A stretch of 64,000 bases of DNA, from NCBI GenBank assembly GCA_037724045.1, contig JBBJOW010000007.1, forward strand, positions 7,324 through 71,323, written 5' to 3'. Below, in pieces: positions 1 through 64,000 of this stretch. The stretch is from Solirubrobacteraceae bacterium. GTDB lineage: Bacteria > Actinomycetota > Thermoleophilia > Solirubrobacterales > Solirubrobacteraceae. The number at the start of each line of letters is the position of its first letter. The first letter of the stretch is position 1. Under the pieces are notes generated by a model. The model was not told where the DNA came from. It was given only the letters and a program-made list of their open reading frames with translations, and did not search any database. The translations under genes were made by a program, and so were the position numbers.

Positions 1-865
1 CGATCTCGAAGTCGTTGGGGTCGTGGGCGGGCGTGACCTTCAGCGCGCCCGTCCCGAAGTCCGGCTTGACGTAGGGGTCGGCGATGATCTTCAGCCGCCG
101 CCCGACCAGGGGCAGGATCGCGTGCTCGCCAATCAGCCGCGTGTAGCGCTCGTCGTCGGGATGGACGGCGATCGCGGTGTCGCCGAGCATCGTCTCGGGC
201 CGCACGGTGGCGATCGTGACCGAGCCCGAGCCCGACTCGAGCGGGTAGTCGATCGAGTACAGCGTGTCCGTGACCACGCGCTCCTCGACCTCGAGGTCGG
301 AGATGGCCGAGCGCGTGCCCGGATCCCAGTTGACCATGTAGTTGTCGCGGTAGATCAGGCCCTTCTCGTAGAGGTCGACGAAGACCTTCAGGACCGCCCG
401 CACGTAGTTGTCGTCGAGGGTGAAGCGCTCGTCGTCGTAGTCGAGCGTCGCTCCGAGGCGCTTGAACTGCTCGATGATCTGACCGCCGTACTGCGCGCGC
501 CACTCCCAGGTGCGCTCGACGAACTTCTCGCGGCCGAGCTCGGCGCGGCTCGTGTTCTCCGAGAGCAGCAGCCGCTCCACCTGGGTCTGCGTCGCGATGC
601 CCGCGTGGTCGGTGCCGAGGATCCACTTCGTCCGCCGGCCGAGCATGCGGTGATAGCGGATCAGCGTGTCCTGGACGGACCCGTTGAGCGCGTGTCCCAT
701 GTGCAGGGCGCCGGTGACATTGGGCGGCGGGATCGCGATGGAGTAGTTCTGGAGCGCGGTCCCCTCCGGCTCCGGGTGATGGAATCCGGCCTCCAGCCAC
801 TGCGTGAGGATCCGCGGCTCCGCTTCCGCGGGCTCGTAGCGGGTGCGTTGCGCCCAGTCCGACAC
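1..865 (-). CDS. valS: Valyl-tRNA synthetase, N-terminal part (runs off left edge)
   Basis: My minus-strand translation from GTG at 865: VSDWAQRTRYEPAEAEPRILTQWLEAGFHHPE...PPPNVTGALHMGHALNGSVQDTLIRYHRMLG...KWILGTDHAGIATQ. It shows the class I HIGH-type motif (HMGH) and a ValRS-like N-terminus. It is absent from the ORF track because it is open at the window edge. Confidence 0.88.
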   Translation of the reverse strand, partial: MSDWAQRTRYEPAEAEPRILTQWLEAGFHHPEPEGTALQNYSIAIPPPNVTGALHMGHALNGSVQDTLIRYHRMLGRRTKWILGTDHAGIATQTQVERLLLSENTSRAELGREKFVERTWEWRAQYGGQIIEQFKRLGATLDYDDERFTLDDNYVRAVLKVFVDLYEKGLIYRDNYMVNWDPGTRSAISDLEVEERVVTDTLYSIDYPLESGSGSVTIATVRPETMLGDTAIAVHPDDERYTRLIGEHAILPLVGRRLKIIADPYVKPDFGTGALKVTPAHDPNDFEI

Positions 866-1567
866 GCCCCGGAGGCTATCCGCGACGTCCGCGCCGCCGA
901 ATCAACCATCTAGGGTTCCGCGCATCAGGGCCTCGAAGCGAAAGCTGACGGCGGAGCTCGCCTACTGGCGGGCGCGCAGCCGCGAGGCCGCAGTCGAGTC
1001 CGGCGCCGACTGGTATGCGTGGGCGTTCACCGAGCCCTTCGGCCTCTCCGCCGATTTCTACGCCGGCAAGCGGCTGCTCGATGTCGGCTGCGGTCCGCGA
1101 GGCTCGCTCGAGTGGGCCACCGGCGCCGCGGAGCGCGTCGGCGTCGACCCGCTCGCCGATCGCTATCGCAAGCTGCATTCCCGCGGCCACGCCACCACTA
1201 CGTCAAGGCCGGCGCGGAGGCCATGCCCTTCGCCGACGGGCACTTCGACGTCGTCGCGTGCCTGAACGCCCTCGACCATGTCGACGACGTCGGTGCCGCC
1301 ATCGCCGAGATCGGCCGCGTCTCGCGCGTGGGCGCGACGCTCCTGCTGGTCGTCGACATCGGCCACGACCCCACCGCGATGGAGCCGCACCGCTTCGATT
1401 GGGATCTGCTGGACCGCTTCGCCCCAGCCTGGACCGTCGCCGCCCGGAGCGACCTCGAGCGCCTGTCGCCCAACATGCTCGCGAATCTCCAAGCCGCGCA
1501 GGCGTTCGACCACGCGGATCGGCGGGAGCGTCCCGGCGTGCAGAGCGTCCGCCTGGTCCGCGTATAG
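843..1567 (+). pseudogene. Class I SAM-dependent methyltransferase, frameshifted near 1185-1198
   Basis: Frame of ORF 843 carries LLDVGCGPRGSLEW...VGVDPLADRYRKLH (SAM-binding GxGxG). Frame of ORF 1019 continues HHYVKAGAEAMPFADGHFDVVACLNALDHVDD...TLLLVVD. The two halves are contiguous only across a frame change. The true start is uncertain. Confidence 0.6.
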
Positions 1568-1596
1568 TGTTCGTCCTATATAGGACGTATACTATA
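1563..1596. promoter_or_regulatory. AT-rich imperfect 34-bp palindrome (operator/promoter) directly upstream of the XRE gene
   Basis: TATAGT gttc GTCCTATATAGGAC gtat ACTATA. The inner 14 bp (1573-1586) are a perfect palindrome. A TATACT -10-like hexamer (1588-1593) lies 6 nt before GTG 1600, consistent with a leaderless transcript. This is an isolated AT-rich patch in a very GC-rich background. Confidence 0.45.
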
Positions 1597-1599
1597 CGT

Positions 1600-1926
1600 G
1601 TGACCTCGATCATCCGTGACGCACGCCTCGCCCAAGGCCTGACGCAGGCCCAGCTCTCCAAGCGGCTCGGCATCTCCCAGCCCTCGGTCGCGCGCATCGA
1701 AGCAGCCGGCGACGCGGTTACCGTCGCCACCCTCCGCCGGACCCTCAACGCACTAGGTCGTGGGCTCGTCCTGCAGGCCGTCGAGCAGAAGCCCAGCTAC
1801 GACGAGTCCCTGCTGCGCTCGACGTTGCGCATCGAACCGGGGCATCGACTGGCCGTCTTCGAAGCTTTCTACGACGACGCCCGTGAGCTGGCGGCCGCTG
1901 GAGCGCGCGCTCGTGCAGCTGCCTGA
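1600..1926 (+). CDS. XRE-family helix-turn-helix DNA-binding protein (antitoxin-like)
   Basis: VTSIIRDARLAQGLTQAQLSKRLGISQPSVARIEAAGDAVTVATLRRTLNALG is a classic HTH_3/XRE signature. The GTG start at 1600 is in frame with ORF 1015..1926. Confidence 0.8.
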   Translation: MTSIIRDARLAQGLTQAQLSKRLGISQPSVARIEAAGDAVTVATLRRTLNALGRGLVLQAVEQKPSYDESLLRSTLRIEPGHRLAVFEAFYDDARELAAAGARARAAA

Positions 1927-2413
1927 GTTCAGCCCTTCGGCGCTGCTCGCCCAGCTCATATCCGGCGACGTCGACTTCGTCGTGATCGGAGGGATAGCCG
2001 CTGTGGCACACGGATCACCGACGCTGACTCGCGACCTCGACGTCTGCTACGCGACAGATGATGAGAACCTGCGCAGACTCGGTGACGTACTGGTCGGCCT
2101 CGGCGCGCGCTTGCGCGGCGTTGCCGAAGACGTGCCCTTCGTGCCCGACGGACGCACGCTGCGCCACACGCAGGTGCTGACCTTGGATACGTCTCTCGGG
2201 CCGCTCGACGTGCTCGCTGCGCCGTCTGGCTTCCCGGGCTACCCGGCGCTCTTGCAGCGCGCCGACGTGAGGGACTTCCAGGGCATCGTTGTCCGCATTG
2301 CGTCGCTGGAGGACCTGATCGCGATGAAGCGCGCCGCCGGCCGGCCGAAGGACCTGATCGCCGTCGAGGAACTGGAGGCGATCCAGCGAATCCTGCGCGA
2401 GGAGCCTGCCTAG
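1883..2413 (+). CDS. Minimal nucleotidyltransferase-fold protein (MNT/AbiEii-like toxin candidate)
   Basis: VVIGGIAAVAHGSPTLTRDLDVCY matches the G-S-x(n)-D-x-D nucleotidyltransferase motif. The C-terminal LEDLIAMKRAAGRPKDL is typical of this family. It overlaps the XRE stop. The start is GTG 1883 or GTG 1913. Confidence 0.7.
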   Translation: MSWRPLERALVQLPEFSPSALLAQLISGDVDFVVIGGIAAVAHGSPTLTRDLDVCYATDDENLRRLGDVLVGLGARLRGVAEDVPFVPDGRTLRHTQVLTLDTSLGPLDVLAAPSGFPGYPALLQRADVRDFQGIVVRIASLEDLIAMKRAAGRPKDLIAVEELEAIQRILREEPA

Positions 2414-2444
2414 TGTCCCGAGTCGTTAGTTCGGTTGACACTAG
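2410..2444. repeat. CTAG-bounded palindromic intergenic unit; likely bidirectional terminator
   Basis: CTAGTGTCCCGAGTCGTTAGTTCGGTTGACACTAG has stems TAGTGTC/GACACTA and CCGA/TCGG. The two CTAG ends supply the TAG stops of the convergent nucleotidyltransferase and clpX genes. Related copies lie at 24737-24768 and 24874-24904. Confidence 0.65.
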
Positions 2445-3715
2445 GCGGACTCGGCGGCCTGCTCGCCGGGCTCTTGAACGGCGGCGGCGGTGACGAGCGT
2501 GGGCTTGATGCCCTTCTCGACGGTCTCCTTGGTCACGACGCACTTCTTGACGTCGCGGCGGGAGGGCAGCTCGAACTGGACCTCCAGCAGGACCTCTTCG
2601 ATGATCGAGCGCAGGCCGCGGGCGCCGGTCTCGCGTTCGATGGCCTTCGCGGCGACGGCCTTGAGCGCGTCGTCGGTGAACACCAGCTCGATGCCGTCAA
2701 AGGCGAAGAAGCGCTGGAACTGCTTGACGATCGCGTTGCGCGGCTCGGTGAGGATGGTGATCAGGTCGTCGTTGGAGAGCTGATGCACAGCGGAGGCGAC
2801 CGGGAGGCGGCCGATGAACTCGGGGATCAGCCCGTACTGCATGAGGTCCTCGGGCAGGCACTGCTCGAAGATCTCCCCGAGATCCTTGTCCACCTTCGCG
2901 GTGATCGCGGCAGCGAAGCCCACGCCCTTGTGCCCGATGCGCCGCTCGATGACCTTGTCGAGGTCTGCGAACGCGCCGCCGCAGATGAAGAGCACGTTCG
3001 TCGTGTCGATCGTCAGGAACTCCTGATGGGGATGCTTGCGGCCGCCCTGGGGCGGAACCGAGGCGGAGGTCCCCTCGAGGATCTTCAGCAGGGCCTGCTG
3101 GACGCCCTCGCCCGACACGTCGCGCGTGATCGACGGGTTGTCGGCCTTGCGCGCGATCTTGTCGACCTCGTCGATGTAGATGATCCCCGTCTCGGCCTTC
3201 TTGACGTCGAAGTCGGCGGCCTGGATGAGCTTGAGCAGGATGTTCTCGACGTCTTCGCCGACGTAGCCCGCCTCCGTCAGCGCGGTGGCGTCGGCGATCG
3301 CGAACGGCACGTTGAGAATGCGTGCGAGCGTCTGCGCCAGCAGCGTCTTGCCGCAGCCCGTCGGGCCGAGCAGGAGGATGTTGGACTTCTGCAGCTCGAT
3401 GTCGGCGTCGCCGGACTGCATGAGCTGCACGCGCTTGTAGTGGTTGTAGACCGCCACCGACAGCGTGCGCTTGGCCTGCTCCTGCCCCACGACGTAGTCG
3501 TTGAGGACGCCCCAGATCTCCCGCGGCTTCGGGAGGTTGTCGATGTCGAAGGTCGCGGGAGCTGTGAGCTCCTCGTCGATGATCTCGTTGCAGAGATCGA
3601 TGCACTCGTCGCAGATGTAGACGCCGGGGCCGGCGATGAGCTTCTTGACCTGCCGCTGCGACTTCCCGCAGAAGGAGCAGAGCAGCTGCTCGTTCGAGTC
3701 GGTCGGTCGCGCCAT
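2441..3715 (-). CDS. clpX: ATP-dependent Clp protease ATP-binding subunit ClpX
   Basis: N-terminal zinc finger [30 protein letters not shown], Walker [15 protein letters not shown], and [10 protein letters not shown]. Confidence 0.97.
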
Positions 3716-3718
3716 CAG

Positions 3719-4303
3719 CTAATGGTGGGCGATCACCCGGTCGATGATCCCGTACGCCTGGGCCTCATCGGAGGTCATGAAGTAATCGCGCTCGGTGTCC
3801 TTGCGCACGTCCTCGACGTCCTTGCCGGCGTGGCCGGCGATGATCTCGTCGAGCTTGCGGCGAAGCTCGATCACCTCGCGGGCGTGGATCTCGATGTCCG
3901 TCGCCTGGCCCTGGAAGCCGGAGCTGACCTGATGGATGAGGATCTTCGCGTTCGGGAGGGCCATGCGCTTGCCCGGAGCCCCGCCGGAGAGCAGCAGCGC
4001 GCCCATGCTCATCGCGATGCCGACGCAGATGGTCTGCACGTCGGGCTTGATGAACTGCATGGTGTCGTAGATCGCCAGCCCGGCGTAGACCGAGCCGCCG
4101 GGCGAGTTGATGTAGATCGAGATGTCCTTGTCGGGATCCTCGCTCTCGAGGTGCAGCAGCTGCGCGACGATCAGGTTCGCGATCTGATCGTCGACCGGAG
4201 TGCCCAGGAAGACGATCCGCTCGCTGAGAAGACGGGAGTAGATGTCGAACGCGCGCTCTCCGCGCGACGTCTGTTCGACAACCATGGGTACGAGTGGGCT
4301 CAC
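3719..4303 (-). CDS. clpP: ATP-dependent Clp protease proteolytic subunit ClpP
   Basis: [19 protein letters not shown]...[41 protein letters not shown], including the catalytic Ser context. Confidence 0.97.
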
Positions 4304-4426
4304 GGTGCTCTGAGTCTTTCGCGTCGCTTGGGTGAATCCTTCAGCAGGCTCAGACCAACCCGCGATGGCGCGAGTCTAGCAATGGTCATCGTCTCGCAAA
4401 GGCGGTGCTTGAAGGGGGTCTACGCC

Positions 4427-5731
4427 CTATTTCCTGCTCGTCGCCGAGGCGACGAGGAGGTCCATCGCCGCCCCCTGGGCGACGTCCTCCTTGAGGGCGT
4501 CGAGGCGCCCGCCGGTCTTGATGCGCTCGAGCAGCTTCTTGGCAGACGTCTCCGAGCGCTCGGCGTCGGGGGCCAGGGCCTCCAGCAGGGCGTCGTCGTC
4601 GGGGTCGATGGCCTCCGCCTCGACGATCGCTGCGAGCACGGCCTCGCGCCGCAGCGCGAGCTCGGCGTCGGGCTTGGCCTCGGCGACGATCTCGTCCTCG
4701 TCCTTGCCGGTGATCTGCAGATAGGTGTCGCGGTCGATGCCCTGGTGAGACAGCGAGTGGACCATGCGCTCCCACAGCTCACGCGCGCGGGCCTCGATCA
4801 GCGGATCGGGCACCTCGACGGTGGCGTTGTCCACGGCGGCCTGCAGCGCGGCCTCGCGGAAGCCGGCCTCGGCCTGGGCGGCGGCCGCCGCCGCGAGCCG
4901 CTCGCGGATGTCGGCGCGCACCTCGTCGACGGTGTCGAAGCCCTGCTCGACCGCGAAGTCCTCGTCGAGGTCGGGCAGCGTCTTGGCCTTGACCTCCTTG
5001 ACGGTGACCGCGAAGGATGCGTCCTGTCCGGCGAGCTCCTCGGCTCCGTAGTCGTCGGGGAAGGTTATGGCGACGGTCCGGTCGTCGCCGGCCGAGGCGC
5101 CCTCGAGCTGCTCCTCGAAGGAGCCCACGAGACGGCCTGCGCCGAGCTCGATCATCTGGTCGCGCGCCTCACCGCCTGCAAACGGCTCGCCGTCGACTGA
5201 GCCCAGGAAGTCCATGACCACGAAATCGCCCTTGGCGGCTGCGCGCTCGACGGCGTCCAGGCGCCCGCCGCGCTCGCGCAGGCGCTCGATCTCCTCGTCG
5301 ATCGCGCTCTCCTCGACCGCGTCGGAGGGCTGATCGACCTCGAGCCCCTTGTAGTTCCCGAGGGTCGCCTTGGGGCGCACGCCGATCTCGATCGAGAAGG
5401 TCAGCGGCTTGCCCTCCTCGGGCAGCCCGCCGAGATCGAGCTGAGGATCGCCGATCGGCGCGATGCGCGCGTCGTCGAGCGCGGCGGAGTACCAGGCGGG
5501 CAGGTGGTCGCGGACCGTCTCGTCGAGCACGGCGGCGCGGCCGATGCGCTGGATGACGATCGGCGGCGGCGCCTTGCCGGGGCGGAAGCCGGGTACGCGC
5601 AGCGACTGGCCCATCGCACGCGCGGACTGCGCGATGCGCTTCTCGATCTCCTGGGGGGCGACCTCTGCTTCCACGCGCACGCGCGATTCAGGAAGCTCGG
5701 TCACGTTGGTGCTGACGCCGCCGGTGGCCAT
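4427..5731 (-). CDS. tig: Trigger factor
   Basis: MATGGVSTNVTELPESRVRVEAEV...RVPGFRPGKAPPPIVIQRIG is the trigger-factor N-terminal signature. It sits upstream of clpP-clpX as in many bacteria. I used the ATG at 5731 rather than the longer ORF-track start. Confidence 0.93.
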   Translation of the reverse strand: MATGGVSTNVTELPESRVRVEAEVAPQEIEKRIAQSARAMGQSLRVPGFRPGKAPPPIVIQRIGRAAVLDETVRDHLPAWYSAALDDARIAPIGDPQLDLGGLPEEGKPLTFSIEIGVRPKATLGNYKGLEVDQPSDAVEESAIDEEIERLRERGGRLDAVERAAAKGDFVVMDFLGSVDGEPFAGGEARDQMIELGAGRLVGSFEEQLEGASAGDDRTVAITFPDDYGAEELAGQDASFAVTVKEVKAKTLPDLDEDFAVEQGFDTVDEVRADIRERLAAAAAAQAEAGFREAALQAAVDNATVEVPDPLIEARARELWERMVHSLSHQGIDRDTYLQITGKDEDEIVAEAKPDAELALRREAVLAAIVEAEAIDPDDDALLEALAPDAERSETSAKKLLERIKTGGRLDALKEDVAQGAAMDLLVASATSRK

Positions 5732-5759
5732 GAGCCAAGCGACGATAGCGTCAGATCGG

Positions 5760-6446
5760 ATGCGAGGAGAGCGGCTCATCCGGGCTCTGGGAAGTCGCGT
5801 GAAATGCCCCAACTGCGGTCGCAGTTACTCGCGCTTCGCCCCCGGACCCGGCGCACGGCCGGGACGCTGCTGCTGGCACTGCGGGAGCCTGGAGCGCCAC
5901 CGCGCGCTGGCGCTCGCCCTGGCCGGGCGTCGCCATCTGCTTCCCGATCGTGTGCGCGTCCTGCACCTCGCCCCGGAGGACGCGGTAAGCCGGCTGCTGC
6001 CGGCGACCGCCGACGTCGTCCGCGGCGATCTGGAGCCGCTACCCGGCGATCAGGTGATCGACGTATCCGCGATGGCGCAGTTCGGCGACGGCGACTTCGA
6101 CGCGGTCATCTGCATGCACGTCCTCGAGCACGTCCTCGACGACCGCGCTGCCCTGCGCGAGATCCGGCGCGTGCTGCGCCCGGGCGGCTGGGCGGTCGTG
6201 CACGTCCCCCTCACCGTCGGCGCGACCGTCGAGGACCCGGCGGAGACCGATCCGGCGCGCCGGCTGGAGCGCTTCGGGCAGGTCGACCACGTCCGCAGCT
6301 ACGGACCGGACTTCATCGAGCGCGTTGAGCAGGCCGGGCTGACCGCGGAGGTCGCGGGCTTCGATGATCCGGAGACGATCGATCGCTACGGGCTGCGCGC
6401 ACCGCTCGGCGTCGAATCGACGGTGTTCGCCTATCCGCGTCCGTAG
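5760..6446 (+). CDS. SAM-dependent methyltransferase with N-terminal zinc ribbon
   Basis: KCPNCG...CCWHCG zinc ribbon, then VLHLAPE...DFDAVICMHVLEHVLDDRAALREIRRVLRPGGWAVV (methyltransferase type 11-like). An alternative start is GTG 5799. Confidence 0.78.
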   Translation: MRGERLIRALGSRVKCPNCGRSYSRFAPGPGARPGRCCWHCGSLERHRALALALAGRRHLLPDRVRVLHLAPEDAVSRLLPATADVVRGDLEPLPGDQVIDVSAMAQFGDGDFDAVICMHVLEHVLDDRAALREIRRVLRPGGWAVVHVPLTVGATVEDPAETDPARRLERFGQVDHVRSYGPDFIERVEQAGLTAEVAGFDDPETIDRYGLRAPLGVESTVFAYPRP

Positions 6447-6550
6447 GCGTGGACGTGGTGAGCGGCTCGCGGCATGGTTGGTCACCGGGCCGGTCGGCCA
6501 CCTCGTCGCCGGGGTGACCGACCTCGTCGTCCTCCTCTACCGGCTGCGAA

Positions 6551-7201
6551 TCAGCCGTCGACGTTCTGGCGCGGAGCGGAGCCGAGCGGGAGGGCGATGA
6601 TCGAGGTGTTCGACGCGCGCCAGGTCTCCTGGGTGACGTCGCAGACGAGCTTCACGGCGCTCGGTTGGGCGAAGGTCCGCGTGATCTGCAGCGACAGCTC
6701 GGCCGGTGCGAGCGCGCCCGGCGAACCGAGCAGGGCGAACGACTCGTCGGTGTCCCCGTCGGCGTCGAGCACGCAGTGGCCGCCGACTGACCCGCCGGTG
6801 CTGAGGATCCCCGACTCGTTGCTGGGCGCCGTCAGGACCGTCTTGGCGAAGATCGCGTAGGCGCCCTGCGGGATGTCCTTCAGCGTGGCCACGGTCGCTG
6901 TCTGACCGGGACCGACGTTCTCAGGGCCGCTGGCGCGGACGGCCTCGAGCCCCTGCAGGCCGGCGGAGTTGACGACGCCCTGCGCGCTGCCGCTGAGGTC
7001 GTTGAGCTTCAGCGACCCGTCCGCGACCTTCCCGGAGTTGATGGCCGACGCCGCGATGTCGGCCCGCTTGACGGCGCCGTTCTTGATCTGGCTGCTCGAC
7101 TTGATCAGGACGGTCGCAGCCGTGGCCGTGCCGCCCAGTGCGACGGTGAGCGCGAGCAGCGCGACCGCCATTGATGGAGTCGGGCGCTTGAAGCGATGCA
7201 T
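6551..7201 (-). CDS. Secreted hypothetical protein
   Basis: MHRFKRPTPSMAVALLALTVALGGTATAA is a signal peptide. The codon bias is coding-like. I recognise no family. Confidence 0.6.
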   Translation of the reverse strand: MHRFKRPTPSMAVALLALTVALGGTATAATVLIKSSSQIKNGAVKRADIAASAINSGKVADGSLKLNDLSGSAQGVVNSAGLQGLEAVRASGPENVGPGQTATVATLKDIPQGAYAIFAKTVLTAPSNESGILSTGGSVGGHCVLDADGDTDESFALLGSPGALAPAELSLQITRTFAQPSAVKLVCDVTQETWRASNTSIIALPLGSAPRQNVDG

Positions 7202-7292
7202 GGTGTTTCCCCCTGTGTGATGGAACCTTGGCGACATGGTCTAGTCCGAGAGCGATGCTTGCGCACGCACGTAATCGGGCGGTCTCGTCCGT

Positions 7293-7559
7293 ATGCCTCC
7301 CGGAAAGCTCGCGCTACGCGTCACCCTCGGTTCCCTCTTCATCGGACATGGAACACAGAAACTGTTCGGTTGGTTCGGCGGGCACGGTATCGAGGGGACC
7401 GGCGGCTTCTTCGAGAGCCTGGGCCTGCCGGCAAGCAGCCGCTTCCCTTCGAGGAAGCGCGAGGTGCGCGTGTCCTCGACTTTGACCGACTTGCCGCTGC
7501 GGTTTCGGACACGAGCCTGGGGCGATGAGCGGGCCCATGCGCGGACCGTATCGCCGTAG
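7293..7559 (+). pseudogene. DoxX-family membrane protein, only the first ~45 codons conserved (truncated remnant)
   Basis: LALRVTLGSLFIGHGTQKLFGWFGGHGIEGTGGFFESLGL matches the DoxX N-terminus. After ~7430 the reading frame loses all membrane-protein character. Confidence 0.5.
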
Positions 7560-7701
7560 GAGTCGATGTCAGTGCTGCCGCAGCATCTCGGGCATTGAAC
7601 TGACCGTGATCGATGGCCGCTCCGACTCTGACTTCCGAGCCCATCTCCAGGACGGCTTGCACGGAGGTTTCGTACCCATCCCGAGCGCCCCGGAGGCCTT
7701 C

Positions 7702-8106
7702 TCACAGAGAAGCGCGATGGCGACGAGCGGCGATTCGGACGATCAGCCAACGTGAGAGGGCGCCGGCAGCGGTGATTGCGGCGCCACAGATCCCGGCGAA
7801 CAGGAAGATGCTCTCATCGATACAGGGATCTCCACAGGGCGTCGGTTCTTCCCAGAGCACGCTGATGATCGGGCTGGCCAAGACGGCGCCACCGAGAACC
7901 GGCGTCCACCAGCGCTCGCCGAGGGCGCCGATCGCGAGAAGCGCGGCGACAAGCATCGCGTAGATCAGCGTCGAGCCTTCACGGCCGTCGGAGACGAGTA
8001 GTCCCCACAAAGCCGCGACGGCAACGAGAACGGCAGCGAAGCAGGCCCAGGGGCGTCCGAGCGGCGAGGGTCTTCCTGATCGAAGCCCGCTCATGCGTTC
8101 AGTCAA
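7702..8106 (-). CDS. Hypothetical integral membrane protein
   Basis: Several hydrophobic segments (CFAAVLVAVAALWGLLV, LIYAMLVAALLAIGALG, IFLFAGICGAAITAAGAL). No family recognised. Confidence 0.45.
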   Translation of the reverse strand: MTERMSGLRSGRPSPLGRPWACFAAVLVAVAALWGLLVSDGREGSTLIYAMLVAALLAIGALGERWWTPVLGGAVLASPIISVLWEEPTPCGDPCIDESIFLFAGICGAAITAAGALSRWLIVRIAARRHRASL

Positions 8107-8195
8107 GCATGGTCAATTGATGCCCGTTTGATGCCCGTCGCGCAGCAGCCCACTCCGCACCAAAGACAAGAACGCAGCTGTAGCCCGATTCTCGA

Positions 8196-8241
8196 CAGGG
8201 AGGGCGACGGGACTCGAACCCGCGACCGCCGGGATCACAAC
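8196..8241 (-). repeat. att core repeat (partial 3' copy of tRNA-His)
   Basis: CAGGGAGGGCGACGGGACTCGAACCCGCGACCGCCGGGATCACAAC is identical to 22829-22874. It covers the tRNA from the anticodon loop to the 3' end but lacks the 5' half. Confidence 0.9.
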
Positions 8242-8288
8242 ACCCCCCGGCGGTTCGGCACGGTTCGGTCTAGCTAGGCGGTTTGGCT

Positions 8289-9614
8289 CTACGCCGCGAC
8301 ATTTCGCAGTAGCGCGTAGTCGGCTTCAGCCTCACCGAACGGGGCCGATGTTGCCAGTTTTGTTGCCACCCCCGTGTCTACCTTGGTGGACAACTCGGCG
8401 TCGAGGTCGAGCGCGTCGGCCTGGTCGTCGTCGAGCAGATGCACGTACGTCGAGAGCGTGAACGCCGCCGAATGGTGCCCCAGCGTCCGCTGTACCTGCT
8501 TCGCGTTCGCTCCGCGCTCGAACAGCATGGACGCCATCGTGTGCCGGAACGTGTGGAAGCCGGCCCACGAGGCGCCGGCCTCCTCGGCCGCGGGCTTGAG
8601 CACGCGCCGGCGGACGTTGGACACGTTCAGCGACTGCCCATTGAGCGACGGGAACACGAGGTCGTCATCGCCGGGGTACTCCGTCGCCTTGCGGTGCGCG
8701 CGCAGCTCGTCCACGAGCGCCGCAGGGATGCCGACGTCCCGGCGGGACTGCTTCGTCTTCGGCGGGCCGACCCTGCCGCGGACGATGCCGCGGCGGACCT
8801 TGACGTGCGGCCGGGAGCCGTCGAGCTGCAGGTGCCGCCATTGCAACGCGACGACCTCGCTGACCCGGAGCCCGGTCGCGGCGAGCAGCCGGAACATGAC
8901 CCGGTGCCGGCGGTCGACGACGAGCAGGAACGCGGCGAGCTGCTCGCGCGTGAACGCACGCACCGGCCCGTCCTCAAGTTCGTCGTCGACCTTCGGCCGG
9001 TTCGGTAGCTGCGCGCCGTCTGCGGGGTTGTGGCGGATCAGACCCTCCCGCCGCGCGGTGCTCAGGCAAGCGCGCAGCGGGCAGAGCACGTTGCGGACCG
9101 TCTTGTCCGACAGGACCTTCACGGCGTCGTCGGCGAGCGGCCTGGGCGGCTTTGACCGGCGTCCTTCGTCGGTCGCCTTCTCGTGCGCGCGGACGGCGAG
9201 CCTGTACGTGTGCTCGGCCTGGGCGCGGCCGTCGCAGAGCCACCCGACGAACCGGGCGACGTGCAACGGCGTCAACTCGACGAGCTTGAGCTTCGCCGGG
9301 AAGTGCTCGAGCGGGTAGAGCTCGAGCAGCCCGCGGTAGTCCTCGCGGGTCTGGTCACGGAAGCCGCGCTGGCCGCCCTGGTAACGGTCGATCCATTCGC
9401 GGACGTACTCGTGGAGGGTCTGACGGCTCGCGCCGGCCAGCTCCCCCGAGTCTCGCTGAGCGGTGCGCCTCGCCTTCAGGCGCCTCGCTTCGTCGTATGT
9501 GCGGGCGCTCTCCTTGCGCTGGCGGCCGTCCGCGTCGCGGTAGACGATCACGTAGCGGCCGCCGCGCTTGAAGATGCCCGGCGCCTTCGTCTTCTCCATC
9601 GTGGGCGCCGGCAT
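8289..9614 (-). CDS. int: Tyrosine recombinase / phage integrase
   Basis: MPAPTMEKTKAPGIFKRGGRYVIVYRD (SAM-like N-terminal domain)...TGLRVSEVVALQW...AGFHTFRHTMASMLFERG...LGHHSAAFTLSTYVHL, showing the R..HxxR..Y catalytic pattern. I chose the ATG at 9614. Confidence 0.9.
   Translation of the reverse strand: MPAPTMEKTKAPGIFKRGGRYVIVYRDADGRQRKESARTYDEARRLKARRTAQRDSGELAGASRQTLHEYVREWIDRYQGGQRGFRDQTREDYRGLLELYPLEHFPAKLKLVELTPLHVARFVGWLCDGRAQAEHTYRLAVRAHEKATDEGRRSKPPRPLADDAVKVLSDKTVRNVLCPLRACLSTARREGLIRHNPADGAQLPNRPKVDDELEDGPVRAFTREQLAAFLLVVDRRHRVMFRLLAATGLRVSEVVALQWRHLQLDGSRPHVKVRRGIVRGRVGPPKTKQSRRDVGIPAALVDELRAHRKATEYPGDDDLVFPSLNGQSLNVSNVRRRVLKPAAEEAGASWAGFHTFRHTMASMLFERGANAKQVQRTLGHHSAAFTLSTYVHLLDDDQADALDLDAELSTKVDTGVATKLATSAPFGEAEADYALLRNVAA
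8348..8371 (+). repeat. Putative integrase arm-type site (GTTGCCA x2)
   Basis: ATGTTGCCAGTTTTGTTGCCACCC matches 22738-22761 at 23 of 24 positions, in the same orientation. It lies 106 bp from the att core and inside the integrase 3' end. Confidence 0.4.
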
Positions 9615-9814
9615 CAGGCGCCCCTCAGCGCGACGACGTTCTCCGGTGTCGCCGCGTCCACCGGAATCGGAGCGCGATTCGGCAAACACTCCGCGAACCG
9701 CTTCAGACTGGTCCAGAGAGTGTCGTCGAAGCCGTGCGCCTCGTACTCGAGCCGCGCCGCCTCCATGAGGGCGCGGCGGGCGGTCTCCATCGGGTGCTCC
9801 CGGGGTTCGGGCAT
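9614..9814 (-). CDS. Small hypothetical protein, translationally coupled to integrase
   Basis: MPEPREHPMETARRALMEAARLEYEAHGFDDTLW.... A TGATG stop/start overlap occurs at both ends (9612-9616 and 9812-9816). Confidence 0.45.
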   Translation of the reverse strand: MPEPREHPMETARRALMEAARLEYEAHGFDDTLWTSLKRFAECLPNRAPIPVDAATPENVVALRGA

Positions 9815-10134
9815 CAGGACGCCTCCGGCAGCCGCACGAAGCGGGTATCGCCCTCGAAATCGCGCCACGCCCAGTCGGGCAGGCCGTCGTCGATGTGGAC
9901 TGACCAGGACTCCCCGTCCTTCGCAAGCGCGGCGTCGACTGTGGCGACGATCTCGTCGCGAGTCATACCCGCACCTTCGGCGGTGAGCGCGGCGTAGCCG
10001 AGCATCGTCACTGCGGTGTAGGCCTCACCGCGAGCCTGGGCGCTGCGCCGGCTCGCACACGCCTCACACCACGCCTCGGTGTAGTGGCCGGTGAGCAAGT
10101 GCGTGGCCGACGCGAAGCAGGACCCGCACTTCAT
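9814..10134 (-). CDS. Small zinc-ribbon protein (CxxC...CxxC)
   Basis: MKCGSCFASATHLLTGHYTEAWCEACASRR.... ATGA overlap with the upstream ORF at 10131-10134. Confidence 0.5.
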   Translation of the reverse strand: MKCGSCFASATHLLTGHYTEAWCEACASRRSAQARGEAYTAVTMLGYAALTAEGAGMTRDEIVATVDAALAKDGESWSVHIDDGLPDWAWRDFEGDTRFVRLPEAS

Positions 10135-10538
10135 GCCGACGCCTCCGGCGACGCCGCTGCGTGGTATGCCTCGAGAGCCTCGGCGCGGTCCGCGAGAACC
10201 CGGATCTTCGGCGGGTCGAGGTCGCCGCCCTCCTCGCCGAGATCGACGGTGTAGATCCAGTTCACGGCCTCCTTCGCGAGAACGCGATGGATGTCGTCGC
10301 GGGTGGTCAGTTCGACGTCCTGTTCGTGGTCTCGTGGCTCCCAGCCGAGTTGGTCGAGAGTCACCGCGTGCGCCATCAGTTCGCGGTGAAGATCTGCGCG
10401 TCCATGAGGGTCGTCGACTCGTTCCGCGATCGTGTCGGCCGTCTGCGCGTACAGCCAGTAGGCCTGGTGCCGGACGTGGGGCACTGCGAGGGCGGAGAGC
10501 GAGATCTTGACCTCTCGCGTCGGTGTAGTGGTGGTCAT
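10131..10538 (-). CDS. Acidic hypothetical protein
   Basis: ORF 10131..10538 has ATGA overlap with the upstream gene and coding-like third-position GC. No family recognised. Confidence 0.55.
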   Translation of the reverse strand: MTTTTPTREVKISLSALAVPHVRHQAYWLYAQTADTIAERVDDPHGRADLHRELMAHAVTLDQLGWEPRDHEQDVELTTRDDIHRVLAKEAVNWIYTVDLGEEGGDLDPPKIRVLADRAEALEAYHAAASPEASA

Positions 10539-10957
10539 CGGTTCGTCGCCTCAACCTGCGCGACGGTGTCGTGCATCTGGTCGCGCAGCCCGTGGCCGAC
10601 GAACGCCCTCACGGTCGCCTCGCGAGTGATCCCGCCGTAGCTCACACAGTCGACGTCGAGCATTGCCGCGATCACCTGCTCAGCCATCACCCGCGACACC
10701 ATGATCTCCGTGTCCTCCGCCACTTCGCCCCAGCCGATGGCGTCGAGCACGTCGCGGCGGACCGTGACCAGGTCGAGGAACGCCTCAAGGTCATCGCGTG
10801 TCTCGATGTCTGACGGGCTCTCGAGGTCGGCCTCCACCTCTCCGCGCCAGACGTCGGCGAAGTGCTTCGCCGCCTCCGGGCTGAGGCGTAACGTGACGAC
10901 GTCCCTAGGTTGGTCCGCGAACGCCTTGGTCCGGGCCTTGGTCGTGCTTGTGGTCAC
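10535..10957 (-). CDS. Acidic hypothetical protein
   Basis: GTG start at 10957 is preceded by GAAGGAGGAGCAA (a strong RBS). VTTSTTKARTKAFADQPRDVVTLRLSPEAAKHF.... Confidence 0.55.
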   Translation of the reverse strand: MTTSTTKARTKAFADQPRDVVTLRLSPEAAKHFADVWRGEVEADLESPSDIETRDDLEAFLDLVTVRRDVLDAIGWGEVAEDTEIMVSRVMAEQVIAAMLDVDCVSYGGITREATVRAFVGHGLRDQMHDTVAQVEATNR

Positions 10958-11165
10958 TTGCTCCTCCTTCGGCTGAGGCTCCGAAGGGTTCGCCTGTGAC
11001 GAGAGGCCCACGCCGCCTGGTTGGGTAGCGTGCGCGCCGCATCGAAGGTTCTGTCTTCGGTGCCATGCCCCCGGGCCGTTTGCGCGGTCGCGGGGGCGAT
11101 TTGGTTGACGCGGCGGACGGTAGCGAAGCGACGCCGCGCGCGCAAGCCCAGGGACGCCGGGGTCC

Positions 11166-11453
11166 TCACGAGTCGTCGCCTTCGACGTAGGGCTTGAGCA
11201 GGTCAACACCCTTGTAGTTGAGCGTCGTCGAGCCGAGGTCTATGTGGTGGCCCTCTGCTTCCAGACGCGCCACCAGCTCTACCTGGCCCAGATGCACGGC
11301 CCGGATCGCGATCCGGGCAACGGCCCCGTACAGCGGGTCGTCGGGGTCGCCGAGGTCGTGGCTCGACAGGCCGCCGCGACTCAGCTCCTCGGAGAAGATC
11401 CGAGCGAGCTGCTGCTCCACGAAGTTCGGGGGCTCATCCGCTTCGTCGTTCAT
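11166..11453 (-). CDS. Hypothetical protein
   Basis: ORF has ATGA overlap with the preceding tape-measure C-terminal ORF. No family recognised. Confidence 0.5.
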   Translation of the reverse strand: MNDEADEPPNFVEQQLARIFSEELSRGGLSSHDLGDPDDPLYGAVARIAIRAVHLGQVELVARLEAEGHHIDLGSTTLNYKGVDLLKPYVEGDDS

Positions 11454-12028
11454 GCCTGGTGCCTGATGTCGCCGTCGACCTGGAAGACCTTCTTGTGCAG
11501 GACGCGCTTGTCGAGCGGCTGGTTCTCAATGGTCGTCGAGAGTTCGATGACCGTCCGTCGCGGGAGCACGGTGCGCAACGAGCGCGGGGAGGGTTCCGAG
11601 TTTGTCGGCGTGGGGCGAAGCATCCGAGACGTTTGGCCCGCGGTGAAGACTCGCGAGCCCATCGGCAGGGCCGCGAGCTCGGGGCCCTGCTCGCCGACGA
11701 TCTGCAGCGGCGAGCGGACGACGCCGCCGGCCGCGAAGCCAGCCAGCCCGAGCAGGCTGTTCTTCGGAAATATGCCGCTGCCGCCGTCGCTTTGGCCGGG
11801 GACGATCGAGAGCGGGTTCTTCGCCACCTTGTCAGCCAACGCGATCGCGTCCTGCGAGAACCGAACCACGTCCTTGAGGGCGTTGATGAGCCACGCGATC
11901 TTTGGGCGAAGCCAGTCGATGGCGCCGCCGACGAACTGCTTGATGTCGCGGCCGGCGTTCATGGCCCACTCACCGGCCTTCTTCAGCGCCGCCCACACCT
12001 GATCGACCTTTCGTTCGGAAGGCGTCAT
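11450..12028 (-). CDS. Tape-measure protein C-terminal segment (separate frame)
   Basis: ...[33 protein letters not shown] resembles the conserved GE.GPE...P.GS.V block near tape-measure C-termini. It overlaps ORF 11970..13631 by 59 nt in another frame. Confidence 0.6.
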
Positions 12029-13631
12029 TCTTCTTGTAGGCGATCACGACGCCGGCCGCCAGGGCAGCGATAGCCACGACGATCAGCCCGATCGGGTTCG
12101 CGGTCAGCGCCGCGTTGAGCAGCCACTGGACACCAGCCCACACCTTCGTGGCGGCGGCCACGGCATTCGTCGCAACCGTATAGGTGATCGTCGCCGCTGC
12201 CTGGCTCCGCAACACCCTGCCGAGAGCGCTCGTTGCATCGGTGAAACCCAGGACCTTGTTGACGGCCATAGCCCCGATGAGGACCGTGATCGCAGCGCTC
12301 GCTCCGGGGACCGTGTTCGTCAGCCAAGCCGACGCCTTGGCCAGCGCGCTCAAGGCCTTGACGTACAGGATCATCGGACCCGACGACCCGAACAGCGGCT
12401 CCATCGCCGCCGCGAGATTCGTGATCGCGGAGACCAACGTCGGCCCGAACGCCTTCGTGGTCCCGCCGACGACCCTCGTCAACACCGGCAGCAGCTCGGT
12501 CCGGATCTGCTTGATCATCGGCGCGAGACTCGACGCGCCGCCGCCGAGACTCCCGAACGACTTGCCGACGGAACCGATCAGCTTGGCGAGCTCATAGACC
12601 GCCGGTTTCGCCTCAGCGAACCACGTTTTCAGCGAGTTCTGGCCGCGCATCGAACCGGTCCACTTCGCGAACCGGCCGGCCGCAGCGTCGATCGACGCGA
12701 GCAGCTCACCGCCGAGACTCGACCCGGCCCGGCCAATGTTCAACAGGCCCCGGGCGACGCTGCCGGTGATCGAGAACAGCCGCGACAGGACGTCACGGGT
12801 CTTCTCGAAGAACGCCGCCAGCTTGCCCGTCTCGCGGCCCGTTCTCGCAGCGGCCTGGATGTTGCGTCCCCAGACCCCCGCGAGGCGAGTCATCCAATCC
12901 ACCAGCGGCCCGGCAGCGATGACGACGTGGCGGAGAGCGTCGCCGAGCCGCAGCCCGGTGCCGCCGAGGCGGCGGATGGTGAGGTTGTTGCGGCCCAGCT
13001 GCTTCTCGAGGTCTTGGCCGAATCCCTTGGAGCCGATGAGCTTTCCGGCGCGCTCGGCGAGCATCCCGATCGACTTGCCGGTGGCGGCCATCCCGGTCCG
13101 GAGGACGCCGAGGTTCCCTGACGCGGCTTTCAGGCCCGCGGTGAGGCCCGGGAACATGCCGCGCTGGATCTGCTTCTGAATGTCGATGACGGGCGCCTTG
13201 AGGCCCTGGAGGACACGAGCGAACCGGCGAGCGGGTGGCGTCAGCGCCGCGAGCTTGTCCGGGTCGAGCTTGTCGTTGAGTCCGCCGACGGCATCGGTGA
13301 CGCCGGCGATGCCGAGCTGGAACGTGGCGAGGCCCTGCTGAGCCGCGGACGCTATCGCCGGGTACGCCGCGAGCGCACCGGCTGCGGGTGCGACCCCGGC
13401 CGCCAACGCGACCCCGCCCGCCGCGGCGGCTGACATCGACTGCGCGAGGAGTCCGACGCCGGTGATCAGTGCGGCTGGCATCACCAGCTTCCGGGTGCTG
13501 CCCACGACACGGTTGACCCGCTCGCCCTCGTCGCCGATGCCGCGCAGCCCGCCCGCGGCCTTGTCGGCGTCACGCTCAAACGAGCGGGCACCTAGCAAGC
13601 GAAGTCTGATTGTTGCCGAACTCTCAGCCAT
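11970..13631 (-). CDS. Phage tail tape-measure protein (main part)
   Basis: 553 aa, Ala/Gly/Leu-rich and helical: [24 protein letters not shown]...[41 protein letters not shown].... It has C-terminal hydrophobic segments, as in the TP901-type tape-measure core. Confidence 0.8.
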
Positions 13632-14121
13632 GGAGGTCGTCCAGCAGCCGATCGAGGGTGCTCTTGCGGCCGATGACCCAGCTCATGATCTCGTCGGCGA
13701 ACACGTTGAGGCGATCCTCGTTACCGAGGACGCGCCGGATGACTTCGGACGTCGACATCTCGGGACGGCCCATTACCTCCGCGACGCCGCGCCAACCGTG
13801 GCGCACCTCCATCCAGTCCTCGCCCTTGCGCAACAGGACCGCGTCAGTCGAATGGGCGACGATCTTCACAGCGGTGCTGCGGTCGTCGCTCTTCGGCGCC
13901 TTCGCCCGCACTCGAAGCGTGTCCCAGCCGGGCACGTCGAACGTCTGGACGCTGTCGGTGTCGAGCTTCGCGAGCCCGGCCTCCAGCACCGAGGCCAGGT
14001 CCTCCCCGGTCGCGCCCTCCTGCGTGACAGCGCAGGCTATGTCAGCCGCCGTCGTCATGCCGGTCGTCGGCGTCGCCGCCGTCAGCGGGATTCCCGTGCT
14101 TGCCGTCGTCAGGTCAGTCAT
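13624..14121 (-). CDS. Hypothetical protein between terminase and tape measure
   Basis: ATG at 14121 is preceded by AAGGAGATAACG (RBS). Its stop overlaps the tape-measure start. At 166 aa it is too small to be a portal. Confidence 0.5.
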
Positions 14122-14147
14122 CGTTATCTCCTTCGTTTGGGTCATGG

Positions 14148-15653
14148 TCAGAGTCGGGTGATGCGGTAGTCCTCGAGCGTCGCCTGCGGCCTGGTCGGCG
14201 CCTGGTCGACGCCCCACATGGCCAACGTGCCGGCGACCAGCGGCGTGACGTCGGCCCGCGAGGCGCGACGCGACCACAACCACGCATCGCCGAGCGGCCG
14301 GATGCTCGCGCCCTCGATCGCCGCCGAGAGCTCGGGCGTGCCCGTATGGCGCACCAGGCCCTGCTCGACCCGGTCGATCAGTTGCCCGCACGCCTCGGCG
14401 TGCTGCTGGGCGCCAACCGGCTCGAGTGTGACGCCGGCATCCGCGAGGCCGCGTACGAGAGCGGCAGTCGGGCTCTTCTCGGCGTACCGGAAGCCGGTCG
14501 AGTCGTGCGCGGCCTGCAGATCAGCCGCGCGCTGCGCTACCCACCCGCAGCCGGGACGGTGCTCGACGACCTCGACGTGCACGAGGCCGTCCGGCCCGGT
14601 GCCGGCGGCCGCGATCGCAGCCGACGACCGGTCGGGGTGAACGTCGATCGCGAAGCTCACCCGTCCCGTGATCGTCGACGTGGAGTCCACCAGCGCCGCC
14701 CAGACGGCGCTCGCGATGATCGCCTCCTCGTCCTCTTCGTCGTCGACGGGACCGGGCCAGTCGCCAATGCCGAGCCGCTCAACCGCGAACGTCCGCCGGC
14801 TGAGCGTCGCCCGCTCCGCGCGGACCGCGTCGAGCGTCATCCGCCCGCCCAAACCGGGGTTGCCCTGCGCCCACGCGTCGACGTCGTCAATGACGTCGTC
14901 AAGGGCATCGAGCGACCCCGGTGCGGAGTGCTCGACGTAGCCGAGCTGAGTCTCCCCGCCCGCCAGCGCCCGGCGGCGGACGCTCGAGAAGGCGTGCCCA
15001 TCCGCGTGGACGGCCCTGTCGACCGCCGAGCCGACGTACGCGATCTGCGCGTTCGGCCGGGCGCTGACAACCGGCAGCAACGCACCCATGACGATTTCCG
15101 GGAGAAACATCGCCTCGTCGAGCGCCAGGAAGTCGCCGCCGAGGCCACGGCCGGCGCCGCCCTTCGTCCTCGCCCGATACTTCAATCGCTGCCCGCCGCT
15201 GACGCGCCGGCCGGTCGGCCCGTGAAGCTCGATCCCCTCGTCGCCGTTCGCGGTCCTCATCGACTTCACCCGGCGCGACAACTCCGGGGTGCCCTCAATC
15301 AGCGCGCGCATCCGACGGAACGCCTCCAGCGCCGTCCCGAACAAGTGCGCCGAATGCACCAAGTCGCGCTCGCCGAAGAGAAACAGGCCCGCGAGCTCGC
15401 GGATCTCGAGCACGACGCCCTTCCCTGACTGGCGGGGGACGCACAGGCCGTACTCGCGGCACGCCCACGCCCCATCCTCGCGCTCGCAAAGCATCGCCGC
15501 GACGGCGGTCTCCTCCCACGGCTCAGGCTCGATACCGGCGACCCTCGCGAGCTCGAGCGCCTCACGGGTCGCCTCCGCGGACCGGCCGGCGTCGTGTGGC
15601 GGCAAATAGAGCAGCCGCGGCTCCTGCACGCCGGTGATGGGCTCAGCCAGCAC
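14148..15653 (-). CDS. terL: Terminase large subunit
   Basis: VPRQSGKGVVLE (Walker A-like), DFLALDEAMF (Walker B), and an RNaseH-like C-terminal nuclease region. GTG start at 15653 overlaps the upstream ORF. Confidence 0.82.
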   Translation of the reverse strand: MLAEPITGVQEPRLLYLPPHDAGRSAEATREALELARVAGIEPEPWEETAVAAMLCEREDGAWACREYGLCVPRQSGKGVVLEIRELAGLFLFGERDLVHSAHLFGTALEAFRRMRALIEGTPELSRRVKSMRTANGDEGIELHGPTGRRVSGGQRLKYRARTKGGAGRGLGGDFLALDEAMFLPEIVMGALLPVVSARPNAQIAYVGSAVDRAVHADGHAFSSVRRRALAGGETQLGYVEHSAPGSLDALDDVIDDVDAWAQGNPGLGGRMTLDAVRAERATLSRRTFAVERLGIGDWPGPVDDEEDEEAIIASAVWAALVDSTSTITGRVSFAIDVHPDRSSAAIAAAGTGPDGLVHVEVVEHRPGCGWVAQRAADLQAAHDSTGFRYAEKSPTAALVRGLADAGVTLEPVGAQQHAEACGQLIDRVEQGLVRHTGTPELSAAIEGASIRPLGDAWLWSRRASRADVTPLVAGTLAMWGVDQAPTRPQATLEDYRITRL

Positions 15654-16026
15654 GGCGCAGCTCCCTCGCGCGCGCCAACTCGTCGACCCGATCGGCCTCG
15701 GTTGCCGGCGGCGCCAGCTCCCGCAACCGGTCGACGCTCTCCCGCAACTCGCGGTGAAGAGCGGCCTTCGACGTCGCCGAATTGTACGGGTGCGCAATCT
15801 CGAACGCGAGGGCGACGATCCCAGCCGCCAACGGCGAGTCCGCCAGGACCGCATCGCGCTCGCGGATGGCTTCGACCTCGCGCAACGCAGCGTCGATGAC
15901 GTCCGTGCGCGCGTTGTCGGCCAGCGGCCCGTCGAACATCTCGCGGGCGGCATCGACGGGCATCTCCACCAGCGCCCGGCTGTTGAACGGGCCGAACACG
16001 CTCACCACGCGCGCATCCTTAGACAC
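15643..16026 (-). CDS. Putative terminase small subunit / packaging accessory protein
   Basis: Called mainly on position, immediately upstream of and overlapping terL. It is helical and 127 aa long. GAGGAGG lies upstream of GTG 16026. No decisive motif. Confidence 0.4.
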   Translation of the reverse strand: MSKDARVVSVFGPFNSRALVEMPVDAAREMFDGPLADNARTDVIDAALREVEAIRERDAVLADSPLAAGIVALAFEIAHPYNSATSKAALHRELRESVDRLRELAPPATEADRVDELARARELRRAG

Positions 16027-16351
16027 GACCCCTCCTCGCGACGCAGCCGGCGCACGAGCACACGAACCACTCGCATGACCAGGCACGGTGCACGAGCTCG
16101 GCCGGCGACAGATTCACGCCCGCTGCGACCGGCAGCTTCTCCCGGTTGCAGCCGCGGTGAGCCGGCCCGAGGTACAGCGACCTGTCCGCGTCGTCATGGT
16201 CGAGGTCCCACGGCTCAGCAGGCCCGATCAGCCGGCCGCAACGAGAGCACGCCACCGTCCCCGCAGCCACCTTCGGCGCCCATTGCGCGCGCAACCGCTT
16301 GTGCGCCGCTCCGTAGCCACGAGCGGCCGTCTTCGCGAGGCCTTGCGTCAC
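16019..16351 (-). CDS. HNH endonuclease
   Basis: GYGAAHKRLRAQWAPKVAAGTVACSRCGRLIGPAEPWDLDHDDADRSLYLGPAHRGCN shows CxxC plus the D-H...H..CN HNH pattern typical of phage HNH next to terminase. The start is uncertain (GTG 16351). Confidence 0.75.
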   Translation of the reverse strand: MTQGLAKTAARGYGAAHKRLRAQWAPKVAAGTVACSRCGRLIGPAEPWDLDHDDADRSLYLGPAHRGCNREKLPVAAGVNLSPAELVHRAWSCEWFVCSCAGCVARRGRV

Positions 16352-16640
16352 CGCACGGCACCTATGTGGCGACTTCTGAGCGCCGCAGAGAGAGGGAACG
16401 ACTGCGGAGTCGCGGCCAGTGCCGCTGGTCCGGGACGGGACCCTCCCCCCTGGGGTCGAGTGTGGGGATGGGGGGATGCCGTGCCGGGGGCGTTGACGTC
16501 GGCGGTGATCAGGAACCGGGTGTCGGTGTTCGTCGGCGCGCCAGACGGGTTCCTCGACGCGCTCGCTGCGGCCACCGGTAAGAGTCGTCCGGAGCTGAAG
16601 TTTCGCCGGCAGTTCGCGGAGCGCTTCCCGACCACCGAGG

Positions 16641-16701
16641 CATTGGCTACGGCCGTAGCCAATGTGGCGAACCGCCCGGACGTCGACGGACGTCCGGGCG
16701 G
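16641..16701. other. Structured non-coding DNA (24-bp perfect palindrome + 13-bp-stem hairpin); candidate cos/pac or terminator region
   Basis: CATTGGCTACGGCCGTAGCCAATG (16641-16664) is a perfect palindrome. CCGCCCGGACGTC-gacg-GACGTCCGGGCGG (16672-16701) forms a hairpin. Both lie in the 453-bp gap between the capsid and HNH genes. Confidence 0.35.
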
Positions 16702-16804
16702 CTCGAGTCCCCCGCGACCGCGACTGCACGAATGCAATCGCGGCGCCTTCCCGGCGGTAAGGAGGGTCCGCCGGTGAAGATTGTGGTCGGTGGTCCGCAT
16801 CGCG

Positions 16805-18154
16805 CTACGCCAGTGCGACCTTCGAGAACGCGGCCGGGTAGTAGACGGCCAGCGCGGCGCGTAATTCGGCCAAGATAGTCACCTTGTTAAAGGTGAAGTC
16901 CTGGCCGTCCGCATCGCTGACGAGCACGTTCACGCCCTCCCGGATGAGCAGCTGCGCACCGATCTGAAAGGCGCCGACGAGGGCAGTGCCTTCTGGGATG
17001 GCGGCGGTCGTGATGACGGGGACGCCCCACATCCGTTCGCCGGTGACGTCGAAGGGACCGTTGGAGAAGTAGTCCCCGGAGCCGGCGGACTTGAGCAGCA
17101 GTGACTTCTTCCAGTCGAGCGGGTTGAGGATGATGGCGTTGGGGTCGGCGCCGGCAACCTTGACCTGGGTGATGCCGCTGAGGATTTGCTCGGTCGGCAG
17201 GTTCCCGGCGGTGAACGCGACTACGCCGACGCCGGGCGTGGTCAGGATGCCCTGGATGTTCGGGGTCGTGCCGTTGCCGGCGAGGATCTCGGCCTGGAGC
17301 CGGCGGGCGACGCCGTAGCGCAGGCGGTTCTCGAGGACGCTCGCGAACGCAGGGACGTCGGCGAGCACCTGCTTGCGGACTTTGAACCAGTGCGCGATCG
17401 TCGCTGCTTCGGCGTTGGCATCGGTGTAGACGCCGACGCCTTCGGGCTTGAGTGTGCCCTCCGTCGTTTCGGCGGCGGTGTCAAACGAGCCGTTCTCAAC
17501 GGTGTACGGGACCGAGCTGCCTTCCATGGTGCCGGTCGCGATGACGTCGAGGACGGTGAGCTGTTGGCGTAGCTGGGGTGCGACTCCGCCGTAGTCGTCG
17601 CGGCGCATATTCGGGGTGCCGGTGATGTCGGCCTTGAAGGCGTCGCGGGCGGCGTCGGCGCTGGCGATCTCACCGAGCGCGATTCGGCCGACGCGGGCGC
17701 TGCTGTTGCCAGCCTTGCGGATCTGGTCGCGCAGCGCCGGGTCCTCGAGCACCTTGCCGGCGGCCCACTTGCCGTCGCTGTCGGCGGGGTCTGTGCTCGA
17801 GAGCTTCTTGAGCAGCTCGACCTGCAGCTCCTGAGCGATGCTCAGGCGAGCCTCAGCGTCCTTGACGTCCTTGACGGCAGCCGCTGCGGTCTTGAACTCG
17901 GGGCTGCCGGTCCGCTCGCCCCCGTCGACGTAGGCCTTCCGAGTCTGGTCGGCGGTGGTCTGCTTGGACTTGATCTCATCCCGGAGGTTGCGGACGTCCT
18001 GCTCGGTGTCCTTGAACTGCTTGCTGAGGTGTTTGTCGTCGTGGAGGCAGGTCGGACCGTTGGAGCGCTCGATGCGTCCGGTGATCGCCGGCCAGGTCGG
18101 CGCGAGGAGCTCGGCGAGCTCGAGCGCGGCGGTGAGGTTGCGGTTGGTGGTCAT
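16805..18154 (-). CDS. HK97-family major capsid protein with N-terminal coiled-coil (scaffold/delta-like) domain
   Basis: N-terminal charged helical region (DVRNLRDEIKSKQTTADQTRKAY...AEARLSIAQELQVELLKKL). This is followed by LTVLDVIATGTMEGSSVPY...ATIAHWFKVRKQVLADVP...ILNPLDWKKSLLLKSAGSGDYF...MWGVPVITTAAIPEGTALVGAF, typical of HK97 capsids. Confidence 0.88.
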   Translation of the reverse strand: MTTNRNLTAALELAELLAPTWPAITGRIERSNGPTCLHDDKHLSKQFKDTEQDVRNLRDEIKSKQTTADQTRKAYVDGGERTGSPEFKTAAAAVKDVKDAEARLSIAQELQVELLKKLSSTDPADSDGKWAAGKVLEDPALRDQIRKAGNSSARVGRIALGEIASADAARDAFKADITGTPNMRRDDYGGVAPQLRQQLTVLDVIATGTMEGSSVPYTVENGSFDTAAETTEGTLKPEGVGVYTDANAEAATIAHWFKVRKQVLADVPAFASVLENRLRYGVARRLQAEILAGNGTTPNIQGILTTPGVGVVAFTAGNLPTEQILSGITQVKVAGADPNAIILNPLDWKKSLLLKSAGSGDYFSNGPFDVTGERMWGVPVITTAAIPEGTALVGAFQIGAQLLIREGVNVLVSDADGQDFTFNKVTILAELRAALAVYYPAAFSKVALA

Positions 18155-18156
18155 GC

Positions 18157-18525
18157 TCAGGCCTCCTGGCCGTTGGTGGTGTGGGTGGCTGCCTCGAGCA
18201 GGTCGTCGAGGCGATGACCGCGCGCCAACAGGGCGGCGGTGATGTACTCAGTGAGGTGGGCGTCGGCTTCGTGGCCGAGCATCTGCGCGCGGCCGATCTC
18301 GTCGCGGCGCCCGATCGCGTCGTCGAGGTCGATCTCGCCGTGGTGCAGACTGAGCGCAAGGTCGGCGGCGGCCTGCAGGATCGTGGCGGTGTGCCTGGTG
18401 AGACCTTGCTGGATCGATGAGATCCGTTCGAACTCGACATCGTCGAGCTTCGCCGGGTCTTCCGGCAGAGTGCCGAGCGCGTCGACGACGAACTCCAGCG
18501 GGTCGGCGAGGGTGGTCTGGTTCAT
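18157..18525 (-). CDS. Hypothetical protein
   Basis: ORF ends 3 nt before the capsid start. Acidic and helical. No family recognised. Confidence 0.5.
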   Translation of the reverse strand: MNQTTLADPLEFVVDALGTLPEDPAKLDDVEFERISSIQQGLTRHTATILQAAADLALSLHHGEIDLDDAIGRRDEIGRAQMLGHEADAHLTEYITAALLARGHRLDDLLEAATHTTNGQEA

Positions 18526-18782
18526 GCGGCCTCCTGGGCTTGGTCGTGGTTCAGGTGTTCACGGATGGCGGCTCGGACGGCGCCGGCCGCGGCGTTCTGC
18601 GTCTCGCGGTCGGCGATGGCGCGGAGGCCGCGGATGACGACGAGCCCACGGTCTTCATGGGCGACAAGGGTCACGAGGCGCCCGTTGGCGAGACGGACGT
18701 CGAGGTCTGCGATCAGCTTGCCGCGGTGCTCGGCGAAGCGTGACCACGCCACAAGGGCCGGCGGTGCGAGGGTCGTCGTCAC
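18522..18782 (-). CDS. Hypothetical protein
   Basis: GTG 18782 gives a GTGA overlap with the upstream gene, and there is an ATGA overlap downstream. Confidence 0.42.
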   Translation of the reverse strand: MTTTLAPPALVAWSRFAEHRGKLIADLDVRLANGRLVTLVAHEDRGLVVIRGLRAIADRETQNAAAGAVRAAIREHLNHDQAQEAA

Positions 18783-19819
18783 GCGCTGGCCTCGTCGGAA
18801 GTAACGAGGTAACGGCCGGTAACGACCTCTACGCACGAGGCAGTGGCCTCTTCTCGCGCACGTAATAACCCTGTACCTGCCGTTACCTCGTTACCTGGCC
18901 AGTCTGCCGGCACGAGGAAAAACGACCAGTTGAGAGTCCCGCCGAAACCGGGCTGTGTGGCCTTGACCCGGCCGCTGGCGTTGGGCTTGGTCCAGCCAAC
19001 GCGAAGCAGGCGCTGAGCGATCTTGCCTTCGCTGAGTCCCGGCTCGCGGCCGCGGACGAACCCATACATGTGACCGCTGCGCACGAAGCGCACCCCGGCA
19101 CTGTCGACGAGAACCATCGTCATGGCGGCGCCGGCCTCCTCGCGAGCATTGTCGAGCGACCGGAGATCGCTGAACGCCTCCCAGCGGTCCGCCTGGTCGC
19201 TCATGTCGACCGGCCGCGTCTGGGCAGCCTGGAGGTAGCTCTGGCCCCAGTCGAGGGCGAGGTCGTCGTCGGAGACGGTCTGCTGCCGCCGTGCGACCTG
19301 TCGCAGCAGTGCGACGGCTTGGAGGGCGTCGGCAGCCGTGATCTTCGGCACGACGCCGGCGCACGCTGCAAGCTCGGCTCGCAGGACCGTGAGATGCGCC
19401 ATCTCCCTGAGGGATTCGAACTCCAGCCACTCGCCGTTCGAGAGCTCGAGCTGGGCGCTCGCTCTGGCGCCTTGACCGGTTGTGACCGCGGACTTGACGG
19501 TCATGCCCATGACGGTCAGGCCGAGCAGGTCGGCAAGCTTGGCTCCCGCCTCGTCGGCACCGAGTTCAACCACTTGCGCCGCGACTTGGCCGGCGGGCCG
19601 CGCTTTGGCTTCAGCCCGGTCGAGATCGTCCGCGATGCGCGCGGCGTCGCACTGCGAACACGAAATGGTGATGCCGTCCAAGGCCGCGACGGCCGTCAGC
19701 TCGCCCGGGCAGCTCGGACAAGTCGTGCTGAGGCTGCCGTTCTCGCCGACGTAGACGCGGCCGGAGCGGCGCAGCTGGTCGCGGAAGTCGTCGAGCGTGA
19801 GGCCGAACGAGCGGCTCAT
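18779..19819 (-). CDS. Zinc-ribbon protein, possible replication/initiation partner of the Top6A-like protein
   Basis: MSRSFGLTLDDFRDQLRRSG...TTCPSCPGELTAV...ISCSQCDAARI (CxxC...CxxC). ATGA overlap with the upstream Top6A-like gene. I recognise no primase or helicase motifs. Confidence 0.55.
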   Translation of the reverse strand: MSRSFGLTLDDFRDQLRRSGRVYVGENGSLSTTCPSCPGELTAVAALDGITISCSQCDAARIADDLDRAEAKARPAGQVAAQVVELGADEAGAKLADLLGLTVMGMTVKSAVTTGQGARASAQLELSNGEWLEFESLREMAHLTVLRAELAACAGVVPKITAADALQAVALLRQVARRQQTVSDDDLALDWGQSYLQAAQTRPVDMSDQADRWEAFSDLRSLDNAREEAGAAMTMVLVDSAGVRFVRSGHMYGFVRGREPGLSEGKIAQRLLRVGWTKPNASGRVKATQPGFGGTLNWSFFLVPADWPGNEVTAGTGLLRAREEATASCVEVVTGRYLVTSDEASA

Positions 19820-20745
19820 CCGACGGGCCCTCCAGACGGGAGGCCGAGCAGTTCGGCGCGATCGAGGTGCTCGCGCCGGATCTCTTCTCGGTAGCGATGG
19901 ACGTCCAGGGTGTCCTCGATCGCATCCCGGACCAGAGCGGCCAGCATGTCGGGCGGCAGCGCCTCCAACTGGCACGTCCCGCCATCCCAGCCACGAGAGC
20001 GACCGTCGCTCGCCTTCACGGGCGACGTCGGCAGCGAGAACACGTCCACTTGCTCTCTCGTCAGGGCCACTCGTATGGCATCCAGCCGGGTCGTCTGGAC
20101 CGTTCGATCCTCGCGAACGAACGCCGAAGCATCCTCGGCGATGGCAGCGAAGATCGACTCTCCCGACGGGTCGTAGTCGCCGACGTGCAACATGACCGTC
20201 GGGACGCTCGACCGCAGCGCCCGGTTGGCGAGCGTCCTCACCGCCGACAACGATGCGAAGCCACTGGCCGAGTACACGGGGACGCTGAAGTCCTCCGCGA
20301 CCCGGGCGAGTTGCCCGACCATGCCGGCCGCCTCGCTCCAGAGCTCCAGCCGCTGGGGCTGACCGGCCTGCCGGTCGCGCCGGTACTCGCGAGCGCGACG
20401 AGCAGTGTCGTCGCGGAAGTCCGCGACGCTGCCGTAGTAGTCGGCGTGCATCGTCATCACGCCGTCGTCGCGGATCGCGTCAAACGGAAGCACCTTCGCG
20501 CGCCGCGCCCGGTTCAGATGCTCTCCGAGGCGTGCGTAGGCCTGCTCGGTCTTGTCCAGCTTCCCGGCGCCGACCAGCGAGTAGTAGATCTGCCTCACCG
20601 TCAACGGGAGATGGTCTTCATAGCGCCGGAGAACGTCCTCTACATCGAGTAGAAGCTCGCGGGTCGGCGCGTGCGGACTCCAATCGGCATAGCCACGCGG
20701 ACGCCGCCGCCCAGCACTTTCACGGCCCGCCGTGACAAGGGTCAT
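19816..20745 (-). CDS. Standalone Spo11/TopoVI subunit A-like protein (5Y-CAP + Toprim; 'Mini-A'-like)
   Basis: LTVRQIYYSLV (R-x-I-Y-Y catalytic-tyrosine motif of Top6A/Spo11), LELWSEAAGM (Toprim acidic residue), and MLHVGDYDPSGESIF (Toprim D-x-D-P-x-G-x-x-I motif). It is 309 aa, and no B-subunit/GHKL gene is nearby. Confidence 0.7.
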   Translation of the reverse strand: MTLVTAGRESAGRRRPRGYADWSPHAPTRELLLDVEDVLRRYEDHLPLTVRQIYYSLVGAGKLDKTEQAYARLGEHLNRARRAKVLPFDAIRDDGVMTMHADYYGSVADFRDDTARRAREYRRDRQAGQPQRLELWSEAAGMVGQLARVAEDFSVPVYSASGFASLSAVRTLANRALRSSVPTVMLHVGDYDPSGESIFAAIAEDASAFVREDRTVQTTRLDAIRVALTREQVDVFSLPTSPVKASDGRSRGWDGGTCQLEALPPDMLAALVRDAIEDTLDVHRYREEIRREHLDRAELLGLPSGGPVG

Positions 20746-21005
20746 GCGGCGACTCGAAGGTAGCCGTCGAGATCTTCGCGCCGGTACAGGTTTCTCGCGC
20801 CGTCCTTGTAGACGGCCAAATGCCCTTGGCTCGTGAGGTCAAAGACGCGCTGGCGGCTGGCCCGGAGGTACTCGGCGGCCTCATCCGTCGTCAGCCACGG
20901 GGTGCTGATTCGGGTCGCGACGGCCGAGGACGTCAGGCCGCGACGCTCGAGCTCATCGGCGACGGCCGCTGCGATCGCGGCGGCGATGTCCACTGGCGGG
21001 CTCAT
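20742..21005 (-). CDS. Excisionase-family (MerR-like HTH_17) DNA-binding protein
   Basis: WLTTDEAAEYLRASRQRVFDLTSQGHLAVYKDGARNLYRREDLDGYL. Confidence 0.75.
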   Translation of the reverse strand: MSPPVDIAAAIAAAVADELERRGLTSSAVATRISTPWLTTDEAAEYLRASRQRVFDLTSQGHLAVYKDGARNLYRREDLDGYLRVAA

Positions 21006-21069
21006 GCCGGCGCCTCGACATCATCGGGATGAAGGCGCCCTTGCGGCGCCTCGGACGTCGGCCCGCCCC

Positions 21070-21303
21070 TCACGCACCCCCTGCAGCACGGCGCTTGTCG
21101 GCGAACAGGTCGTGGAGTTCATCGGTGAGTCGCGAGACGGTGACCTCAACCGGGACGCCGACCTCGGACCACGCTTCGTGTCGGAGCCTCGCCGCTCGCT
21201 CAATGCCGCGGCGAGCCTCGCGGCGCTCACGACTCGGCGTCTGCTTCTGCTTTCGCTTGGGCTTGACCGATCGGAAGCCCGGCTGCGCGTTGTGCTGCTC
21301 CAT
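21070..21303 (-). CDS. Small basic hypothetical protein
   Basis: ORF abuts the stop of the upstream gene (21304). Lys/Arg-rich N-terminus. Confidence 0.4.
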   Translation of the reverse strand: MEQHNAQPGFRSVKPKRKQKQTPSRERREARRGIERAARLRHEAWSEVGVPVEVTVSRLTDELHDLFADKRRAAGGA

Positions 21304-21882
21304 TTACGTCCAGTCGAATCCGTTCTCCTCAGCGATGGCGCTGAGCCGGCTCGAGTCCAAGGCGTCGTCGCCTACCAAGAGGCTGAGTGTGCCGAGGTAT
21401 ACGCGGGCTAGGCCCGCCTCGCCTGTCAGGAAGACCGTCGCTCCGATAGCTGAATGGTGTTCGACGAGAAGCTGAAGATCTAGAGCCACGGCGTCCTCGT
21501 CATGACCGGGGACGAACCCCCCGAGGAAGGCCTGGGCCGTCATTGTCTCCCAGCGCGCCGGGATGCGAGACACCGCACCGCTCGGCAGAACCTCCACTGC
21601 CTCATCTAGTTCGGTGTGGCCGGTGCCGCGCAGCACGATCCGCGCGGGCTCGAGGTCTCCGATGTGCCCTGCCTCGAGCACCTGGCGGAGCAGTTCGCTC
21701 CAGGCGCCAACGTCCGCTGCAATCTCAGGCTCCAGCCTCTGGCGTTCGTTGTGAATGGCCACTCGAACGGCCTCGCTGCCGGACACCTTGCTGCGCGTCC
21801 GGCGCTGCATGTGGCGGCGAGTCTCGTCGGTCTCGCTAAGGGTGTCCTCGCCAAAGCGATAGTTGGTGATCGGTGTGGCCAC
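21304..21882 (-). CDS. Hypothetical protein (first gene leftward of the divergent control region)
   Basis: GTG 21882 with AGGA upstream. VATPITNYRFGEDTLSETDETRRHMQRRTRSKVSGSEAVRVAIHNERQRLE.... No family recognised. Confidence 0.5.
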   Translation of the reverse strand: MATPITNYRFGEDTLSETDETRRHMQRRTRSKVSGSEAVRVAIHNERQRLEPEIAADVGAWSELLRQVLEAGHIGDLEPARIVLRGTGHTELDEAVEVLPSGAVSRIPARWETMTAQAFLGGFVPGHDEDAVALDLQLLVEHHSAIGATVFLTGEAGLARVYLGTLSLLVGDDALDSSRLSAIAEENGFDWT

Positions 21883-22051
21883 GCCCGAGATCCTACCACA
21901 GCCCGTAAAGACAGGCAGCCACACTGCGCGATCTGAGGCACCTGGACCGTTGACAGGCCGACACGCACGCGCGTCGGCGCGCACAAAATTGTCCAGCAAA
22001 ACGGGTCAAATTTGCGTAGCGCTAGCGGCTATCTCGCTAGGGTCGGAAGCG

Positions 22052-22300
22052 GTGAAACGGAATCCCGTCCGCTACAAGCAGAACGGCGACAAGCGACCCT
22101 CTGTCAAGGACCAGGCCCTCGACGCCCTTATCGAAGAGGCCTGGAATCAGGAGTGGGGATGCCGCGTCGGCGGTAATAAGCACGTCATGTGCTACCCGCC
22201 CGACGGAAGCCGAATGATCCCGATTCCGTCGACACCGAGCGACTGGCGCACGGTCAAGAACAAGGCCGCCCAGATGAAACGCGGCGGCCTGGAGATCTAG
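22052..22300 (+). CDS. HicA/YcfA-like small protein (tentative)
   Basis: ...WGCRVGGNKHVMCYPPDGSRMIPIPSTPSDWRTVKNKAAQMKRGGLEI resembles the HicA pattern G-x-H-x(3-6)-P...P.H...gt...i.k..g. It is the only plus-strand gene in the island. Confidence 0.38.
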   Translation: MKRNPVRYKQNGDKRPSVKDQALDALIEEAWNQEWGCRVGGNKHVMCYPPDGSRMIPIPSTPSDWRTVKNKAAQMKRGGLEI

Positions 22301-22623
22301 GCCGCGGTGACCGGCTGCGCCACGATCTGCTGATCGTGAAGAGTCTGCACCGGGAGGTGCTTCTCGACCTCCGCCATGACCTCCGAAACGCGCCTGTTGA
22401 CGATCGACGCGCTGACGGCCGGAATGAGAAGGTCGATCTCCACCGACGCCGGATCGAACGCGCACGACGCCGACGCGCCGAAATGCTCGCCGTAGCCGTG
22501 CTCGCACATGACCTCCTCAAGCGCGATCGTGAACTCCTCGAGCTCGTCGTTGCTTACGCCGCTCGGCGGCGTGAGCGCGATCGTCACCTGGTAGGTGCTG
22601 ACGGTGGAGAGGGTCGCCGGCAT
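22297..22623 (-). CDS. Hypothetical protein
   Basis: 108-aa ORF with good coding bias, convergent with the HicA-like ORF. No family recognised. Confidence 0.5.
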   Translation of the reverse strand: MPATLSTVSTYQVTIALTPPSGVSNDELEEFTIALEEVMCEHGYGEHFGASASCAFDPASVEIDLLIPAVSASIVNRRVSEVMAEVEKHLPVQTLHDQQIVAQPVTAA

Positions 22624-22737
22624 AGAGGGGATGTTAGGTCATGGATCGGCCCTGACGCGCCGACCCTGTAGTGCGTCAACGTACCCGGCAACACTCGATA
22701 TATCAACTGGCCGCCGAAACGCGGCGCCAGCGTGGAC

Positions 22738-22761
22738 ATGTTGCCAGTTTCGTTGCCACCC
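22738..22761 (+). repeat. Putative integrase arm-type site (GTTGCCA x2)
   Basis: ATGTTGCCAGTTTCGTTGCCACCC lies 67 bp from the att core and is the partner of 8348-8371. Confidence 0.4.
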
Positions 22762-22828
22762 GCACCACATTCCCCCCATTGGGGGAACGCCTAGAACGGC
22801 GAGAACCGCGCCGTAGCGCGGTCCTCTG

Positions 22829-22874
22829 CAGGGAGGGCGACGGGACTCGAACCCGCGACCGCCGGGATCACAAC
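22829..22874 (-). repeat. att core repeat inside the intact tRNA-His
   Basis: Identical to 8196-8241. Confidence 0.9.
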
Positions 22875-22905
22875 CCGGAGCTCTACCGACTGAGCTACGC
22901 CCTCC
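22832..22905 (-). tRNA. tRNA-His (anticodon GTG), with encoded G-1
   Basis: Reverse complement G-GAGGGCG-TA-GCTC-AGTCGGTA-GAGC-T-CCGGG-TTGTGAT-CCCGG-CGGTC-GCGGG-TTCGAGT-CCCGT-CGCCCTC-C folds as a cloverleaf. The extra 5' G pairs with C73. CCA is not encoded. Confidence 0.95.
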
Positions 22906-22923
22906 GCGGACGGCGAAGGGTAC

Positions 22924-23294
22924 TTACACGCCGACGTTGAGCGTGAGGGTGATGCCGCTGGAGACGTCGAACACCTGAACGCCGCAGGTAGTTCTCCTCG
23001 ATGACGCCCTAGTGGTAGAGCGAGTAGCGGCCGGCCGCGTCGCAGTGCCAGGCGTAGACCGCTGCGCCGGCGAGCGGGCTGCCGCCGCCCGAGACGTCGA
23101 GCAGGGTCATCTCGATCCTGGGCGGTACTCCCTCGGCGACACCGGAGAAGTCGCCGAAGCTCGACGCGATGTCCTCCCGCACGACGCCGCTCTCGGTGAG
23201 CACGTCGGGACCGTTGGAGCCGTCGCCGGGAAACGGGCCGGCGGTTGACGAGGCGGGGAAGGTCGTGGTCGAGGCCGCGGTCGTGATCGTGCAT
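22924..23294 (-). pseudogene. Intradiol ring-cleavage dioxygenase-like gene remnant
   Basis: MHDHDRGLDHDLPRLVNRR (family N-terminus), then a frame change to PFPGDGSNGPDVLTESGVVREDIASSFGDFSGVAEGVPPRIEMTLLDVSGGGSPLAGAAVYAWHCDAAGRYSLYH. This is followed by an in-frame TAG and a further frame change. The signal/linker region and the C-terminal third are missing. Confidence 0.7.
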
Positions 23295-23529
23295 GTCCTC
23301 AGAGTGGACGCCTTTGCTGGGCGAACCCTGGGGGCATCCTGGGACGCGGCTGTCGGCTCAGTCCCAGATCCGACGCGTGACGGGCGGCAGCGGGGGCGAC
23401 GGCGGGGCGAGGCCGTCGATGAAGGGGTCGTGGGAGACGGGCTCGGGCGGGAGCGTCGTCTCCTTGACGGTCGGGAGGGTCATCGCGGGCCATCTTCGCC
23501 CCCGGCCCGGCGGCACCTTCCCCGCGTCT

Positions 23530-24357
23530 TCAGCAGTACGCGCGCGCGGCCCGGTCGGCGGCCGCGCCATAGCCGCCGCCGAACAGGACCGCGTGGACGA
23601 GCAGCGGCAGCAGCTGGTACAGCGCGACGCGGTCGGCGTGCCCCTCGGCGAGCGGCGAGACCTCTTCGTAGGCAGGCAGGAAGTCCGGCCCCGGTCCGCC
23701 GAAGAGCGACAGCATGGCGAGATCGACCTCGCGGTGGCCGCCGTACGCGCCCGGGTCGATCAGCCACGGCGATCCGTCGGGGCCGGTCATGACGTTGCCG
23801 CTCCAGAGGTCTCCGTGCAGGCGCGCGGGAGGCTCGGCCGGGCCGCACAGCCCGGGCAGTCGTGCGATGACGCGCTCGATGCGCAGCGCGGCGCCGTGCG
23901 GAAGGGCGTCCGCGTCGACGGCCGTGCGCAGCAGCGGCTCGAGCCGCTGCGCCCCGTAGAACGAAGGCCAGTCCGGCGCGGCGCCGTTGGGCACCTCGAG
24001 CGGGCCGAGAAAGGTCCGCTGCGCGCCCCAGCGCTCGGCCCCGAGCGCGTGCAGCTGCGCGAGCCCGCAGCCGAGCTCCGCGTCGAAGGCCGCCGAGCGC
24101 GCGCCCGGCTCGATCCGCTCCATCACGATGGCGTCGTCGGCGACGTCGAAGACCCGCGGCACGCGCAGCGGCCCCTCCCCCAGCCACGCCAGGCCCGCCG
24201 CCTCCGTCGCGAAGAAGCCGGGCGGCGCGTCGGCGCGCCGTTTGACGAACCGCCTACTTCCGGAGATGGGCAAGCAGCCCGCGCGACGCGCGGTCGACCA
24301 CGTCGAGGACGTTCTCGAAGCCGTCGTCGCCGCCGTAGTAGGGGTCCGGAACGTCAA
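23530..24357 (-). CDS. Fructosamine/ketosamine kinase family protein
   Basis: FVKRRADAPPGFFATEAAGLAWL...RLHGDLWSGNVMTGPDGSPWLIDPGAYGGHREVDLAMLSLFGG. The N-terminal 30-35 codons of the ORF overlap the PTP gene and look non-native. An alternative start is TTG ~24273. Confidence 0.8.
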   Translation of the reverse strand: MTFRTPTTAATTASRTSSTWSTARRAGCLPISGSRRFVKRRADAPPGFFATEAAGLAWLGEGPLRVPRVFDVADDAIVMERIEPGARSAAFDAELGCGLAQLHALGAERWGAQRTFLGPLEVPNGAAPDWPSFYGAQRLEPLLRTAVDADALPHGAALRIERVIARLPGLCGPAEPPARLHGDLWSGNVMTGPDGSPWLIDPGAYGGHREVDLAMLSLFGGPGPDFLPAYEEVSPLAEGHADRVALYQLLPLLVHAVLFGGGYGAAADRAARAYC

Positions 24358-24736
24358 GGTCCCCGGCGGCGACCGCCACGGGATCGAACGAGCGCAGGAG
24401 CACGACCTTGTCGCGCGCCACCGGGTCGGGCGCGAGCGCGCGCAGGTCGCGCTCGTTGGCCCGGTCCATGGCGACCACGAGGTCGTGCGACGCGAAGTCC
24501 TCGGCGATCACCTGACGCGCAGCTCCCTCGAGGGTGATGCCGCGTGTCGCGGCCGCCGCGGTCGACCGCGCGTCCGGCGCGCGCCCGACGTGCCAGTCGC
24601 CGGTGCCGGCGCTGTCGACGGCGATCTCGTGCTGGAGACCGGACTCGGCCACCAGCCCTCGCAACACGGCCTCAGCGGTGGGCGAGCGGCAGATGTTGCC
24701 GAGGCAGACGAGAAGGATGCGTTGAACGGGCGCGTC
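24254..24736 (-). CDS. Low-molecular-weight protein-tyrosine phosphatase (start codon unclear)
   Basis: The open frame after TAG (24737-24739) reads DAPVQRILLVCLGNICRSPTAEAVLRGLVAESGL...DVPDPYYGG, with the CX5R(S) P-loop at ~24706-24686. The first canonical start (GTG 24670 / TTG 24667) lies downstream of the P-loop. Confidence 0.75.
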   Translation of the reverse strand, partial: DAPVQRILLVCLGNICRSPTAEAVLRGLVAESGLQHEIAVDSAGTGDWHVGRAPDARSTAAAATRGITLEGAARQVIAEDFASHDLVVAMDRANERDLRALAPDPVARDKVVLLRSFDPVAVAAGDLDVPDPYYGGDDGFENVLDVVDRASRGLLAHLRK

Positions 24737-24904
24737 CTAGTGTCCCGAGTCGTTAGTTCGTTGACACCGAGAGGGATGCCGGATCGTGTCTGCCGTGCAC
24801 CGGTATTCGTTGGCATACCGGGCGTACGTCGGCGAATACCGGGGCGCGGCAGACGCGGGCCGGCGCCGTCCGAGTGTCAACGAAATACTGACTCGGGACA
24901 CTAG
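24737..24904. repeat. 168-bp composite palindromic element (MITE-like) with ~31-bp CTAG-bounded terminal inverted repeats
   Basis: Left end CTAGTGTCCCGAGTCGTTAGTTCGTTGACAC; reverse complement of the right end CTAGTGTCCCGAGTCAGTATTTCGTTGACAC. The core holds a long imperfect hairpin: GTCTGCCG..CCGGTATTCG..loop..CGAATACCGG..CGGCAGAC. It is the same unit as 2410-2444. Confidence 0.55.
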
Positions 24905-25104
24905 AGCGCGTCGACGCTGATGGCCTTCGGTCCTTTCGGACCGTCCTCGGACTCGTAGTTCACGCGCGCGCCGTCGGCGAGCGTGTGAAAGCCGGATCCG
25001 TTGATCGAGGAGTGGTGCACGAACAGGTCCTTGCCCCCCTCGTCGGGCGTGATGAAGCCGAAGCCCTTGTCATTGTTGAACCACTTGACGGTTCCGGTAG
25101 CCAT
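24901..25104 (-). CDS. cspA: Cold-shock protein
   Basis: [34 protein letters not shown] (RNP1/RNP2 motifs). Confidence 0.96.
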
Positions 25105-25203
25105 CTGTCCTCTTCCGATCCTCTGATTGAGATCCGGACCCCCCGGGCCCGGCGGCGCGACTTATACCAGGGTTGCGGCGCCGACCGGTGAACACCCGTA
25201 GCG

Positions 25204-25473
25204 ATGGCCTTCGTCTATCTGCTGCGCTGCGGCGACGGGACGCTCTACTGCGGCTGGACCAACGACCTGGCGGCGCGCCTGGCCGCCCACGCCGGCGGCA
25301 TCGGCGCGAAGTACACGCGCGGCCGGCTGCCGGTCGAGATCGCCGCCGCCTGGGAGGTCGGCGACCGGGGGACGGCCATGTCGCTCGAGCACCGGATCAA
25401 GCGCCTGGACCGCCCCGCGAAGGAGCGGCTCGTCGCGGGCGAGGCGCTCGCGAACGCCGTCAGGCGCGCTTGA
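25204..25473 (+). CDS. GIY-YIG nuclease family protein (UPF0213-like)
   Basis: FVYLLRCGDGTLYCGWTNDLAARLAAH...GAKYTRGRLPVEI...A.S.E.RIKRL. Confidence 0.85.
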   Translation: MAFVYLLRCGDGTLYCGWTNDLAARLAAHAGGIGAKYTRGRLPVEIAAAWEVGDRGTAMSLEHRIKRLDRPAKERLVAGEALANAVRRA

Positions 25474-26833
25474 TCTTGAAGAAGACGCTGCGAGCGCCGG
25501 CGGCCGACTTCGTGGTCGCCTTGACCGCGATGGCCGGGCCCTTGGCCTGACGCAGCGCCCGCTTGGCCTTCGCGTTGAGTTTGACCGTCACCGTGCGCGC
25601 GCTGCCGGCTGGTACGGAGAAGGCCGCGCTGCCGAAGAGCGTCCCCTGCTTGGCGAGAGCGAGCCGACCCGCGCAGTTACCCGGACCCTCGCAACGCACC
25701 TTCAGCGCGACCGCGCCCTTGCGCACCGCAAGGCTGACCTTCGGCTTGACCGGCATGGCGAGTGAGGCGCTCGAAGTGGGGCCCCCACCCTCGCCGACGA
25801 GCTCGAAGCCCCCCTCCTCGAGCTTGGCGCCGCCGGCTGGGCGCACGATCGTCGTCACCGACAGCCGGCCGCCTGACTCGCGCAGCTTGCGGACGCCGTT
25901 GGCGTTCAAAGAGACGCCGACGGCGCCCTCGGAGCGGCCGGCCAGCGAGAACGACCCCTCACCGACGATCGTGCTTGCGCCTTGCTTGAGGAAGAGCATC
26001 CCCTCGCACGGACGCAGCGACACGCAGCCGATCTGGACGCTGGCCTTCTGACTGGCCACCTTGAGCTCGCGGGACTGGTTGGGCAGGCTGACCGTCGGCC
26101 CCTGGTTCTCCTCATCGGACCGGCAGAAGGGCCGCGCATCGTCGCCCGTGGCGATCGTCGCGCGCATCAGCAGCTCCTGGCCGCGGCGCTCCGTTCCGCT
26201 CTCGACGTCGCCGACCTGGAACCCGTTGCCGTCGTCGGTCCCGCCGTTGGTCGTGCCCTGCTCGAAGACCGAGACCCCGGAGTTCGGCACGCTGCCGAAC
26301 ATCTGGACGGGGTAGCCGTCGGCGTAGAAGTTGTCGGGGAAGCCGCCGAAGGCCGGGTCCGTGTTGCCGAAGCCGCCCGAGGTCGCGAGCGCGACGATGT
26401 CCCCCGGCTGCACGCAGATGCGCGGCTCGTCCTTGATGAGCGTGAAGGTCGACAGCTGCTGCTCGTCGCCGCCGAACGGGAAGGGCAGGTCGTTGGAGGC
26501 CAGAATGAGCTCGAAGGTGCCGTTCGCGTTCGGGCGCAGCACGGCGATCTTGAAGTTGAAGGGCGGATGGCCGGAGCTCTCGTAGGCCGGGTTGGACGCC
26601 TTGAGCACGGTGCCCTTGAAGGTGACCTGGGCGACCTCGCCCTGCACGGGCGCGACGACCCCGCTGCCACCGCTCCCGAACGCGGTGGGGAAGGCGGCCC
26701 AGTCGCGCGGATGCGACTGGGCGATCGAGGCGCGCGCCGACAGGTCGCTGCCGATGGTCACCGCGCCCGCGTGAGCGACGGCCGGAACGGCGAGCAGGAG
26801 GGCGAGAGCGGTGAGGGGAGCGAGGCGGCGCAT
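25460..26833 (-). CDS. Secreted hypothetical protein with repeated C-terminal Cys-containing beta modules
   Basis: Signal peptide MRRLAPLTALALLLAVPAVAHA. Two similar C-terminal modules (..VQIGCVSLRPCEGMLFLKQG.. and ..LKVRCEGPGNCAGRLALAKQG..). Confidence 0.7.
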   Translation of the reverse strand: MRRLAPLTALALLLAVPAVAHAGAVTIGSDLSARASIAQSHPRDWAAFPTAFGSGGSGVVAPVQGEVAQVTFKGTVLKASNPAYESSGHPPFNFKIAVLRPNANGTFELILASNDLPFPFGGDEQQLSTFTLIKDEPRICVQPGDIVALATSGGFGNTDPAFGGFPDNFYADGYPVQMFGSVPNSGVSVFEQGTTNGGTDDGNGFQVGDVESGTERRGQELLMRATIATGDDARPFCRSDEENQGPTVSLPNQSRELKVASQKASVQIGCVSLRPCEGMLFLKQGASTIVGEGSFSLAGRSEGAVGVSLNANGVRKLRESGGRLSVTTIVRPAGGAKLEEGGFELVGEGGGPTSSASLAMPVKPKVSLAVRKGAVALKVRCEGPGNCAGRLALAKQGTLFGSAAFSVPAGSARTVTVKLNAKAKRALRQAKGPAIAVKATTKSAAGARSVFFKIKRA

Positions 26834-26890
26834 TGAGACGAGTATCGGCATCCGCGCAGACGAGCGTCGCGACGTGGGCCGGAGAACGGA

Positions 26891-28165
26891 CTACTTTTCG
26901 ACGATGGCGACCACGCCCTGGCCCCCCGCGGCGCAGATCGAGATCAACGCCCGGCCGGAGCCGCGGCGGTCGAGCAGCTTGGCCGCGGTCGCGAGGATCC
27001 GGCCGCCGGTGGCGGCGAACGGATGCCCGGCGGCGAGCGACGAGCCGTGCACGTTGAGCTTCGCGTGGTCGATCCTTCCCAGCGCGCCGTCCCCTCCGAG
27101 CTGCTCGCGGCAGAACGCCGCGTCCTCCCACGCGGCGAGTGTGGTCAGCACCTGCGACGCGAACGCCTCGTGGATCTCGTAGAAGTCGAAGTCCTGCAGG
27201 GTGAGGCCGGCGCGCTCGAGCAGGCGTGGCACGGCGTACACCGGCGCCATCAGCAGCCCCTCGTCTCCGTGGACGTAGTCGACGGCACACGTGCCCGAAT
27301 GGGTGAGGTACGCGAGCACCGGGACATCGTGCGCAGCGGCCCACTCATCGGTCCCGAGCAGGACGACCGCGGCGCCGTCAGTGAGCGGCGTCGAGTTCCC
27401 GGCAGTCATCGTGCCGCCCTCGCCGCCGAACACCGGCCGGAGCTTGGCGAGCTTGTCCTCCGAGGAATCGGGGCGCAGGTTCTGGTCGCGCGTGACGCCC
27501 ATGAACGGCGTCATCAGGTCGTCCATGAAGCCGGAGTCGTAGGCCGCCGCGAGGTGCTGGTGGCTCGCCGCCGCGAGCGCGTCCTGATCGGAGCGGCTGA
27601 CGTTCCAGCGCGCGGTCGTCAGTGCCTGGTGCTCGCCCATCGACAGGCCTGTGCGCGGCTCGGAGTTGCGCGGGATCTCGGGCACGATCTGGCCGGGGCG
27701 CAGGGAGCCGAGCAGCTTGATCCGCGCCACGGCGCTCTTGGCGCGGCTCGCCTCGAGCAGGATGTGGCGCAGGTCCTCGTTGACCGCGATCGGCGCGTCC
27801 GAGGTGGTGTCCACCCCGCCGGCGATGCCGACCTCGATCTCGCCCAGCTTGATCTTGTTGGCCACCGACAGCGCGGCCTGGATGCCGGTGTCGCACGCCT
27901 GCTGGACGTCATGGGCGGGGGACGCGTGGTCCAAGGCCGAGCCCAGCACGCACTCTCGCGTGAGGTTGAAGTCGCGCGCGTGCTTGAGGACGGCGCCCGC
28001 CACGACCTCCCCGACGCGCTCGCCCTGCAGGTTGAAGCGCGCCACGAGTCCGTCGATCGCGGCGGTCAGCATGTCCTGATTGGACGCCTCGCTGTAAGGG
28101 CCGTTGGAACGGGCGAACGGGATCCGGTTTCCGCCGAGGATCGCGGCGCGCTTGACGTCACTCAT
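26891..28165 (-). CDS. Acetyl-CoA C-acyltransferase (thiolase, FadA2-like)
   Basis: RIPFARSNGPY...DVQQACDTGIQA...NVHGSSLAAGHPFAATGGRI...ICAAGGQGV (thiolase active-site Cys/His/Cys contexts). Confidence 0.93.
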   Translation of the reverse strand: MSDVKRAAILGGNRIPFARSNGPYSEASNQDMLTAAIDGLVARFNLQGERVGEVVAGAVLKHARDFNLTRECVLGSALDHASPAHDVQQACDTGIQAALSVANKIKLGEIEVGIAGGVDTTSDAPIAVNEDLRHILLEASRAKSAVARIKLLGSLRPGQIVPEIPRNSEPRTGLSMGEHQALTTARWNVSRSDQDALAAASHQHLAAAYDSGFMDDLMTPFMGVTRDQNLRPDSSEDKLAKLRPVFGGEGGTMTAGNSTPLTDGAAVVLLGTDEWAAAHDVPVLAYLTHSGTCAVDYVHGDEGLLMAPVYAVPRLLERAGLTLQDFDFYEIHEAFASQVLTTLAAWEDAAFCREQLGGDGALGRIDHAKLNVHGSSLAAGHPFAATGGRILATAAKLLDRRGSGRALISICAAGGQGVVAIVEK

Positions 28166-28169
28166 AGTT

Positions 28170-28187
28170 AGAAACGATAACGTTTCT
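28170..28187. promoter_or_regulatory. Inverted repeat operator candidate in a 26-bp divergent intergenic region
   Basis: AGAAACG-ATAA-CGTTTCT lies between the thiolase start (28165, minus) and the reductase start (28192, plus). Confidence 0.4.
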
Positions 28188-28191
28188 TCAC

Positions 28192-29532
28192 ATGTCCGAC
28201 CGTTATCAGCAGCTCATCGAGTCCCCGCCGGGCCGCCTGCTCGCCGGGCAGCTCGGGCTGCCGAAGCCGACCCGGCTGCGCCGCTACGAGCCGGGCCAGG
28301 CACTTGTCGAGGGCGACGCGCTGGTCAATGGCGCGCCCGGCGGCCGGCTCGTCGCAGTGGCGACGACAGCCCTGAAGACCGCCAAGGTCAAGACGGCGAA
28401 GACCGTCGGCGGCGACGACGACGGCTACGGCGCCGTGGTCTACGACGCCTCCGCGATCGCCTCCTCGGGGGACCTGCACCACCTGTACGCCTTCTTCCAC
28501 GCCGCGATCGCCCATGTGGCGCCGTCGGGCCGCGTGATCGTGCTCGGCACGCCGCCCGAGCAGTCGGACTCGCCGGCGATGGCGATCGCCCAGCGGGCGC
28601 TCGAGGGCTTCACCCGCGCGGTGGCCAAGGAGCTGCGCGGCGGCGCGACGGCGCAGCTCGTCTACGTCGCCCCCGGCGCGGAGGCCAACCTCGCTTCAAC
28701 CCTGCGCTTCCTGGCCTCCGCGAAGTCGGCCTACGTCGACGCCCAGGTGATCCGCATCGGCGCCGGCGCGTCGAGCGATCCCGCCGACTCCGAGCAGCCG
28801 CTCGCGGGCCGCGTCGCGCTGGTCACCGGCGCCTCGCGCGGCATCGGCGAGTCGATCGCCACCACGCTCGCGCGCGACGGCGCGCACGTGATCGGTCTCG
28901 ACATCCCGGCGGCAGGCGAGCAGCTGGCGGCGGTGGCCAACCGGGTCGGCGGCACCGCGCTGCAGCTCGACATCACCGCCTCCGATGCGCCCGCCCGGCT
29001 TGTGGAGCACGTGCAGGAGCGCCACGGGGGCCTCGACGTCATCGTCCACAACGCGGGCATCACGCGCGACAAGACGCTCGCGCGCATGGACGACGCGCAG
29101 TGGGACGGGCTGATGGCGGTCAACCTCGTCGCCCCGGAGCGCCTCACCGACGCGCTGCTCGCGGCGAGCGCGCTTCGACCTGGCGGGCGGATCGTCATGG
29201 TGTCCTCGATCAGCGGCATCGCCGGCCAGCGCGGGCAGACCAACTACTCGACCTCCAAGGCCGGCGTCATCGGCCTGACGGCGGCGTACGCGCCGCTGGT
29301 GGCCGAACGTGAGCTGACCATCAACGCCGTCGCCCCCGGCTTCATCGAGACGCAGATGACCGCGGCAATGCCGTTCGCGACGAGGGAGGTCGGCCGGCGC
29401 CTGAACTCCCTCTCCCAGGGCGGCCTGCCCGTCGACGTCGCGGAGACGGTGGCGTGGATGGCCTCCCCGGGATCGGGCGGCGTCAACGGCAACGTGGTCC
29501 GCGTCTGCGGACAGAACCTGCTCGGTGCTTAG
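28192..29532 (+). CDS. Two-domain SDR, 3-oxoacyl-[ACP] reductase FabG4-like
   Basis: 446 aa. C-terminal SDR domain: ALVTGASRGIGESIA...NAGITRD...SSISGIAGQRGQTNYSTSKAG. The N-terminal non-canonical Rossmann domain matches the high-molecular-weight FabG type. Confidence 0.88.
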   Translation: MSDRYQQLIESPPGRLLAGQLGLPKPTRLRRYEPGQALVEGDALVNGAPGGRLVAVATTALKTAKVKTAKTVGGDDDGYGAVVYDASAIASSGDLHHLYAFFHAAIAHVAPSGRVIVLGTPPEQSDSPAMAIAQRALEGFTRAVAKELRGGATAQLVYVAPGAEANLASTLRFLASAKSAYVDAQVIRIGAGASSDPADSEQPLAGRVALVTGASRGIGESIATTLARDGAHVIGLDIPAAGEQLAAVANRVGGTALQLDITASDAPARLVEHVQERHGGLDVIVHNAGITRDKTLARMDDAQWDGLMAVNLVAPERLTDALLAASALRPGGRIVMVSSISGIAGQRGQTNYSTSKAGVIGLTAAYAPLVAERELTINAVAPGFIETQMTAAMPFATREVGRRLNSLSQGGLPVDVAETVAWMASPGSGGVNGNVVRVCGQNLLGA

Positions 29533-30328
29533 CGCCTACGCGAAGGCGGCCGTCAAGCTCGTCGGATTCGTGGGCGGCGGCGACGCGCTGCCCGAGGACG
29601 AGCTCACCCACGCGGGCATCGAGGTCGACCGCGAGCGCCTCACCGCCTATCAGAAGGTCTGCGGCTTCGGGGTGGGCGACACCCTTCCGGCCACCCACCC
29701 ACACATGTTCGCGTTCCCGCTGGCGATGGAGCTGATGACACGGCTGTCGTTTCCGTTTGGGGTCATCGGGCTCGTGCACATCTCGAACGACATCGAGCAG
29801 CTGCGGCCGATCACCGCGGATGAGGTCCTCGACATCCGTGTGCGCACGGCCGACCTGCGCGACCACGAGCGCGGGCGCCAGTTCGACGTCGTCGCGTCGG
29901 CGGAGGTGGCCGGCGAAACGGTGTGGCGCTCGGAGTCCACCTACCTGCGTCGCGAGGGCGGCGGCGAAGCCAAGGGCGGGCGCAGCGAACCGCCCGAGGC
30001 GAGCGCGATCTGGAGGATTCCCGGCGATCAGGGCCGTCGCTACGCGGGCGTGTCGGGCGACAACAACCCGATTCACCTGTACCCGCTCACGGCGCGCCTG
30101 TTCGGCTTCCCGAAGCCGATCGCCCACGGCATGTGGGTCAAGGCTCGCTGCCTCGCAGCCCTCGACGGCCATCTGCCCGACGCCTTCACGGTCAGCGTCC
30201 GCTTCAAGCTCCCGGTGCTCCTGCCGTCCAAGGCGGGCTTCGCCACCTGGACCAGCGGCGAGCAGCGTGAGTTCGCCGTCCACGACACGCGCAGCGGCAA
30301 GCCGCACGTGTCGGGCACCGTGACCTGA
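29525..30328 (+). CDS. MaoC-like (R)-hydratase/dehydratase, HtdX-like
   Basis: ...YAGVSGDNNPIHLYPLTARLFGFPKPIAHGMW (hotdog hydratase motif). GTG start overlaps the reductase stop. Confidence 0.85.
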   Translation: MLSAYAKAAVKLVGFVGGGDALPEDELTHAGIEVDRERLTAYQKVCGFGVGDTLPATHPHMFAFPLAMELMTRLSFPFGVIGLVHISNDIEQLRPITADEVLDIRVRTADLRDHERGRQFDVVASAEVAGETVWRSESTYLRREGGGEAKGGRSEPPEASAIWRIPGDQGRRYAGVSGDNNPIHLYPLTARLFGFPKPIAHGMWVKARCLAALDGHLPDAFTVSVRFKLPVLLPSKAGFATWTSGEQREFAVHDTRSGKPHVSGTVT

Positions 30329-30391
30329 CTCACACAAAAAGTCCTGCAAACAAGCCTAACGTGGCCTTGCTTACGACCGAAAGGAACCATC

Positions 30392-30892
30392 GTGAGCAAG
30401 CCACGCATCGTCGCGGCAGCCGCAGCCGTCATGAGCCTTGTGCCGACCGCCGCCGTTGCCGCCGCTCCGAGCCCGAAGCTCAAGCGCACCTATCAGCAGG
30501 CCTATGAGAAGGCCGACCGCCGGGGCGGCGATCCCGGCCGCAACATCGCCGAGGACGGCGTGCAGATGGCCGACCGCGATCGAGACGCGCGTTCGGGCGA
30601 GCTACGCCGAAGTATCGGCGTTCTGCGCAGGATGGTCGCCGCGCCGGCGACCTCCGGCGCCTCGGTCGCCAGTCCGGTCCTCGAAGCGATCGCCGCCTGC
30701 GAGTCCGGGGGCGACCCGACCGCGGTCGACGCCAGCGGCACCTACCGCGGCAAGTACCAGTTCGACCTCGGGACCTGGCAGGCCGTGGGCGGCTCCGGCG
30801 ACCCCGCCGCCGCCCCCGAGGCCGAGCAGGACGCCCGCGCCGCGGCGCTGTACGCGCAGAGCGGCAGCGCCCCCTGGCCCAACTGCGGATAG
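30392..30892 (+). CDS. Secreted transglycosylase-like (Rpf-type) domain protein
   Basis: Signal peptide, then AIAACESGGDPTAVDASGTYRGKYQFDLGTWQAVGGSG...EQDARAAALY..SG..PWPNCG. Confidence 0.8.
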   Translation: MSKPRIVAAAAAVMSLVPTAAVAAAPSPKLKRTYQQAYEKADRRGGDPGRNIAEDGVQMADRDRDARSGELRRSIGVLRRMVAAPATSGASVASPVLEAIAACESGGDPTAVDASGTYRGKYQFDLGTWQAVGGSGDPAAAPEAEQDARAAALYAQSGSAPWPNCG

Positions 30893-30940
30893 TTTCCACA
30901 GTGGACCAGGGGACTGTCCCCTGGTTTCCCGGGGAAACTA
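30890..30940. terminator. Bidirectional hairpin between convergent genes
   Basis: TAGTTTCC...ACCAGGGGAC-T-GTCCCCTGGT...GGAAACTA. The outer arms contain the TAG stops of both convergent genes. Confidence 0.6.
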
Positions 30941-31834
30941 CGCGGCGAGGACGGATCGCAGGCGCCCGTCGCGGCGCATGAGGTGCTCCCAATCGTCCGC
31001 GTCCAGGGCGGCTGGGGGCACCTCTGCCAAAAAGCGGGCGATGGCGTCCGCGAGGCCGCCGGGGTCCTCCAGGTGCGGGAAGTGGCGCGCGTCGGGCAGA
31101 AGCTCGAAGCGCGACTCGGCCCGCCCGCCGACCGCGGCGTACGCCTCACGCCCGTGGGCCACCGGAATCGTGTGGTCGCGCCCGCCCCAGACGATCAGCG
31201 TCGGCATGTCTCCGAGCAGGTAGAGGCGGTCGTTGGCGCACACCTTCTGGCCCTTGAGGTCGATCACCGACCGCAGGGTCCATAGGAAGCCGCGGCGCGC
31301 GGCGGGGGTGTTGAGCGAGGAGAGCGCGCGGTGCGCCGCCGTGGCGTAGGGGTTGTCCACACGTGCGAGCGCGCCGAGCACGGGGCGGCTCGCGGCGCCC
31401 GCCAGCAGCCCCTCCACACCAGGTGCGGCGGCGAGACGCAGCGGCCAGGATACGTCGCGGCCCAGGCCGCCGCTGGAGACCAGCACGACGCGTTCGCAGC
31501 GCTCGGGGAACTGGTAGAAGAACTGCATCGCCACGCCGCCGCCGAGCGAGTGCCCGATGACCGTCGCGCGCTCGATGCCGAGGCCGGAGACGAGGTCGCG
31601 GATGCCCGCGGCGTGGGCGCCGAGCGAGTAGTCGCCGAGCGGGCCGGCCGACCCGCCGTGGCCGTGCAGGTCGGGCGCGATCACCGTATGCGTGCGGGCC
31701 AGCCGCTCTGCCACCGCGCGCCAGTGACGCGAGTTGTTGAGCATCCCGTGGATGAGCAGCACCGCCGGGCCCGAGCCCGCGATGCGGTAGCCGATGCGGT
31801 GGCCGTGCAGCACGGTCTCCTGGAGCTCGAACAC
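30938..31834 (-). CDS. Alpha/beta hydrolase
   Basis: VLLIHGMLNNSRHW...VIGHSLGGGVAMQ (GxSxG)...DHTIPVAHG...ARHFPHLEDP. GTG 31834 was chosen. The longer ORF-track N-terminus is Arg-rich and implausible. Confidence 0.85.
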   Translation of the reverse strand: MFELQETVLHGHRIGYRIAGSGPAVLLIHGMLNNSRHWRAVAERLARTHTVIAPDLHGHGGSAGPLGDYSLGAHAAGIRDLVSGLGIERATVIGHSLGGGVAMQFFYQFPERCERVVLVSSGGLGRDVSWPLRLAAAPGVEGLLAGAASRPVLGALARVDNPYATAAHRALSSLNTPAARRGFLWTLRSVIDLKGQKVCANDRLYLLGDMPTLIVWGGRDHTIPVAHGREAYAAVGGRAESRFELLPDARHFPHLEDPGGLADAIARFLAEVPPAALDADDWEHLMRRDGRLRSVLAA

Positions 31835-31845
31835 GGCGCGCGATC

Positions 31846-32289
31846 CTAACCGTCGGCGAGCCAGGCGTCGACCAGCCGGCGGGCGATGGCGACCCGGGGC
31901 GGCAGCAGCAGCCACGCGGAGTCGTCGGCCGCCGCAGCTTCGCGCAGCTGGACGCGATCGAACCAGCGGACGTCCTCGAGCTCGTCGTCGTCGGCCTGCG
32001 CGTGGCCGCCCGCGTAGTCGGCTGCGCGCAGGTCGGCGAGCTCGTCGCCGTCCCCCGCCTCGACGGCCCACAGACCGACGCCGTCGTCGCGCACGCCGAG
32101 CAGGTGGCCGTCGCGGCCGTCGAGCGCGACCAGCTCCGGGCCGTCACCAGCGAGGCGCACCCCGCGCGGGCCGACGATGACCGCCAGCGCTCGCGGGTCC
32201 GCACGCGCGGCGTGCACCCAGGCCGGGTCGGCGCGGCAGTTGGCGGCCCGGTCGAGCGTTCCGGCCGCGAAGCTGATCGGGTCCGCCAT
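31846..32289 (-). CDS. NudC-like protein lacking the Nudix box (tentative)
   Basis: The N-terminal and extreme C-terminal segments (..DELEDVRWFDRVQLREAA...LLLPPRVAIARRLVDAWL) resemble NADH pyrophosphatase. No GX5EX7REUXEEXGU motif or zinc ribbon is present in the 147 aa. Confidence 0.45.
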   Translation of the reverse strand: MADPISFAAGTLDRAANCRADPAWVHAARADPRALAVIVGPRGVRLAGDGPELVALDGRDGHLLGVRDDGVGLWAVEAGDGDELADLRAADYAGGHAQADDDELEDVRWFDRVQLREAAAADDSAWLLLPPRVAIARRLVDAWLADG

Positions 32290-32313
32290 CGGGCGTCAGC
32301 GTACCCTTGGGAC

Positions 32314-33756
<1,443 letters not shown>

Positions 33757-33763
33757 CGCCGCG

Positions 33764-34300
33764 TCAGCAGACGCCGGCGACCGCGAGCACGACGACCGTG
33801 CCGGCGGGAACCTCGTCGCCGGCCGGCGGGTCGGTGGCGCACACCCGGTCGTCGCCGAAGAAGAAGTCGTCGAGCGGGCTGCCGACGTCATCGACGTCGG
33901 CAGTGAGCCCGACCGACTCCAGCGCGTCGATCGCGTCGTCGACGTCGTCGCCCTCCAGCGGCGGCACCTCGACGACGATCTGGCGGGTGACACGCAGCGC
34001 GGTCATCGCCGCAGGCCGGCGTGGCGCATCCGCCTGCACGTCGATGATGTTCTCGCCCTCCTCGAGCTCGACGGTGGTCGCGAACGACCCGCCGGAGACG
34101 TCGGCCTCCTGCCCGGCGACGAGCACGCGCGTGCCCGCCGGCGCGACGGTGCCGCGGACCTCGACGCTCTCGTCCTGGACCGTCGAGAGGTCGGCGGGCG
34201 CCTCGAGGCTCAGCTCCACCCGTGCGAGGGCGGGCGCGCGTTCGTCGCCCCCGCATCCCGAGAGCGCCAGGAGCAGGGGCAAGAGGGCGAGCGCGCGCAC
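33764..34300 (-). CDS. Lipoprotein with C-terminal PASTA-like domain
   Basis: MRALALLPLLLALSGCGG lipobox. The C-terminus reads VPPLEGDDVDDAIDALESVGLTADV...DPPAGDEVPAGTVVVL. Confidence 0.7.
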   Translation of the reverse strand: MRALALLPLLLALSGCGGDERAPALARVELSLEAPADLSTVQDESVEVRGTVAPAGTRVLVAGQEADVSGGSFATTVELEEGENIIDVQADAPRRPAAMTALRVTRQIVVEVPPLEGDDVDDAIDALESVGLTADVDDVGSPLDDFFFGDDRVCATDPPAGDEVPAGTVVVLAVAGVC

Positions 34301-34356
34301 GTCTGAGAGGCTAATCCTGCGCGTTTGCTGCTCAAGGAATCGGCCCAGAGGGCGAT

Positions 34357-34940
34357 GTGTCAGGTATGTACGCGTTCCGGGGTCTGTGCCGTCTGGCCTT
34401 GGTCATGGCCGCGGTGGCCGCGCTCGCCCTCACGATGAGCGCTCCGGGCGCTTCTGCACAGCAGGGACAGCCGGAGTGTTCCAACGGCATCGACGACGAC
34501 GACGGAGCAGTCGACGGCGCGGATGCGGGTTGCGGCGACGGCTCGGACCCCGACGAGTCCGATTCGCCGTACGCGGGCGTCAAGTTCATCACCATCCCCT
34601 AGCGCTGGTGACCCTGCAGGGAACCGTCGATGCGCGCGGCACCGTCGACGTCGCCAAGTTCCAGGTCCGCGCCCAGCGCGGATCCACCGTGGACATCCGC
34701 TGCAAGGGCAAGGGCTGCGCCTTCAAGAAGTCGCGCCGGATCATGATCACGAGCAAGCTGCGACTCAACAACCTCGAGCGCAAGCTGCGCGCGCCGCAGT
34801 CGATCGAACTGCGGATCGCGCGGCCGGGTAGGCTCGGCAAGTACGTGCGCTACCAGGTTCGGCGCAACGACACGCCCTTGCGCACGGACGCCTGCCTCGA
34901 CCAGGTCACGCGGAAGGTCCGTCCTTGCTACGGGGGCTGA
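34357..34940 (+). pseudogene. Secreted protein gene split by a frame change at ~34600
   Basis: ORF 34357..34602 gives a signal peptide plus an acidic region ending ..YAGVKFITIP-TAG. The next frame continues LALVTLQGTVDARGTVDVAKFQVRAQRGSTVDIRCKGKGCAFKK...CLDQVTRKVRPCYGG. This C-terminal module is also seen in other secreted proteins here. Confidence 0.5.
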
Positions 34941-35266
34941 GCCGGAGCGCGGACGGGCTGATCCCCGTCCTGCTCATCGGGGCGATCATCTCACTGGTCG
35001 TCCTCGGCGTCGGCGCGTTCAAGTCCCCGGCCTACCGGGGACGGAAGCGCGGCGGCCTCCCCCGGCTCCCCGGGTGCACAGCCACCCGTCGCGACGGCGA
35101 GCCCCACGCCGACGCCCAAGCTTAAGCCCAAGGCGACACCGACGCCGACGCCGAAGCCCAAGAAGCCCAAGCGCAAGCGCGAACCCGAGCCCGCAGCCAA
35201 GCCCGATCCGCCCAGCCAGCCGGCCGAGCCCCGCCGACGGTCATCGACGAGTCGGGCTGAGCGCTG

Positions 35267-36313
35267 CTACCAGTGCACGCCCCGGGTGACCTGGGCGAAG
35301 GCCCGGCCGACCACGCCGGTCGGATCGTCGTCGGTCTCTGATTCCTTTGCGTCCTTGTCCCTGGGCTTGGCCGACGTGGAGTCCGGGAACAGCTCGTAGG
35401 CCTGGCTGCGGATGGTGTCCATCAGCGTCGGGCTGATCGCATCGGCGAACGACGCAATGCTGCCGAACGGCGGTGACAGGCGCCGCGGCCGGAAGATGAT
35501 CGCCTCCGAGACGACATCGCCCGCCTGCTCAGGGGTCAGCGTCGGGAAGCGCTTGTAGATCGTCGTCGGCGCGATCATCGGCGTGCGCACCAGCGCCATG
35601 TAGATCGTGGTGAAGCGGACGCCGTCGTTGTGGACCTCGGCCTGCAGCGCGTCGCAGAGCGTGTCCAGCGCCGCCTTGGAGGCGATGTAGGCGCCGAAGC
35701 GCGGCGTGCGCGTCTGCACGCCGATCGAGCTCATGTTCACGATCTGACCCGAGCCGCGCTCGCGCATGCCGGGCAGGAGCCGCAGGATCAGCCGCAGCGG
35801 CGCGAAGTAGTTCAGCTGCATCGTGCGCTCGTAGTCGTGGAAGCGGTCGTAGGAGAGCGCGACGGAACGCCGGATGGAGCGGCCGGCGTTGTTGACGAGC
35901 ACGTCCACCTGCCCGTGGGCCGCGAGCACGTCGGCGCACAGCGCGTCGATCGCGTCGAGGTCGGTGAGGTCGCAAGGATGCACGTGCGACGTCCCGCCCG
36001 CCGCTGCGATCTCCTCTTGCAGCTCCTCGAGCTTCTCGCGACCGCGCGCGACCAGCAGCACCGTTCCGCCGGCTGCGGCGACCTGGCGCGCCGCAGCCTC
36101 GCCGATCCCCGACGAGGCCCCGGTGACCAGGACGATCTTGCCGTCGACGGCCTTCTCCAGCGTCCGCGAGCCGTTGACGACGCGATCGACGAAGTTCAGC
36201 GGGTACAGCGGGCGGTAGCGGCCGTTGGCCCCGATCGGCTTCGTGGCGGCCTCCAGCGGCCGCCGGATGGTGTTGACGATGTCACCGAAGGGACCGGGCA
36301 GCGATGGGGCCAT
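35267..36313 (-). CDS. SDR-family oxidoreductase
   Basis: IVLVTGASSGIGEAAA...NNAGRSI...SSIGV...YIASKAALD. Confidence 0.9.
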   Translation of the reverse strand: MAPSLPGPFGDIVNTIRRPLEAATKPIGANGRYRPLYPLNFVDRVVNGSRTLEKAVDGKIVLVTGASSGIGEAAARQVAAAGGTVLLVARGREKLEELQEEIAAAGGTSHVHPCDLTDLDAIDALCADVLAAHGQVDVLVNNAGRSIRRSVALSYDRFHDYERTMQLNYFAPLRLILRLLPGMRERGSGQIVNMSSIGVQTRTPRFGAYIASKAALDTLCDALQAEVHNDGVRFTTIYMALVRTPMIAPTTIYKRFPTLTPEQAGDVVSEAIIFRPRRLSPPFGSIASFADAISPTLMDTIRSQAYELFPDSTSAKPRDKDAKESETDDDPTGVVGRAFAQVTRGVHW

Positions 36314-36452
36314 GCGGGCAACCTATCGAGAAGCGACGCCCGCCCGGGACGGTCCCGGGCGGGCGGCCTTCGTTGAACTGCCTACGAGCCGTAGACGGCG
36401 CGGCGACCCATCGCCTGCCCTGCACAGGTGTTGCCCCCTTGCCGTTAACCAC

Positions 36453-36478
36453 CGGGGGCCGGCGCGAGCCGGCCCCCG
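36453..36478 (-). terminator. GC-rich hairpin after the basic secreted protein gene
   Basis: CGGGGGCCGGC-gcga-GCCGGCCCCCG, an 11-bp stem located 25 bp past the stop at 36503. Confidence 0.5.
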
Positions 36479-36502
36479 TAGCGGATCTTCTTCGTTACGA
36501 GG

Positions 36503-36919
36503 CTACCTCTTCTTGCCGTACTTGGCCGACGTCTTGGCCGACGCCTTCTTGAGCCGGTTGTTGCCCAGGAACTTGACCCGGAACTTGACCCTGCCGCGCT
36601 TGCCTGCCGACTTGCGCAGCTTCACGCGAGCCTTGTACTTGCAGGTGCTCTTGATGCCGGTGCGCCGCTTGGCGATGGTCTTCTTGCCCTTCTTGCCCTT
36701 GATGAGGACGGTGCCCTTGCAGCCCGCCGACCTGCTCACGCCGCTCGGCAGAATCAGCCGACCCTGCACCCTGAACACGAACGGCTTGCGCCTGTCGCGC
36801 CTCGGCCGGGCCCTCGCGGTGATCCGCGGCTTCTTCTTCGTCGTGTTGGGGTTCGGCGTCGGGACCGTGTAGGTCGGGGACGGGGCCGGCGGCAGGACGT
36901 TGTCCTGCACGACGGTCAT
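36503..36919 (-). CDS. Highly basic hypothetical protein (C-terminal Lys/Arg-rich beta module)
   Basis: ...FVFRVQGRLILPSGVSRSAGCKGTVLIKGKKGKKTIAKRRTGIKSTCKYKARVKLRK.... Only the 3' 139 codons of ORF 36503..39136 look genuine. The start is uncertain. Confidence 0.45.
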   Translation of the reverse strand: MTVVQDNVLPPAPSPTYTVPTPNPNTTKKKPRITARARPRRDRRKPFVFRVQGRLILPSGVSRSAGCKGTVLIKGKKGKKTIAKRRTGIKSTCKYKARVKLRKSAGKRGRVKFRVKFLGNNRLKKASAKTSAKYGKKR

Positions 36920-37063
36920 GCCCGTGACGGTGCCCAGGGCGGGCACGCCACCGATGGTGCCGATGACGATTCGGTCGGCGGGTTGCGGCGCGGTCGAGGG
37001 TAGGTGGCGCGGATCCGGGGGTAGCGTCGTTGTGACCGCAGTGTGACTGTCAGGAGACGCACC

Positions 37064-38233
37064 ATGGCATACGACCCGCGCGCGAACACGGGGATCCCGA
37101 CGGAGCAGGTGGGCTCGCTGCCCCGGCCCGCGAAGCTGCAGGAGGCCTACGCCCAGTACGACGAGGGCAAGATCGAGCAGTCCGACCTCGCCGCGCTCCA
37201 GGACGAGGCGGTCAAGGAGTCCATCGAGAAGGTCGAGGCGACCGGCTCGCCGATCGTCTCCGACGGCGAGCAGCGGTGGTCGAGCTTCGCCACCTATCCG
37301 ATCGCCGAGACGCTGGCCGGCACCGGCCTGGCGGACAACTTCGCCGCCGACGGCCAGTTCTTCGCCATCTTCGCCGACGGCCACGGGCGCCAGCTGCCCC
37401 GCATCACCGGCGGGCCCTTCTCCTACACGACGTACTCGGCAGACACGCTGAAGAAGTCCATCGGCTACGCGAAGGGACCGATGAAACAGGCGGTCATCGC
37501 ACCTTCGATGCTGTCCCTGCTGTACCCGCTCTCCGACGAGATCGACGGGTTCCCGCAGTCCGAGTTCGACGACACGCTCGTCGACGAGTGCGAGAAGGAC
37601 ATCCGCCAGGCCTTCGCGGCGGGCGCCGAGCGCGTCTCCGTCGACTTCACCGAGGGCCGCCTGGCCACGCGGGAGGACCCGCGCAACCCGTGGACGGGCG
37701 CCGGCAAGCTGCCGTACTTCATCGACCTCATCAACCGGGTCTTCGACCGCTTCAGCGCCGAGGAGCGCGTCAACATCGGCGTGCACACCTGCCCGGGCGG
37801 CGACCGCGACTCGGTGCACTCCGCCGACGTGCCCTACGCCAACCTGCTCGGCACGATGTTCGATCTCAACGCGGGCTACTTCCTGATCCAACTCGCGTCC
37901 GAGCGCGACAAGGACCCCGTGTACAAGATGATCGGCGAGCACCTGCGCGACGACGCCGACGGGGTCGCGCAGATGGCCTACATCGGGGTCGTGAACCCCG
38001 GCAACCCGCGCGTGGAGAGTGCCCAGGAGATCTCCGACGCCATCGTGCGGGCGTCGAACTTCATCGACAAGCAGCGCATCGGGACCACCGACGACTGCGG
38101 GTTCTCGCCGTTCTCGATCGACGAGAAGCCCAATCACGGCTCGCCCGACTACGCCCGCGAGGTCGCCTTCCAGAAGATCGCCAACCGCGTCGAGGGGACG
38201 CGCATGGCGGCGGAGAAGCTCGGCGTCAGCTAG
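37064..38233 (+). CDS. Cobalamin-independent methionine synthase (MetE C-terminal/UROD-like) family protein
   Basis: MAYDPRANTGIPTEQVGSLPRP...VSDGEQRW...GVHTCPGG...TDDCGFSPF (zinc-ligand His/Cys/Cys contexts). Confidence 0.88.
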   Translation: MAYDPRANTGIPTEQVGSLPRPAKLQEAYAQYDEGKIEQSDLAALQDEAVKESIEKVEATGSPIVSDGEQRWSSFATYPIAETLAGTGLADNFAADGQFFAIFADGHGRQLPRITGGPFSYTTYSADTLKKSIGYAKGPMKQAVIAPSMLSLLYPLSDEIDGFPQSEFDDTLVDECEKDIRQAFAAGAERVSVDFTEGRLATREDPRNPWTGAGKLPYFIDLINRVFDRFSAEERVNIGVHTCPGGDRDSVHSADVPYANLLGTMFDLNAGYFLIQLASERDKDPVYKMIGEHLRDDADGVAQMAYIGVVNPGNPRVESAQEISDAIVRASNFIDKQRIGTTDDCGFSPFSIDEKPNHGSPDYAREVAFQKIANRVEGTRMAAEKLGVS

Positions 38234-39285
38234 GAGCTTCCCGCCCGTCCTTCGAGGTAGCGCGCGCGGTCGGCGAAGACCGCGCGCATCTCGTCGGAGA
38301 GGCGGTCGAGGAACTGGTCGCGGTAGGTCGCGTCGGTGAGCACCGCGATGGCGTAGTAGAGCCCCGAGAGGCCGGCGACGCCCCCGGCGACGCGCAGCAG
38401 CTCGCTCGTCACCCGCGCCTGCTCGCCGAAGAGGTCGAGGGTGACGAGCACGTCGCCGGTCGTGGCCGTCCAGGACTCCTGCACCCCCGGGCTGATGGCG
38501 AGCATGCCGAAGCCGACGAATGCGGCGCCGACTGCCAGCGTCACGATCAGCACCTGCAGGGCGTGCGAGACGAGCACGATCAGCGCGACGTTGACCCGCT
38601 GGCGGCGGCTGAGCGGATGCCCCGCGGCGAAGTCGGTCTCCATCCGGCGCACCTCCCCGGGCAGCTGCGCGATCAGGAACGCCAGGCCGAAGAGGACGAA
38701 CGCGGCGCCCAGCAGCGCCAGGAACGGGTCGGGCATGCCGCTGAACACCTGCCACATCTCCGTGTTGATGAACAGGACGGCGGCGAACAGCAGCAGTAGC
38801 GGCACCGCGCGGGCGAGCGTCGCCACCGACAGCGCGAGCTCGTCGCCCAGGCGCTCGAAGGAGCCGCGCACGATCGACGGCAGCGCGTAGCCGACGACCA
38901 GGTAGACGAGCGCGAGCAGTCCCACGTTGGCCGCCACCGTGCCGATCGCGCTCTGCACCTGGTTGCCGAAGATCAGCGGGAGCAGCCCCGGTGCAAGCAC
39001 GAAGACGGCCAGCTCCACCGGGCCGACGTGCTCGGGCAGGGCCGTCGCCGGCCGGCCGCGCAGCCGGTTGGCCAGCATGAAGACCGCGAGCAGGATGAGC
39101 AGCCCGCCGATCGCCGCGCCCACGTTGGCCACCCACGACCAGTCGAGGTCGATCGCCCCGAGCATCTCACCGATGAACACGAGCGTGAGCAACGGAGCCG
39201 CGCGGTTGAAGACGTCCCCGGCCGCGGTGTAGTCCTCGATGAACAGCGGCAATCCCGCACGACGGAAGCGGCGCTCGTAGTCCAT
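38230..39285 (-). CDS. Integral membrane protein, unknown function
   Basis: At least 7 hydrophobic segments. ATG at 39285 (MDYERRFRRAGLPLFIEDY). Confidence 0.7.
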   Translation of the reverse strand: MDYERRFRRAGLPLFIEDYTAAGDVFNRAAPLLTLVFIGEMLGAIDLDWSWVANVGAAIGGLLILLAVFMLANRLRGRPATALPEHVGPVELAVFVLAPGLLPLIFGNQVQSAIGTVAANVGLLALVYLVVGYALPSIVRGSFERLGDELALSVATLARAVPLLLLFAAVLFINTEMWQVFSGMPDPFLALLGAAFVLFGLAFLIAQLPGEVRRMETDFAAGHPLSRRQRVNVALIVLVSHALQVLIVTLAVGAAFVGFGMLAISPGVQESWTATTGDVLVTLDLFGEQARVTSELLRVAGGVAGLSGLYYAIAVLTDATYRDQFLDRLSDEMRAVFADRARYLEGRAGSS

Positions 39286-39334
39286 CAGCGCACCGAGCCC
39301 ACGAGCATCCGCGCGAAGGTATACAAACCCCGCC

Positions 39335-39910
39335 ATGAACACAAAAGTCGTCGGACGGCGGGTCGGTGCGTTTCTCATCGACCTCCTAGTGGTCATCGCC
39401 CTCCAAGGGCTCCTCTTCGCGTTGATGGCGGAGAACCGTCAGGACGCGATCAACGCCGGTGGCGGCGCCGAGGTGACGACGTACGTGAACGTGACGCTCG
39501 GCGACACGGAGTACGCGATCACCGGAAGCAAAGCGGCGCTCTACTTCGCGCTCGTCCTCGCGATCAACGTCGGCTACTTCGTGATCCTCCAGGGCCTGCG
39601 CGGCTTCACGCTCGGCAAGCTGGCGCTCGGCCTGCGCGTGGTCAAGGACGACGGGACCTCACCTCCGGGCGTCGGCCGCGCCTTCGGCCGCTGGTTTCTC
39701 TACATCGCGGACGGCTTCCCGTACATCATCCCCTACCTGACCGGGTTCATCGTCGCCATGGTCCACAAGGACCACAAGCGCATCGGGGACATGGTCGCGA
39801 GCACGCTGGTCGTCTCCAAGGACTCGGTCGGGGCGTCGCCGTCGGCGTCGGGCTTGGACAACGAATCCACGCCGACCTGGGTGGAGGGAACCCGGGGCTC
39901 CGGGCTCTGA
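39335..39910 (+). CDS. RDD-family membrane protein
   Basis: GRRVGAFLIDLLVV...GFTLGKLALGLRVV.DDG...R..GD.VA.T.VV. Confidence 0.85.
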   Translation: MNTKVVGRRVGAFLIDLLVVIALQGLLFALMAENRQDAINAGGGAEVTTYVNVTLGDTEYAITGSKAALYFALVLAINVGYFVILQGLRGFTLGKLALGLRVVKDDGTSPPGVGRAFGRWFLYIADGFPYIIPYLTGFIVAMVHKDHKRIGDMVASTLVVSKDSVGASPSASGLDNESTPTWVEGTRGSGL

Positions 39911-39945
39911 CGAGCCTTCCTTAGCCGGGATCGGTGGATCCAGGC

Positions 39946-41388
<1,443 letters not shown>

Positions 41389-41420
41389 CTCGGCGAACCC
41401 TACGTGGCAGGCTCTGACGC

Positions 41421-42299
41421 GTGAGCGAGACCTTCACCGATGCCAACGGCGTGCGGTTGTGCCATGAGGCCTTCACCCAGCCTTCGCCTTCGGCGGCGGC
41501 GGGCACTAGCGGCGCTGCGGGCGACCCGCTGGTGGTGCTGATCATGGGCCTGGGCCTCGACCTGCTGTGGTGGCGTGAGGACTTCTGCCGCGCGATCGCT
41601 GCTCGCGGCCTGCGCGTCGTGCGCTTCGACAACCGTGACGTCGGCCGCTCGACCGCCTTCGCCGGCCCGGGCGCGTCCGCGACCCAGGTTCTCACCCGCC
41701 GCGCCCGGCCGGTGTACACGCTCGCGGACATGGCCGACGACGTTGCGGGGCTGGTGGCGGCGCTCGACGAGCGCGGCGCGCACGTCGTCGGCGCCTCACT
41801 CGGGGCGTGCGTCGCCCAGGAGGTCGCGATCCGCCATCCGCGCCTGACCCGCTCGCTGGTCTCGATCATGGGCCGCCCCGGTGACGGGCGCAGCGGCAGG
41901 GTGACCGTCCGCGGCAAGCTCGAGTTCCTCCGCGGCGGGGACCTGGTGGCGACGTTCCGGCGCATCGGGTCGGCCGGCCGCGGGGCGGCGGACGACGAGG
42001 ACGTGCGCGTGCTCGAGCGAGCGTCGGCGCGGCGCGAACAGGGCGACGGCAGCGGTCCTGGCCGCCAGCTGGCCGCCATGATCGGCGAACGCGACCGGAC
42101 GCCGGGCCTACGAGGGCTCGACGTGCCCGCCCTGGTCGTCCACGGCGACCGCGACGCGATCATCGCGCCCAGCGGCGGCCGCGCGACCGCGGCAGCCATC
42201 CCGAACGCCCGCCTGCTCGTAATCGAGGGCATGGGCCACGACCTCCCCCGCTACCTGTGGCCGCCGCTGCTCGACGCGATGACGGAGCTATGGAGCTGA
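41421..42299 (+). CDS. Alpha/beta hydrolase
   Basis: [11 protein letters not shown]...[12 protein letters not shown]...[12 protein letters not shown]...VVHGDRD.... Confidence 0.85.
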
Positions 42300-42910
42300 A
42301 CCCGAAGCTGATCGACGTCGAGGTGCCCGAGCGCCCCGAGGGCGTCGTGCTCGTCCTGCACGGCGGCGCGAGCCGGCGCGCGAACATGATGGTCAGCCCG
42401 ACCCAGCTCTCCGTGCTGCGGATGATCCCGATCGCCCGCCGCCTCGCGCGCGCGGGTGACGGGCGGCTTGCGGTCTTCCGCCTGCTGAACTCGCGGCGCG
42501 GCTGGGACACCTCGTCCACCCCGGTGCACGACACGCGCTGGGCGCTCGACCAGATCGCCGACCGCCTCGGCGCGCGCCCCCGGCTGGCGACGTGCCTGGT
42601 CGGCCACTCCCTCGGCGGCCGCGCCGCCCTGCTCGCCGCCGGGCAGCCGGAGGTGAGAAGCGTCGTCGCGCTCGCGCCGTGGGTCTATCCGACCGACGTC
42701 GCGAGCGACCTGTCGGGCGACGAGCGGATCCTGATCGTGCACGGGGACGCCGACCGGATCGCGAGCCCCGAGCGCTCCCGTGCGCTGGCGGCCCGGCTCG
42801 GCGCGAAGTACGTCACCGTCGAGGGCGGCAAGCACGCGATGCTGTCCCATCGTCGCGCCTTCAGCCGCCACACCGTCGACTGGGTGACCGACACGCTGCT
42901 TGCGTCCTAG
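42290..42910 (+). CDS. Alpha/beta hydrolase (second, overlapping start)
   Basis: [17 protein letters not shown]...LVGHSLGGRAALLAA...IVHGDADRIASP. Its ATG overlaps the previous stop. Confidence 0.8.
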   Translation: MELNPKLIDVEVPERPEGVVLVLHGGASRRANMMVSPTQLSVLRMIPIARRLARAGDGRLAVFRLLNSRRGWDTSSTPVHDTRWALDQIADRLGARPRLATCLVGHSLGGRAALLAAGQPEVRSVVALAPWVYPTDVASDLSGDERILIVHGDADRIASPERSRALAARLGAKYVTVEGGKHAMLSHRRAFSRHTVDWVTDTLLAS

Positions 42911-42937
42911 CCCGGCGCGAGCGGGATACTGCGCGGC

Positions 42938-43300
42938 GTGAGCACCGCGGAATGGCTTCAGCTGGCGAGCATCCCGGTCTTCACGGGAGCGATCGGCTGG
43001 CTGATCAACTGGAGCGGCGTGCTCATGCTCTTCAATCCCGGCGCGATCATGGGCATGGCCGGCGACCCTCTGCCCTACCAGGTGGTCGAGGCCCAGCCCG
43101 AGGTCCTCGAGGCGATGCGGACCGTCCGCTTGGCCCGCGTCGCGCGCCGCTCCATCCATCTGACCCCGTTCGGCGAGGACTTCTGCCGCGTCGCGCTGAA
43201 CCTCGGCCGCGGTGTCGACCTCGCCGCCCTTCCCGACCACGGCTCCCGGGACGCCATGGAGAAGAAGGCGGCGCCGGACTCGCGTCCGCGCGTCGATTGA
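42938..43300 (+). CDS. DUF445-like N-terminal fragment (tentative)
   Basis: AEWLQLASIPVFTGAIGWLINWSGVLMLFNP resembles the DUF445 N-terminus. The remaining ~85 codons are not membrane-protein-like, so the gene may be truncated. Confidence 0.35.
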   Translation: MSTAEWLQLASIPVFTGAIGWLINWSGVLMLFNPGAIMGMAGDPLPYQVVEAQPEVLEAMRTVRLARVARRSIHLTPFGEDFCRVALNLGRGVDLAALPDHGSRDAMEKKAAPDSRPRVD

Positions 43301-44475
43301 CGTTGCGCGCTCCATGGCTACGCGTCGCGCTCGCCATGTTCGCCGTCGGGTGGGGCGCCAACCAGTTCTCCTCCATGCTCGTCGTCTACCGCGACGAGCT
43401 GGGCCTGGGCGAACAGACCCGGGCGCTGCTGTTCGGCGTCTACGCGGCCGGACTCATCCCCGGCCTGCTGATCGGCGGCCGCGCGTCGGATCGCCGCGGG
43501 CGGCGGGCCGTCGTCGTCCCGTTCGTGCTGCTGTCGCCGGTCGCGACGTTGCTGCTCGTCCTGCTTCGTGAGGAGGTGGCCGGCCTGGCCGTTGGCCGGA
43601 CCCTCGCCGGGGTCTGCTCAGGCGTCGTCTTCGGGGCGGCGACGGCGTGGGTGCGAGAGCTGACCGAAGGCGCTGCGGCCGGCGTCTCCGCGCGGCGGTC
43701 GGCGGTCGCGCTGACGTGCGGGTTCGCGCTCGGGCCGCTGGCGGCCTCCGTGCTCGCCGAACTGGCGGCGCAACCGCTCTGGGTCCCCTACCTCCCCCAT
43801 CTCGCTCTGGGCACCGCGGCCGCGTTCGTGATCTTCGGGGCGCCGGAGCCGCTGCGCGCGCCGGATGCCCCACGGCACCTGCGCGGCCCCCTCATCCCGG
43901 CGGTCTGCCGCACGCCGCGGTTCGTACGCACGGTGGTGCTCGTGGCGCCGTGGGTGTTCGCCTGCGCGTCGATCCCGTTCGCCGTGCTTCCGGCGGAGGT
44001 CGGCGGCGCGGCCGGCGGCGCGGTGCTGCTGGCGGGCGTCGCGGGAGCGGGCGCGCTGCTGACCGGTGTGGCGATCCAGCCGCTCGCGCGACGCCTCGAG
44101 GACGCCCGGCCGCTGGCCGCCGGCGGCCTCGGCCTGCTCGCCGCGGCGGCGGGGCTCGGGGTGGGTGCGCTTGCGGTAGTCGAGGACAGCCGCACCCTCG
44201 TGCTGCTGTCCGCGCCCCTGTTCGGCGTCGGCTACGGCGGCTGCCTGATCTCGGGCCTGCAGGAAGTGGAGCGGATCGCCGACCCGGCGGAGCTCGGCGC
44301 GACCGTGTCCGTCCTCTACTCGCTCACCTACGTCGGCTTCGCGACGCCCTACGTCGCCGGGGTGCTCGACGGCCCGCTCGGAGAGCCGGGCGCGCTCGGT
44401 GCGCTCGCCGCGCTTGCGTTGCTGTGCCTCGCGATCAGCGCTTCCGCCAGGCGAGGCTCGCCCGCTCGCGACTAG
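43297..44475 (+). CDS. MFS transporter
   Basis: About 12 hydrophobic segments, plus GGRASDRRGRR (MFS loop 2-3 motif). Start is TTG 43297 or 43303, or the downstream ATG. Confidence 0.8.
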   Translation: MTLRAPWLRVALAMFAVGWGANQFSSMLVVYRDELGLGEQTRALLFGVYAAGLIPGLLIGGRASDRRGRRAVVVPFVLLSPVATLLLVLLREEVAGLAVGRTLAGVCSGVVFGAATAWVRELTEGAAAGVSARRSAVALTCGFALGPLAASVLAELAAQPLWVPYLPHLALGTAAAFVIFGAPEPLRAPDAPRHLRGPLIPAVCRTPRFVRTVVLVAPWVFACASIPFAVLPAEVGGAAGGAVLLAGVAGAGALLTGVAIQPLARRLEDARPLAAGGLGLLAAAAGLGVGALAVVEDSRTLVLLSAPLFGVGYGGCLISGLQEVERIADPAELGATVSVLYSLTYVGFATPYVAGVLDGPLGEPGALGALAALALLCLAISASARRGSPARD

Positions 44476-44566
44476 GCCCGCTCGAAGTCCTCGCCCGCGC
44501 CGTCGCCGAGACCGGCGGGCCCGGCGCCGGCGCTGACCTCTGCGACTTACACCCCCTGGGGGTGCG

Positions 44567-46276
44567 CTATTCGCAAAGGCGGGCGCGCAGGCCCGAGGCG
44601 CGAGCGATGGGGCGGGCGATGGCGGCGCGGATCGCCGCTTCGGAGCCGGCGAGGATGAGGTGCTCCTGGGCACGGGTGGCGGCGGTGTAGAGCAGTTCGC
44701 GGGTGAGGATGCGCGCGTCGGCGTCGGGTAGGAGGACGGCGGCTGTCTTGAACTGCGAGCCCTGGGCCTTGTGGATGGTCATCGCGTAGGCGGTGTCGAC
44801 CGCGCTCAGCCGGGCAGGGCTCACGCGCTCGCCGCGCTCGAAGGCGGCGATGCCGCGCTCCTCGCCGGCGACGATCACCCCGGCGTCGCCGTTGAAGAGG
44901 CCGAGCTCGTAGTCGTTGGCGGTGACCAGCAGCGGGCGGCCGGCGTAGAAGCGGTCGGTCGCATCGACACCGAGCCAGGTCTCCAAGTGCGTGGTCCAGT
45001 CGGCGACGTCGCGGCGGTGGGCGCAGAGGATGCGAAAGCCGCGGAGCGCGTCGAGGGCGCCGTCGGCGTCTTTAGCCCGGGCGGCAGCGTGGACCGCGCG
45101 CGCCGACGCAACCGCGGGCTCGCGAAGCGACGCCGCGTCCTCGATCCAGGTGACGTCGGAGTGGCCCGCGCCGAGGATGTGCAGGGCGGTGTCGGCGTCG
45201 CCCGCGCGGATCGCGTCCGCAAGGCTGGCGATCGCCCCGCCGAAGCGGTGTACGCGCTCGAGGACGACGATGCCCTCACGCAGCGGGCCGTTCACGGCGC
45301 CGACGATGTCCCCGAGCACCGCGCCGGCCTCGATCGACGCGAGCTGGCCCGGGTCACCGACGAGGATCAGGCGCGCGTCAGGGCGGATGGCCTCCACGAG
45401 CCGTGCCATCTGCGAGAGCGAGACCATCGAGGTCTCGTCGACGATCACGACGTCGTGCGGGAGCTTCTGCGCGCGGTTGTGGCGGAAGCGGCTGTTGGAG
45501 TCCGGCCGCCAGCCGAGCAGGCGGTGCAGCGTGGAGGCCTGCAGCTCCAGGATGCGCTCGCGCACCGCTTCGGAGACGTCCAGCCCGCGCGCTTCGGTCT
45601 GGACCGCCTCCTGCAGCCGCGACTGGGCCTTTCCGGTCGGCGCGGCCAGCGCGACGTGCAGCCGGGCCCCTCGAGTCTGCTCATAGAGCAGGGCGAGGAT
45701 GCGCGCGACGGTCGTGGTCTTGCCGGTGCCCGGGCCGCCGGCGACGATCGCGAGCCGGCGCCGGACGGCGGTGGCCGCCGCCAGCGCCTGCTGGTCGTCG
45801 TCGAGCAGCCGGCCCAGGCCGTCGTCGAGGAGCGCCTCGTCGGAGGGGGCGGCTTCGTTGAGCGCGAGGAGGTCGGACGCCACCGAACGCTCCTCACGCC
45901 AGTAGCGGTCGAGGTAGAGCGCGGTGCCCTCAAGGCGCAGCGGCCCGTCGGACACCAGCCGGCTGATCGCCACGCGGCCAACCCAGTCCTTCCCCGGCCA
46001 CGACAGCCCGCTCAGGTCGACGACGGCCTCGTCCTCGGTCGTCGCCGTCCCGCGAATGGTCGCCAGATCGACGTGGACATGCTTGACGCGCGGTGCGCGC
46101 ACCGCGAGCGCGCACGCGAGGCGCACGGCGTCGTCGCCCTCCCCCAGCAGCTCCGACAGCCGTCGCGCGACGTGCACGTCTGCCGCCGCGAGCACGCCCG
46201 CGTCGTTGAACTCGGCCAGCAGCCCGGTTGCGCCGAGGGCCCGGTGCACGTCGAACGGGTCAGCCGTCGAGAGCAT
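44567..46276 (-). CDS. recD: Exodeoxyribonuclease V alpha subunit RecD
   Basis: IVAGGPGTGKTTTVARI (Walker A), VIVDETSMV, and a C-terminal AMTIHKAQGSQF. ATG 46276 overlaps the recB end. Confidence 0.9.
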   Translation of the reverse strand: MLSTADPFDVHRALGATGLLAEFNDAGVLAAADVHVARRLSELLGEGDDAVRLACALAVRAPRVKHVHVDLATIRGTATTEDEAVVDLSGLSWPGKDWVGRVAISRLVSDGPLRLEGTALYLDRYWREERSVASDLLALNEAAPSDEALLDDGLGRLLDDDQQALAAATAVRRRLAIVAGGPGTGKTTTVARILALLYEQTRGARLHVALAAPTGKAQSRLQEAVQTEARGLDVSEAVRERILELQASTLHRLLGWRPDSNSRFRHNRAQKLPHDVVIVDETSMVSLSQMARLVEAIRPDARLILVGDPGQLASIEAGAVLGDIVGAVNGPLREGIVVLERVHRFGGAIASLADAIRAGDADTALHILGAGHSDVTWIEDAASLREPAVASARAVHAAARAKDADGALDALRGFRILCAHRRDVADWTTHLETWLGVDATDRFYAGRPLLVTANDYELGLFNGDAGVIVAGEERGIAAFERGERVSPARLSAVDTAYAMTIHKAQGSQFKTAAVLLPDADARILTRELLYTAATRAQEHLILAGSEAAIRAAIARPIARASGLRARLCE

Positions 46277-49200
46277 CGCTGAGCGCCTCGATCGTGGTGG
46301 CAGGTGGCGTCCAGGCCAAGACGCCCGCGCTGGACTTGCCGTCCATCCCGCGCAGGAACAGGTAGCCGACGCCGGCCAGGTGGGTGGCCGGGTCGTAGCC
46401 CGGCAGCCGCCAGCGCAGATAGCGGTGCAGCGCGACCGCATACAGAAGCGCCTGCAGCCCGTAGTGGCGCCGGTGCAGCTCGGCCGCAAGCGCGTCAGGC
46501 GCGAAGGAGTCCAGCGCGTTCGTCTTGTAGTCGAAGACCGCGAACCGCGGCCCTGGCAACCTTGCGACGAGGTCGAGCGAGCCGGTGAGGAATCCGCGTA
46601 GTTCCGTCCGCAGCCCCGCGTCCTGCAGGCGCGGGGCGTAGCCGGCCAGCTCGTCCCCCAGCGCAGTCGCGACGCGGTCGAGCGTCACCTCACCGGCCGG
46701 CTCGTCACCGCCGGCCAGCGGCAGCTCGAACTCGAGCTCGTCCAGGCGGTCGGCCGCGCCGATGTCGGCCAGCGAGACGCCGAACGGCTCGCCGAGCGGC
46801 GTGGCCAGCGCGGCCTGCAGCCCGGGCACCGCACCAAGCTCGACCAGCTCCGGCCCGAACTCCGGCGCGGCGAAGTCCATCCGCTCGAGCGCCCGGTGGA
46901 CCGTCGTGCCGACGCGCATCCCGAACGGCACGTCCGCCCACAGCCCGTTGGCGACGCCAGCCTCCGGCTCGTCGTCGACGGCGTCGACCTCCGGCTCGCT
47001 CGCCACGGCGGCCTCGTGCGTCCCCGACGTGATGTCGGAGTACGACGTCCGCCGCCACCACCAGTCCAGCGAACGGTCGAAGCGCGCGGCCGCCAGGGTG
47101 GCGTGCGCGGCCGGCGGGCCCGACCAGCGCGGATCCGCGCCCAGCGAGGAGCGCTCGACCGCGATGCAGTCACCCGCCCGCTCGGCGAGCTCACCGAACG
47201 CGGCGAGCGCCTCTGGGTCGGTCGGCGGGGCCTTGCCCTCGTGGGCGACGTTGCCCTCCTCGTCGCGCGCGAACATCAGGCGTCCGAGCGGTGAGTTGCG
47301 GCTGTCCCACGACGCCGCCCACCACACGACGGCTTGATGGCGGGCGCGGGTGAGCGCGACATAGAGCAGGCGCAGCGCCTCGCCGCGCTCCTCGAGCAGC
47401 CAGCGGTCCTTGTGCGCGGCGAACGCGGGCCCGGCCATCGAGACGTCCAACGTGCGCTGACCGGTCGCGTCGTGGAAGACGACCGGCTTGCGGTTGTCCT
47501 CCTTCTTCGCCGAGTCCCACATGAAGGGCAGCAGGACGATCGGGAACTCGAGCCCCTTGGAGCGATGCACGGTGAGCACCTGAACGGCCTGGGCGTCGGA
47601 CTCGAGTCGGCGGGAACGGTCCTCGTCGGCGGTGTCCTCGGCCGCCTCGGCGACCCGCCGACGCAGCCAGGCCGTCAGCGCGGTCGTGCCCAGCTGCTCG
47701 GCGGACGCCGCGGCGTGCAGGAGCTGGGCGATGTGGCGAAGGTCGGTCAGCCGGCGCTCTCCCCCGGCCTCAGCCAGCACCCGTTCGGGCAGGCGCTCGG
47801 CGAGCGTCATCGTCTCCATCAGCGAAGCCACTCCTCGCACGCGCAGCACCCGGGCCCAGTCGTGCAGTCGGCGGTGAACGTCCTCCCACTCGGACGCGCT
47901 CGCGCCCGCGACCCGCTTCGCGTCCCATCCGAGGAAGCACGTCAGCGCGGCGGCGTGCGCGCGCAGCTGGGTACCCGGGCGCTCCAGCGCCTCGAGCAGC
48001 TGCAGCCACTCAGCCGCCGGCGTCGTGCCGAAGACGCTGCCCGCGCCGTTGATGACTGCGGGGACGTCGGCGGCCTCGAGCGCGTCACGCACCTCGGCGG
48101 CGCGGCGGTTGGTCGGCACGAGCACCGCGATGTCGCCCGGCTGCACCGGTTCGCCTTCGATCCGCGCCTCCCCGTCGAGCAGTCCGACGACCTCCTGCGC
48201 CACGTCGGCGGCGACGTGCTCGCGCGCCGGGCCGACGCGCGCGTAGCCCTTGTTCGTGAGCTCTGAGAGGTCCTCGCGGTCGACCACCCGGATGCGCAAC
48301 GGCGATCCCGCTCCGGCGAGCCGCGCCTGCTTGTGCTTGGCCGTCACCCGCAGGTAGGCGATATCGGGATGGCCCAGCCGCGAGTCGCCGAAGAGCGCGT
48401 CGTAGGCGTCGATCAGCCGCTGATCGGAGCGGTGGTTGACACCGAGCGTCTGGCGTTCCGCGGTCTGGCCAGCCGCGTCGAGGTAGGCGTAGACGTCGCC
48501 GCCCCGGAACGCGTAGATGGCCTGCTTGGGATCGCCGATAAGCACCAGCGTGCGGTCCCCGCCTGTGCCCGCCGCCGCCGCAGGCGAAGGCTGGGTGAAG
48601 GCCCGCTGGAGGATCTCCCACTGCACCGGGTCGGTGTCTTGGAACTCGTCGACGAGCACGACGTCGAAGCGCGCGTGCAGTCGCGCGACCGCCTCGGGAT
48701 CGTTGGCGAGCGCGTCGCGCAGGTGCGTGAGCAGGTCGTCGTAGGTGACGAGCGTCATGCGGCGTTTGCGGCGCTTGAGCTCGTCGCGGCTCCAGGTTGC
48801 GATCCCGCGCCGCATGGCTGCGATGCCGCCCGGCCCGTCCGCGAGCGGCGTCACCGGGTTGCCGGTCGCCGCCTCGGCGATCTGGCGAACCTCCGCGAGG
48901 TTGAACGGCGGCTTCTCGTTGCTGCGGTCGGCGAAGCGACGCACGAAAAGGTCGTCGACCACCTCCGCCCGCAGGTCGCGCACGTCCTCCACGAAGGTCA
49001 CGTCGGGCTCGAGGTCGGCGGCGATGCCGAGGCATCCGAGCATCTCCTGACAGAAGGCGTGCGTGGTCTCGATCGTGGCCGCGTCGAAGTCCGCGACTGC
49101 CCGCGCGAGGTTCAGGCAGCGTTGCTCGCGGTCCTCGCGGGCGAGCAGCTCGACCAGCGGGTCGCCCGTCTCCCCGGCAGCCAGCGCGCGCTGGACCTCG

Positions 49201-49415
49201 GTGAGCCGCTCGCGCACACGCTCGCGCAACTCGCCGGTCGCCATGCGCGTGAACGTGACGAGCAGCAGGCGGTCCAGGGGAGTTCCCTCGGCGACGTAGC
49301 GGGCCGCCAGCCCGGCGATCGTGAACGTCTTGCCGGTGCCCGCGCTCGCCTCGAGCACCGTCGTGCCTGACGGCAGCGGCCCGCTGAGGTCGAAGGCCCG
49401 CGCGGTCAACCCCAC
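46260..49415 (-). CDS. recB: Exodeoxyribonuclease V beta subunit RecB
   Basis: VLEASAGTGKTFTIAGL (UvrD-type helicase motif I), VLVDEFQDTDPVQW, a VHRSKGLEFP-type motif, and a C-terminal nuclease region ..FDYKTN... The start overlaps the recC stop. Confidence 0.9.
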   Translation of the reverse strand: MGLTARAFDLSGPLPSGTTVLEASAGTGKTFTIAGLAARYVAEGTPLDRLLLVTFTRMATGELRERVRERLTEVQRALAAGETGDPLVELLAREDREQRCLNLARAVADFDAATIETTHAFCQEMLGCLGIAADLEPDVTFVEDVRDLRAEVVDDLFVRRFADRSNEKPPFNLAEVRQIAEAATGNPVTPLADGPGGIAAMRRGIATWSRDELKRRKRRMTLVTYDDLLTHLRDALANDPEAVARLHARFDVVLVDEFQDTDPVQWEILQRAFTQPSPAAAAGTGGDRTLVLIGDPKQAIYAFRGGDVYAYLDAAGQTAERQTLGVNHRSDQRLIDAYDALFGDSRLGHPDIAYLRVTAKHKQARLAGAGSPLRIRVVDREDLSELTNKGYARVGPAREHVAADVAQEVVGLLDGEARIEGEPVQPGDIAVLVPTNRRAAEVRDALEAADVPAVINGAGSVFGTTPAAEWLQLLEALERPGTQLRAHAAALTCFLGWDAKRVAGASASEWEDVHRRLHDWARVLRVRGVASLMETMTLAERLPERVLAEAGGERRLTDLRHIAQLLHAAASAEQLGTTALTAWLRRRVAEAAEDTADEDRSRRLESDAQAVQVLTVHRSKGLEFPIVLLPFMWDSAKKEDNRKPVVFHDATGQRTLDVSMAGPAFAAHKDRWLLEERGEALRLLYVALTRARHQAVVWWAASWDSRNSPLGRLMFARDEEGNVAHEGKAPPTDPEALAAFGELAERAGDCIAVERSSLGADPRWSGPPAAHATLAAARFDRSLDWWWRRTSYSDITSGTHEAAVASEPEVDAVDDEPEAGVANGLWADVPFGMRVGTTVHRALERMDFAAPEFGPELVELGAVPGLQAALATPLGEPFGVSLADIGAADRLDELEFELPLAGGDEPAGEVTLDRVATALGDELAGYAPRLQDAGLRTELRGFLTGSLDLVARLPGPRFAVFDYKTNALDSFAPDALAAELHRRHYGLQALLYAVALHRYLRWRLPGYDPATHLAGVGYLFLRGMDGKSSAGVLAWTPPATTIEALSDALDG

Positions 49416-52400
49416 CGCTCCCGTTCGCGGATGGGGTCCCACAGCTTGCGTGCGAGGCCGGCGAAGCGCAGGTCCTCTGCCAATTGTTCGAAGCTGAGGA
49501 CGCCGCCGAAGGCGCGCACGTGCTCGGGGTCGGCGTCTTCCTTGGGCCAGTCGAACTCCGACGTCCATTCCTTGCGCGCAGCGTCCGCGCCGCCCGCGAC
49601 GTACGCCGCTGACGTCTTGCAGATCAGCGGCAGCGGCTCGGTCATTCCCAGCTCGTAGAGCTCGACGATCGAAGCGAGCTGTGCGCGCGCCTCCTCGACG
49701 CCGAGCGGCGCGATGTCAACCACGCCACCTTTGCCGATGGTGCGCGCGCCGTACGCATGGCCCGCCGCGTTGAGGGCGAGCAGGCGCACCCACGCGCCCG
49801 CGCGGTGGCGGGCCGACAGCCGCGAGAACGTGACGGTGCGCAGGGTCTGGTCCGTCACGCCCGCGACGGTGCCGCGGAGAGACCGCTCGCCGGCCAGCGT
49901 GACGCGCACGTCGACCGACGTGGTGTCCTGCGTGCCGGCGGCGGCGACGATCTCGTCCACGGTCGGCTCGGCGCCCTCGACCCACGGCCGGCCGAGATAG
50001 CCCGGCGGAAGCCGTCCGCGCGCGATCTCCGCCTTGCGCGCGGCCTTGGCGTCGGTGCCCTGCAGGCGGGTGTCGAGCAGCCGCTGGCCGATCCCCCACC
50101 GGCCGAGCGCGTCCAGCTCGATCTCGAGCTCGTTGTCGACCTCCTGGGAGAAGTCGCGGACGTCGATGCCGAGCCGGCGACGCAGGAAGCGGCGGACGGG
50201 GTGCTCGACGAAGCGCACCAGCTCGTCGAGCTCGAGGACCGGCTCGATCAGCGGCGTCAGCGGCGCGTCCAGGAAGTCCGGCGGATCGTGGCGCGGCGCC
50301 TGCAGCGCCCGCGCCCCCTCGAGCATCACCGCGTCGTGGCTCCACGCGTTCTCGAAGTTGCGCGGGTCGAAGGGCTGCAGCGGGTGCCGGATCACCACGT
50401 CCCTGCCGGCGACGCTCAGCAGCTCGCTCAGCGGAACCGCCGGGGGCCGCCCCGCGTTCGTGCGCTCGTCGTTGCCCGTGTAGGTGACGATCAGCTTGTC
50501 CTGCGCGGCCAGCAGCGCGTCCAGCAGCAGCTGGCGATCCTCCGCCCGCGGGTCGCGCTCCCCCACCCGCGGGTCGTCGAGCATCAGGTCGTCGCCGTCG
50601 CGCGGCGCCTTGCGCGGGAACACGCCGTCATCGAGCCCGAGCAGGCAGACGACTCGATGCGGGACCGACCGCATCGGCACGAGGGTGCAGATGGTCAGGT
50701 GGCCCGTGCGGAAGTTCGCGCGCGTCGGCCGTCCCTGCAGGCGGTCCGCAAGCATCGCCCGGATCTCGGCGAGATGCAGGTCGTCGGTCGCCGTCCCCTC
50801 CGCCAGGTCGTCGAGGATGCGCTGGAGCTCGGCGCGCTGCCAGGCGTCGCGCGGGGCCGTCGCCGCGAACGCGTCCGCGGCATCGCCCAGCGCCTCGATC
50901 CAGTCGGCCAGCGGCTGCGGGTCCGAGAACGCCTCCATCGTGCGGTCAAGCCGCTCCACCAGCTCCGCAAAGCGCCCCGCGAGATCGATCGACTGACTGT
51001 CGACGTCGTCGAGCGGCAGCACCCCGTGGATCAGCCGCCGCTCGTCCTCGGTCATGGTCACGCCCGCGAGCAGCCGGTCGATCCCGAACCGCCACGTGCC
51101 CGTGTCGATGTTCTCGAGCCGGTAGCGCTTGCGGTGACGCTGGTCCAGGCCCCAGCGGATGCCGCTGTCGGCGATCCACCCCTGCAGGCGCGCGAGGGCG
51201 TCGTCGTCGAGGCGGAAGCGCCGGCGCACGGGCTCGCGATCGGCCAGGTCGAGCACCTGGCTGGCGGTCACCCGCTGACCGGCCAGGTCGAGCAGCGCGG
51301 CGACGACGCCGAGGACGGGGTTGGTCTGGCGCAGCGAGCGATCCGCGAGCCGCACGCGTAGGTCGATCCCGCCGTCCTCGACGTTCGCGCCGAACGCCGC
51401 CTGGATGAGCGGCGCGAAGGTCTCGATGTCCGGGCACATCACGATCACGTCGCGCGGCTCGAGCGTCGGGTCAGCTTCGAGCGTGTGCAGGATCGCGTCG
51501 CGCAGCACCTCGACCTGGCGGGCGCGGCCGTGGCAGGAGTGGACGACGAGGCTGCCGTCCGGGTTCGTCGTCGGCGGCGGCTCGTCGGCGCGCACTGCCG
51601 CCTGAAGCTGCGCGAGCTGCGTGCCGGCGGGGTGCTCGACCGGGTGATGGTGGTCGTGGTGCTCAGTGCGCGCGAGCACGAGCTGCATCTCGCGTGCGTC
51701 GCGCCCCCAGCTGGCCAGCAGCGCGTTGCGCGGCGTCAGTGCGGTCGGGTCGTCGGAGCGCAGCGTGACCTGCGGCGGACGGCCGATGCGCTCCCACAGC
51801 GTCGGCGACGGGTGCAGCAGGAACAGGTGGACGTCGCGCTGCGTCGCGAGCTCCTCGAGCACGTGCAGGTGGCCAGCGGGCAGGCGGGTCAGCCCGAAGA
51901 GCGACAGCCGGTACGGAAGCTCGAGCGAAACGGTTCCGCGGAACCGCGCGAGCCGCTCCGCGGGGCCCTCGCGCCCGATCCGCGCCCGCAGCCGCCGCCA
52001 GAGCTCGGCCTGCCAGTGGTCGTCGGTCCCCTCCGCCCAGCCGCGGACCATGTCGGGCCGGTGCAGTGCGTAGCGATCGAAGAGCTCGGCGAGATGGCGC
52101 ACGATCCCCAGCCGCCGCGAGCGGCGGACGTCGTCGGTCGGCTCGCCCAGGTACTTGCGCAGGCGGTGCAGCCACGCCTCCTCCAGGTGCGCGTCGACCA
52201 CCTCGAGCAGCGCCCACGCCGACCGTTCGGGCCGCCATGGGTCCTCGTCGGGCTCGACCCCGCACGCCGCGGCGATCGCGTCGCTGACCACCCGGTGCGG
52301 GCTGGGGAAGTCGACGTTCGCGCAGACCCCCAGGCGCATCGAGAGCCTCTGGGCCAGCCAGCGCTCCATTCCGCGCGTGGGGACCGACACCACCTCGGCG

Positions 52401-52489
52401 GCGAAGGGGTCGCTCAGCGGCTCGGCGATCAGCTCGCCGAGCGCGTCTACGAGCCCGTCCGCCCGCTCGGCTCTATGGATGTGCAGCAC
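49406..52489 (-). CDS. recC: Exodeoxyribonuclease V gamma subunit RecC
   Basis: 1027 aa. MLHIHRAERADGLVDALGELIAEPLSDPFAAEVVSVPTRGMERWL is a typical RecC N-terminus. The operon order is recC-recB-recD. Confidence 0.9.
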   Translation of the reverse strand: MLHIHRAERADGLVDALGELIAEPLSDPFAAEVVSVPTRGMERWLAQRLSMRLGVCANVDFPSPHRVVSDAIAAACGVEPDEDPWRPERSAWALLEVVDAHLEEAWLHRLRKYLGEPTDDVRRSRRLGIVRHLAELFDRYALHRPDMVRGWAEGTDDHWQAELWRRLRARIGREGPAERLARFRGTVSLELPYRLSLFGLTRLPAGHLHVLEELATQRDVHLFLLHPSPTLWERIGRPPQVTLRSDDPTALTPRNALLASWGRDAREMQLVLARTEHHDHHHPVEHPAGTQLAQLQAAVRADEPPPTTNPDGSLVVHSCHGRARQVEVLRDAILHTLEADPTLEPRDVIVMCPDIETFAPLIQAAFGANVEDGGIDLRVRLADRSLRQTNPVLGVVAALLDLAGQRVTASQVLDLADREPVRRRFRLDDDALARLQGWIADSGIRWGLDQRHRKRYRLENIDTGTWRFGIDRLLAGVTMTEDERRLIHGVLPLDDVDSQSIDLAGRFAELVERLDRTMEAFSDPQPLADWIEALGDAADAFAATAPRDAWQRAELQRILDDLAEGTATDDLHLAEIRAMLADRLQGRPTRANFRTGHLTICTLVPMRSVPHRVVCLLGLDDGVFPRKAPRDGDDLMLDDPRVGERDPRAEDRQLLLDALLAAQDKLIVTYTGNDERTNAGRPPAVPLSELLSVAGRDVVIRHPLQPFDPRNFENAWSHDAVMLEGARALQAPRHDPPDFLDAPLTPLIEPVLELDELVRFVEHPVRRFLRRRLGIDVRDFSQEVDNELEIELDALGRWGIGQRLLDTRLQGTDAKAARKAEIARGRLPPGYLGRPWVEGAEPTVDEIVAAAGTQDTTSVDVRVTLAGERSLRGTVAGVTDQTLRTVTFSRLSARHRAGAWVRLLALNAAGHAYGARTIGKGGVVDIAPLGVEEARAQLASIVELYELGMTEPLPLICKTSAAYVAGGADAARKEWTSEFDWPKEDADPEHVRAFGGVLSFEQLAEDLRFAGLARKLWDPIRERERWG

Positions 52490-52531
52490 TCCGCCAAGAG
52501 TCGCAGCCGCGCCGGAAGGTCTGACCGCCGG

Positions 52532-52960
52532 TTACCGCTCCACGCGCGCTTTGAGATCGCGCAGCGCCCGACCCATGACCACCTCGCGCACCACGTTGCG
52601 CACCGGGCCGGGGACGAAGCGGCCCGGATCGAGCTCGAGCTCCAGCACGACGTCCGTTCCGCCGTCCGGGCGCTCGGTGAAGCGCCACTCGGCCTCGAGG
52701 GTGCGGAAGTCGCCTTCCACGTAGCGCGAGCCGATGCGGTGCGGTGGATCATGCTCGAGGCGCAGCGTGTAGCGAACTGTGCGCACCTTGGCGTCAAGCG
52801 CGTAGACGACCAGGGCGCCGTCCGGATAGCGCTCGAGCACCTCAGCCGACTTCAGCGCGCCCTGCCAATCGGCCAGGTGCTCGTAGTCGGTCAGGGCGTC
52901 GAAGCACGCCTGCGGCGAGGCCGCCAACGTTGTGCGCTCGCAGCCGCCGTAGTTCGTCAT
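52532..52960 (-). CDS. SRPBCC (START/polyketide cyclase-like) family protein
   Basis: ...ACFDALTDYEHLADWQGALKSAEVLE...RYTLRLEHDPPHRIGSRYVEGDFRTLEAEWRF. ATG 52960 was chosen. Confidence 0.75.
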   Translation of the reverse strand: MTNYGGCERTTLAASPQACFDALTDYEHLADWQGALKSAEVLERYPDGALVVYALDAKVRTVRYTLRLEHDPPHRIGSRYVEGDFRTLEAEWRFTERPDGGTDVVLELELDPGRFVPGPVRNVVREVVMGRALRDLKARVER

Positions 52961-53152
52961 GCCGGGTGAGCTGCCCGCCGGCGGCCCACCTGAGTCACGT
53001 GATCTGCCGGTCGATCTCGGTCTGGCGCCGTCGACACCGAGGTCAATCGTGGGCGGTTCGTCGGGCGTCGGCGGCGGAATGCTCACGCTTGCATCTACGG
53101 CGCAGCCCCACCTTGGCTTGCGTCTTCACCGGCGCCTTGGCCCCATGGGTGG

Positions 53153-54445
53153 TCAGGTGTGCACCACCGTCCGCGGGTGCTTCTCCACATGCTCGACCGA
53201 TACCAGGATCGCCCCCTCACCCGACGCGTAGGCCTCCTCGCCGTGGGCGACGATGTCCAGGCCGACGGATTCCTCGTGCTCGGTCACCCGTAGCGGCGAG
53301 AACATCCCGATCACCTTTAGCAGCGCGAACGTCATGCCGAACGCGTAGGCGGGCGCCGCCAGGACGGCGAGCGACCGGTCGAGCAGCTGCCCGGCGTTTG
53401 CCGTAAAGGAGCCCGTCGGAGATCCCGTTCCAAGGCTCCTGGGCGACGAAGCCGATGAACAGGATCCCAGTAAGTTCCGCAACGCCGTGTGCCGCGAGCA
53501 CGTCGAGCGTCTCGTCCACGCGCGTGCGCGGGCGCCACTGGATGGCCGCATAGCTGGGCAGCGCCGCGACGACGCCGAGCACCATCGCCCACATCGGGCT
53601 GATGAACCCGCCCGCCGGCGTGATGGCCACGCACCCGACGACGATCGCCGTCGCCGCCCCGATCGCGGTCGCCTGCTTGCCGCGGATCAGGCGAGGATGA
53701 TCCACGTGCCGAGCGTGCACCCCGGGCACAGCAGCGTGTTGACGAACGCGAGCACGCTGTTCTGACCCGTGTTGAAGCCGCTGCCGCCGTTGAAGCCGAA
53801 CCAGCCGAACCACAGCAGCCCGGCGCCAAGTAGCACGTAGACCGCTTGTGGGGCAGCAGCGCCTGTCGCCCGTAGTCCTTGCGCGCGCCGACCACGAGCG
53901 CAGCGGCGAGCGCGGAGAAGCCCCAGCCCATCTCGACCGGGATCCCGCCCGCGAAGTCCAGCGTGCCGCCCTCGATCAGCCAGCCGCCGCGAACGCCCAG
54001 TGCGCGAGCACCGCGTAGACGAGCACCGACCACAGCGCCGAAAAGACCAGGAACGGCACGAAGCGCATCCGCTCCACGACCGCACCAGAGGCCAGCGCCG
54101 TCGTGATGATGCAGAACGTTGCCTGGAAGGCGAAGAACAGCAGGTGCGGGATCGTCGACCCCTCTTGCGGCGCGAAGCCGACATCGTTCAGAAAGACATT
54201 GGAGAGCCCGCCGATGAGCGCGTTGTCAGAGTCGTCGAAGGCGAGGTGTAGCCCACCAGCGCCCACGTCACCAGCGCGACGGCGATCGCCGCGACGCTCA
54301 TCATGAAGGTGTTCAGCGTGTTCTTCTCGCGCACCAGGCCCGCGTAGAAGAGCCCGAGCGCGGGCGTCATCAGCAACACCAGCGCCGTCGCGACCATCAT
54401 CCAGGCGGTGTCGCCCGTGTTGATTCCGGGAGCCATCGCGCTCAC
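53153..54445 (-). pseudogene. amt: Ammonium transporter (Amt) with at least 5 frameshifts
   Basis: Amt sequence is recoverable only by hopping between six ORF fragments. These are GDTAWMMVATALVLLMTPALGLFYAG..; LAFDDSDNALIGG..FFAFQATFCIITTALASGAVVERMRF..; GGWLIEGGTLDFAGGIPVEM..; LLGAGLLWFGWFGFNGGS..; AIVVGCVAITPAGGFISPMWA..DETLDVLAAHGV..; and NAGQLLDRSLAVLAAPAYAFGMTFALLK... The frame changes fall near 54245, 53990, 53845, 53695 and 53400. Confidence 0.85.
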
Positions 54446-54691
54446 CGAGAACGAGCGCCCGCTGCCGGTATGGCAGCACGAGCCGCGTGAGGCACAGGTG
54501 CCTGGTCACGCTTGGGCAAAGCGGTTCCGCGGAACCGCTTCCGATGCCCGCTTCGGGCGAGCTCGAGCTCCAGGTGCTCGAGCGCCCGCTGCCCGGTGGG
54601 GCGTTCGAGAGCCAGCATCTACCGCAAGCTCGGAGTGACGTCGCGGCGGACGCTGCTGGCGCTGCTGGCGCTGCCGTCGGCTACTGCCTGA
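54441..54691 (+). pseudogene. LuxR-type HTH (C-terminal domain) remnant
   Basis: The fragments LTENER.., ELELQVLERPLPGG.., ..FESQ and IYRKLGVTSRRTLLALL-stop lie in different frames. Together they recall LT.RE.QVL...TVE.H...IYRKLGV. There is no intact ORF. Confidence 0.45.
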
Positions 54692-55427
54692 CGATCAGCG
54701 GCACGCCGGCGCCGATGCGCGCCGACAGCCAGGTGATCGCCTTCGTGGTGAGGCGGACGCAGCCGTGTGAGGCGGCGGTGCCGAGCGGGTCGCCCAGCAG
54801 GTTGCGCCCGTGGACAGCGATCTGGCCGGGCCCGCCGTTGAACTCTTGAAGGACGTTCGAGCGCGAGCTGGTGGCGAGGGCGAACGGGCCGCCGGCATCA
54901 CTCGAGGTCAGCGCCACCGCCTCCTCGATGAAGAAGCGTCCGCGCGGGGTCGGCGTGGACGGCGCGCCCACGACAGCGGAGTACCGGCGGATGCGCTTGC
55001 CGTAGCGGTAGACGCTGACGGTCCGCGAGTTGAGCCCGATGGAGAGATGCCAGGGTGTGAAGGTGGGGACGGTGCCCGCGGCCTTGATCCAGCCGGTGCT
55101 CGAGTTGGGGCGCCCGGGCAGCGCGACGCGGACCCAGGTCTTGCCGTTGCGCGCCTCGACGCGGTCGAGCTCCGGCAGGACGGTGCGCACGCGCGTGAGC
55201 GGGCGGCGACCGGGGACGCTCATGACCCGGCGGGCGCTTGCCTTCGGCGCGCTGCGGGCGCCGTGATCGTTCAGCAGCTGCACAAGCCGCTGGCGCTGCG
55301 GCACCGCCTCGGCGGGCGGCGCGACGACGGCGGACGCGGCCGCGGTGCCGAGGACGGCGACCCCGAACGCCGCGAGCCCCCGGCGAATGCCGGAGGCTCG
55401 GAGGGCGCTGCCGGGGACTTGGGTCAT
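54681..55427 (-). CDS. L,D-transpeptidase (YkuD domain) protein
   Basis: Signal peptide, then ...STPTPRGRFFIEE...IAVHGRNLLGDPLGTAASHGCVRL (catalytic H..SHGC.R motif). ATGA overlap with the upstream gene. Confidence 0.85.
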   Translation of the reverse strand: MTQVPGSALRASGIRRGLAAFGVAVLGTAAASAVVAPPAEAVPQRQRLVQLLNDHGARSAPKASARRVMSVPGRRPLTRVRTVLPELDRVEARNGKTWVRVALPGRPNSSTGWIKAAGTVPTFTPWHLSIGLNSRTVSVYRYGKRIRRYSAVVGAPSTPTPRGRFFIEEAVALTSSDAGGPFALATSSRSNVLQEFNGGPGQIAVHGRNLLGDPLGTAASHGCVRLTTKAITWLSARIGAGVPLIVRQ

Positions 55428-56650
55428 CCGGTGAACTGCGACGGGCCCTGCTTCGGGCGCAGGACCTGGGCGGCGCATGCGCGGTAGTTGAACTTCAGGT
55501 GCTTGGTCCGCGTGGCGTCCGTGAACGTCACGCGTGCTTTGAGGACGCCGCGGCGACCGACGTCGGGGCGCACGGTGACGTGGAAGTTGCGCCCGTTGCG
55601 CTTCGCGATCTGTTTGCCGCGGATCGTGAAGATCACCTGCTTGATCCTGCGGCCCCGGACCGCCGCGCGGAAGCCGGTCGTGCAGCGGGCCATCGGCGCG
55701 CCGGGGGTCAGCTTGGCGGTGCCCTTGCGGGTGGGGATGTCGTTGGGGCTGCCGGGCTGGTTCTGATTGCCGTTCGGCGGATTGCCGGGCATCGATGGAC
55801 CCGGTCCCGAACCCGGTCCCGAACCCGGTCCCGAACCCGGTCCCGAACCCGGTCCCGAACCCGAACCCGGGGCCGTGCCGTCCGGGGCCGTGCCGTCCGG
55901 GGCCGTGCCGTCCGGGGCCGTGCCGTCTGGGGCCGGTGGGTTGCACGGCGAGGCGTCGAGCGTGTTGTCGTCCAGCGTGACCGCGCCGTTGCGGGCGAGC
56001 ATGCGGCCGATGACCGAGGCGTTGTTGTTCAGCGTGATCGACGTCAGCGCCAGCACGCTGCCCTGGAAGGCGGTGGTGGAGCCCAGCGTCGCCGAGCTGC
56101 CCACCTGCCAGAAGACGTTGCAGGGCGAGGCGCCGTTGATCAGCCGCACCGAGCTGGCCGACGCGGTGGTCAGCGAGGAGCCGATCTTGAAAACGAACTG
56201 CGCGGCGGGATCGCCCTGCGCGTCGAGGGTGAGCTGGCCGGTCAGCTGCGCCGAGCTGGCGTAGTTGTAGGCGCCGGCGGTCAGGCTGAGCCCGCCGAGG
56301 TCCTGGCCGGTCAGGTCTGACGTGGTCGGCTCGGAGGCCGCCACGTTGTAGGCCGTGGTGAGGTCGCTCTGACCGGACGCCGCGACGGCGTCGTTGTTGT
56401 GCGTGGCGCCGTTGACGACCGCCGCGTTGAAGCCCGTCAGCGACGTCCCCGGGGACACGCCGAGATCGCCGTTGAGCACCGAGGCGCCGGTGTTCGTGAC
56501 CGAGGAACCGCCGAGCACCACGAAGGGGCCTGCGGTGCCGAGGTTGACCGCCGCGGCGTCCGCAGCTGCCGGCATGGCCGCGAAGGCGGCTCCGGCGGTG
56601 AGGATGATTCCGGCGCGACGAGCGCGCGTGAGGCAGGACGGACTTGACAT
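55424..56650 (-). CDS. Secreted ice-binding-like (DUF3494) beta-helix protein with repeat linker and basic C-terminal module
   Basis: LGTAGPFVVLGGSSVTNTGASVLNGDLGVSPGTSLTGF...LTAGAYNYASSAQLTGQLTLDAQGDPAAQFVFKIGSSLTTAS...NVFWQVGSSATLG is the DUF3494 signature. It is followed by (APDGT)x4 and (GSGP)x5. Confidence 0.8.
   Translation of the reverse strand: MSSPSCLTRARRAGIILTAGAAFAAMPAAADAAAVNLGTAGPFVVLGGSSVTNTGASVLNGDLGVSPGTSLTGFNAAVVNGATHNNDAVAASGQSDLTTAYNVAASEPTTSDLTGQDLGGLSLTAGAYNYASSAQLTGQLTLDAQGDPAAQFVFKIGSSLTTASASSVRLINGASPCNVFWQVGSSATLGSTTAFQGSVLALTSITLNNNASVIGRMLARNGAVTLDDNTLDASPCNPPAPDGTAPDGTAPDGTAPDGTAPGSGSGPGSGPGSGPGSGPGSGPGPSMPGNPPNGNQNQPGSPNDIPTRKGTAKLTPGAPMARCTTGFRAAVRGRRIKQVIFTIRGKQIAKRNGRNFHVTVRPDVGRRGVLKARVTFTDATRTKHLKFNYRACAAQVLRPKQGPSQFTG
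55803..55934. repeat. In-frame tandem repeats (12-bp x5, then 15-bp x4)
   Basis: GGTCCCGAACCC x5 (55803-55862) and GGGGCCGTGCCGTCC x4 (55869-55928). They encode the GSGP and APDGT repeats of the minus-strand gene. Confidence 0.9.
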
Positions 56651-56924
56651 CGGACACCTTCCTGGGTGAGGAGCAGTCCATCATACGTCGCGTCTCCTCG
56701 GGAGCCCGGCGGACTCCGGTCGGAGTTCCGTGGCTTTGCGGACCCGCCTCGCGACGGGGGTGCCTTTGTCGAGGACTGCTCTTGTCCGTCCTGTGTCGGC
56801 ATCCGCGCGACCGAGCCGTATACCTCAAACGGGGGACACGGCGATCCTTCTTTGCATCCGCTTCGGGCGAGCGTGCGTACTATGTGGTGTGTCAGGCTCG
56901 GAAGAAGAACTGACTGGTCCCCGC

Positions 56925-58589
56925 ATGACCCGGGTCGAATCCGGATCGGTCCCCGCGCGCAGCAGCGACGCGCGACTCATTGCGCGGTCGCTGGCAGGGC
57001 TGTTCTTCGCCGGCGCGACACTCGCGCTGCTCACGCTGGCGCTCCCCCACCTGGCGAACCCCGATCAGATCGGCGTGGTCTCGGTCGTCACCGTCGCCTA
57101 CATCGTCTCCGCGCTGCTCTTCCTCAGGGCCGACCGGACTCCGCAGTGGCTCATCCACGCGGCACTCGCAACCGGGACAACTTGCGTCACGGTCGTCTCC
57201 TACTTCGCTGCGGGCCGGCCGAGCCCGCTGATCTTCTTCTACCTATGGATCTTCCTGTACTCCTCGTACTTCTTCACGCGGCGCCAGACGGCCGCGCACA
57301 TCGTCTACGTGGGCGTGACGTTCGGATGGCTGCTGCTCGAGGGGCGGCCGGGCGGCGAGGCTGCCCAGTGGTGGATCGTCGGCATGGGAGCGATGCTCGT
57401 GGCTGCCGCCTTGGTCACCCACACGCGCGAGCGCAGCGAGGACCTCATCGCCCAGCTGCACGACAGCGCGCGGACGGATCCGCTGACTAGGCTGCTCAAT
57501 CGCCGCGGTTTTCGCGAGCTGCTCGACGTCGAGCTCGAACGGTGCCGGCGGACGAACAGCCGCTCGGCGGTGCTGATCGGTGACCTGGACTACTTCAAAG
57601 AGGTCAACGACCGTGCCGGACACGCGGCGGGTGACCAGGTGCTGCAGCGGGTCGCGCGCATCCTCCAGACCGGTGCGCGCAAGATCGACTCGGCTGCCCG
57701 CATCGGCGGCGAGGAGTTCGTCCTGATCCTGCCCGACACCGACGACCTGGGGACCTTGAGCATCGCCGAGCGGCTGCGCAGCGCCATCCAGGACGAGTTC
57801 GCGAGCGATCTGGTGCCGATCACCATCAGCTTCGGCATCGCGGCCTTTCCCGCCCAAGGCGAGACCGCCGGCGCGCTGTTGCGGGCGGCCGACGAGGCCT
57901 TGTACGCAGCCAAGGCGAACGGCCGCAACCGCACGGTCATCCACAGTCCGCTGCTGCGCGACATGGGCGTCGGCCCGAGGGCCCTCGGCGGCGAGCGCTA
58001 CGAGCTCGTGCTGCATGAGCTCGCCGAAGAAGTCGACCTCCGTTTCAGCGGCAGCGCGCGGCACTCGGAGACCGTCGGCCGATACGCCGCGCTGATCGCC
58101 ACGGAGCTCGGTCTGCCACCCGAGGAGGTCGAGCGCATCCGGGTCGGCGGATTCCTGCACGACATCGGGAAGGTCATGGTGCCCGACGAAATCCTCCAGA
58201 AGCAGGGGCCCCTCACGCCGGACGAGTGGGAGACGATCCGAGGCCACCCGGAGCTCGGCGCCCAGCTCATCGGGCACCCGAGCCTCAGAAATGTGCGCGA
58301 CTGGGTCAGCGCGCATCACGAGCGGCTCGACGGAACGGGCTATCCGCTCGGATCCGCAGCGGCGGACATCCCGCTGGAGGCGCGCATCCTCGCGGTGGCG
58401 GATGCCTACGAGGCGATGACCTGCGACCGCGCCTACCGCGCCGCCATCGGGACCGAGCACGCTCGCGCCGAGCTGCAGGCCAACGTCGGCACGCAATTCG
58501 ACGGCGCGGTCGTGGCGGCACTGCTCGCGGTGCTCGGCCGCCAGGCGCAGGAGCGGTCGCCAGAACGACCGGGAACCATCCCGGCCTGA
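56925..58589 (+). CDS. Membrane-anchored diguanylate cyclase (GGDEF) fused to an HD-GYP phosphodiesterase domain
   Basis: N-terminal TM segments; DPLTRLLNRRGF...DLDYFKEVNDRAGHAAGDQVL...RIGGEEFVLIL (GGEEF); then FLHDIGKVMVPDEIL...HHERLDGTGYP (HD-GYP). Confidence 0.9.
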   Translation: MTRVESGSVPARSSDARLIARSLAGLFFAGATLALLTLALPHLANPDQIGVVSVVTVAYIVSALLFLRADRTPQWLIHAALATGTTCVTVVSYFAAGRPSPLIFFYLWIFLYSSYFFTRRQTAAHIVYVGVTFGWLLLEGRPGGEAAQWWIVGMGAMLVAAALVTHTRERSEDLIAQLHDSARTDPLTRLLNRRGFRELLDVELERCRRTNSRSAVLIGDLDYFKEVNDRAGHAAGDQVLQRVARILQTGARKIDSAARIGGEEFVLILPDTDDLGTLSIAERLRSAIQDEFASDLVPITISFGIAAFPAQGETAGALLRAADEALYAAKANGRNRTVIHSPLLRDMGVGPRALGGERYELVLHELAEEVDLRFSGSARHSETVGRYAALIATELGLPPEEVERIRVGGFLHDIGKVMVPDEILQKQGPLTPDEWETIRGHPELGAQLIGHPSLRNVRDWVSAHHERLDGTGYPLGSAAADIPLEARILAVADAYEAMTCDRAYRAAIGTEHARAELQANVGTQFDGAVVAALLAVLGRQAQERSPERPGTIPA

Positions 58590-58591
58590 TC

Positions 58592-59662
58592 ATGCGGCGA
58601 CGCCACGCAGCTTTGCTGACGCTGTCGAGCCTGGCGGTCGCTGCGGGAGCCCCGTCCTCGGTCTCCGCGAAGCCCGTGCGCCTGACGATCGAGGTCAACG
58701 GCGACCTGCTGATCCACCAACCCGTCTGGCAGCGGGCGGCGGCGCTCGCCGACGGCGGCGGCTACGACTTCGCGCCGATGCTGCGCCGCATCCGCCCGTT
58801 CGTGCGCGGCGCCGACCTCGCGCTGTGCCACGTCGAGACGCCGATGACCAACGCGCCGCCGGCCGGCTACCCCGTCTTCAACACCCCGCCGGCGCTGGCG
58901 CGCGCGATCCGCAAGACGGGCTGGGACTCCTGCAGCACCGCGTCCAACCACACGCTCGACCAAGGACAGGCCGGCGTCGAGGGGACGCTGCGCGCGCTCA
59001 ACCACGCCGGCGTCCGTCACGCCGGGTCCGCCGGCTCGGCGCGGCGCGCTCGCAAGATCACGATCCTGCGCGCTCGCGGGGTCAAGGTCGCCCACCTCGC
59101 CTACACGGCCTCCACCAACGGGATCGCGCCGCCGCATCCCTACTCGGTGAAGCTGGCCAGCGCCCGCCGCATCAAGCGCGACGCTCGCCGGGCGAGGCGC
59201 CTCGGCGCGCAGGCGGTGATCGTGAACCTGCACTGGGGCACGGAGTACCAGCACGCGCCCGACGCCTTGCAGCGCCGCCTCGTCGATCAGCTCGCAGGGA
59301 CGCGCGCCATCACGGCGATCGTCGGCCAGCACGCGCACGTGGTCCAGCCGATCCGCCGACCGGGAGGTCGCTGGGTCGTCTACGGCGAGGGGAACCTGCT
59401 CTCCAACCAGACGGCGGCGTGCTGCCCCGCGGCCACCCAGGACGGCATGCTCGCCCTGCTGCACCTGCGTGTGAACGGCAACCGCAGCCGCGTCAAGCGG
59501 GTCACCTACGTCCCGACCTGGGTCCGCCACCCCGACTACACGGTGCTGCCCGTGCGCTCGGCGCTGCGCGACGGGACCGCCCACGAGGCGGAGCTGCGGG
59601 CGTCGTGGGCCCGGACCGTCGGCGTCGTCGGCCGCAGCCGGCACCTCTGGCCCACCGGGTAG
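58592..59662 (+). CDS. CapA-family (poly-gamma-glutamate capsule synthesis / metallophosphatase-like) protein
   Basis: Signal peptide MRRRHAALLTLSSLAVAAGA, then GDLLIHQPV...ADLALCHVETP...NHTLD.G..G...T...L...G..H.G...IVNLHWGTEY...IVGQHAHVVQP. Confidence 0.85.
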   Translation: MRRRHAALLTLSSLAVAAGAPSSVSAKPVRLTIEVNGDLLIHQPVWQRAAALADGGGYDFAPMLRRIRPFVRGADLALCHVETPMTNAPPAGYPVFNTPPALARAIRKTGWDSCSTASNHTLDQGQAGVEGTLRALNHAGVRHAGSAGSARRARKITILRARGVKVAHLAYTASTNGIAPPHPYSVKLASARRIKRDARRARRLGAQAVIVNLHWGTEYQHAPDALQRRLVDQLAGTRAITAIVGQHAHVVQPIRRPGGRWVVYGEGNLLSNQTAACCPAATQDGMLALLHLRVNGNRSRVKRVTYVPTWVRHPDYTVLPVRSALRDGTAHEAELRASWARTVGVVGRSRHLWPTG

Positions 59663-59795
59663 CCGAAATACTCCCCCGGCGGGCCGTCTGCGCCCATGCG
59701 GCCGCCGCGACGGCGATGGCGACGGGCGATCGAGGCGACGGTCAGCTTTCGCATGGCGCGCGAACGAGGGTTGCCTGCGGCGAGGTCTCGCTCGG

Positions 59796-60866
59796 TTACT
59801 TGGTGCTGGTGCGGATAAGTTCTTCGAGTTGATCGAAGCGGCCATCGAGCGATCGCACGGTGCGCTGAGGCGTTCCGTCGCCGCTTGAGTCGTCGTCACC
59901 GCCCGCCACCGAGAAGAACAGAGCGAGCGCGACGAGCGAGACCGCCGCGACGGCGAGCGCCGCGCGCGTCGGCCGACTGCCCCGCGTTGCTTGGCTGCTC
60001 CGCGTTGCTTGGCTGCTCCGCGTTGCTTGGCTCCGCGTTGCTTGGCTCCGCGTTGCTTGGCTCCGCGTTGCTTGGCTGCTCCGCGTTGGTCGTGCGAGAT
60101 GCTGCGGCTGGGGGAGCGGGCGTGTCGCGTCGGCGTCGAGGTTGTCGAGGTTGTCGAGGGCCTCGCGTGCGCTTCGGGGTCGGCGAGCCGGATCCGACTC
60201 TGTCAGCCAAGCCACAAGCCCCGCGAGCCCGCCCTCGGTGATCTCGTCGATCAGCTTGCCGAGCGAGTAGAGGTCGCTCTGCCGGGAGGCGGCGGCGCCC
60301 TCCATCAACTCGGGCGCGAGGTAGCGCAGCGTGCCGACGATCGCCCCGGTCTGTGTCAGGCGGGTGGCTTCCTCGGCTTGCGCGATGCCGAAGTCCGTCA
60401 GGTGGACCCGCTCGTCGCTGCCGATGAGGACGTTGGCGGGCTTGATGTCACGATGCAGAACGCCCGCGCCATGGATGGCGTCGAGCGCCGAGAGGAGGTC
60501 GCGGGCGATCGTGCGCGCGGCGTCAGCAGTGGGCCGCGTGCTTGTCGTCAGCCGGTCCGCGAGCGTGCCGCCGTCCACGAACTCCATGACGAGGAACGGC
60601 GGCCCCTCCGTCTCGTAGTCGTAGATGCCGACGAGGTTTGGATGCGTCAAGCCGGCCGCGAGGCGGGCTTCCCGCGCGAAGCGCCTCAGGTAGTTCGGGT
60701 CGGTCGCCAGCGCGTCCGAGATCACCTTGATCGCCACCGGCCGCGCGAGGCGCTGGTCCTCGGCCAGCCAGACGACGGCCATCCCGCCTCGGCCGAGGAC
60801 CCGCTGGAGCTTGTAGCGCCCGTCGGCGAGTTCCGCGCCTGGGACGTACTCGAAGGCGCCCGTCAT
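59796..60866 (-). CDS. Ser/Thr protein kinase with tandem SQATR repeats and C-terminal TM segment
   Basis: GRGGMAVVWLA...VAIKVI...HRDIKPANVLI...LTDFGIA...GTLRYLAPE. The repeat region and the TM segment ALAVAAVSLVALALFF follow. Confidence 0.9.
   Translation of the reverse strand: MTGAFEYVPGAELADGRYKLQRVLGRGGMAVVWLAEDQRLARPVAIKVISDALATDPNYLRRFAREARLAAGLTHPNLVGIYDYETEGPPFLVMEFVDGGTLADRLTTSTRPTADAARTIARDLLSALDAIHGAGVLHRDIKPANVLIGSDERVHLTDFGIAQAEEATRLTQTGAIVGTLRYLAPELMEGAAASRQSDLYSLGKLIDEITEGGLAGLVAWLTESDPARRPRSAREALDNLDNLDADATRPLPQPQHLARPTRSSQATRSQATRSQATRSQATRSSQATRSSQATRGSRPTRAALAVAAVSLVALALFFSVAGGDDDSSGDGTPQRTVRSLDGRFDQLEELIRTSTK
59983..60089. repeat. In-frame 15/18-bp tandem repeats
   Basis: CGCGTTGCTTGGCT(GCT)C occurs six times plus a partial copy. 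It encodes (S)SQATR repeats of the kinase linker. Confidence 0.9.
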
Positions 60867-60867
60867 C

Positions 60868-61371
60868 TCAGTCGCCCTTCTTGTCCTTCTCGGCCTCTCT
60901 CGCTTCCTTCTCGGCCTCTCTCTCGGCCTCCGCGATCGCCCTTTCGGCGTCCTTGTCCGGGTCGTCCGGTGGTCCCGGTGCAGACGGTGGCTCCTGCGTA
61001 GCCGCTTCGTCATCCGCTGCGGGCGTCGGCGTCTGCACCTCGGGCACCGGCGTCTGCTGAGGCTCATCAGGCTCCGGCTCGCCCCGCAGCTCGGTTGTCA
61101 CGGCGCGCGACGTGCTGGCGATCGCTGCGTCGAGTCTCTGCGCGCTGCCATCGCCGAGCTCGCCGGTTGCGCGCAGCCGCACAACCGCTTTGCGCAGATC
61201 GTCGAGCGCGCGCTCGGCACCGACAATGTCGCCCGCCTGGGCCGCCTGCCGCGCCCGGTCGACATGATCGACCATCCCGACCTGCTCGAGCGGGGCGAGG
61301 TTGTCAGAGCCCCCGCATCCAACGAGAACAGCCGCCGCCACGACCAGGGTGCTCATATTCGGGGCGCGCAT
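60868..61371 (-). CDS. Lipoprotein, acidic/Pro-rich C-terminus
   Basis: MRAPNMSTLVVAAAVLVGCGG lipobox. Its stop lies 1 nt before the kinase start. The start could also be the upstream ATG 61404. Confidence 0.6.
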   Translation of the reverse strand: MRAPNMSTLVVAAAVLVGCGGSDNLAPLEQVGMVDHVDRARQAAQAGDIVGAERALDDLRKAVVRLRATGELGDGSAQRLDAAIASTSRAVTTELRGEPEPDEPQQTPVPEVQTPTPAADDEAATQEPPSAPGPPDDPDKDAERAIAEAEREAEKEAREAEKDKKGD

Positions 61372-61432
61372 GCTGCGAGCTTCCCCGGTGCAAATCTGTT
61401 TCATGCCGTGACCTACCTAACAGTGACAGCAG

Positions 61433-61506
61433 CGTCCCCGGCAGGACTCGAACCTGCGACCCGCTGCTTAGAAGGCAGCCGCTCTATCCAGCTGAGCTAC
61501 GGGGAC
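61433..61506 (-). tRNA. tRNA-Arg (anticodon TCT)
   Basis: Reverse complement GTCCCCG-TA-GCTC-AGCTGGATA-GAGC-G-GCTGC-CTTCTAA-GCAGC-GGGTC-GCAGG-TTCGAGT-CCTGC-CGGGGAC-G. CCA is not encoded. Confidence 0.95.
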
Positions 61507-61555
61507 AACGAGCCCAGAGGCTAACTGCGACCGCGTGCGGGCAGTCCCTCGGTGA

Positions 61556-61885
61556 ATGACTGACTACACGGCCACCGAGCAGGACCTGCGCGACCGCCTC
61601 GCCGACGTGCAGGCGCGGCTGGCGAAGCTGTCCGCGAAGCCTGAGCGCGGAGCGAACCTCTCGTTCGGCAAGCGCATCGGCGACGGGACGATCGAGGCGG
61701 TGAGCCGGCTGACCGACGTCGGCGTCGGCGAGAACCTCGAGGTGACCGAGGGGAAGATCACGCACGCGCTGGCGAAGCTCGAGGCCGGAACCTACGGGTG
61801 CTGCGACGTGTGCGGCACGCCGATCAACCCGAAGCGTCTCGCGGCGATGCCCGAGAGCGCGGTCTGCATCGACCACGCTCGCTGA
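61556..61885 (+). CDS. DksA/TraR-family C4 zinc-finger protein
   Basis: ...KLEAGTYGCCDVCGTPINPKRLAAMPESAVCIDHA (CxxC-x17-CxxH-like DksA C-terminus). Confidence 0.85.
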   Translation: MTDYTATEQDLRDRLADVQARLAKLSAKPERGANLSFGKRIGDGTIEAVSRLTDVGVGENLEVTEGKITHALAKLEAGTYGCCDVCGTPINPKRLAAMPESAVCIDHAR

Positions 61886-61891
61886 CGGACG

Positions 61892-62389
61892 TCAGTCCTC
61901 GTCGTCGTCGCCGGAGTCGTCCGGCGCCTGGTCGTCCTCGTGGGCGCTGTCCCACTCCTCGAGGACGGTGTCGAAGCGCTTGCCGCCCAGCCGGGAGGCG
62001 AGGTCGTCGTCGAGGTGGTCCGCCGCGGCGGCGACGGTCAGCACGGCGTTGCGCATCTCCCCCGCCTGCAGCGTGTCGCCCAGCAGGTCGTACTCGGCGA
62101 TCAGCGTCCCGTTGAGCAGGCGGAACTTCACGAAGACGTGGGTCTGGTTGAGGACGTTGAGGAGGTTGAGCGCCTCCGCCCCGCCGGGCGACTCGGGGTC
62201 GATGCCCTGGACCACCGGGGAGTGGACCTTGATCATCACGCTGGTCTCGTTCCACCGGTACGCGTGGACGAACACGCCCGCCGTGCCGAACAGCAGGCGG
62301 TAGCTGCGCTTGTCGGCCGAGGCATCGAACTGGAAGTCCTCGCGGATGAGGATCCCGGCGATCTGCTCGATGCTTGCGTTCACGTCCAT
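61892..62389 (-). CDS. YbjN-like (putative sensory-transduction/chaperone-like) protein with acidic tail
   Basis: MDVNASIEQIAGILIREDFQFDASADKRSYRLLFGTAGVFVHAY...LLNGTLIAEYDLLGDTLQAGEMRNAV. ATG 62389 was chosen. The upstream part of the ORF is Arg/Pro-rich and implausible. Confidence 0.65.
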   Translation of the reverse strand: MDVNASIEQIAGILIREDFQFDASADKRSYRLLFGTAGVFVHAYRWNETSVMIKVHSPVVQGIDPESPGGAEALNLLNVLNQTHVFVKFRLLNGTLIAEYDLLGDTLQAGEMRNAVLTVAAAADHLDDDLASRLGGKRFDTVLEEWDSAHEDDQAPDDSGDDDED

Positions 62390-62426
62390 TCGGCCGCATC
62401 TTCGCAGGCGAGGGGCGACTAGATGC

Positions 62427-63164
62427 TCAGGCGGTTCTCGGCTGGGCGGCCAGGGCAATCGCCGTCGCGTCCGCGAGGTCGCTCGCGAGACCGGCGGCGG
62501 CGCGGCCCTGCAGGCGGGAGGAGGTGCGCACGCGGACGGAGTGCAGGCGGTCGATGCGAAGGTCGTGGGCGCGTAGCGCGCGCTCGAGCGCCTCATCCTC
62601 GAGCGCTTCGAGCGGCTCGATGCCGCCGACGCGCCGGTAGGCGTCGGCGGTGAGCGACATGGAGGCGCCGGCGAAGTGATGGTGCTGGGCGGTCGGCGTG
62701 TGCGCGTGGACCGTGGCGAGGCGCTCGACGGCGCGAGCGGCGCGCCGCTCGAGGACGTCCGGATGCAGGTCGCCGCCGTCGAGCTCGATCCATCCGCCGA
62801 CGGCGTCGGCGCCTGTGGCGATCGCCTCGAGCTGGCGGACGAGCCAGTCGGAGGCGACGACGGAATCGGCGTCGGTGGACGCGATCAGCCCGGTCGGCGC
62901 GAGCAGGGACGCGGCAAGGTCCATGCCCATGCGGCGGGCGGGGCCGACCCCGCCGCCCGGGCCGGTCAGGACCGTCAGCCTCAAGCCGTTCGTCACGACG
63001 GCGGCGAGCGCCTCGCCGTGGGTGTCGTCAACACATTCCGGGTGCAGGACGAGAACGGCGGCGTACTCGTCGTGCCCGAGGCCGTCCTGGGCGGCGAGGG
63101 CGCGCAGGCAGGCGCCGATGGTCTCGGCCTCGTCGAGGGCGGGGATGACGACGACGGCCTTCAC
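62427..63164 (-). CDS. Family 2 glycosyltransferase
   Basis: MKAVVVIPALDEAETIGACLRAL...STDADSVV (DxD)... Confidence 0.8.
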   Translation of the reverse strand: MKAVVVIPALDEAETIGACLRALAAQDGLGHDEYAAVLVLHPECVDDTHGEALAAVVTNGLRLTVLTGPGGGVGPARRMGMDLAASLLAPTGLIASTDADSVVASDWLVRQLEAIATGADAVGGWIELDGGDLHPDVLERRAARAVERLATVHAHTPTAQHHHFAGASMSLTADAYRRVGGIEPLEALEDEALERALRAHDLRIDRLHSVRVRTSSRLQGRAAAGLASDLADATAIALAAQPRTA

Positions 63165-64000
63165 GCGGGCGGGGGCGGGCTCCCGGCGGCGATGAGCTCC
63201 TGCCCGCGGTCGTAGTCATCGTCGCGCTCGTGCGTGAGGACCCCGACGCACGCGCCGTCCTCGCCGGCGTACCAGACGGCCCAGGCGCCATCACCGTGGT
63301 CGGCGAAGCGCGCCGAGTCGAAGCCGTCGCCCCAGGCGGCGTACTTGAGCGTGTGCTCGCCGACGGTCGACCAGAAGCCAGGGACGCTGTCCCACACCGC
63401 CTCCCTGTCGCCGGCCAGCCGACGGCCCGCGACCTCGCCCTGGGTGAGCGCGTCGCCCCAGTGCTCGACGCGCAGCGGGCGCCGGGCGACCGGGTGCTGG
63501 GCCACGCAAGCGTCACCCGCCGCGTAGACGTTGTCGGCGGTGGTGCGCAGCGCGGCGTCGGCGGCGATGGCCCGGCCGCCCTCCCCCATGCGCAGCCCGG
63601 CCTCGCGCGCCAGCTCGACGCGTGCAGCGGCGCCGGTGGCGAGCAGCACGACGTCGGCGGAGGCGGCATCGGCGGGCTCGAGCTCGCGGCCCAGCTCGAG
63701 GATGCAGCCGAGCTCGGTGAGAAAGCCGGCCAGACGCTGACCCGCCTCCTCCCCCAGCCGATCGCCCTGTGGGATGGCGTCCTGACCGACGACGGTGACG
63801 CGCGCGCCGCGCATGGCCAGCGACGCGGCGGCCTCGCAGCCGATGAAACCGGTCCCCACGACGACCACACGCGTTCCGGGCTCCACCATCTCCCTCAGCG
63901 CGAGCGAGTGACGGACCGTGCGGACGACGTGGACGTGGTCGTGCTCGACTTCGATGCGAACCGGCTCGGCGCCCGTGGCCAGCACGCAGCCCGTGTAGAG
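63161..64000 (-). CDS. FAD-dependent pyridine nucleotide-disulfide oxidoreductase (ferredoxin reductase-like), runs off right edge
   Basis: VVVVGTGFIGCEAAASLAMRG (second Rossmann GxGxxG)...NVYAAGDAC...HWGDALTQG. The N-terminus lies beyond 64000. Confidence 0.85.
   Translation of the reverse strand, partial: LYTGCVLATGAEPVRIEVEHDHVHVVRTVRHSLALREMVEPGTRVVVVGTGFIGCEAAASLAMRGARVTVVGQDAIPQGDRLGEEAGQRLAGFLTELGCILELGRELEPADAASADVVLLATGAAARVELAREAGLRMGEGGRAIAADAALRTTADNVYAAGDACVAQHPVARRPLRVEHWGDALTQGEVAGRRLAGDREAVWDSVPGFWSTVGEHTLKYAAWGDGFDSARFADHGDGAWAVWYAGEDGACVGVLTHERDDDYDRGQELIAAGSPPPPA

Follow-up and report, generated by a model that had tools for sequence, protein, structure and literature searches.

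A tRNA-His island of a Solirubrobacteraceae bacterium with capsid, terminase, and tape measure genes is a probable helper-dependent phage satellite

Described satellites and how the island compares

Satellite-encoded capsids, terminases, and tape measure proteins (TMPs) have already been published, and the parasitic lifestyle is known from other bacteria. The capsid-forming PICIs (cf-PICIs) form capsids from proteins of their own and encode a terminase as well, with portal, maturation protease, and head-tail connectors as core parts (PMC10690885, PMC10085698), and some carry putative tmp genes (PMC12987554, Extended Data Fig. 10). In Vibrio cholerae, PLEs contribute a TMP, a TAC, and a hub (BhuB) to tails that are thereby chimeric (PMC12987554). 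The Mycolicibacterium aichiense prophage HerbertWM has satellites of 11–15 kb, the EPIPs, in which a TMP gene accompanies that for the major capsid protein; the authors' gene list for them includes no portal (PMC12822802, preprint). In Mycobacterium, small tRNA-gene islands with an integrase and a capsid gene have been listed as candidate PICIs (PMC10654092); in this group, a tyrosine integrase goes with a tRNA gene as the integration site, and helper dependence has been proposed for the candidates (PMC10654092, PMC10085698).

We analyzed a 64-kb stretch of DNA (hereafter the window) from the metagenome-assembled genome of a Solirubrobacteraceae bacterium, a soil actinobacterium, which contains a 14.6-kb mobile island integrated in the 3' end of a tRNA-His gene. 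The island has its own capsid, packaging, and TMP genes and is without portal, tail, and lysis genes, so it is most likely a parasite of a helper phage. Reading from sequence, we estimate a probability of about 0.6 that it is an integrative, helper-dependent phage satellite of this bacterium.

Like the cf-PICIs, including the actinobacterial MulchRoom and MiniFlayer, the island is a small integrative element with a tyrosine integrase, an AlpA/HTH_17-type regulator, a putative replication module, its own HK97 capsid, HNH, and TerL, and without tail tube or lysis genes. Unlike the cf-PICIs, it has no portal, head maturation protease, or recognizable head-tail connectors, its integrase and regulator lie at opposite ends, and it has a TMP, whereas tail genes are "forbidden" in the SatelliteFinder cf-PICI model. 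With the PLEs it shares a TMP whose length is unlike that of phage TMPs, suggesting replacement of the helper's ruler in helper-built tails. However, it has no sequence relationship to PLEs, its helper's tails would be of the siphovirus type rather than contractile, its TMP gene is frameshifted, and it has its own capsid and terminase, whereas PLEs use helper capsids; no TAC or hub was identified in the window. Compared by gene list alone, the island resembles the EPIPs in being an actinobacterial satellite with capsid and TMP but no portal; the EPIP set of serine integrase, adaptor, stopper, scaffold, and, of the terminase, the small subunit only contrasts with the tyrosine integrase, HNH, and TerL of the island, which has no recognizable connectors. 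The mycobacterial candidate PICIs, among them phiRv1 and phiRv2, are also small islands with an integrase and a major capsid gene (PMC10654092, PMC10085698). In contrast to these, the island comes from another bacterial class, Thermoleophilia, has capsid and terminase of other lineages, and adds HNH, TerL, and a TMP. A preliminary description of this DNA had called an island-encoded TMP unusual, which was an overstatement, as PLEs and EPIPs carry TMPs and some cf-PICIs putative ones (PMC12987554, PMC12822802).

Borders and gene content

The tRNA-His(gtg) gene occupies positions 22831–22904 on the minus strand. Repeat and tRNA calls agreed with the preliminary description that exact 46-bp direct repeats duplicate its 3' part: the repeat begins at tRNA position 31, in the anticodon stem/loop, and ends 2 nt beyond the 3' end, with identity stopping on both sides (Table 1). 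A 33-nt part of the repeat had two sites only in the window when up to 3 mismatches were allowed, and none of 100 shuffled sequences gave a match. The heptamer GTTGCCA occurs six times in the window, four of these in two pairs that adjoin the two att cores. The island is flanked by cellular genes (trigger factor, fructosamine kinase, low-molecular-weight [LMW] phosphatase, and thiolase).

Table 1. Features of the island, with positions in the window
Feature	Position	Strand	Evidence or remark
attL core, displaced tRNA-His 3' part	8196–8241	none	exact 46-bp direct repeat
Tyrosine integrase, 441 aa counted from MPAPTMEK	8289–9614	−	PF00589 2.5e-23, phrog_1 8.9e-68
GTTGCCA heptamer pair, 12 bp apart	8348–8371	+	candidate arm-type integrase sites, integrase side
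106-aa ORF, CxxC...CxxC motifs	9814–10134	−	no match in PHROGs, NCBIfam, PADLOC
135-aa ORF	10131–10538	−	no match in profile searches
140-aa ORF	10535–10957	−	35% identical to 125-aa ORF near L011 integrase
95-aa ORF	11166–11453	−	no match in profile searches
TMP, C-terminal part	11450–12028	−	+1 frame relative to N-terminal part; weak phrog_19914, phrog_1535
TMP, N-terminal part, 553 aa	11970–13631	−	phrog_4197 1e-25, phrog_6090 7e-25, 12 more TMP families
173-aa ORF between TerL and TMP	13624–14145	−	~18 representative homologs among 1.84 billion proteins
Terminase large subunit (TerL), 501 aa	14148–15653	−	phrog_9 1e-49; 897 homologs
Candidate TerS / packaging-specificity protein	15643–16029	−	position only
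HNH endonuclease, ~110 aa	16019–16351	−	phrog_1808 1.2e-14; 62% identical to L011 HNH
~450-bp stretch without convincing minus-strand gene	16352–16804	none	between capsid and HNH
HK97-family major capsid protein, 449 aa	16805–18154	−	PF05065 5.6e-32, phrog_10 4.7e-41
122-aa acidic helical ORF upstream of capsid gene	18157–18525	−	no match in profile searches
ORF of ~86–104 aa	18522–18836	−	no match in profile searches
346-aa protein, N-terminal zinc ribbon	18779–19819	−	8 homologs among 5.8 billion proteins
Top6A/Toprim-like protein, 309 aa	19816–20745	−	phrog_6247 "DNA topoisomerase" 1.5e-39; NCBIfam TopoVI-A 0.004
HTH_17 (AlpA/Xis/MerR-type) DNA-binding protein, 87 aa	20742–21005	−	PF12728 1.8e-10; excisionase PHROGs
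168-aa ORF	21304–21810	−	no match in profile searches
HicA-like toxin gene, accessory	22052–22300	+	PADLOC PDLC02910 1.1e-9; start approximate
108-aa ORF	22297–22623	−	no match in profile searches
Second GTTGCCA heptamer pair	22738–22761	+	candidate arm-type sites, opposite side of core
attR core, within intact tRNA-His gene	22829–22874	none	46-bp repeat and tRNA call

HMM searches recovered every one of the earlier calls of HK97 capsid, HNH, TerL, HTH_17, Top6A-like protein, and tyrosine integrase, the last beside the partial tRNA copy as described. The TerS call stays tentative: a homology search against known TerS proteins gave no match, and the candidate is 72% identical to an ORF between HNH and TerL in a related locus, L011, while phage L012 has a homolog of it downstream of TerL. 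Two earlier statements required correction. The ORFs are not all on the minus strand, given the HicA-like gene, nor is every stretch filled by ORFs, given the ~450 bp between capsid and HNH. This stretch, which holds a perfect 20-bp palindrome (16643–16662) and an inverted repeat with an 11-bp stem (16672–16701), is a candidate cos or regulatory region.

The capsid and TerL retain all invariant alignment columns (74 of 74 in a 13-member alignment and 97 of 97 in a 16-member alignment, respectively, the latter including RQxGK and DEA). The capsid has an N-terminal extension of ~190 aa, which is also present in phage homologs that adjoin a protease. The earlier report of a split TMP held, and we traced the split to a single +1 frame change near 12010–12020 in a gene originally encoding ~726 aa. 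With the two parts fused at aa 539, HSPs to viral TMPs from 13 loci crossed the junction; the N-terminal part is 32% identical to the 2,075-aa TMP of a small element, L009. The frame change is either decay or an assembly error. Being a one-base change in the TMP gene, it may impair the tail step and may make the present island copy defective.

The Top6A/Toprim-like protein has homologs in phages and probably belongs to a replication module. The 346-aa protein, whose conserved core spans aa 95–310, is possibly primase-like: its AF2 model (pLDDT 72) had no PDB match at E ≤ 0.001 and a weak BFVD match to "DNA primase small subunit" (E 3.7e-5, TM 0.27). We also considered this protein as a portal and rejected it, as comparison of the model with PDB and BFVD revealed no portal fold.

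Missing virion functions, relatives, and mosaicism

The preliminary description had found no protease, tail tube, or lysis signature and no remaining portal-sized ORF, and the functions stayed missing in sensitive searches. Pfam, PHROGs, NCBIfam, and custom HMMs detected no portal, protease, tail tube, or lysis gene in the window, including among the island ORFs; the custom HMMs for S49 protease, S78 protease, and tail tube were negative, and no tail tip gene was detectable in the island. A portal HMM built from 77 portals of phages with the same TerL family was applied, with speed filters off, to every six-frame ORF of at least 40 aa in the whole window. The best E-value it gave was 0.96, and in the same run it found the true portal of L040, a positive control, at 8e-103. 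The sole unassigned ORF of portal length encodes the 346-aa protein.

The closest TerL relative, in L011, is 69% identical to that of the island, and all others are at most 53% identical. The L011 order is HNH, TerS candidate, TerL, TMP, and integrase, and in both loci small ORFs, then the TMP, then the integrase follow TerL at the usual place of the portal. Among TerL-family loci in IMG/VR, a portal lies downstream in 50 of 51; the sole exception, L069, has a 588-aa gene at that place. The L011 TMP belongs to a different family from that of the island and is not orthologous to it, and it is followed, in PLE-like fashion, by a gene with a weak baseplate-hub match. L028, a complete 9.75-kb island with its own 19-bp direct repeats, combines the 346-aa marker with an integrase and a TMP of 574 aa; it lacks capsid and terminase genes, and a TMP without capsid genes is again PLE-like. 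The closest capsids, at 50% identity, are found in two small elements (L007 and L009) in which a portal was not detected, and capsids of 41–48% identity occur in full phages, adjoining portal and protease; bootstrap support for grouping the island capsid with those of small elements was only 56%. Phages nearest by capsid carry a different TerL, and the reverse also holds, so the island is a mosaic and not a single trimmed phage. Judged from these loci, the compact layout is not a one-off deletion. Small integrase islands with the 346-aa zinc-ribbon protein as their marker form a rare family. Because the lineage is rare (one close TerL relative, and for the 346-aa protein 8 homologs in a word-indexed search plus 24 metagenome loci), its conservation rests on few, mostly truncated contigs.

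The preliminary description had left open whether the island is a satellite or a reduced prophage. We find that a satellite fits better, given the same compact layout in L011, the island without a capsid in L028, and the closest capsids in small elements in which no portal was detected; the caveat that the split TMP suggests decay still stands, since the gene is truly frameshifted. A decaying prophage would be a temperate siphophage at tRNA-His from which deletions and rearrangement removed the genes for portal, protease, head-tail and tail parts, and lysis, leaving genes without a role in transfer. Besides the frameshift, this history is favored by the odd gene order, with the capsid upstream of HNH, by the phage relatives of all structural genes (40–53% identity), and by the fact that no helper phage was seen within the window. 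We nevertheless consider it unlikely, because the present order is impossible from one deletion, capsid and TerL derive from different phage lineages, the genes are tightly packed with one broken only, every invariant residue of TerL and capsid is kept, and the exact att core and arm sites are preserved. The independent L011 and L028 are also small, with TMPs close to the integrase that are not orthologous to that of the island.

Proposed helper-dependent cycle and further alternatives

If the island is a satellite, its cycle would begin with infection by, or induction of, a helper siphophage. The HTH_17 protein and integrase would excise the island, and the Top6A-like and 346-aa proteins would replicate it. 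The island capsid protein would then assemble on the helper portal and be matured by the helper protease, probably into small heads sized for ~14.6 kb, and HNH, the TerS candidate, and TerL would fill them with island DNA, starting from a cos-type site that may lie within 16352–16804. Cooperation of a capsid and terminase with a foreign portal, though plausible, is demanding. The island may swap tape measures as PLEs do: its TMP would replace the helper's much longer one in otherwise helper-built tails, and ~726 aa predicts a tail near 110 nm. The helper would provide everything else, including lysis. In this scheme, TerS, the cos site, the replication proteins, and the tail chaperone are putative assignments made by position or weak similarity only.

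It is quite improbable that the island instead acts against phage assembly, with homologs of capsid, terminase, and TMP that serve mainly as decoys or poisons and without virion transfer of the island. Satellites and islands often carry assembly-interference functions; Rta of PLE11 blocks helper tail assembly through the helper's TMP (PMC12987554), and tail assembly interference is reported to be a common defense strategy (PMC11364771). The HicA-like toxin gene would fit such a role, but PADLOC found no other defense system, and interference alone would not call for the self-packaging set that the island has in HNH, the small partner ORF, and TerL with its intact ATPase-nuclease. An autonomous, very small temperate phage with portal, tail, and lysis proteins too divergent to recognize is hardly credible despite the ORFs without assigned function, since the leftover ORFs are at most 168 aa and their ~1,300 residues in all are too few for portal, connectors, tail tube, tip, fibers, holin, and endolysin, the 346-aa candidate is without a portal fold, and the family-specific portal HMM was negative.

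About ten small island ORFs are without a function match; connectors or other parts may be concealed among them and would then show up in profile-profile or structure searches. The 173-aa ORF had no match in PDB or PHROGs and its AF2 model was unusable (pLDDT 44), and its position fits a tail assembly chaperone, for which it is an unproven candidate.

Boundaries and gene content of the tRNA-His island

The preliminary description had placed the island between 46-bp direct repeats that duplicate the 3′ part of tRNA-His, and this was borne out. The two copies are exact, end abruptly at both sides and lie 14,633 bp apart, and ARAGORN and Rfam agree on a tRNA-His(gtg) of which the repeat spans position 31 to just beyond the 3′ end. 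Apart from this tRNA, Rfam, promoter and terminator scans returned nothing informative. A 33-nt part of the repeat had no third site in the window at up to 3 mismatches, and 0 of 100 shuffles matched. Of the six copies of the heptamer GTTGCCA in the 64-kb window, four form two pairs with 12-bp spacing that flank the att core, one pair to either side. This is the arrangement expected of arm-type integrase sites, and we regard the pairs as candidates. The likeness between the att regions extends 34 nt past the exact core (85% identity over 80 nt in total), pairing the chromosomal flank with the inner right end of the island; the island attP may include a duplicate of the sequence that follows the tRNA.

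The flanks are cellular, with genes for trigger factor, fructosamine kinase, a low-molecular-weight phosphatase and thiolase, and the contig comes from a MAG of the Solirubrobacteraceae, a family in the Thermoleophilia, actinobacteria of a class that is abundant in soil. GC content is 68.5% for the island versus 70.6% for the window. Three ORFs between attL and the trigger factor region (229, 169 and 134 aa) had no Pfam match; they could be host ORFans or relics of an earlier integration event at this tRNA.

HMM searches upheld the earlier calls of integrase, HTH_17 protein, Top6A-like protein, HK97 capsid protein, HNH endonuclease, large terminase (TerL) and tape measure protein (TMP). The TMP matched 14 TMP PHROG families, and in TerL and the capsid protein alike, all columns invariant in the family are conserved. 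The regulatory role of the AlpA/MerR-type protein is putative. No canonical primase-replicase was found in the island. The ORF tentatively called the small terminase (TerS) does have a fitting position, between HNH and TerL; homology to known TerS proteins was not detectable, including by PDB profile search and by tblastn against phages, and its one phage homolog, in locus L012, sits downstream of TerL.

The picture of an island filled throughout by minus-strand genes had to be amended in two places. A HicA-like toxin gene, the sole PADLOC match over the island, lies on the plus strand, convergent with a 108-aa ORF; no HicB partner was recognised. In addition, the capsid and HNH genes are separated by some 450 bp that hold no convincing minus-strand gene. 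Within this gap lie a 20-bp perfect palindrome, TTGGCTACGGCCGTAGCCAA, and an inverted repeat with an 11-bp stem, CCGCCCGGACG...CGTCCGGGCGG, which may serve as cos site, operator or terminator, together with a possible small plus-strand ORF whose GC3 pattern is weakly coding.

Features of the island, its surroundings and related loci (window positions unless a locus is named)
Feature	Position	Strand	Best match (E value) or remark
Three ORFs outside attL	6551-8106	-	
att likeness beyond core, left	8162-8195		
46-bp repeat, left	8196-8241		
GTTGCCA pair, left	8350/8362		
Inverted repeat at TMP frameshift	12007-12022	+	
173-aa ORF	13624-14145	-	between TerL and TMP
TerS candidate	15643-16029	-	
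Capsid-HNH gap	16352-16804		
Perfect palindrome	16643-16662		
Inverted repeat in gap	16672-16701		
Possible small ORF	ending at 16777	+	
346-aa zinc-ribbon protein	18779-19819	-	
HicA-like gene	~22052-22300	+	PDLC02910 (1.1e-9)
108-aa ORF	22297-22623	-	
GTTGCCA pair, right	22740/22752		
att likeness beyond core, right	22795-22828		
46-bp repeat, right	22829-22874		
tRNA-His(gtg)	22831-22904	-	
Tyrosine integrase			PF00589 (2.5e-23)
AlpA/MerR-type protein			PF12728 HTH_17 (1.8e-10)
Top6A-like protein			phrog_6247 (1.5e-39)
HK97-family capsid protein			PF05065 (5.6e-32)
HNH endonuclease			phrog_1808 (1.2e-14)
TerL			phrog_9 (1e-49); no Pfam match
TMP			phrog_4197 (1e-25)
L028, complete island	7738-17484		
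L009, TMP and capsid region	2523-10124		15-kb contig
L011, 480-aa ORF	5893-7335		
L005, portal gene with intein	6419-8902		

Missing virion functions and the split tape measure gene

The reported absence of portal, prohead protease, tail tube, baseplate and lysis genes withstood more sensitive searches. None of these was matched in the island with Pfam, PHROGs or NCBIfam, and we then relied on custom profiles. A portal HMM built from 77 portals encoded downstream of same-family TerL genes on IMG/VR contigs was applied, with speed filters off, to all six-frame ORFs of at least 40 aa in the whole window and the related small loci. Its best E value over the window was 0.96; as a positive control, the true portal of a related locus, L040, was recovered at 8e-103. 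HMMs for S49 protease, S78 protease and tail tube, taken from related phages, were negative, the small island ORFs had no library match for a head-tail adaptor or connector, and there was no hub gene in the window.

The 346-aa zinc-ribbon protein is the sole unassigned ORF of portal-like length, the other ORFans being at most 168 aa. Its AF2 model, built with eight homologs (pLDDT 72, and 80-90 in the conserved core), had no match in the PDB at E<=0.001 and no portal fold. The one viral structure match was weak, to a 'DNA primase small subunit' (E 3.7e-5, TM 0.27).

The TMP gene is split by a single +1 frame change. With the halves rejoined at residue 539, alignments to 13 viral TMP loci cross the junction uninterrupted, and the ancestral TMP would therefore have had ~726 residues; with the unrepaired TMP, most alignments to viral TMP loci end at 539-540. 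The tape measure may be defective in this copy of the island. Exactly at the frameshift site lies a short inverted repeat, CCTTTCGTTCGGAAGG, which is probably due to chance because the region contains fewer terminator-like matches than its shuffles do. For the 173-aa ORF, AF2 without an alignment gave an unusable model (pLDDT 44), and no match was obtained with its family profile against the PDB, with family members against PHROGs or in IMG/VR scans with the family.

Relatives of the island and the probable satellite reading

Capsid homologs at 41-48% identity were found in ordinary phages with the gene order TerL, portal, protease, capsid, tube and then a TMP of 1,650-1,770 aa. The nearest capsids (~50% identity) belong to two small elements, on whose contigs the portal HMM found no portal: L007, with capsid, HNH, integrase and HTH_17 genes, and L009, where downstream of the integrase come two small ORFs, then a 2,075-aa TMP and, directly after it, the capsid. 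The gene order of L009 is unlike that of any ordinary phage. The window capsid clusters with these two in a neighbour-joining tree, at a bootstrap of only 56%. Its N-terminal extension aligns with phage homologs that are adjacent to a protease, an alignment which suggests that such a protease would be needed.

The island TerL belongs to a family of 897 matches, the phage members of which are ~50% identical or less. All of the 120 members listed among the 897 matches lack a precomputed Pfam domain; Pfam-based annotation would therefore miss such terminases. A portal lies downstream of TerL in 50 of the 51 IMG/VR loci having enough downstream sequence, and the sole exception, L069, has a 588-aa gene in the portal position. 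The single close relative, L011 (TerL 69%, partner ORF 72% and HNH 62% identical), shares the portal-less layout, its TerL being followed by three small ORFs, a 624-aa TMP of another family, a 480-aa ORF, small ORFs and an integrase. The 480-aa ORF has no Pfam match, a weak baseplate-hub match (phrog_196, 0.0035) and, by eye, lytic-transglycosylase-like and NlpC/P60-like (DCSG) motifs; it is a possible tail-tip lysin or hub, by analogy with BhuB of PLEs. In the related phage L005, the portal gene contains an intein (Intein_splicing and LAGLIDADG nested in Phage_portal in precomputed Pfam annotation).

All evidence comes from one MAG and a small number of truncated relatives from metagenomes. 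Scanning GTDB genomes with the capsid as a single protein query returned nothing, and single-sequence queries of IMG/VR returned only one distant TerL (27%) for TerL and only a shared C-terminal TMP motif for the TMP. Comparison of phage loci with the window by tblastx gave noise in this 70% GC DNA, and blastp on ORFs was used instead. Phages closest in capsid encode an unrelated TerL and those closest in TerL encode a distant capsid, which makes the island a mosaic.

The most probable reading of the island, at about 0.6, is a helper-dependent phage satellite. Its type would be a new variant, and we found no reports of satellites from this class of host. The gene set and boundaries were observed directly; the satellite mechanism we infer from them, and helper dependence from the missing functions only. 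Excision would involve the integrase and the HTH_17 protein, and replication the Top6A-like and 346-aa proteins. Heads would be built from the island capsid protein on a helper portal, with a helper protease maturing them. Packaging of the island's own DNA, starting at a cos-type site, would fall to HNH and terminase, and the short island TMP would be substituted into helper tails.

The preliminary description had weighed a satellite against a reduced prophage and had read the split TMP as a sign of decay. The satellite is favored by the mosaic origin of capsid and terminase, the intact conserved residues of TerL and capsid and the recurrence of small islands with non-orthologous TMPs. These same points argue against the main rival, a decayed prophage, as do the tight packing of the genes and a gene order beyond the reach of one deletion; we find decay unlikely, even though the frameshift, a single +1 change, and the lack of a visible helper count for it. 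That the island serves defense or as a decoy is improbable, and that it is an unrecognised minimal phage very improbable indeed. The island does not match an intact temperate prophage (portal, tail tube or tip and lysis cassette were not detected, and 14.6 kb compares with a genome criterion of at least 30 kb). We rejected a conjugative element of the AICE or ICE type (no FtsK/Tra or relaxase match in any search) and a gene transfer agent, since such agents lack the integrase and att sites that the island has.

Known satellites and islands marked by the 346-aa protein

Like cf-PICIs, the island has an integrase, an att-bounded size of ~10-15 kb, an AlpA/MerR-type regulator, capsid, HNH and TerL; unlike them, it lacks a portal and a head maturation protease and carries a tail gene, that for the TMP. 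cf-PICIs encode capsid, portal, terminases and HNH plus a maturation protease and connectors (PMC10690885, PMC10085698), and the SatelliteFinder cf-PICI model treats tail and holin genes as forbidden components (PMC10085698). Because portal and protease are missing and a forbidden tail gene is present, we do not file the island as a cf-PICI, although it probably forms heads and packages DNA along similar lines. The tail gene should also cause the model to reject island-like elements, which are probably counted too rarely or classified as defective prophages. In Streptomyces, the satellites MulchRoom and MiniFlayer carry capsid, portal, terminases and HNH plus a scaffold and an adaptor.

An island-encoded TMP, initially thought unusual, has precedents in PLEs, some cf-PICIs and EPIPs. 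PLEs encode their own TMP, chaperone and hub, giving chimeric tails, and tmp deletion cuts transduction by 96-99.9%; putative tmp genes have been noted in some cf-PICIs (PMC12987554). The island shares the satellite-encoded TMP of this chimeric-tail module, though frameshifted in this copy. Beside the PLE tmp gene lie a tail assembly chaperone (TAC) and a baseplate hub; upstream of tmp in the island lies the 173-aa ORF, to which no fold could be assigned. To our knowledge, Vibrio PLEs are so far the only system with experimental proof of TMP substitution. In Mycolicibacterium, EPIP satellites code for both a capsid protein and a TMP, and their tails are altered in length (PMC12822802). Their serine integrase, TerS without TerL, adaptor, stopper and scaffold contrast with the tyrosine integrase and TerL of the island, only MCP and TMP being common to both. 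Small mycobacterial islands with integrase and capsid are candidate PICIs, those with tyrosine integrases lying at tRNA genes (PMC10654092).

The island combines capsid, HNH, terminase and TMP without portal or protease, a combination of moderate novelty because published precedent exists for each ingredient. A full-text literature search found no paper connecting Solirubrobacter, prophages and satellites. If active, the island would extend phage satellites to the Thermoleophilia and would show a division of labor between those of known satellite types, with capsid shell, packaging motor and tail ruler self-encoded and portal, protease, tube, tip and lysis stolen. This raises the questions of how a satellite capsid protein and terminase recognize a foreign portal and how general TMP substitution is.

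The 346-aa protein is also a marker of other small integrase islands. When GTDB genomes were scanned with its alignment, one short Solirubrobacterales MAG contig was found. The best defined of these islands is L028, a complete 9.75-kb unit lying within the prs (ribose-phosphate pyrophosphokinase) gene at its 3′ end, between exact 19-bp repeats, AGAGAACCAGCTCTTCTAG, one at the prs 3′ end and one beyond the integrase. It encodes a 346-aa homolog (59% identical), an RHH protein, a 574-aa TMP (PF20155), a helix-hairpin-helix protein and an integrase, and has neither capsid nor terminase. Elsewhere, the marker accompanies a different capsid (L031 and L056), a portal and protease-capsid fusion (L040) or a different terminase (L035). 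We tentatively suggest, as a possibility somewhat short of even odds, that Solirubrobacterales harbor an unrecognised modular satellite lineage, in which a small replicon marked by the 346-aa protein carries exchangeable hijacking modules: TMP only in L028, capsid in L031 and L056, on contigs too short for the rest, and capsid, HNH, terminase and TMP in the island. The island would then join its own heads, a stolen portal, its own terminase and a short TMP that re-rules the helper tail, a combination absent from both cf-PICIs and PLEs. A further 284-aa ORF of L028 has, by eye, the look of a coiled coil.

Follow-up and report, generated by a model that had tools for sequence, protein, structure and literature searches.

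In 2019, type IIB topoisomerase A-like proteins that stand alone in viruses and proviruses were described under the name Mini-A (Takahashi et al., PMC7671362), and the protein class considered here is therefore already known. Topo VI A and Spo11 work as A2B2 assemblies with a GHKL or Top6BL partner, whereas Mini-A, alone among the branches of the Topo VI/Spo11 superfamily, works without a B subunit. In Topo VI, a Glu of the T2BI box pairs with the arginine of the RxxxY motif and restrains the catalytic Tyr, and this Glu is conserved in Spo11 (PMC7671362, PMC13040014); the E342Q substitution makes Topo VI far more prone to cleave (PMC13040014, 2026). Furthermore, the box signature xWELDAL has been said to tell Mini-A apart from Topo VI as well as from Topo VIII (PMC7671362). 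A preliminary description of the locus examined here, made from the sequence alone, had stated that orphan Mini-A proteins are found on mobile elements with no assigned function, which is correct (PMC7671362).

A Mini-A-type gene with intact catalytic motifs

The DNA analyzed is a 64,000 nt stretch from a Solirubrobacteraceae bacterium (hereafter the window). It carries a Mini-A-type gene whose coordinates and motifs, the latter taken from the translation, are as follows.

19816 to 20745, minus strand: Mini-A-type (Top6A/Spo11-like) gene, 309 aa, ATG start, with a short 5Y-CAP domain and a Toprim domain
20581 to 20595, minus strand: R51-Q-I-Y-Y55 of the 5Y-CAP domain, with the clasp/DNA-binding Arg and the catalytic Tyr
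20332 to 20334, minus strand: E138 in LELWSEAAGM, the Toprim acidic residue
20161 to 20181, minus strand: GDYDPSG, residues 189-195 (D190, D192), the Toprim DxDxxG metal-binding motif
19957 to 19977, minus strand: T2BI box T-C-Q259-L-E-A-L, a variant of Mini-A xWELDAL and Topo VI RxExxA

The likeness to the described Mini-A proteins (PMC7671362) extends from the size of about 300 aa, the short 5Y-CAP plus Toprim architecture and the RxxY/FY, E and DxDxxG motifs to the absence of a B subunit nearby and the virus-like, integrated nature of the carrier element. The two-domain fold and a C-terminal ExxAL-type box are shared with Topo VI A and Spo11, and the R...Y spacing equals that of R99/Y103 in M. 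jannaschii Top6A. In contrast to those proteins, which comprise about 370-400 aa, the product has only 309 aa, and its catalytic Tyr lies at residue 55 and not at about 103-106 because the N-terminal B-binding part is missing. Neither Top6B nor Top6BL accompanies it.

The hallmark Tyr, Glu and DxD elements attributed to the 309 aa product in the preliminary description are confirmed by the translation and by their invariance in homologues. Specifically, R51, Q52, Y55, E138, D190, D192, S194 and G195 are invariant among 75 close homologues, in which position 54 is mostly F in place of Y. Among homologues from 116 other loci, R51, E138, D190 and D192 are present in all and Y55 in 115. Judged from these alignments, conservation of the catalytic residues is far above chance, and the enzyme is predicted to be catalytically intact since all of these residues are kept. 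The NCBI annotation gives a 262 aa version that starts at residue 48. We prefer the 309 aa form because residues 8-47 are conserved in homologues.

Family placement by profiles and structure

Several lines of evidence place the protein with Mini-A and Topo VI A. It matches PHROG 6247 ('DNA topoisomerase') with E = 1.5e-39, and phage Mini-A proteins are found by plain tblastn (E from 1e-16 to 1e-25) and align with it end to end at 27-30% identity. All 76 matches in phage records fall below 32% identity. An alignment-based AlphaFold2 model of the 309 aa protein had a pLDDT of 91.3 and was used in place of a single-sequence model, which was dropped (pLDDT 38.8). When this model was compared with the PDB using Foldseek, the best eight matches were all Topo VI A (E from 1.6e-6 to 8e-3), with alignments of about 300-356 columns that span both domains. 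Topo VI A chains were the only significant PDB matches; primases gave weak, partial Toprim matches (E ≥ 0.04), and a Foldseek search of viral models (BFVD) returned nothing significant.

At the sequence level, similarity to Top6A is detectable only with profile methods (E = 0.004-0.017). Searches of PDB sequences with the single protein or a close-homologue profile gave no match, and a more diverse profile reached 1D3Y with E = 0.017. In the alignments with 1D3Y and the Top6A profile, E138 pairs with the IET glutamate and GDYDPSG pairs with DGDPYG. A profile–profile comparison with the Top6A Toprim alignment produced the right residue pairing, but with a probability of 9% (E = 0.0037). Pfam contained no match at E ≤ 0.1, its TP6A_N and TOP6A-Spo11_Toprim families included, and the score against NCBIfam NF003335 (Topo VI A) was 16 bits, below the curated family cut-off of 424. 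No additional domains were found in the protein with Pfam or NCBIfam.

Other Toprim families were considered and set aside: searches for Wadjet JetD/MksG, Gabija GajA, OLD nucleases and DnaG primases yielded no PADLOC, Pfam Toprim_N, DnaG or OLD match. Members of these families are marked by an ATPase domain or by the RNA-polymerase/zinc domain of primases, and do not depend on a catalytic Tyr. Neither profiles nor Foldseek place the protein in an unrelated Toprim family, and its Tyr, Glu and DxD positions align with those of Topo VI A. The earlier reading of the gene as encoding a stand-alone Top6A/Spo11-like protein with 5Y-CAP and Toprim domains thus holds, as PHROG 6247, the AlphaFold2/Foldseek result and the phage Mini-A alignment agree. 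The product is almost certainly a stand-alone enzyme of the A-subunit type from the type IIB topoisomerase/Spo11 superfamily, with the viral Mini-A proteins as its nearest relatives.

A small capsid-encoding island with no recognized primase, helicase or Rep gene

The gene resides in an island inserted in tRNA-His, whose unit between the att cores measures 14,633 bp. The remaining features of the island are listed below in order of position.

8196 to 8241, no strand assigned: 46 nt att core copy, identical to 22829-22874; distal island boundary
8289 to 9926, minus strand: tyrosine integrase (Pfam Phage_integrase, 2.5e-23; PHROG 1, 8.9e-68)
11970 to 13631, minus strand: tape-measure-like protein, 553 aa (PHROGs 4197 and 6090, E about 1e-25)
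14148 to 15953, minus strand: terminase large subunit (PHROG 9, 1e-49)
16019 to 16729, minus strand: HNH endonuclease (PHROG 1808, 1.2e-14); the maximal open reading frame (ORF) has its HNH motif in residues 132-198, so that the true start is probably internal
16805 to 18154, minus strand: HK97-fold major capsid protein, N-terminally extended by ~190 aa (Pfam Phage_capsid, 5.6e-32; PHROG 10, 4.7e-41; TIGR01554, 1.3e-26)
18157 to 18525, minus strand: small ORF of 122 aa, without family match
18522 to 18782, minus strand: small ORF of 86 aa with a GTG start at 18782, linked to its neighbors through GTGA and ATGA overlaps, without family match
18779 to 19819, minus strand: rare 346 aa protein with an N-terminal C4 zinc ribbon, without significant family match
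20742 to 21005, minus strand: HTH_17/excisionase-family gene, 87 aa (Pfam HTH_17, 1.8e-10; TIGR01764 excisionase, 3.4e-11)
22829 to 22874, no strand assigned: 46 nt att core copy that takes in the 3′-terminal 44 nt of tRNA-His (22831-22904, minus strand)

The Mini-A gene is the second of a translationally coupled run that comprises the Xis-like HTH, Mini-A, zinc-ribbon, two small ORF and capsid genes. ATGA overlaps join the HTH_17 stop to the Mini-A start (20745-20742), Mini-A to the zinc-ribbon gene (19819-19816) and the 86 aa ORF to the 122 aa ORF (18525-18522), and a GTGA overlap joins the zinc-ribbon gene to the 86 aa ORF (18782-18779). The 122 aa ORF stops 2 nt (TGAGCATG) before the capsid ATG at 18154, and the gap of 3 nt given previously is to be corrected accordingly. 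No terminator-like site was found on the minus strand between 21005 and 16805. These overlaps and the lack of an internal terminator-like site uphold the proposal that Mini-A belongs to one coupled run ending at the capsid gene.

Searches of the island ORFs with Pfam, PHROGs, NCBIfam and PADLOC detected no GHKL ATPase, primase, helicase or Rep family member, in agreement with the initial account of an island with neither a B subunit nor a recognizable replication protein of these kinds. Between 20.9 and 22.9 kb, a search for iteron- or origin-like repeats found only short repeats at chance level. A HicA-like toxin is encoded in the same 14.6-kb island.

As a host element, we take the island to be akin to capsid-forming satellites of phages (cfPICI) and to small prophage-like elements of actinobacteria. 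In common with these, it is bounded by att sites at a tRNA, carries integrase, Xis-like, HK97 capsid, HNH and terminase genes, and has no recognizable tail set. Unlike them, it has a tape-measure-like gene and no recognized portal, protease or Pri-Rep/AlpA module; Pfam, PHROGs and NCBIfam revealed no portal, protease or tail genes in the island, which may be either a satellite or a decayed prophage. No link between cfPICI and a topoisomerase-like gene was found in the literature searched.

An altered T2BI box defines a large sub-branch

The T2BI box of the protein, TCQLEAL, departs from the xWELDAL signature of Mini-A by changes of W to C, of the clasp E to Q and of D to E. An x-Q-x-E-A-L box is present in 91 of the 116 homologues, and an x-E-x-D-A-L box in 21. 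Boxes of the WELDAL type are confined to the distant viral set. The box was examined in five Mini-A proteins from isolate phages or plasmids; all five have x-E-x-D-A-L, and none has the Gln-containing form.

Q259 is invariant within the clade to which this Mini-A belongs. By a two-step motif alignment (ExxAL versus QxEAL), Gln259 replaces the clasp Glu, which is E340 in M. jannaschii and E342 in M. mazei; the equivalence of Q259 and E342 stays motif-based because the profile–profile comparison with Top6A stopped short of the T2BI box. By this alignment, the protein departs from the electrostatic clasp of Topo VI A and Spo11 in that R51 is kept and its Glu partner is replaced by Q259. The covarying E261 could rebuild a clasp in proteins of this kind.

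As assigned by its x-Q-x-E-A-L box, the gene is a member of a large undescribed sub-branch, for which we coin the name Q-type. This sub-branch comprises about 1,600 (~1,595) clusters of 50% identity at E ≤ 1e-30, and its carriers are small islands, plasmids of Streptomyces and viral contigs from uncultivated sources. Islands with a Q-type gene are small and tRNA-integrated, with integrase, HK97 capsid, HNH and terminase genes.

Genomic contexts and a putative role in replication

Across related loci and phages, Mini-A is placed within a module for replication or recombination. Conservation of the other island genes beside Mini-A was considered and rejected: of the 20 island proteins, only Mini-A and, in part, the integrase and HTH proteins recur in the 116 related loci. 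Nine related islands could be delimited by att repeats of 38-47 nt and measure 6.6-12.1 kb. In seven of these, as in the 14.6-kb island, no primase or helicase was detected. A 15-kb inovirus-like Paenibacillus replicon has Mini-A as its only evident DNA enzyme, located beside a 900-bp region free of ORFs. A lone 823 aa protein combining a D5-like helicase with Mini-A was dismissed as a functional hint, as it looks like a frameshift merger of neighboring genes.

The gene neighborhoods, which in related loci include primase or helicase genes and in isolate phages genes of DNA metabolism (detailed below), suggest that Mini-A probably works in the replication/DNA-processing module of its element. 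For the identity of the protein and this role taken together, we estimate a probability of roughly 0.55. The preliminary description had proposed that Mini-A and the zinc-ribbon protein jointly form a replication-initiation or DNA-processing module. The role is plausible from the gene neighborhood, but the partnership fails the co-occurrence survey: the zinc-ribbon protein has only eight homologues among 5.8 billion proteins, is found in one of the 116 Mini-A loci, and has homologues in islands that lack Mini-A (loci L119-L121). The two are therefore rejected as a conserved pair.

From the catalytic motifs and the genomic setting we infer cleavage activity, ATP independence and a replication role as follows. 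After excision, a Mini-A dimer would bind island DNA, and Mg2+ held by E138, D190 and D192 would activate a phosphodiester bond. Attack by Y55 would yield a 5′-phosphotyrosyl link and a free 3′-OH. Cleavage would probably be ATP-independent and self-licensed, because there is no B subunit and Gln stands in place of the restraining clasp Glu. In our preferred version, a nick or cut at the origin would start rolling-circle (sigma) replication and so supply concatemers for packaging by HNH and terminase. This predicted chemistry is functionally analogous, in outline, to that of HUH rolling-circle Reps and relaxases, which are metal-dependent Tyr transesterases that form a 5′-phosphotyrosyl link and leave a free 3′-OH, and which likewise occupy an early-module position in small circularizing elements. 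The folds differ, with HUH in Reps and Toprim plus winged helix in Mini-A. The same analogy has been drawn for the mini-A of archaeal skuldviruses, which also lack other replication genes and for which a rolling-circle initiator role has been proposed independently.

Assignment as an origin nickase specifically is tentative. More speculative still is the full proposal that Q-type Mini-A is a self-licensed, naturally unclasped initiator (an origin nickase or cutter with a 5′-phosphotyrosyl intermediate) of widespread, undescribed small capsid-encoding integrative islands of Actinomycetota and Alphaproteobacteria, of some plasmids and of inovirus-like replicons. Several island ORFs are unannotated, and one of them, such as the zinc-ribbon gene, might encode the true initiator; the island may even lack autonomous replication altogether.

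An accessory function is a serious possibility, though short of a probable one. Mini-A might act in replication or recombination as a decatenase, a supercoil relaxase, a resolver of intermediates or a source of breaks for recombination-dependent replication, with initiation left to another island protein such as the zinc-ribbon protein, to a helper phage or to the host. At least 31 of the 116 loci have a D5_N/SF3 helicase, AAA_25, DnaG-like primase or Prim-Pol gene adjoining Mini-A (among the 62 loci with full flanks, 18 have one no more than 3 kb away), as in the order PrimPol - AAA_25 - Mini-A - Xis - Int of locus L014, and Mini-A is therefore not simply a substitute for these enzymes. In isolate phages, Mini-A lies among genes for ligase, RecA-like ATPase, RecB exonuclease, helicase, ThyX and a polymerase exonuclease subunit; in phage JG054 it is placed between DNA ligase and a RecA-like ATPase, RecB exonuclease and SF2 helicase. 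Large lytic phages with complete replisomes also retain it, so that, together with the loci bearing primases or helicases, they argue against Mini-A as a general sole initiator. In islands without Mini-A, furthermore, the zinc-ribbon family takes the position after Xis. However, type IIB enzymes cannot pass strands without the ATPase B subunit, of which there is none here, most of the delimited small islands show no other replication enzyme, and the rare zinc-ribbon protein has no recognizable catalytic domain.

Mini-A could instead be a weapon, that is, a constitutively unclasped nuclease directed against helper-phage, competitor or host DNA in satellite interference, host takeover or defence. 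Such a use would fit the Gln in the clasp position, through which cleavage is held back in Topo VI and Spo11, and the nucleases of Wadjet and Gabija are related Toprim dimers. Satellite-like islands commonly carry interference genes, and the HicA-like toxin is encoded in this one. However, membership in a known defence system was rejected because none of 5,027 PADLOC models matched. Wadjet-type nucleases act hydrolytically, whereas the catalytic Tyr is strictly conserved in Mini-A, and the gene is located in an early operon beside Xis and is kept by lytic phages within DNA-metabolism modules. We consider this function improbable.

Least likely is a part in excision or integration alongside Xis and Int, or in the generation or capping of DNA ends, for instance through protein-linked 5′ ends as with Spo11: an HTH_17 (Xis-like) gene does neighbor Mini-A in 60 of the 116 loci, a Mini-A - Xis - Int trio beside a tRNA recurs in Thermoleophilia islands, and 16 of 21 homologues on large (>100 kb), mostly linear Streptomyces plasmids lie in the outer 15% of the record, some in both terminal copies, but tyrosine integrases with Xis require no additional nuclease, lytic phages without integrases carry Mini-A, the adjacency to Xis is weak evidence because Int-Xis-replication is the usual modular order of such elements, and the end-proximity statistic ignores plasmid relatedness.

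Implications for lone type IIB topoisomerase A subunits

What is new here is a large sub-branch with an altered clasp residue, which suggests in concrete terms how an A subunit might be active on its own, and the minimal settings of the gene, which are islands of 6.6-14.6 kb where Mini-A is often the only candidate DNA-replication enzyme. Because cultured carriers exist, the function of Mini-A is open to genetics; these carriers include Roseovarius sp. 217, Tropicimonas isoalkanivorans DSM 19548, Paracoccus alkenifer DSM 11593, Sphingopyxis witflariensis DSM 14551, Streptomyces noursei (pNO33) and Paenibacillus durus DSM 1735.

If Mini-A is not an initiator nickase, the gene is an ordinary member of a known orphan family. 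If it is one, the finding would bear on the origin of type IIB topoisomerases and Spo11. A self-licensed initiator of this kind would constitute a non-HUH class of rolling-circle initiator, and would open a window on the function of the A subunit before it gained its B subunit.

A Top6A-like gene in a capsid-encoding tRNA-His island

The gene under study lies in an integrated element of 14,633 bp that is bounded by a 46 nt exact repeat (8196-8241 and 22829-22874) containing the 3′ 44 nt of tRNA-His. Every recognized gene of this island is on the minus strand.

Recognized genes of the island
8289-9926, minus strand, tyrosine integrase
11970-13631, minus strand, tape-measure-like protein
14148-15953, minus strand, TerL
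16019-16729, minus strand, HNH protein (long ORF)
16805-18154, minus strand, HK97 capsid protein
19816-20745, minus strand, Mini-A-like protein of 309 aa (ORF call)
Upstream of Mini-A, minus strand, excisionase-family HTH protein

No portal, protease or tail tube gene was recognized among the island genes. The preliminary description had reported that the island lacks a primase, helicase or Rep protein and a B subunit (GHKL ATPase), and none of these was recognized there. The size of the island fits a phage satellite or a decayed prophage.

Several other features of the element were recorded. Within 11450-13631 (minus strand), a 553 aa ORF matches tape-measure PHROGs (E ~1e-25) and a 192 aa ORF does so more weakly (E 0.0016 and 0.0095); a TMP_3-domain gene is also present in L119, a capsid-less island elsewhere that has the zinc-ribbon protein in common with this one. 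A plus-strand ORF of the island (21863-22300), close to the att site at the tRNA, matches a HicA-like toxin model over its C-terminal 60 aa (PADLOC PDLC02910, E = 1e-9); no partner antitoxin was identified. A 24 nt direct repeat, ATGTTGCCAGTTT[T/C]GTTGCCACCC, occurs at 8348-8371 and 22738-22761 (23 of 24 positions alike), ~70-110 nt inward of each att core; its copies may be a pair of arm-type integrase binding sites. The two 34 nt stretches that directly flank the att core beyond the tRNA 3′ end (8162-8195 and 22795-22828) are ~65% alike, so the attP of the element seems to mimic the native 3′ flank of the tRNA. GC skew changes sign near the HNH/capsid junction (~16000-17000), from about -0.08 to about +0.12, despite the location of the island genes on one strand. 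The HNH motif is confined to residues 132-198 of its ORF, and the rest of this long ORF might be a non-coding stretch holding a cos or ori site.

Translation of the Mini-A-like gene places RQIYY (51-55), LELWSEAAG (E138) and GDYDPSG (D190/D192) at the residues originally named. The gene is joined by ATGA overlaps to the HTH gene upstream and the 346 aa gene downstream, and two small ORFs are coupled by a GTGA and then an ATGA overlap, also as first described. The capsid ATG at 18154 is separated from the preceding small ORF by a 2 nt spacer, and no terminator-like site was found within the coupled run. The public NCBI entry for the same protein (from a Solirubrobacteraceae MAG) is 262 aa long and starts at ORF residue 48. 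Since residues 8-47 of the 309 aa form are kept across 75 homologues, we argue that the longer form is to be preferred and that the 262 aa annotation is truncated.

The protein resembles Topo VI A in fold and active site

Although Pfam has no model for the protein, residues 30-293 match phrog_6247, 'DNA topoisomerase' (E = 1.5e-39), and NCBIfam gives a faint match to Topo VI A over the Toprim region (E = 0.004). An AlphaFold2 model built from a 75-sequence alignment (pLDDT 91.3, pTM 0.86) was compared with the PDB using Foldseek. The top eight matches, which were the sole significant ones, are Topo VI A chains (9O7O, 9O0G, 9O8P, 1D3Y, 2Q2E and 2ZBK; E 1.6e-6 to 8e-3). These alignments span ~300-356 columns and therefore cover both the winged-helix 5Y-CAP domain and the Toprim domain. 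A more diverse profile reaches M. jannaschii Top6A by sequence (E = 0.017), aligning E138 with the IET glutamate and D190/D192 with DGDPYG. Profile-profile comparison against a Top6A Toprim alignment gives the identical pairing, and the spacing of R51 and Y55 equals that of R99 and Y103 in M. jannaschii Top6A.

Placement in an unrelated Toprim family, or failure of the Tyr and DxD positions to align, had been named as outcomes that would overturn the identification. Defence-system models, including the Wadjet and Gabija Toprim nucleases, do not match the protein, and DnaG-type primases give weak, partial matches. Together with the Topo VI A matches, these results argue against such a placement, as fold, tyrosine, glutamate and DxD all agree with Top6A. 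The protein was rightly called Mini-A-like, a class that was already known.

Mini-A proteins fall into two forms

Mini-A proteins are ~300 aa long, combine 5Y-CAP and Toprim domains, and are encoded by viruses and proviruses without a B subunit (Takahashi et al., PMC7671362). They carry the motifs RxxY/FY, E and DxDxxG and a discriminating C-terminal T2BI box, xWELDAL; their function is unknown (PMC7671362). A tblastn search with the window protein matched 76 phage records (E down to 1e-25), many of them annotated 'DNA topoisomerase', with identities of 27-31% among the 40 matches listed and below 60% in all 76. Because phage Mini-A proteins are matched in this way and align end to end, the window protein is best classed by sequence with Mini-A in the broad sense.

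In contrast to xWELDAL, its T2BI box reads T-C-Q-L-E-A-L. Among 116 homologues the two box forms split cleanly and their residues covary. The form x-Q-x-E-A-L (Q-type) is found in 91, comprising every genome locus and the closer viral contigs, whereas x-E-x-D-A-L is found in 21 of the 116, from distant viral contigs, and in all five isolate-phage Mini-A proteins examined. A Paenibacillus plasmid Mini-A, examined separately, has WELDAL. Of the cluster representatives found by an exhaustive profile search, 10,374 pass E ≤ 1e-3 and 1,595 pass E ≤ 1e-30. A Q-x-E-A box is present in at least 113 of the 150 best, and none of the 150 has the WELDAL-type pattern. The Q-type thus appears to be a large sub-branch, and we found no account of it in the literature.

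The T2BI glutamate of Top6A (E340 in M. jannaschii) hydrogen-bonds with the RxxxY arginine and the catalytic tyrosine (PMC7671362). A 2026 cryo-EM study described the M. mazei pair E342-R102 as an electrostatic clasp that holds the tyrosine off the Toprim site, and a clasp of this type is conserved in Spo11 (PMC13040014). Cleavage is much more readily triggered in the E342Q mutant of Topo VI (PMC13040014). Q-type proteins have glutamine at the position aligned to the clasp glutamate, an equivalence given by motif alignment of ExxAL (Topo VI, WELDAL-type) with QxEAL (window protein), and the arginine is invariant. This combination suggests that the B-less Q-type enzymes may be naturally unclasped; the covarying E261 might restore a contact.

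Genomic neighbourhoods of related proteins

The loci of relatives were fetched from 80 genomes and 36 viral contigs, and neighbours were clustered and annotated. The genomes belong to Thermoleophilia, Rubrobacteria, many Alphaproteobacteria, Chloroflexota and Bacillota. Mini-A alone is common to the island and these loci; TerL and most other island proteins are absent there, with one exception each for the capsid and zinc-ribbon proteins. The counts per 116 loci were HTH_17 60, tyrosine integrase 49, capsid 29, HNH 25, TerL 20 and portal 16. Primases or helicases (D5_N/SF3, AAA_25, DnaG-like or Prim-Pol) occur in at least 31 of the 116, mostly within 3 kb; these numbers come from custom HMMs and are lower bounds. 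Nine related islands of 6.6-12.1 kb are delimited by 38-47 nt att repeats at tRNA genes, and no member of the primase/helicase class was detected in seven of them. In Thermoleophilia the genes typically run PrimPol - AAA_25 - Mini-A - Xis - Int - tRNA, and in Rhodobacterales att - small ORF - Mini-A - TerL - HNH - capsid. Neighbours in isolate phages encode DNA ligase, RecA-like ATPase, RecB exonuclease, helicase, ThyX and a polymerase exonuclease subunit. These contexts consistently place Mini-A in a module for DNA replication, recombination or processing.

The proposal that Mini-A and the zinc-ribbon protein form one module was not supported. The 346 aa zinc-ribbon protein has eight homologues among 5.8 billion proteins; the closest is first in an operon of an integrase-bearing island without Mini-A, capsid or terminase genes, and another lacks the zinc ribbon. 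With so few homologues, and islands without Mini-A, the pairing is not a conserved one, yet the zinc-ribbon protein could still act as the initiator of this island.

A putative role in replication

The Top6A-like active site of the Mini-A protein is intact, its clasp is altered and a B subunit is lacking; its gene follows Xis in an early coupled operon, and its relatives have replication-type neighbours. A replication role is plausible. We infer that the enzyme would cleave or nick DNA in an ATP-independent, Mg2+-dependent manner, by way of a 5′-phosphotyrosyl intermediate at Y55, and that this activity would help to replicate the excised island or process its DNA. In the specific model that we prefer, a nick at the origin would prime rolling-circle (sigma) replication, and the concatemers would feed the HNH-terminase machinery. 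The rolling-circle idea has been published for skuldviruses, likewise without other replication genes.

The Paenibacillus durus DSM 1735 plasmid NZ_CP009289 (circular, 15,151 bp) encodes a canonical WELDAL Mini-A (9144-10037, minus strand), followed by an ORF-free gap of ~900 bp. Its genes, all on one strand, include a Zot-like ATPase, small hydrophobic coat-like proteins and a secreted 519 aa protein; there is no other enzyme-sized ORF, leaving Mini-A as the only evident DNA enzyme. This 'plasmid' looks like an inovirus replicative form, and that resemblance, with Mini-A as sole DNA enzyme beside an ORF-free stretch, fits the origin-nick model.

Evidence against Mini-A as sole initiator comes from the frequent company of primases and helicases, from its carriage by phages with full replisomes, and from the lack of any detectable origin-like repeat. 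Mini-A could instead assist in topology or recombination as an accessory factor, serve as an interference nuclease, or act in excision or end formation. One 823 aa homologue record joins a D5_N/SF3 helicase (residues 21-482) to a Mini-A part; its DxD region is garbled, and rather than a true fusion it probably reflects a frameshift that merged adjacent genes.

Plasmid carriers and significance

Mini-A homologues are present on 45 Streptomyces plasmids. In records longer than 100 kb, with plasmids counted irrespective of relatedness, 16 of 21 homologues lie in the outer 15%, ~4-35 kb from an end. Several records carry it twice, possibly in terminal inverted repeats. On the linear NZ_CP109267 (713 kb) it is 11 kb from the end, beyond a helicase-associated-domain gene. 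The circular conjugative plasmid pNO33 of Streptomyces noursei (36,955 bp) encodes a Q-type Mini-A (29094-29927, minus strand; box VQAEAL) annotated as hypothetical, and offers a cultured, plasmid-borne system for Mini-A function. Beyond the known class, the analysis identifies a large Q-type sub-branch in which a clasp residue has changed, and it locates this sub-branch in capsid-encoding islands of very small size, several of which are carried by cultured strains.
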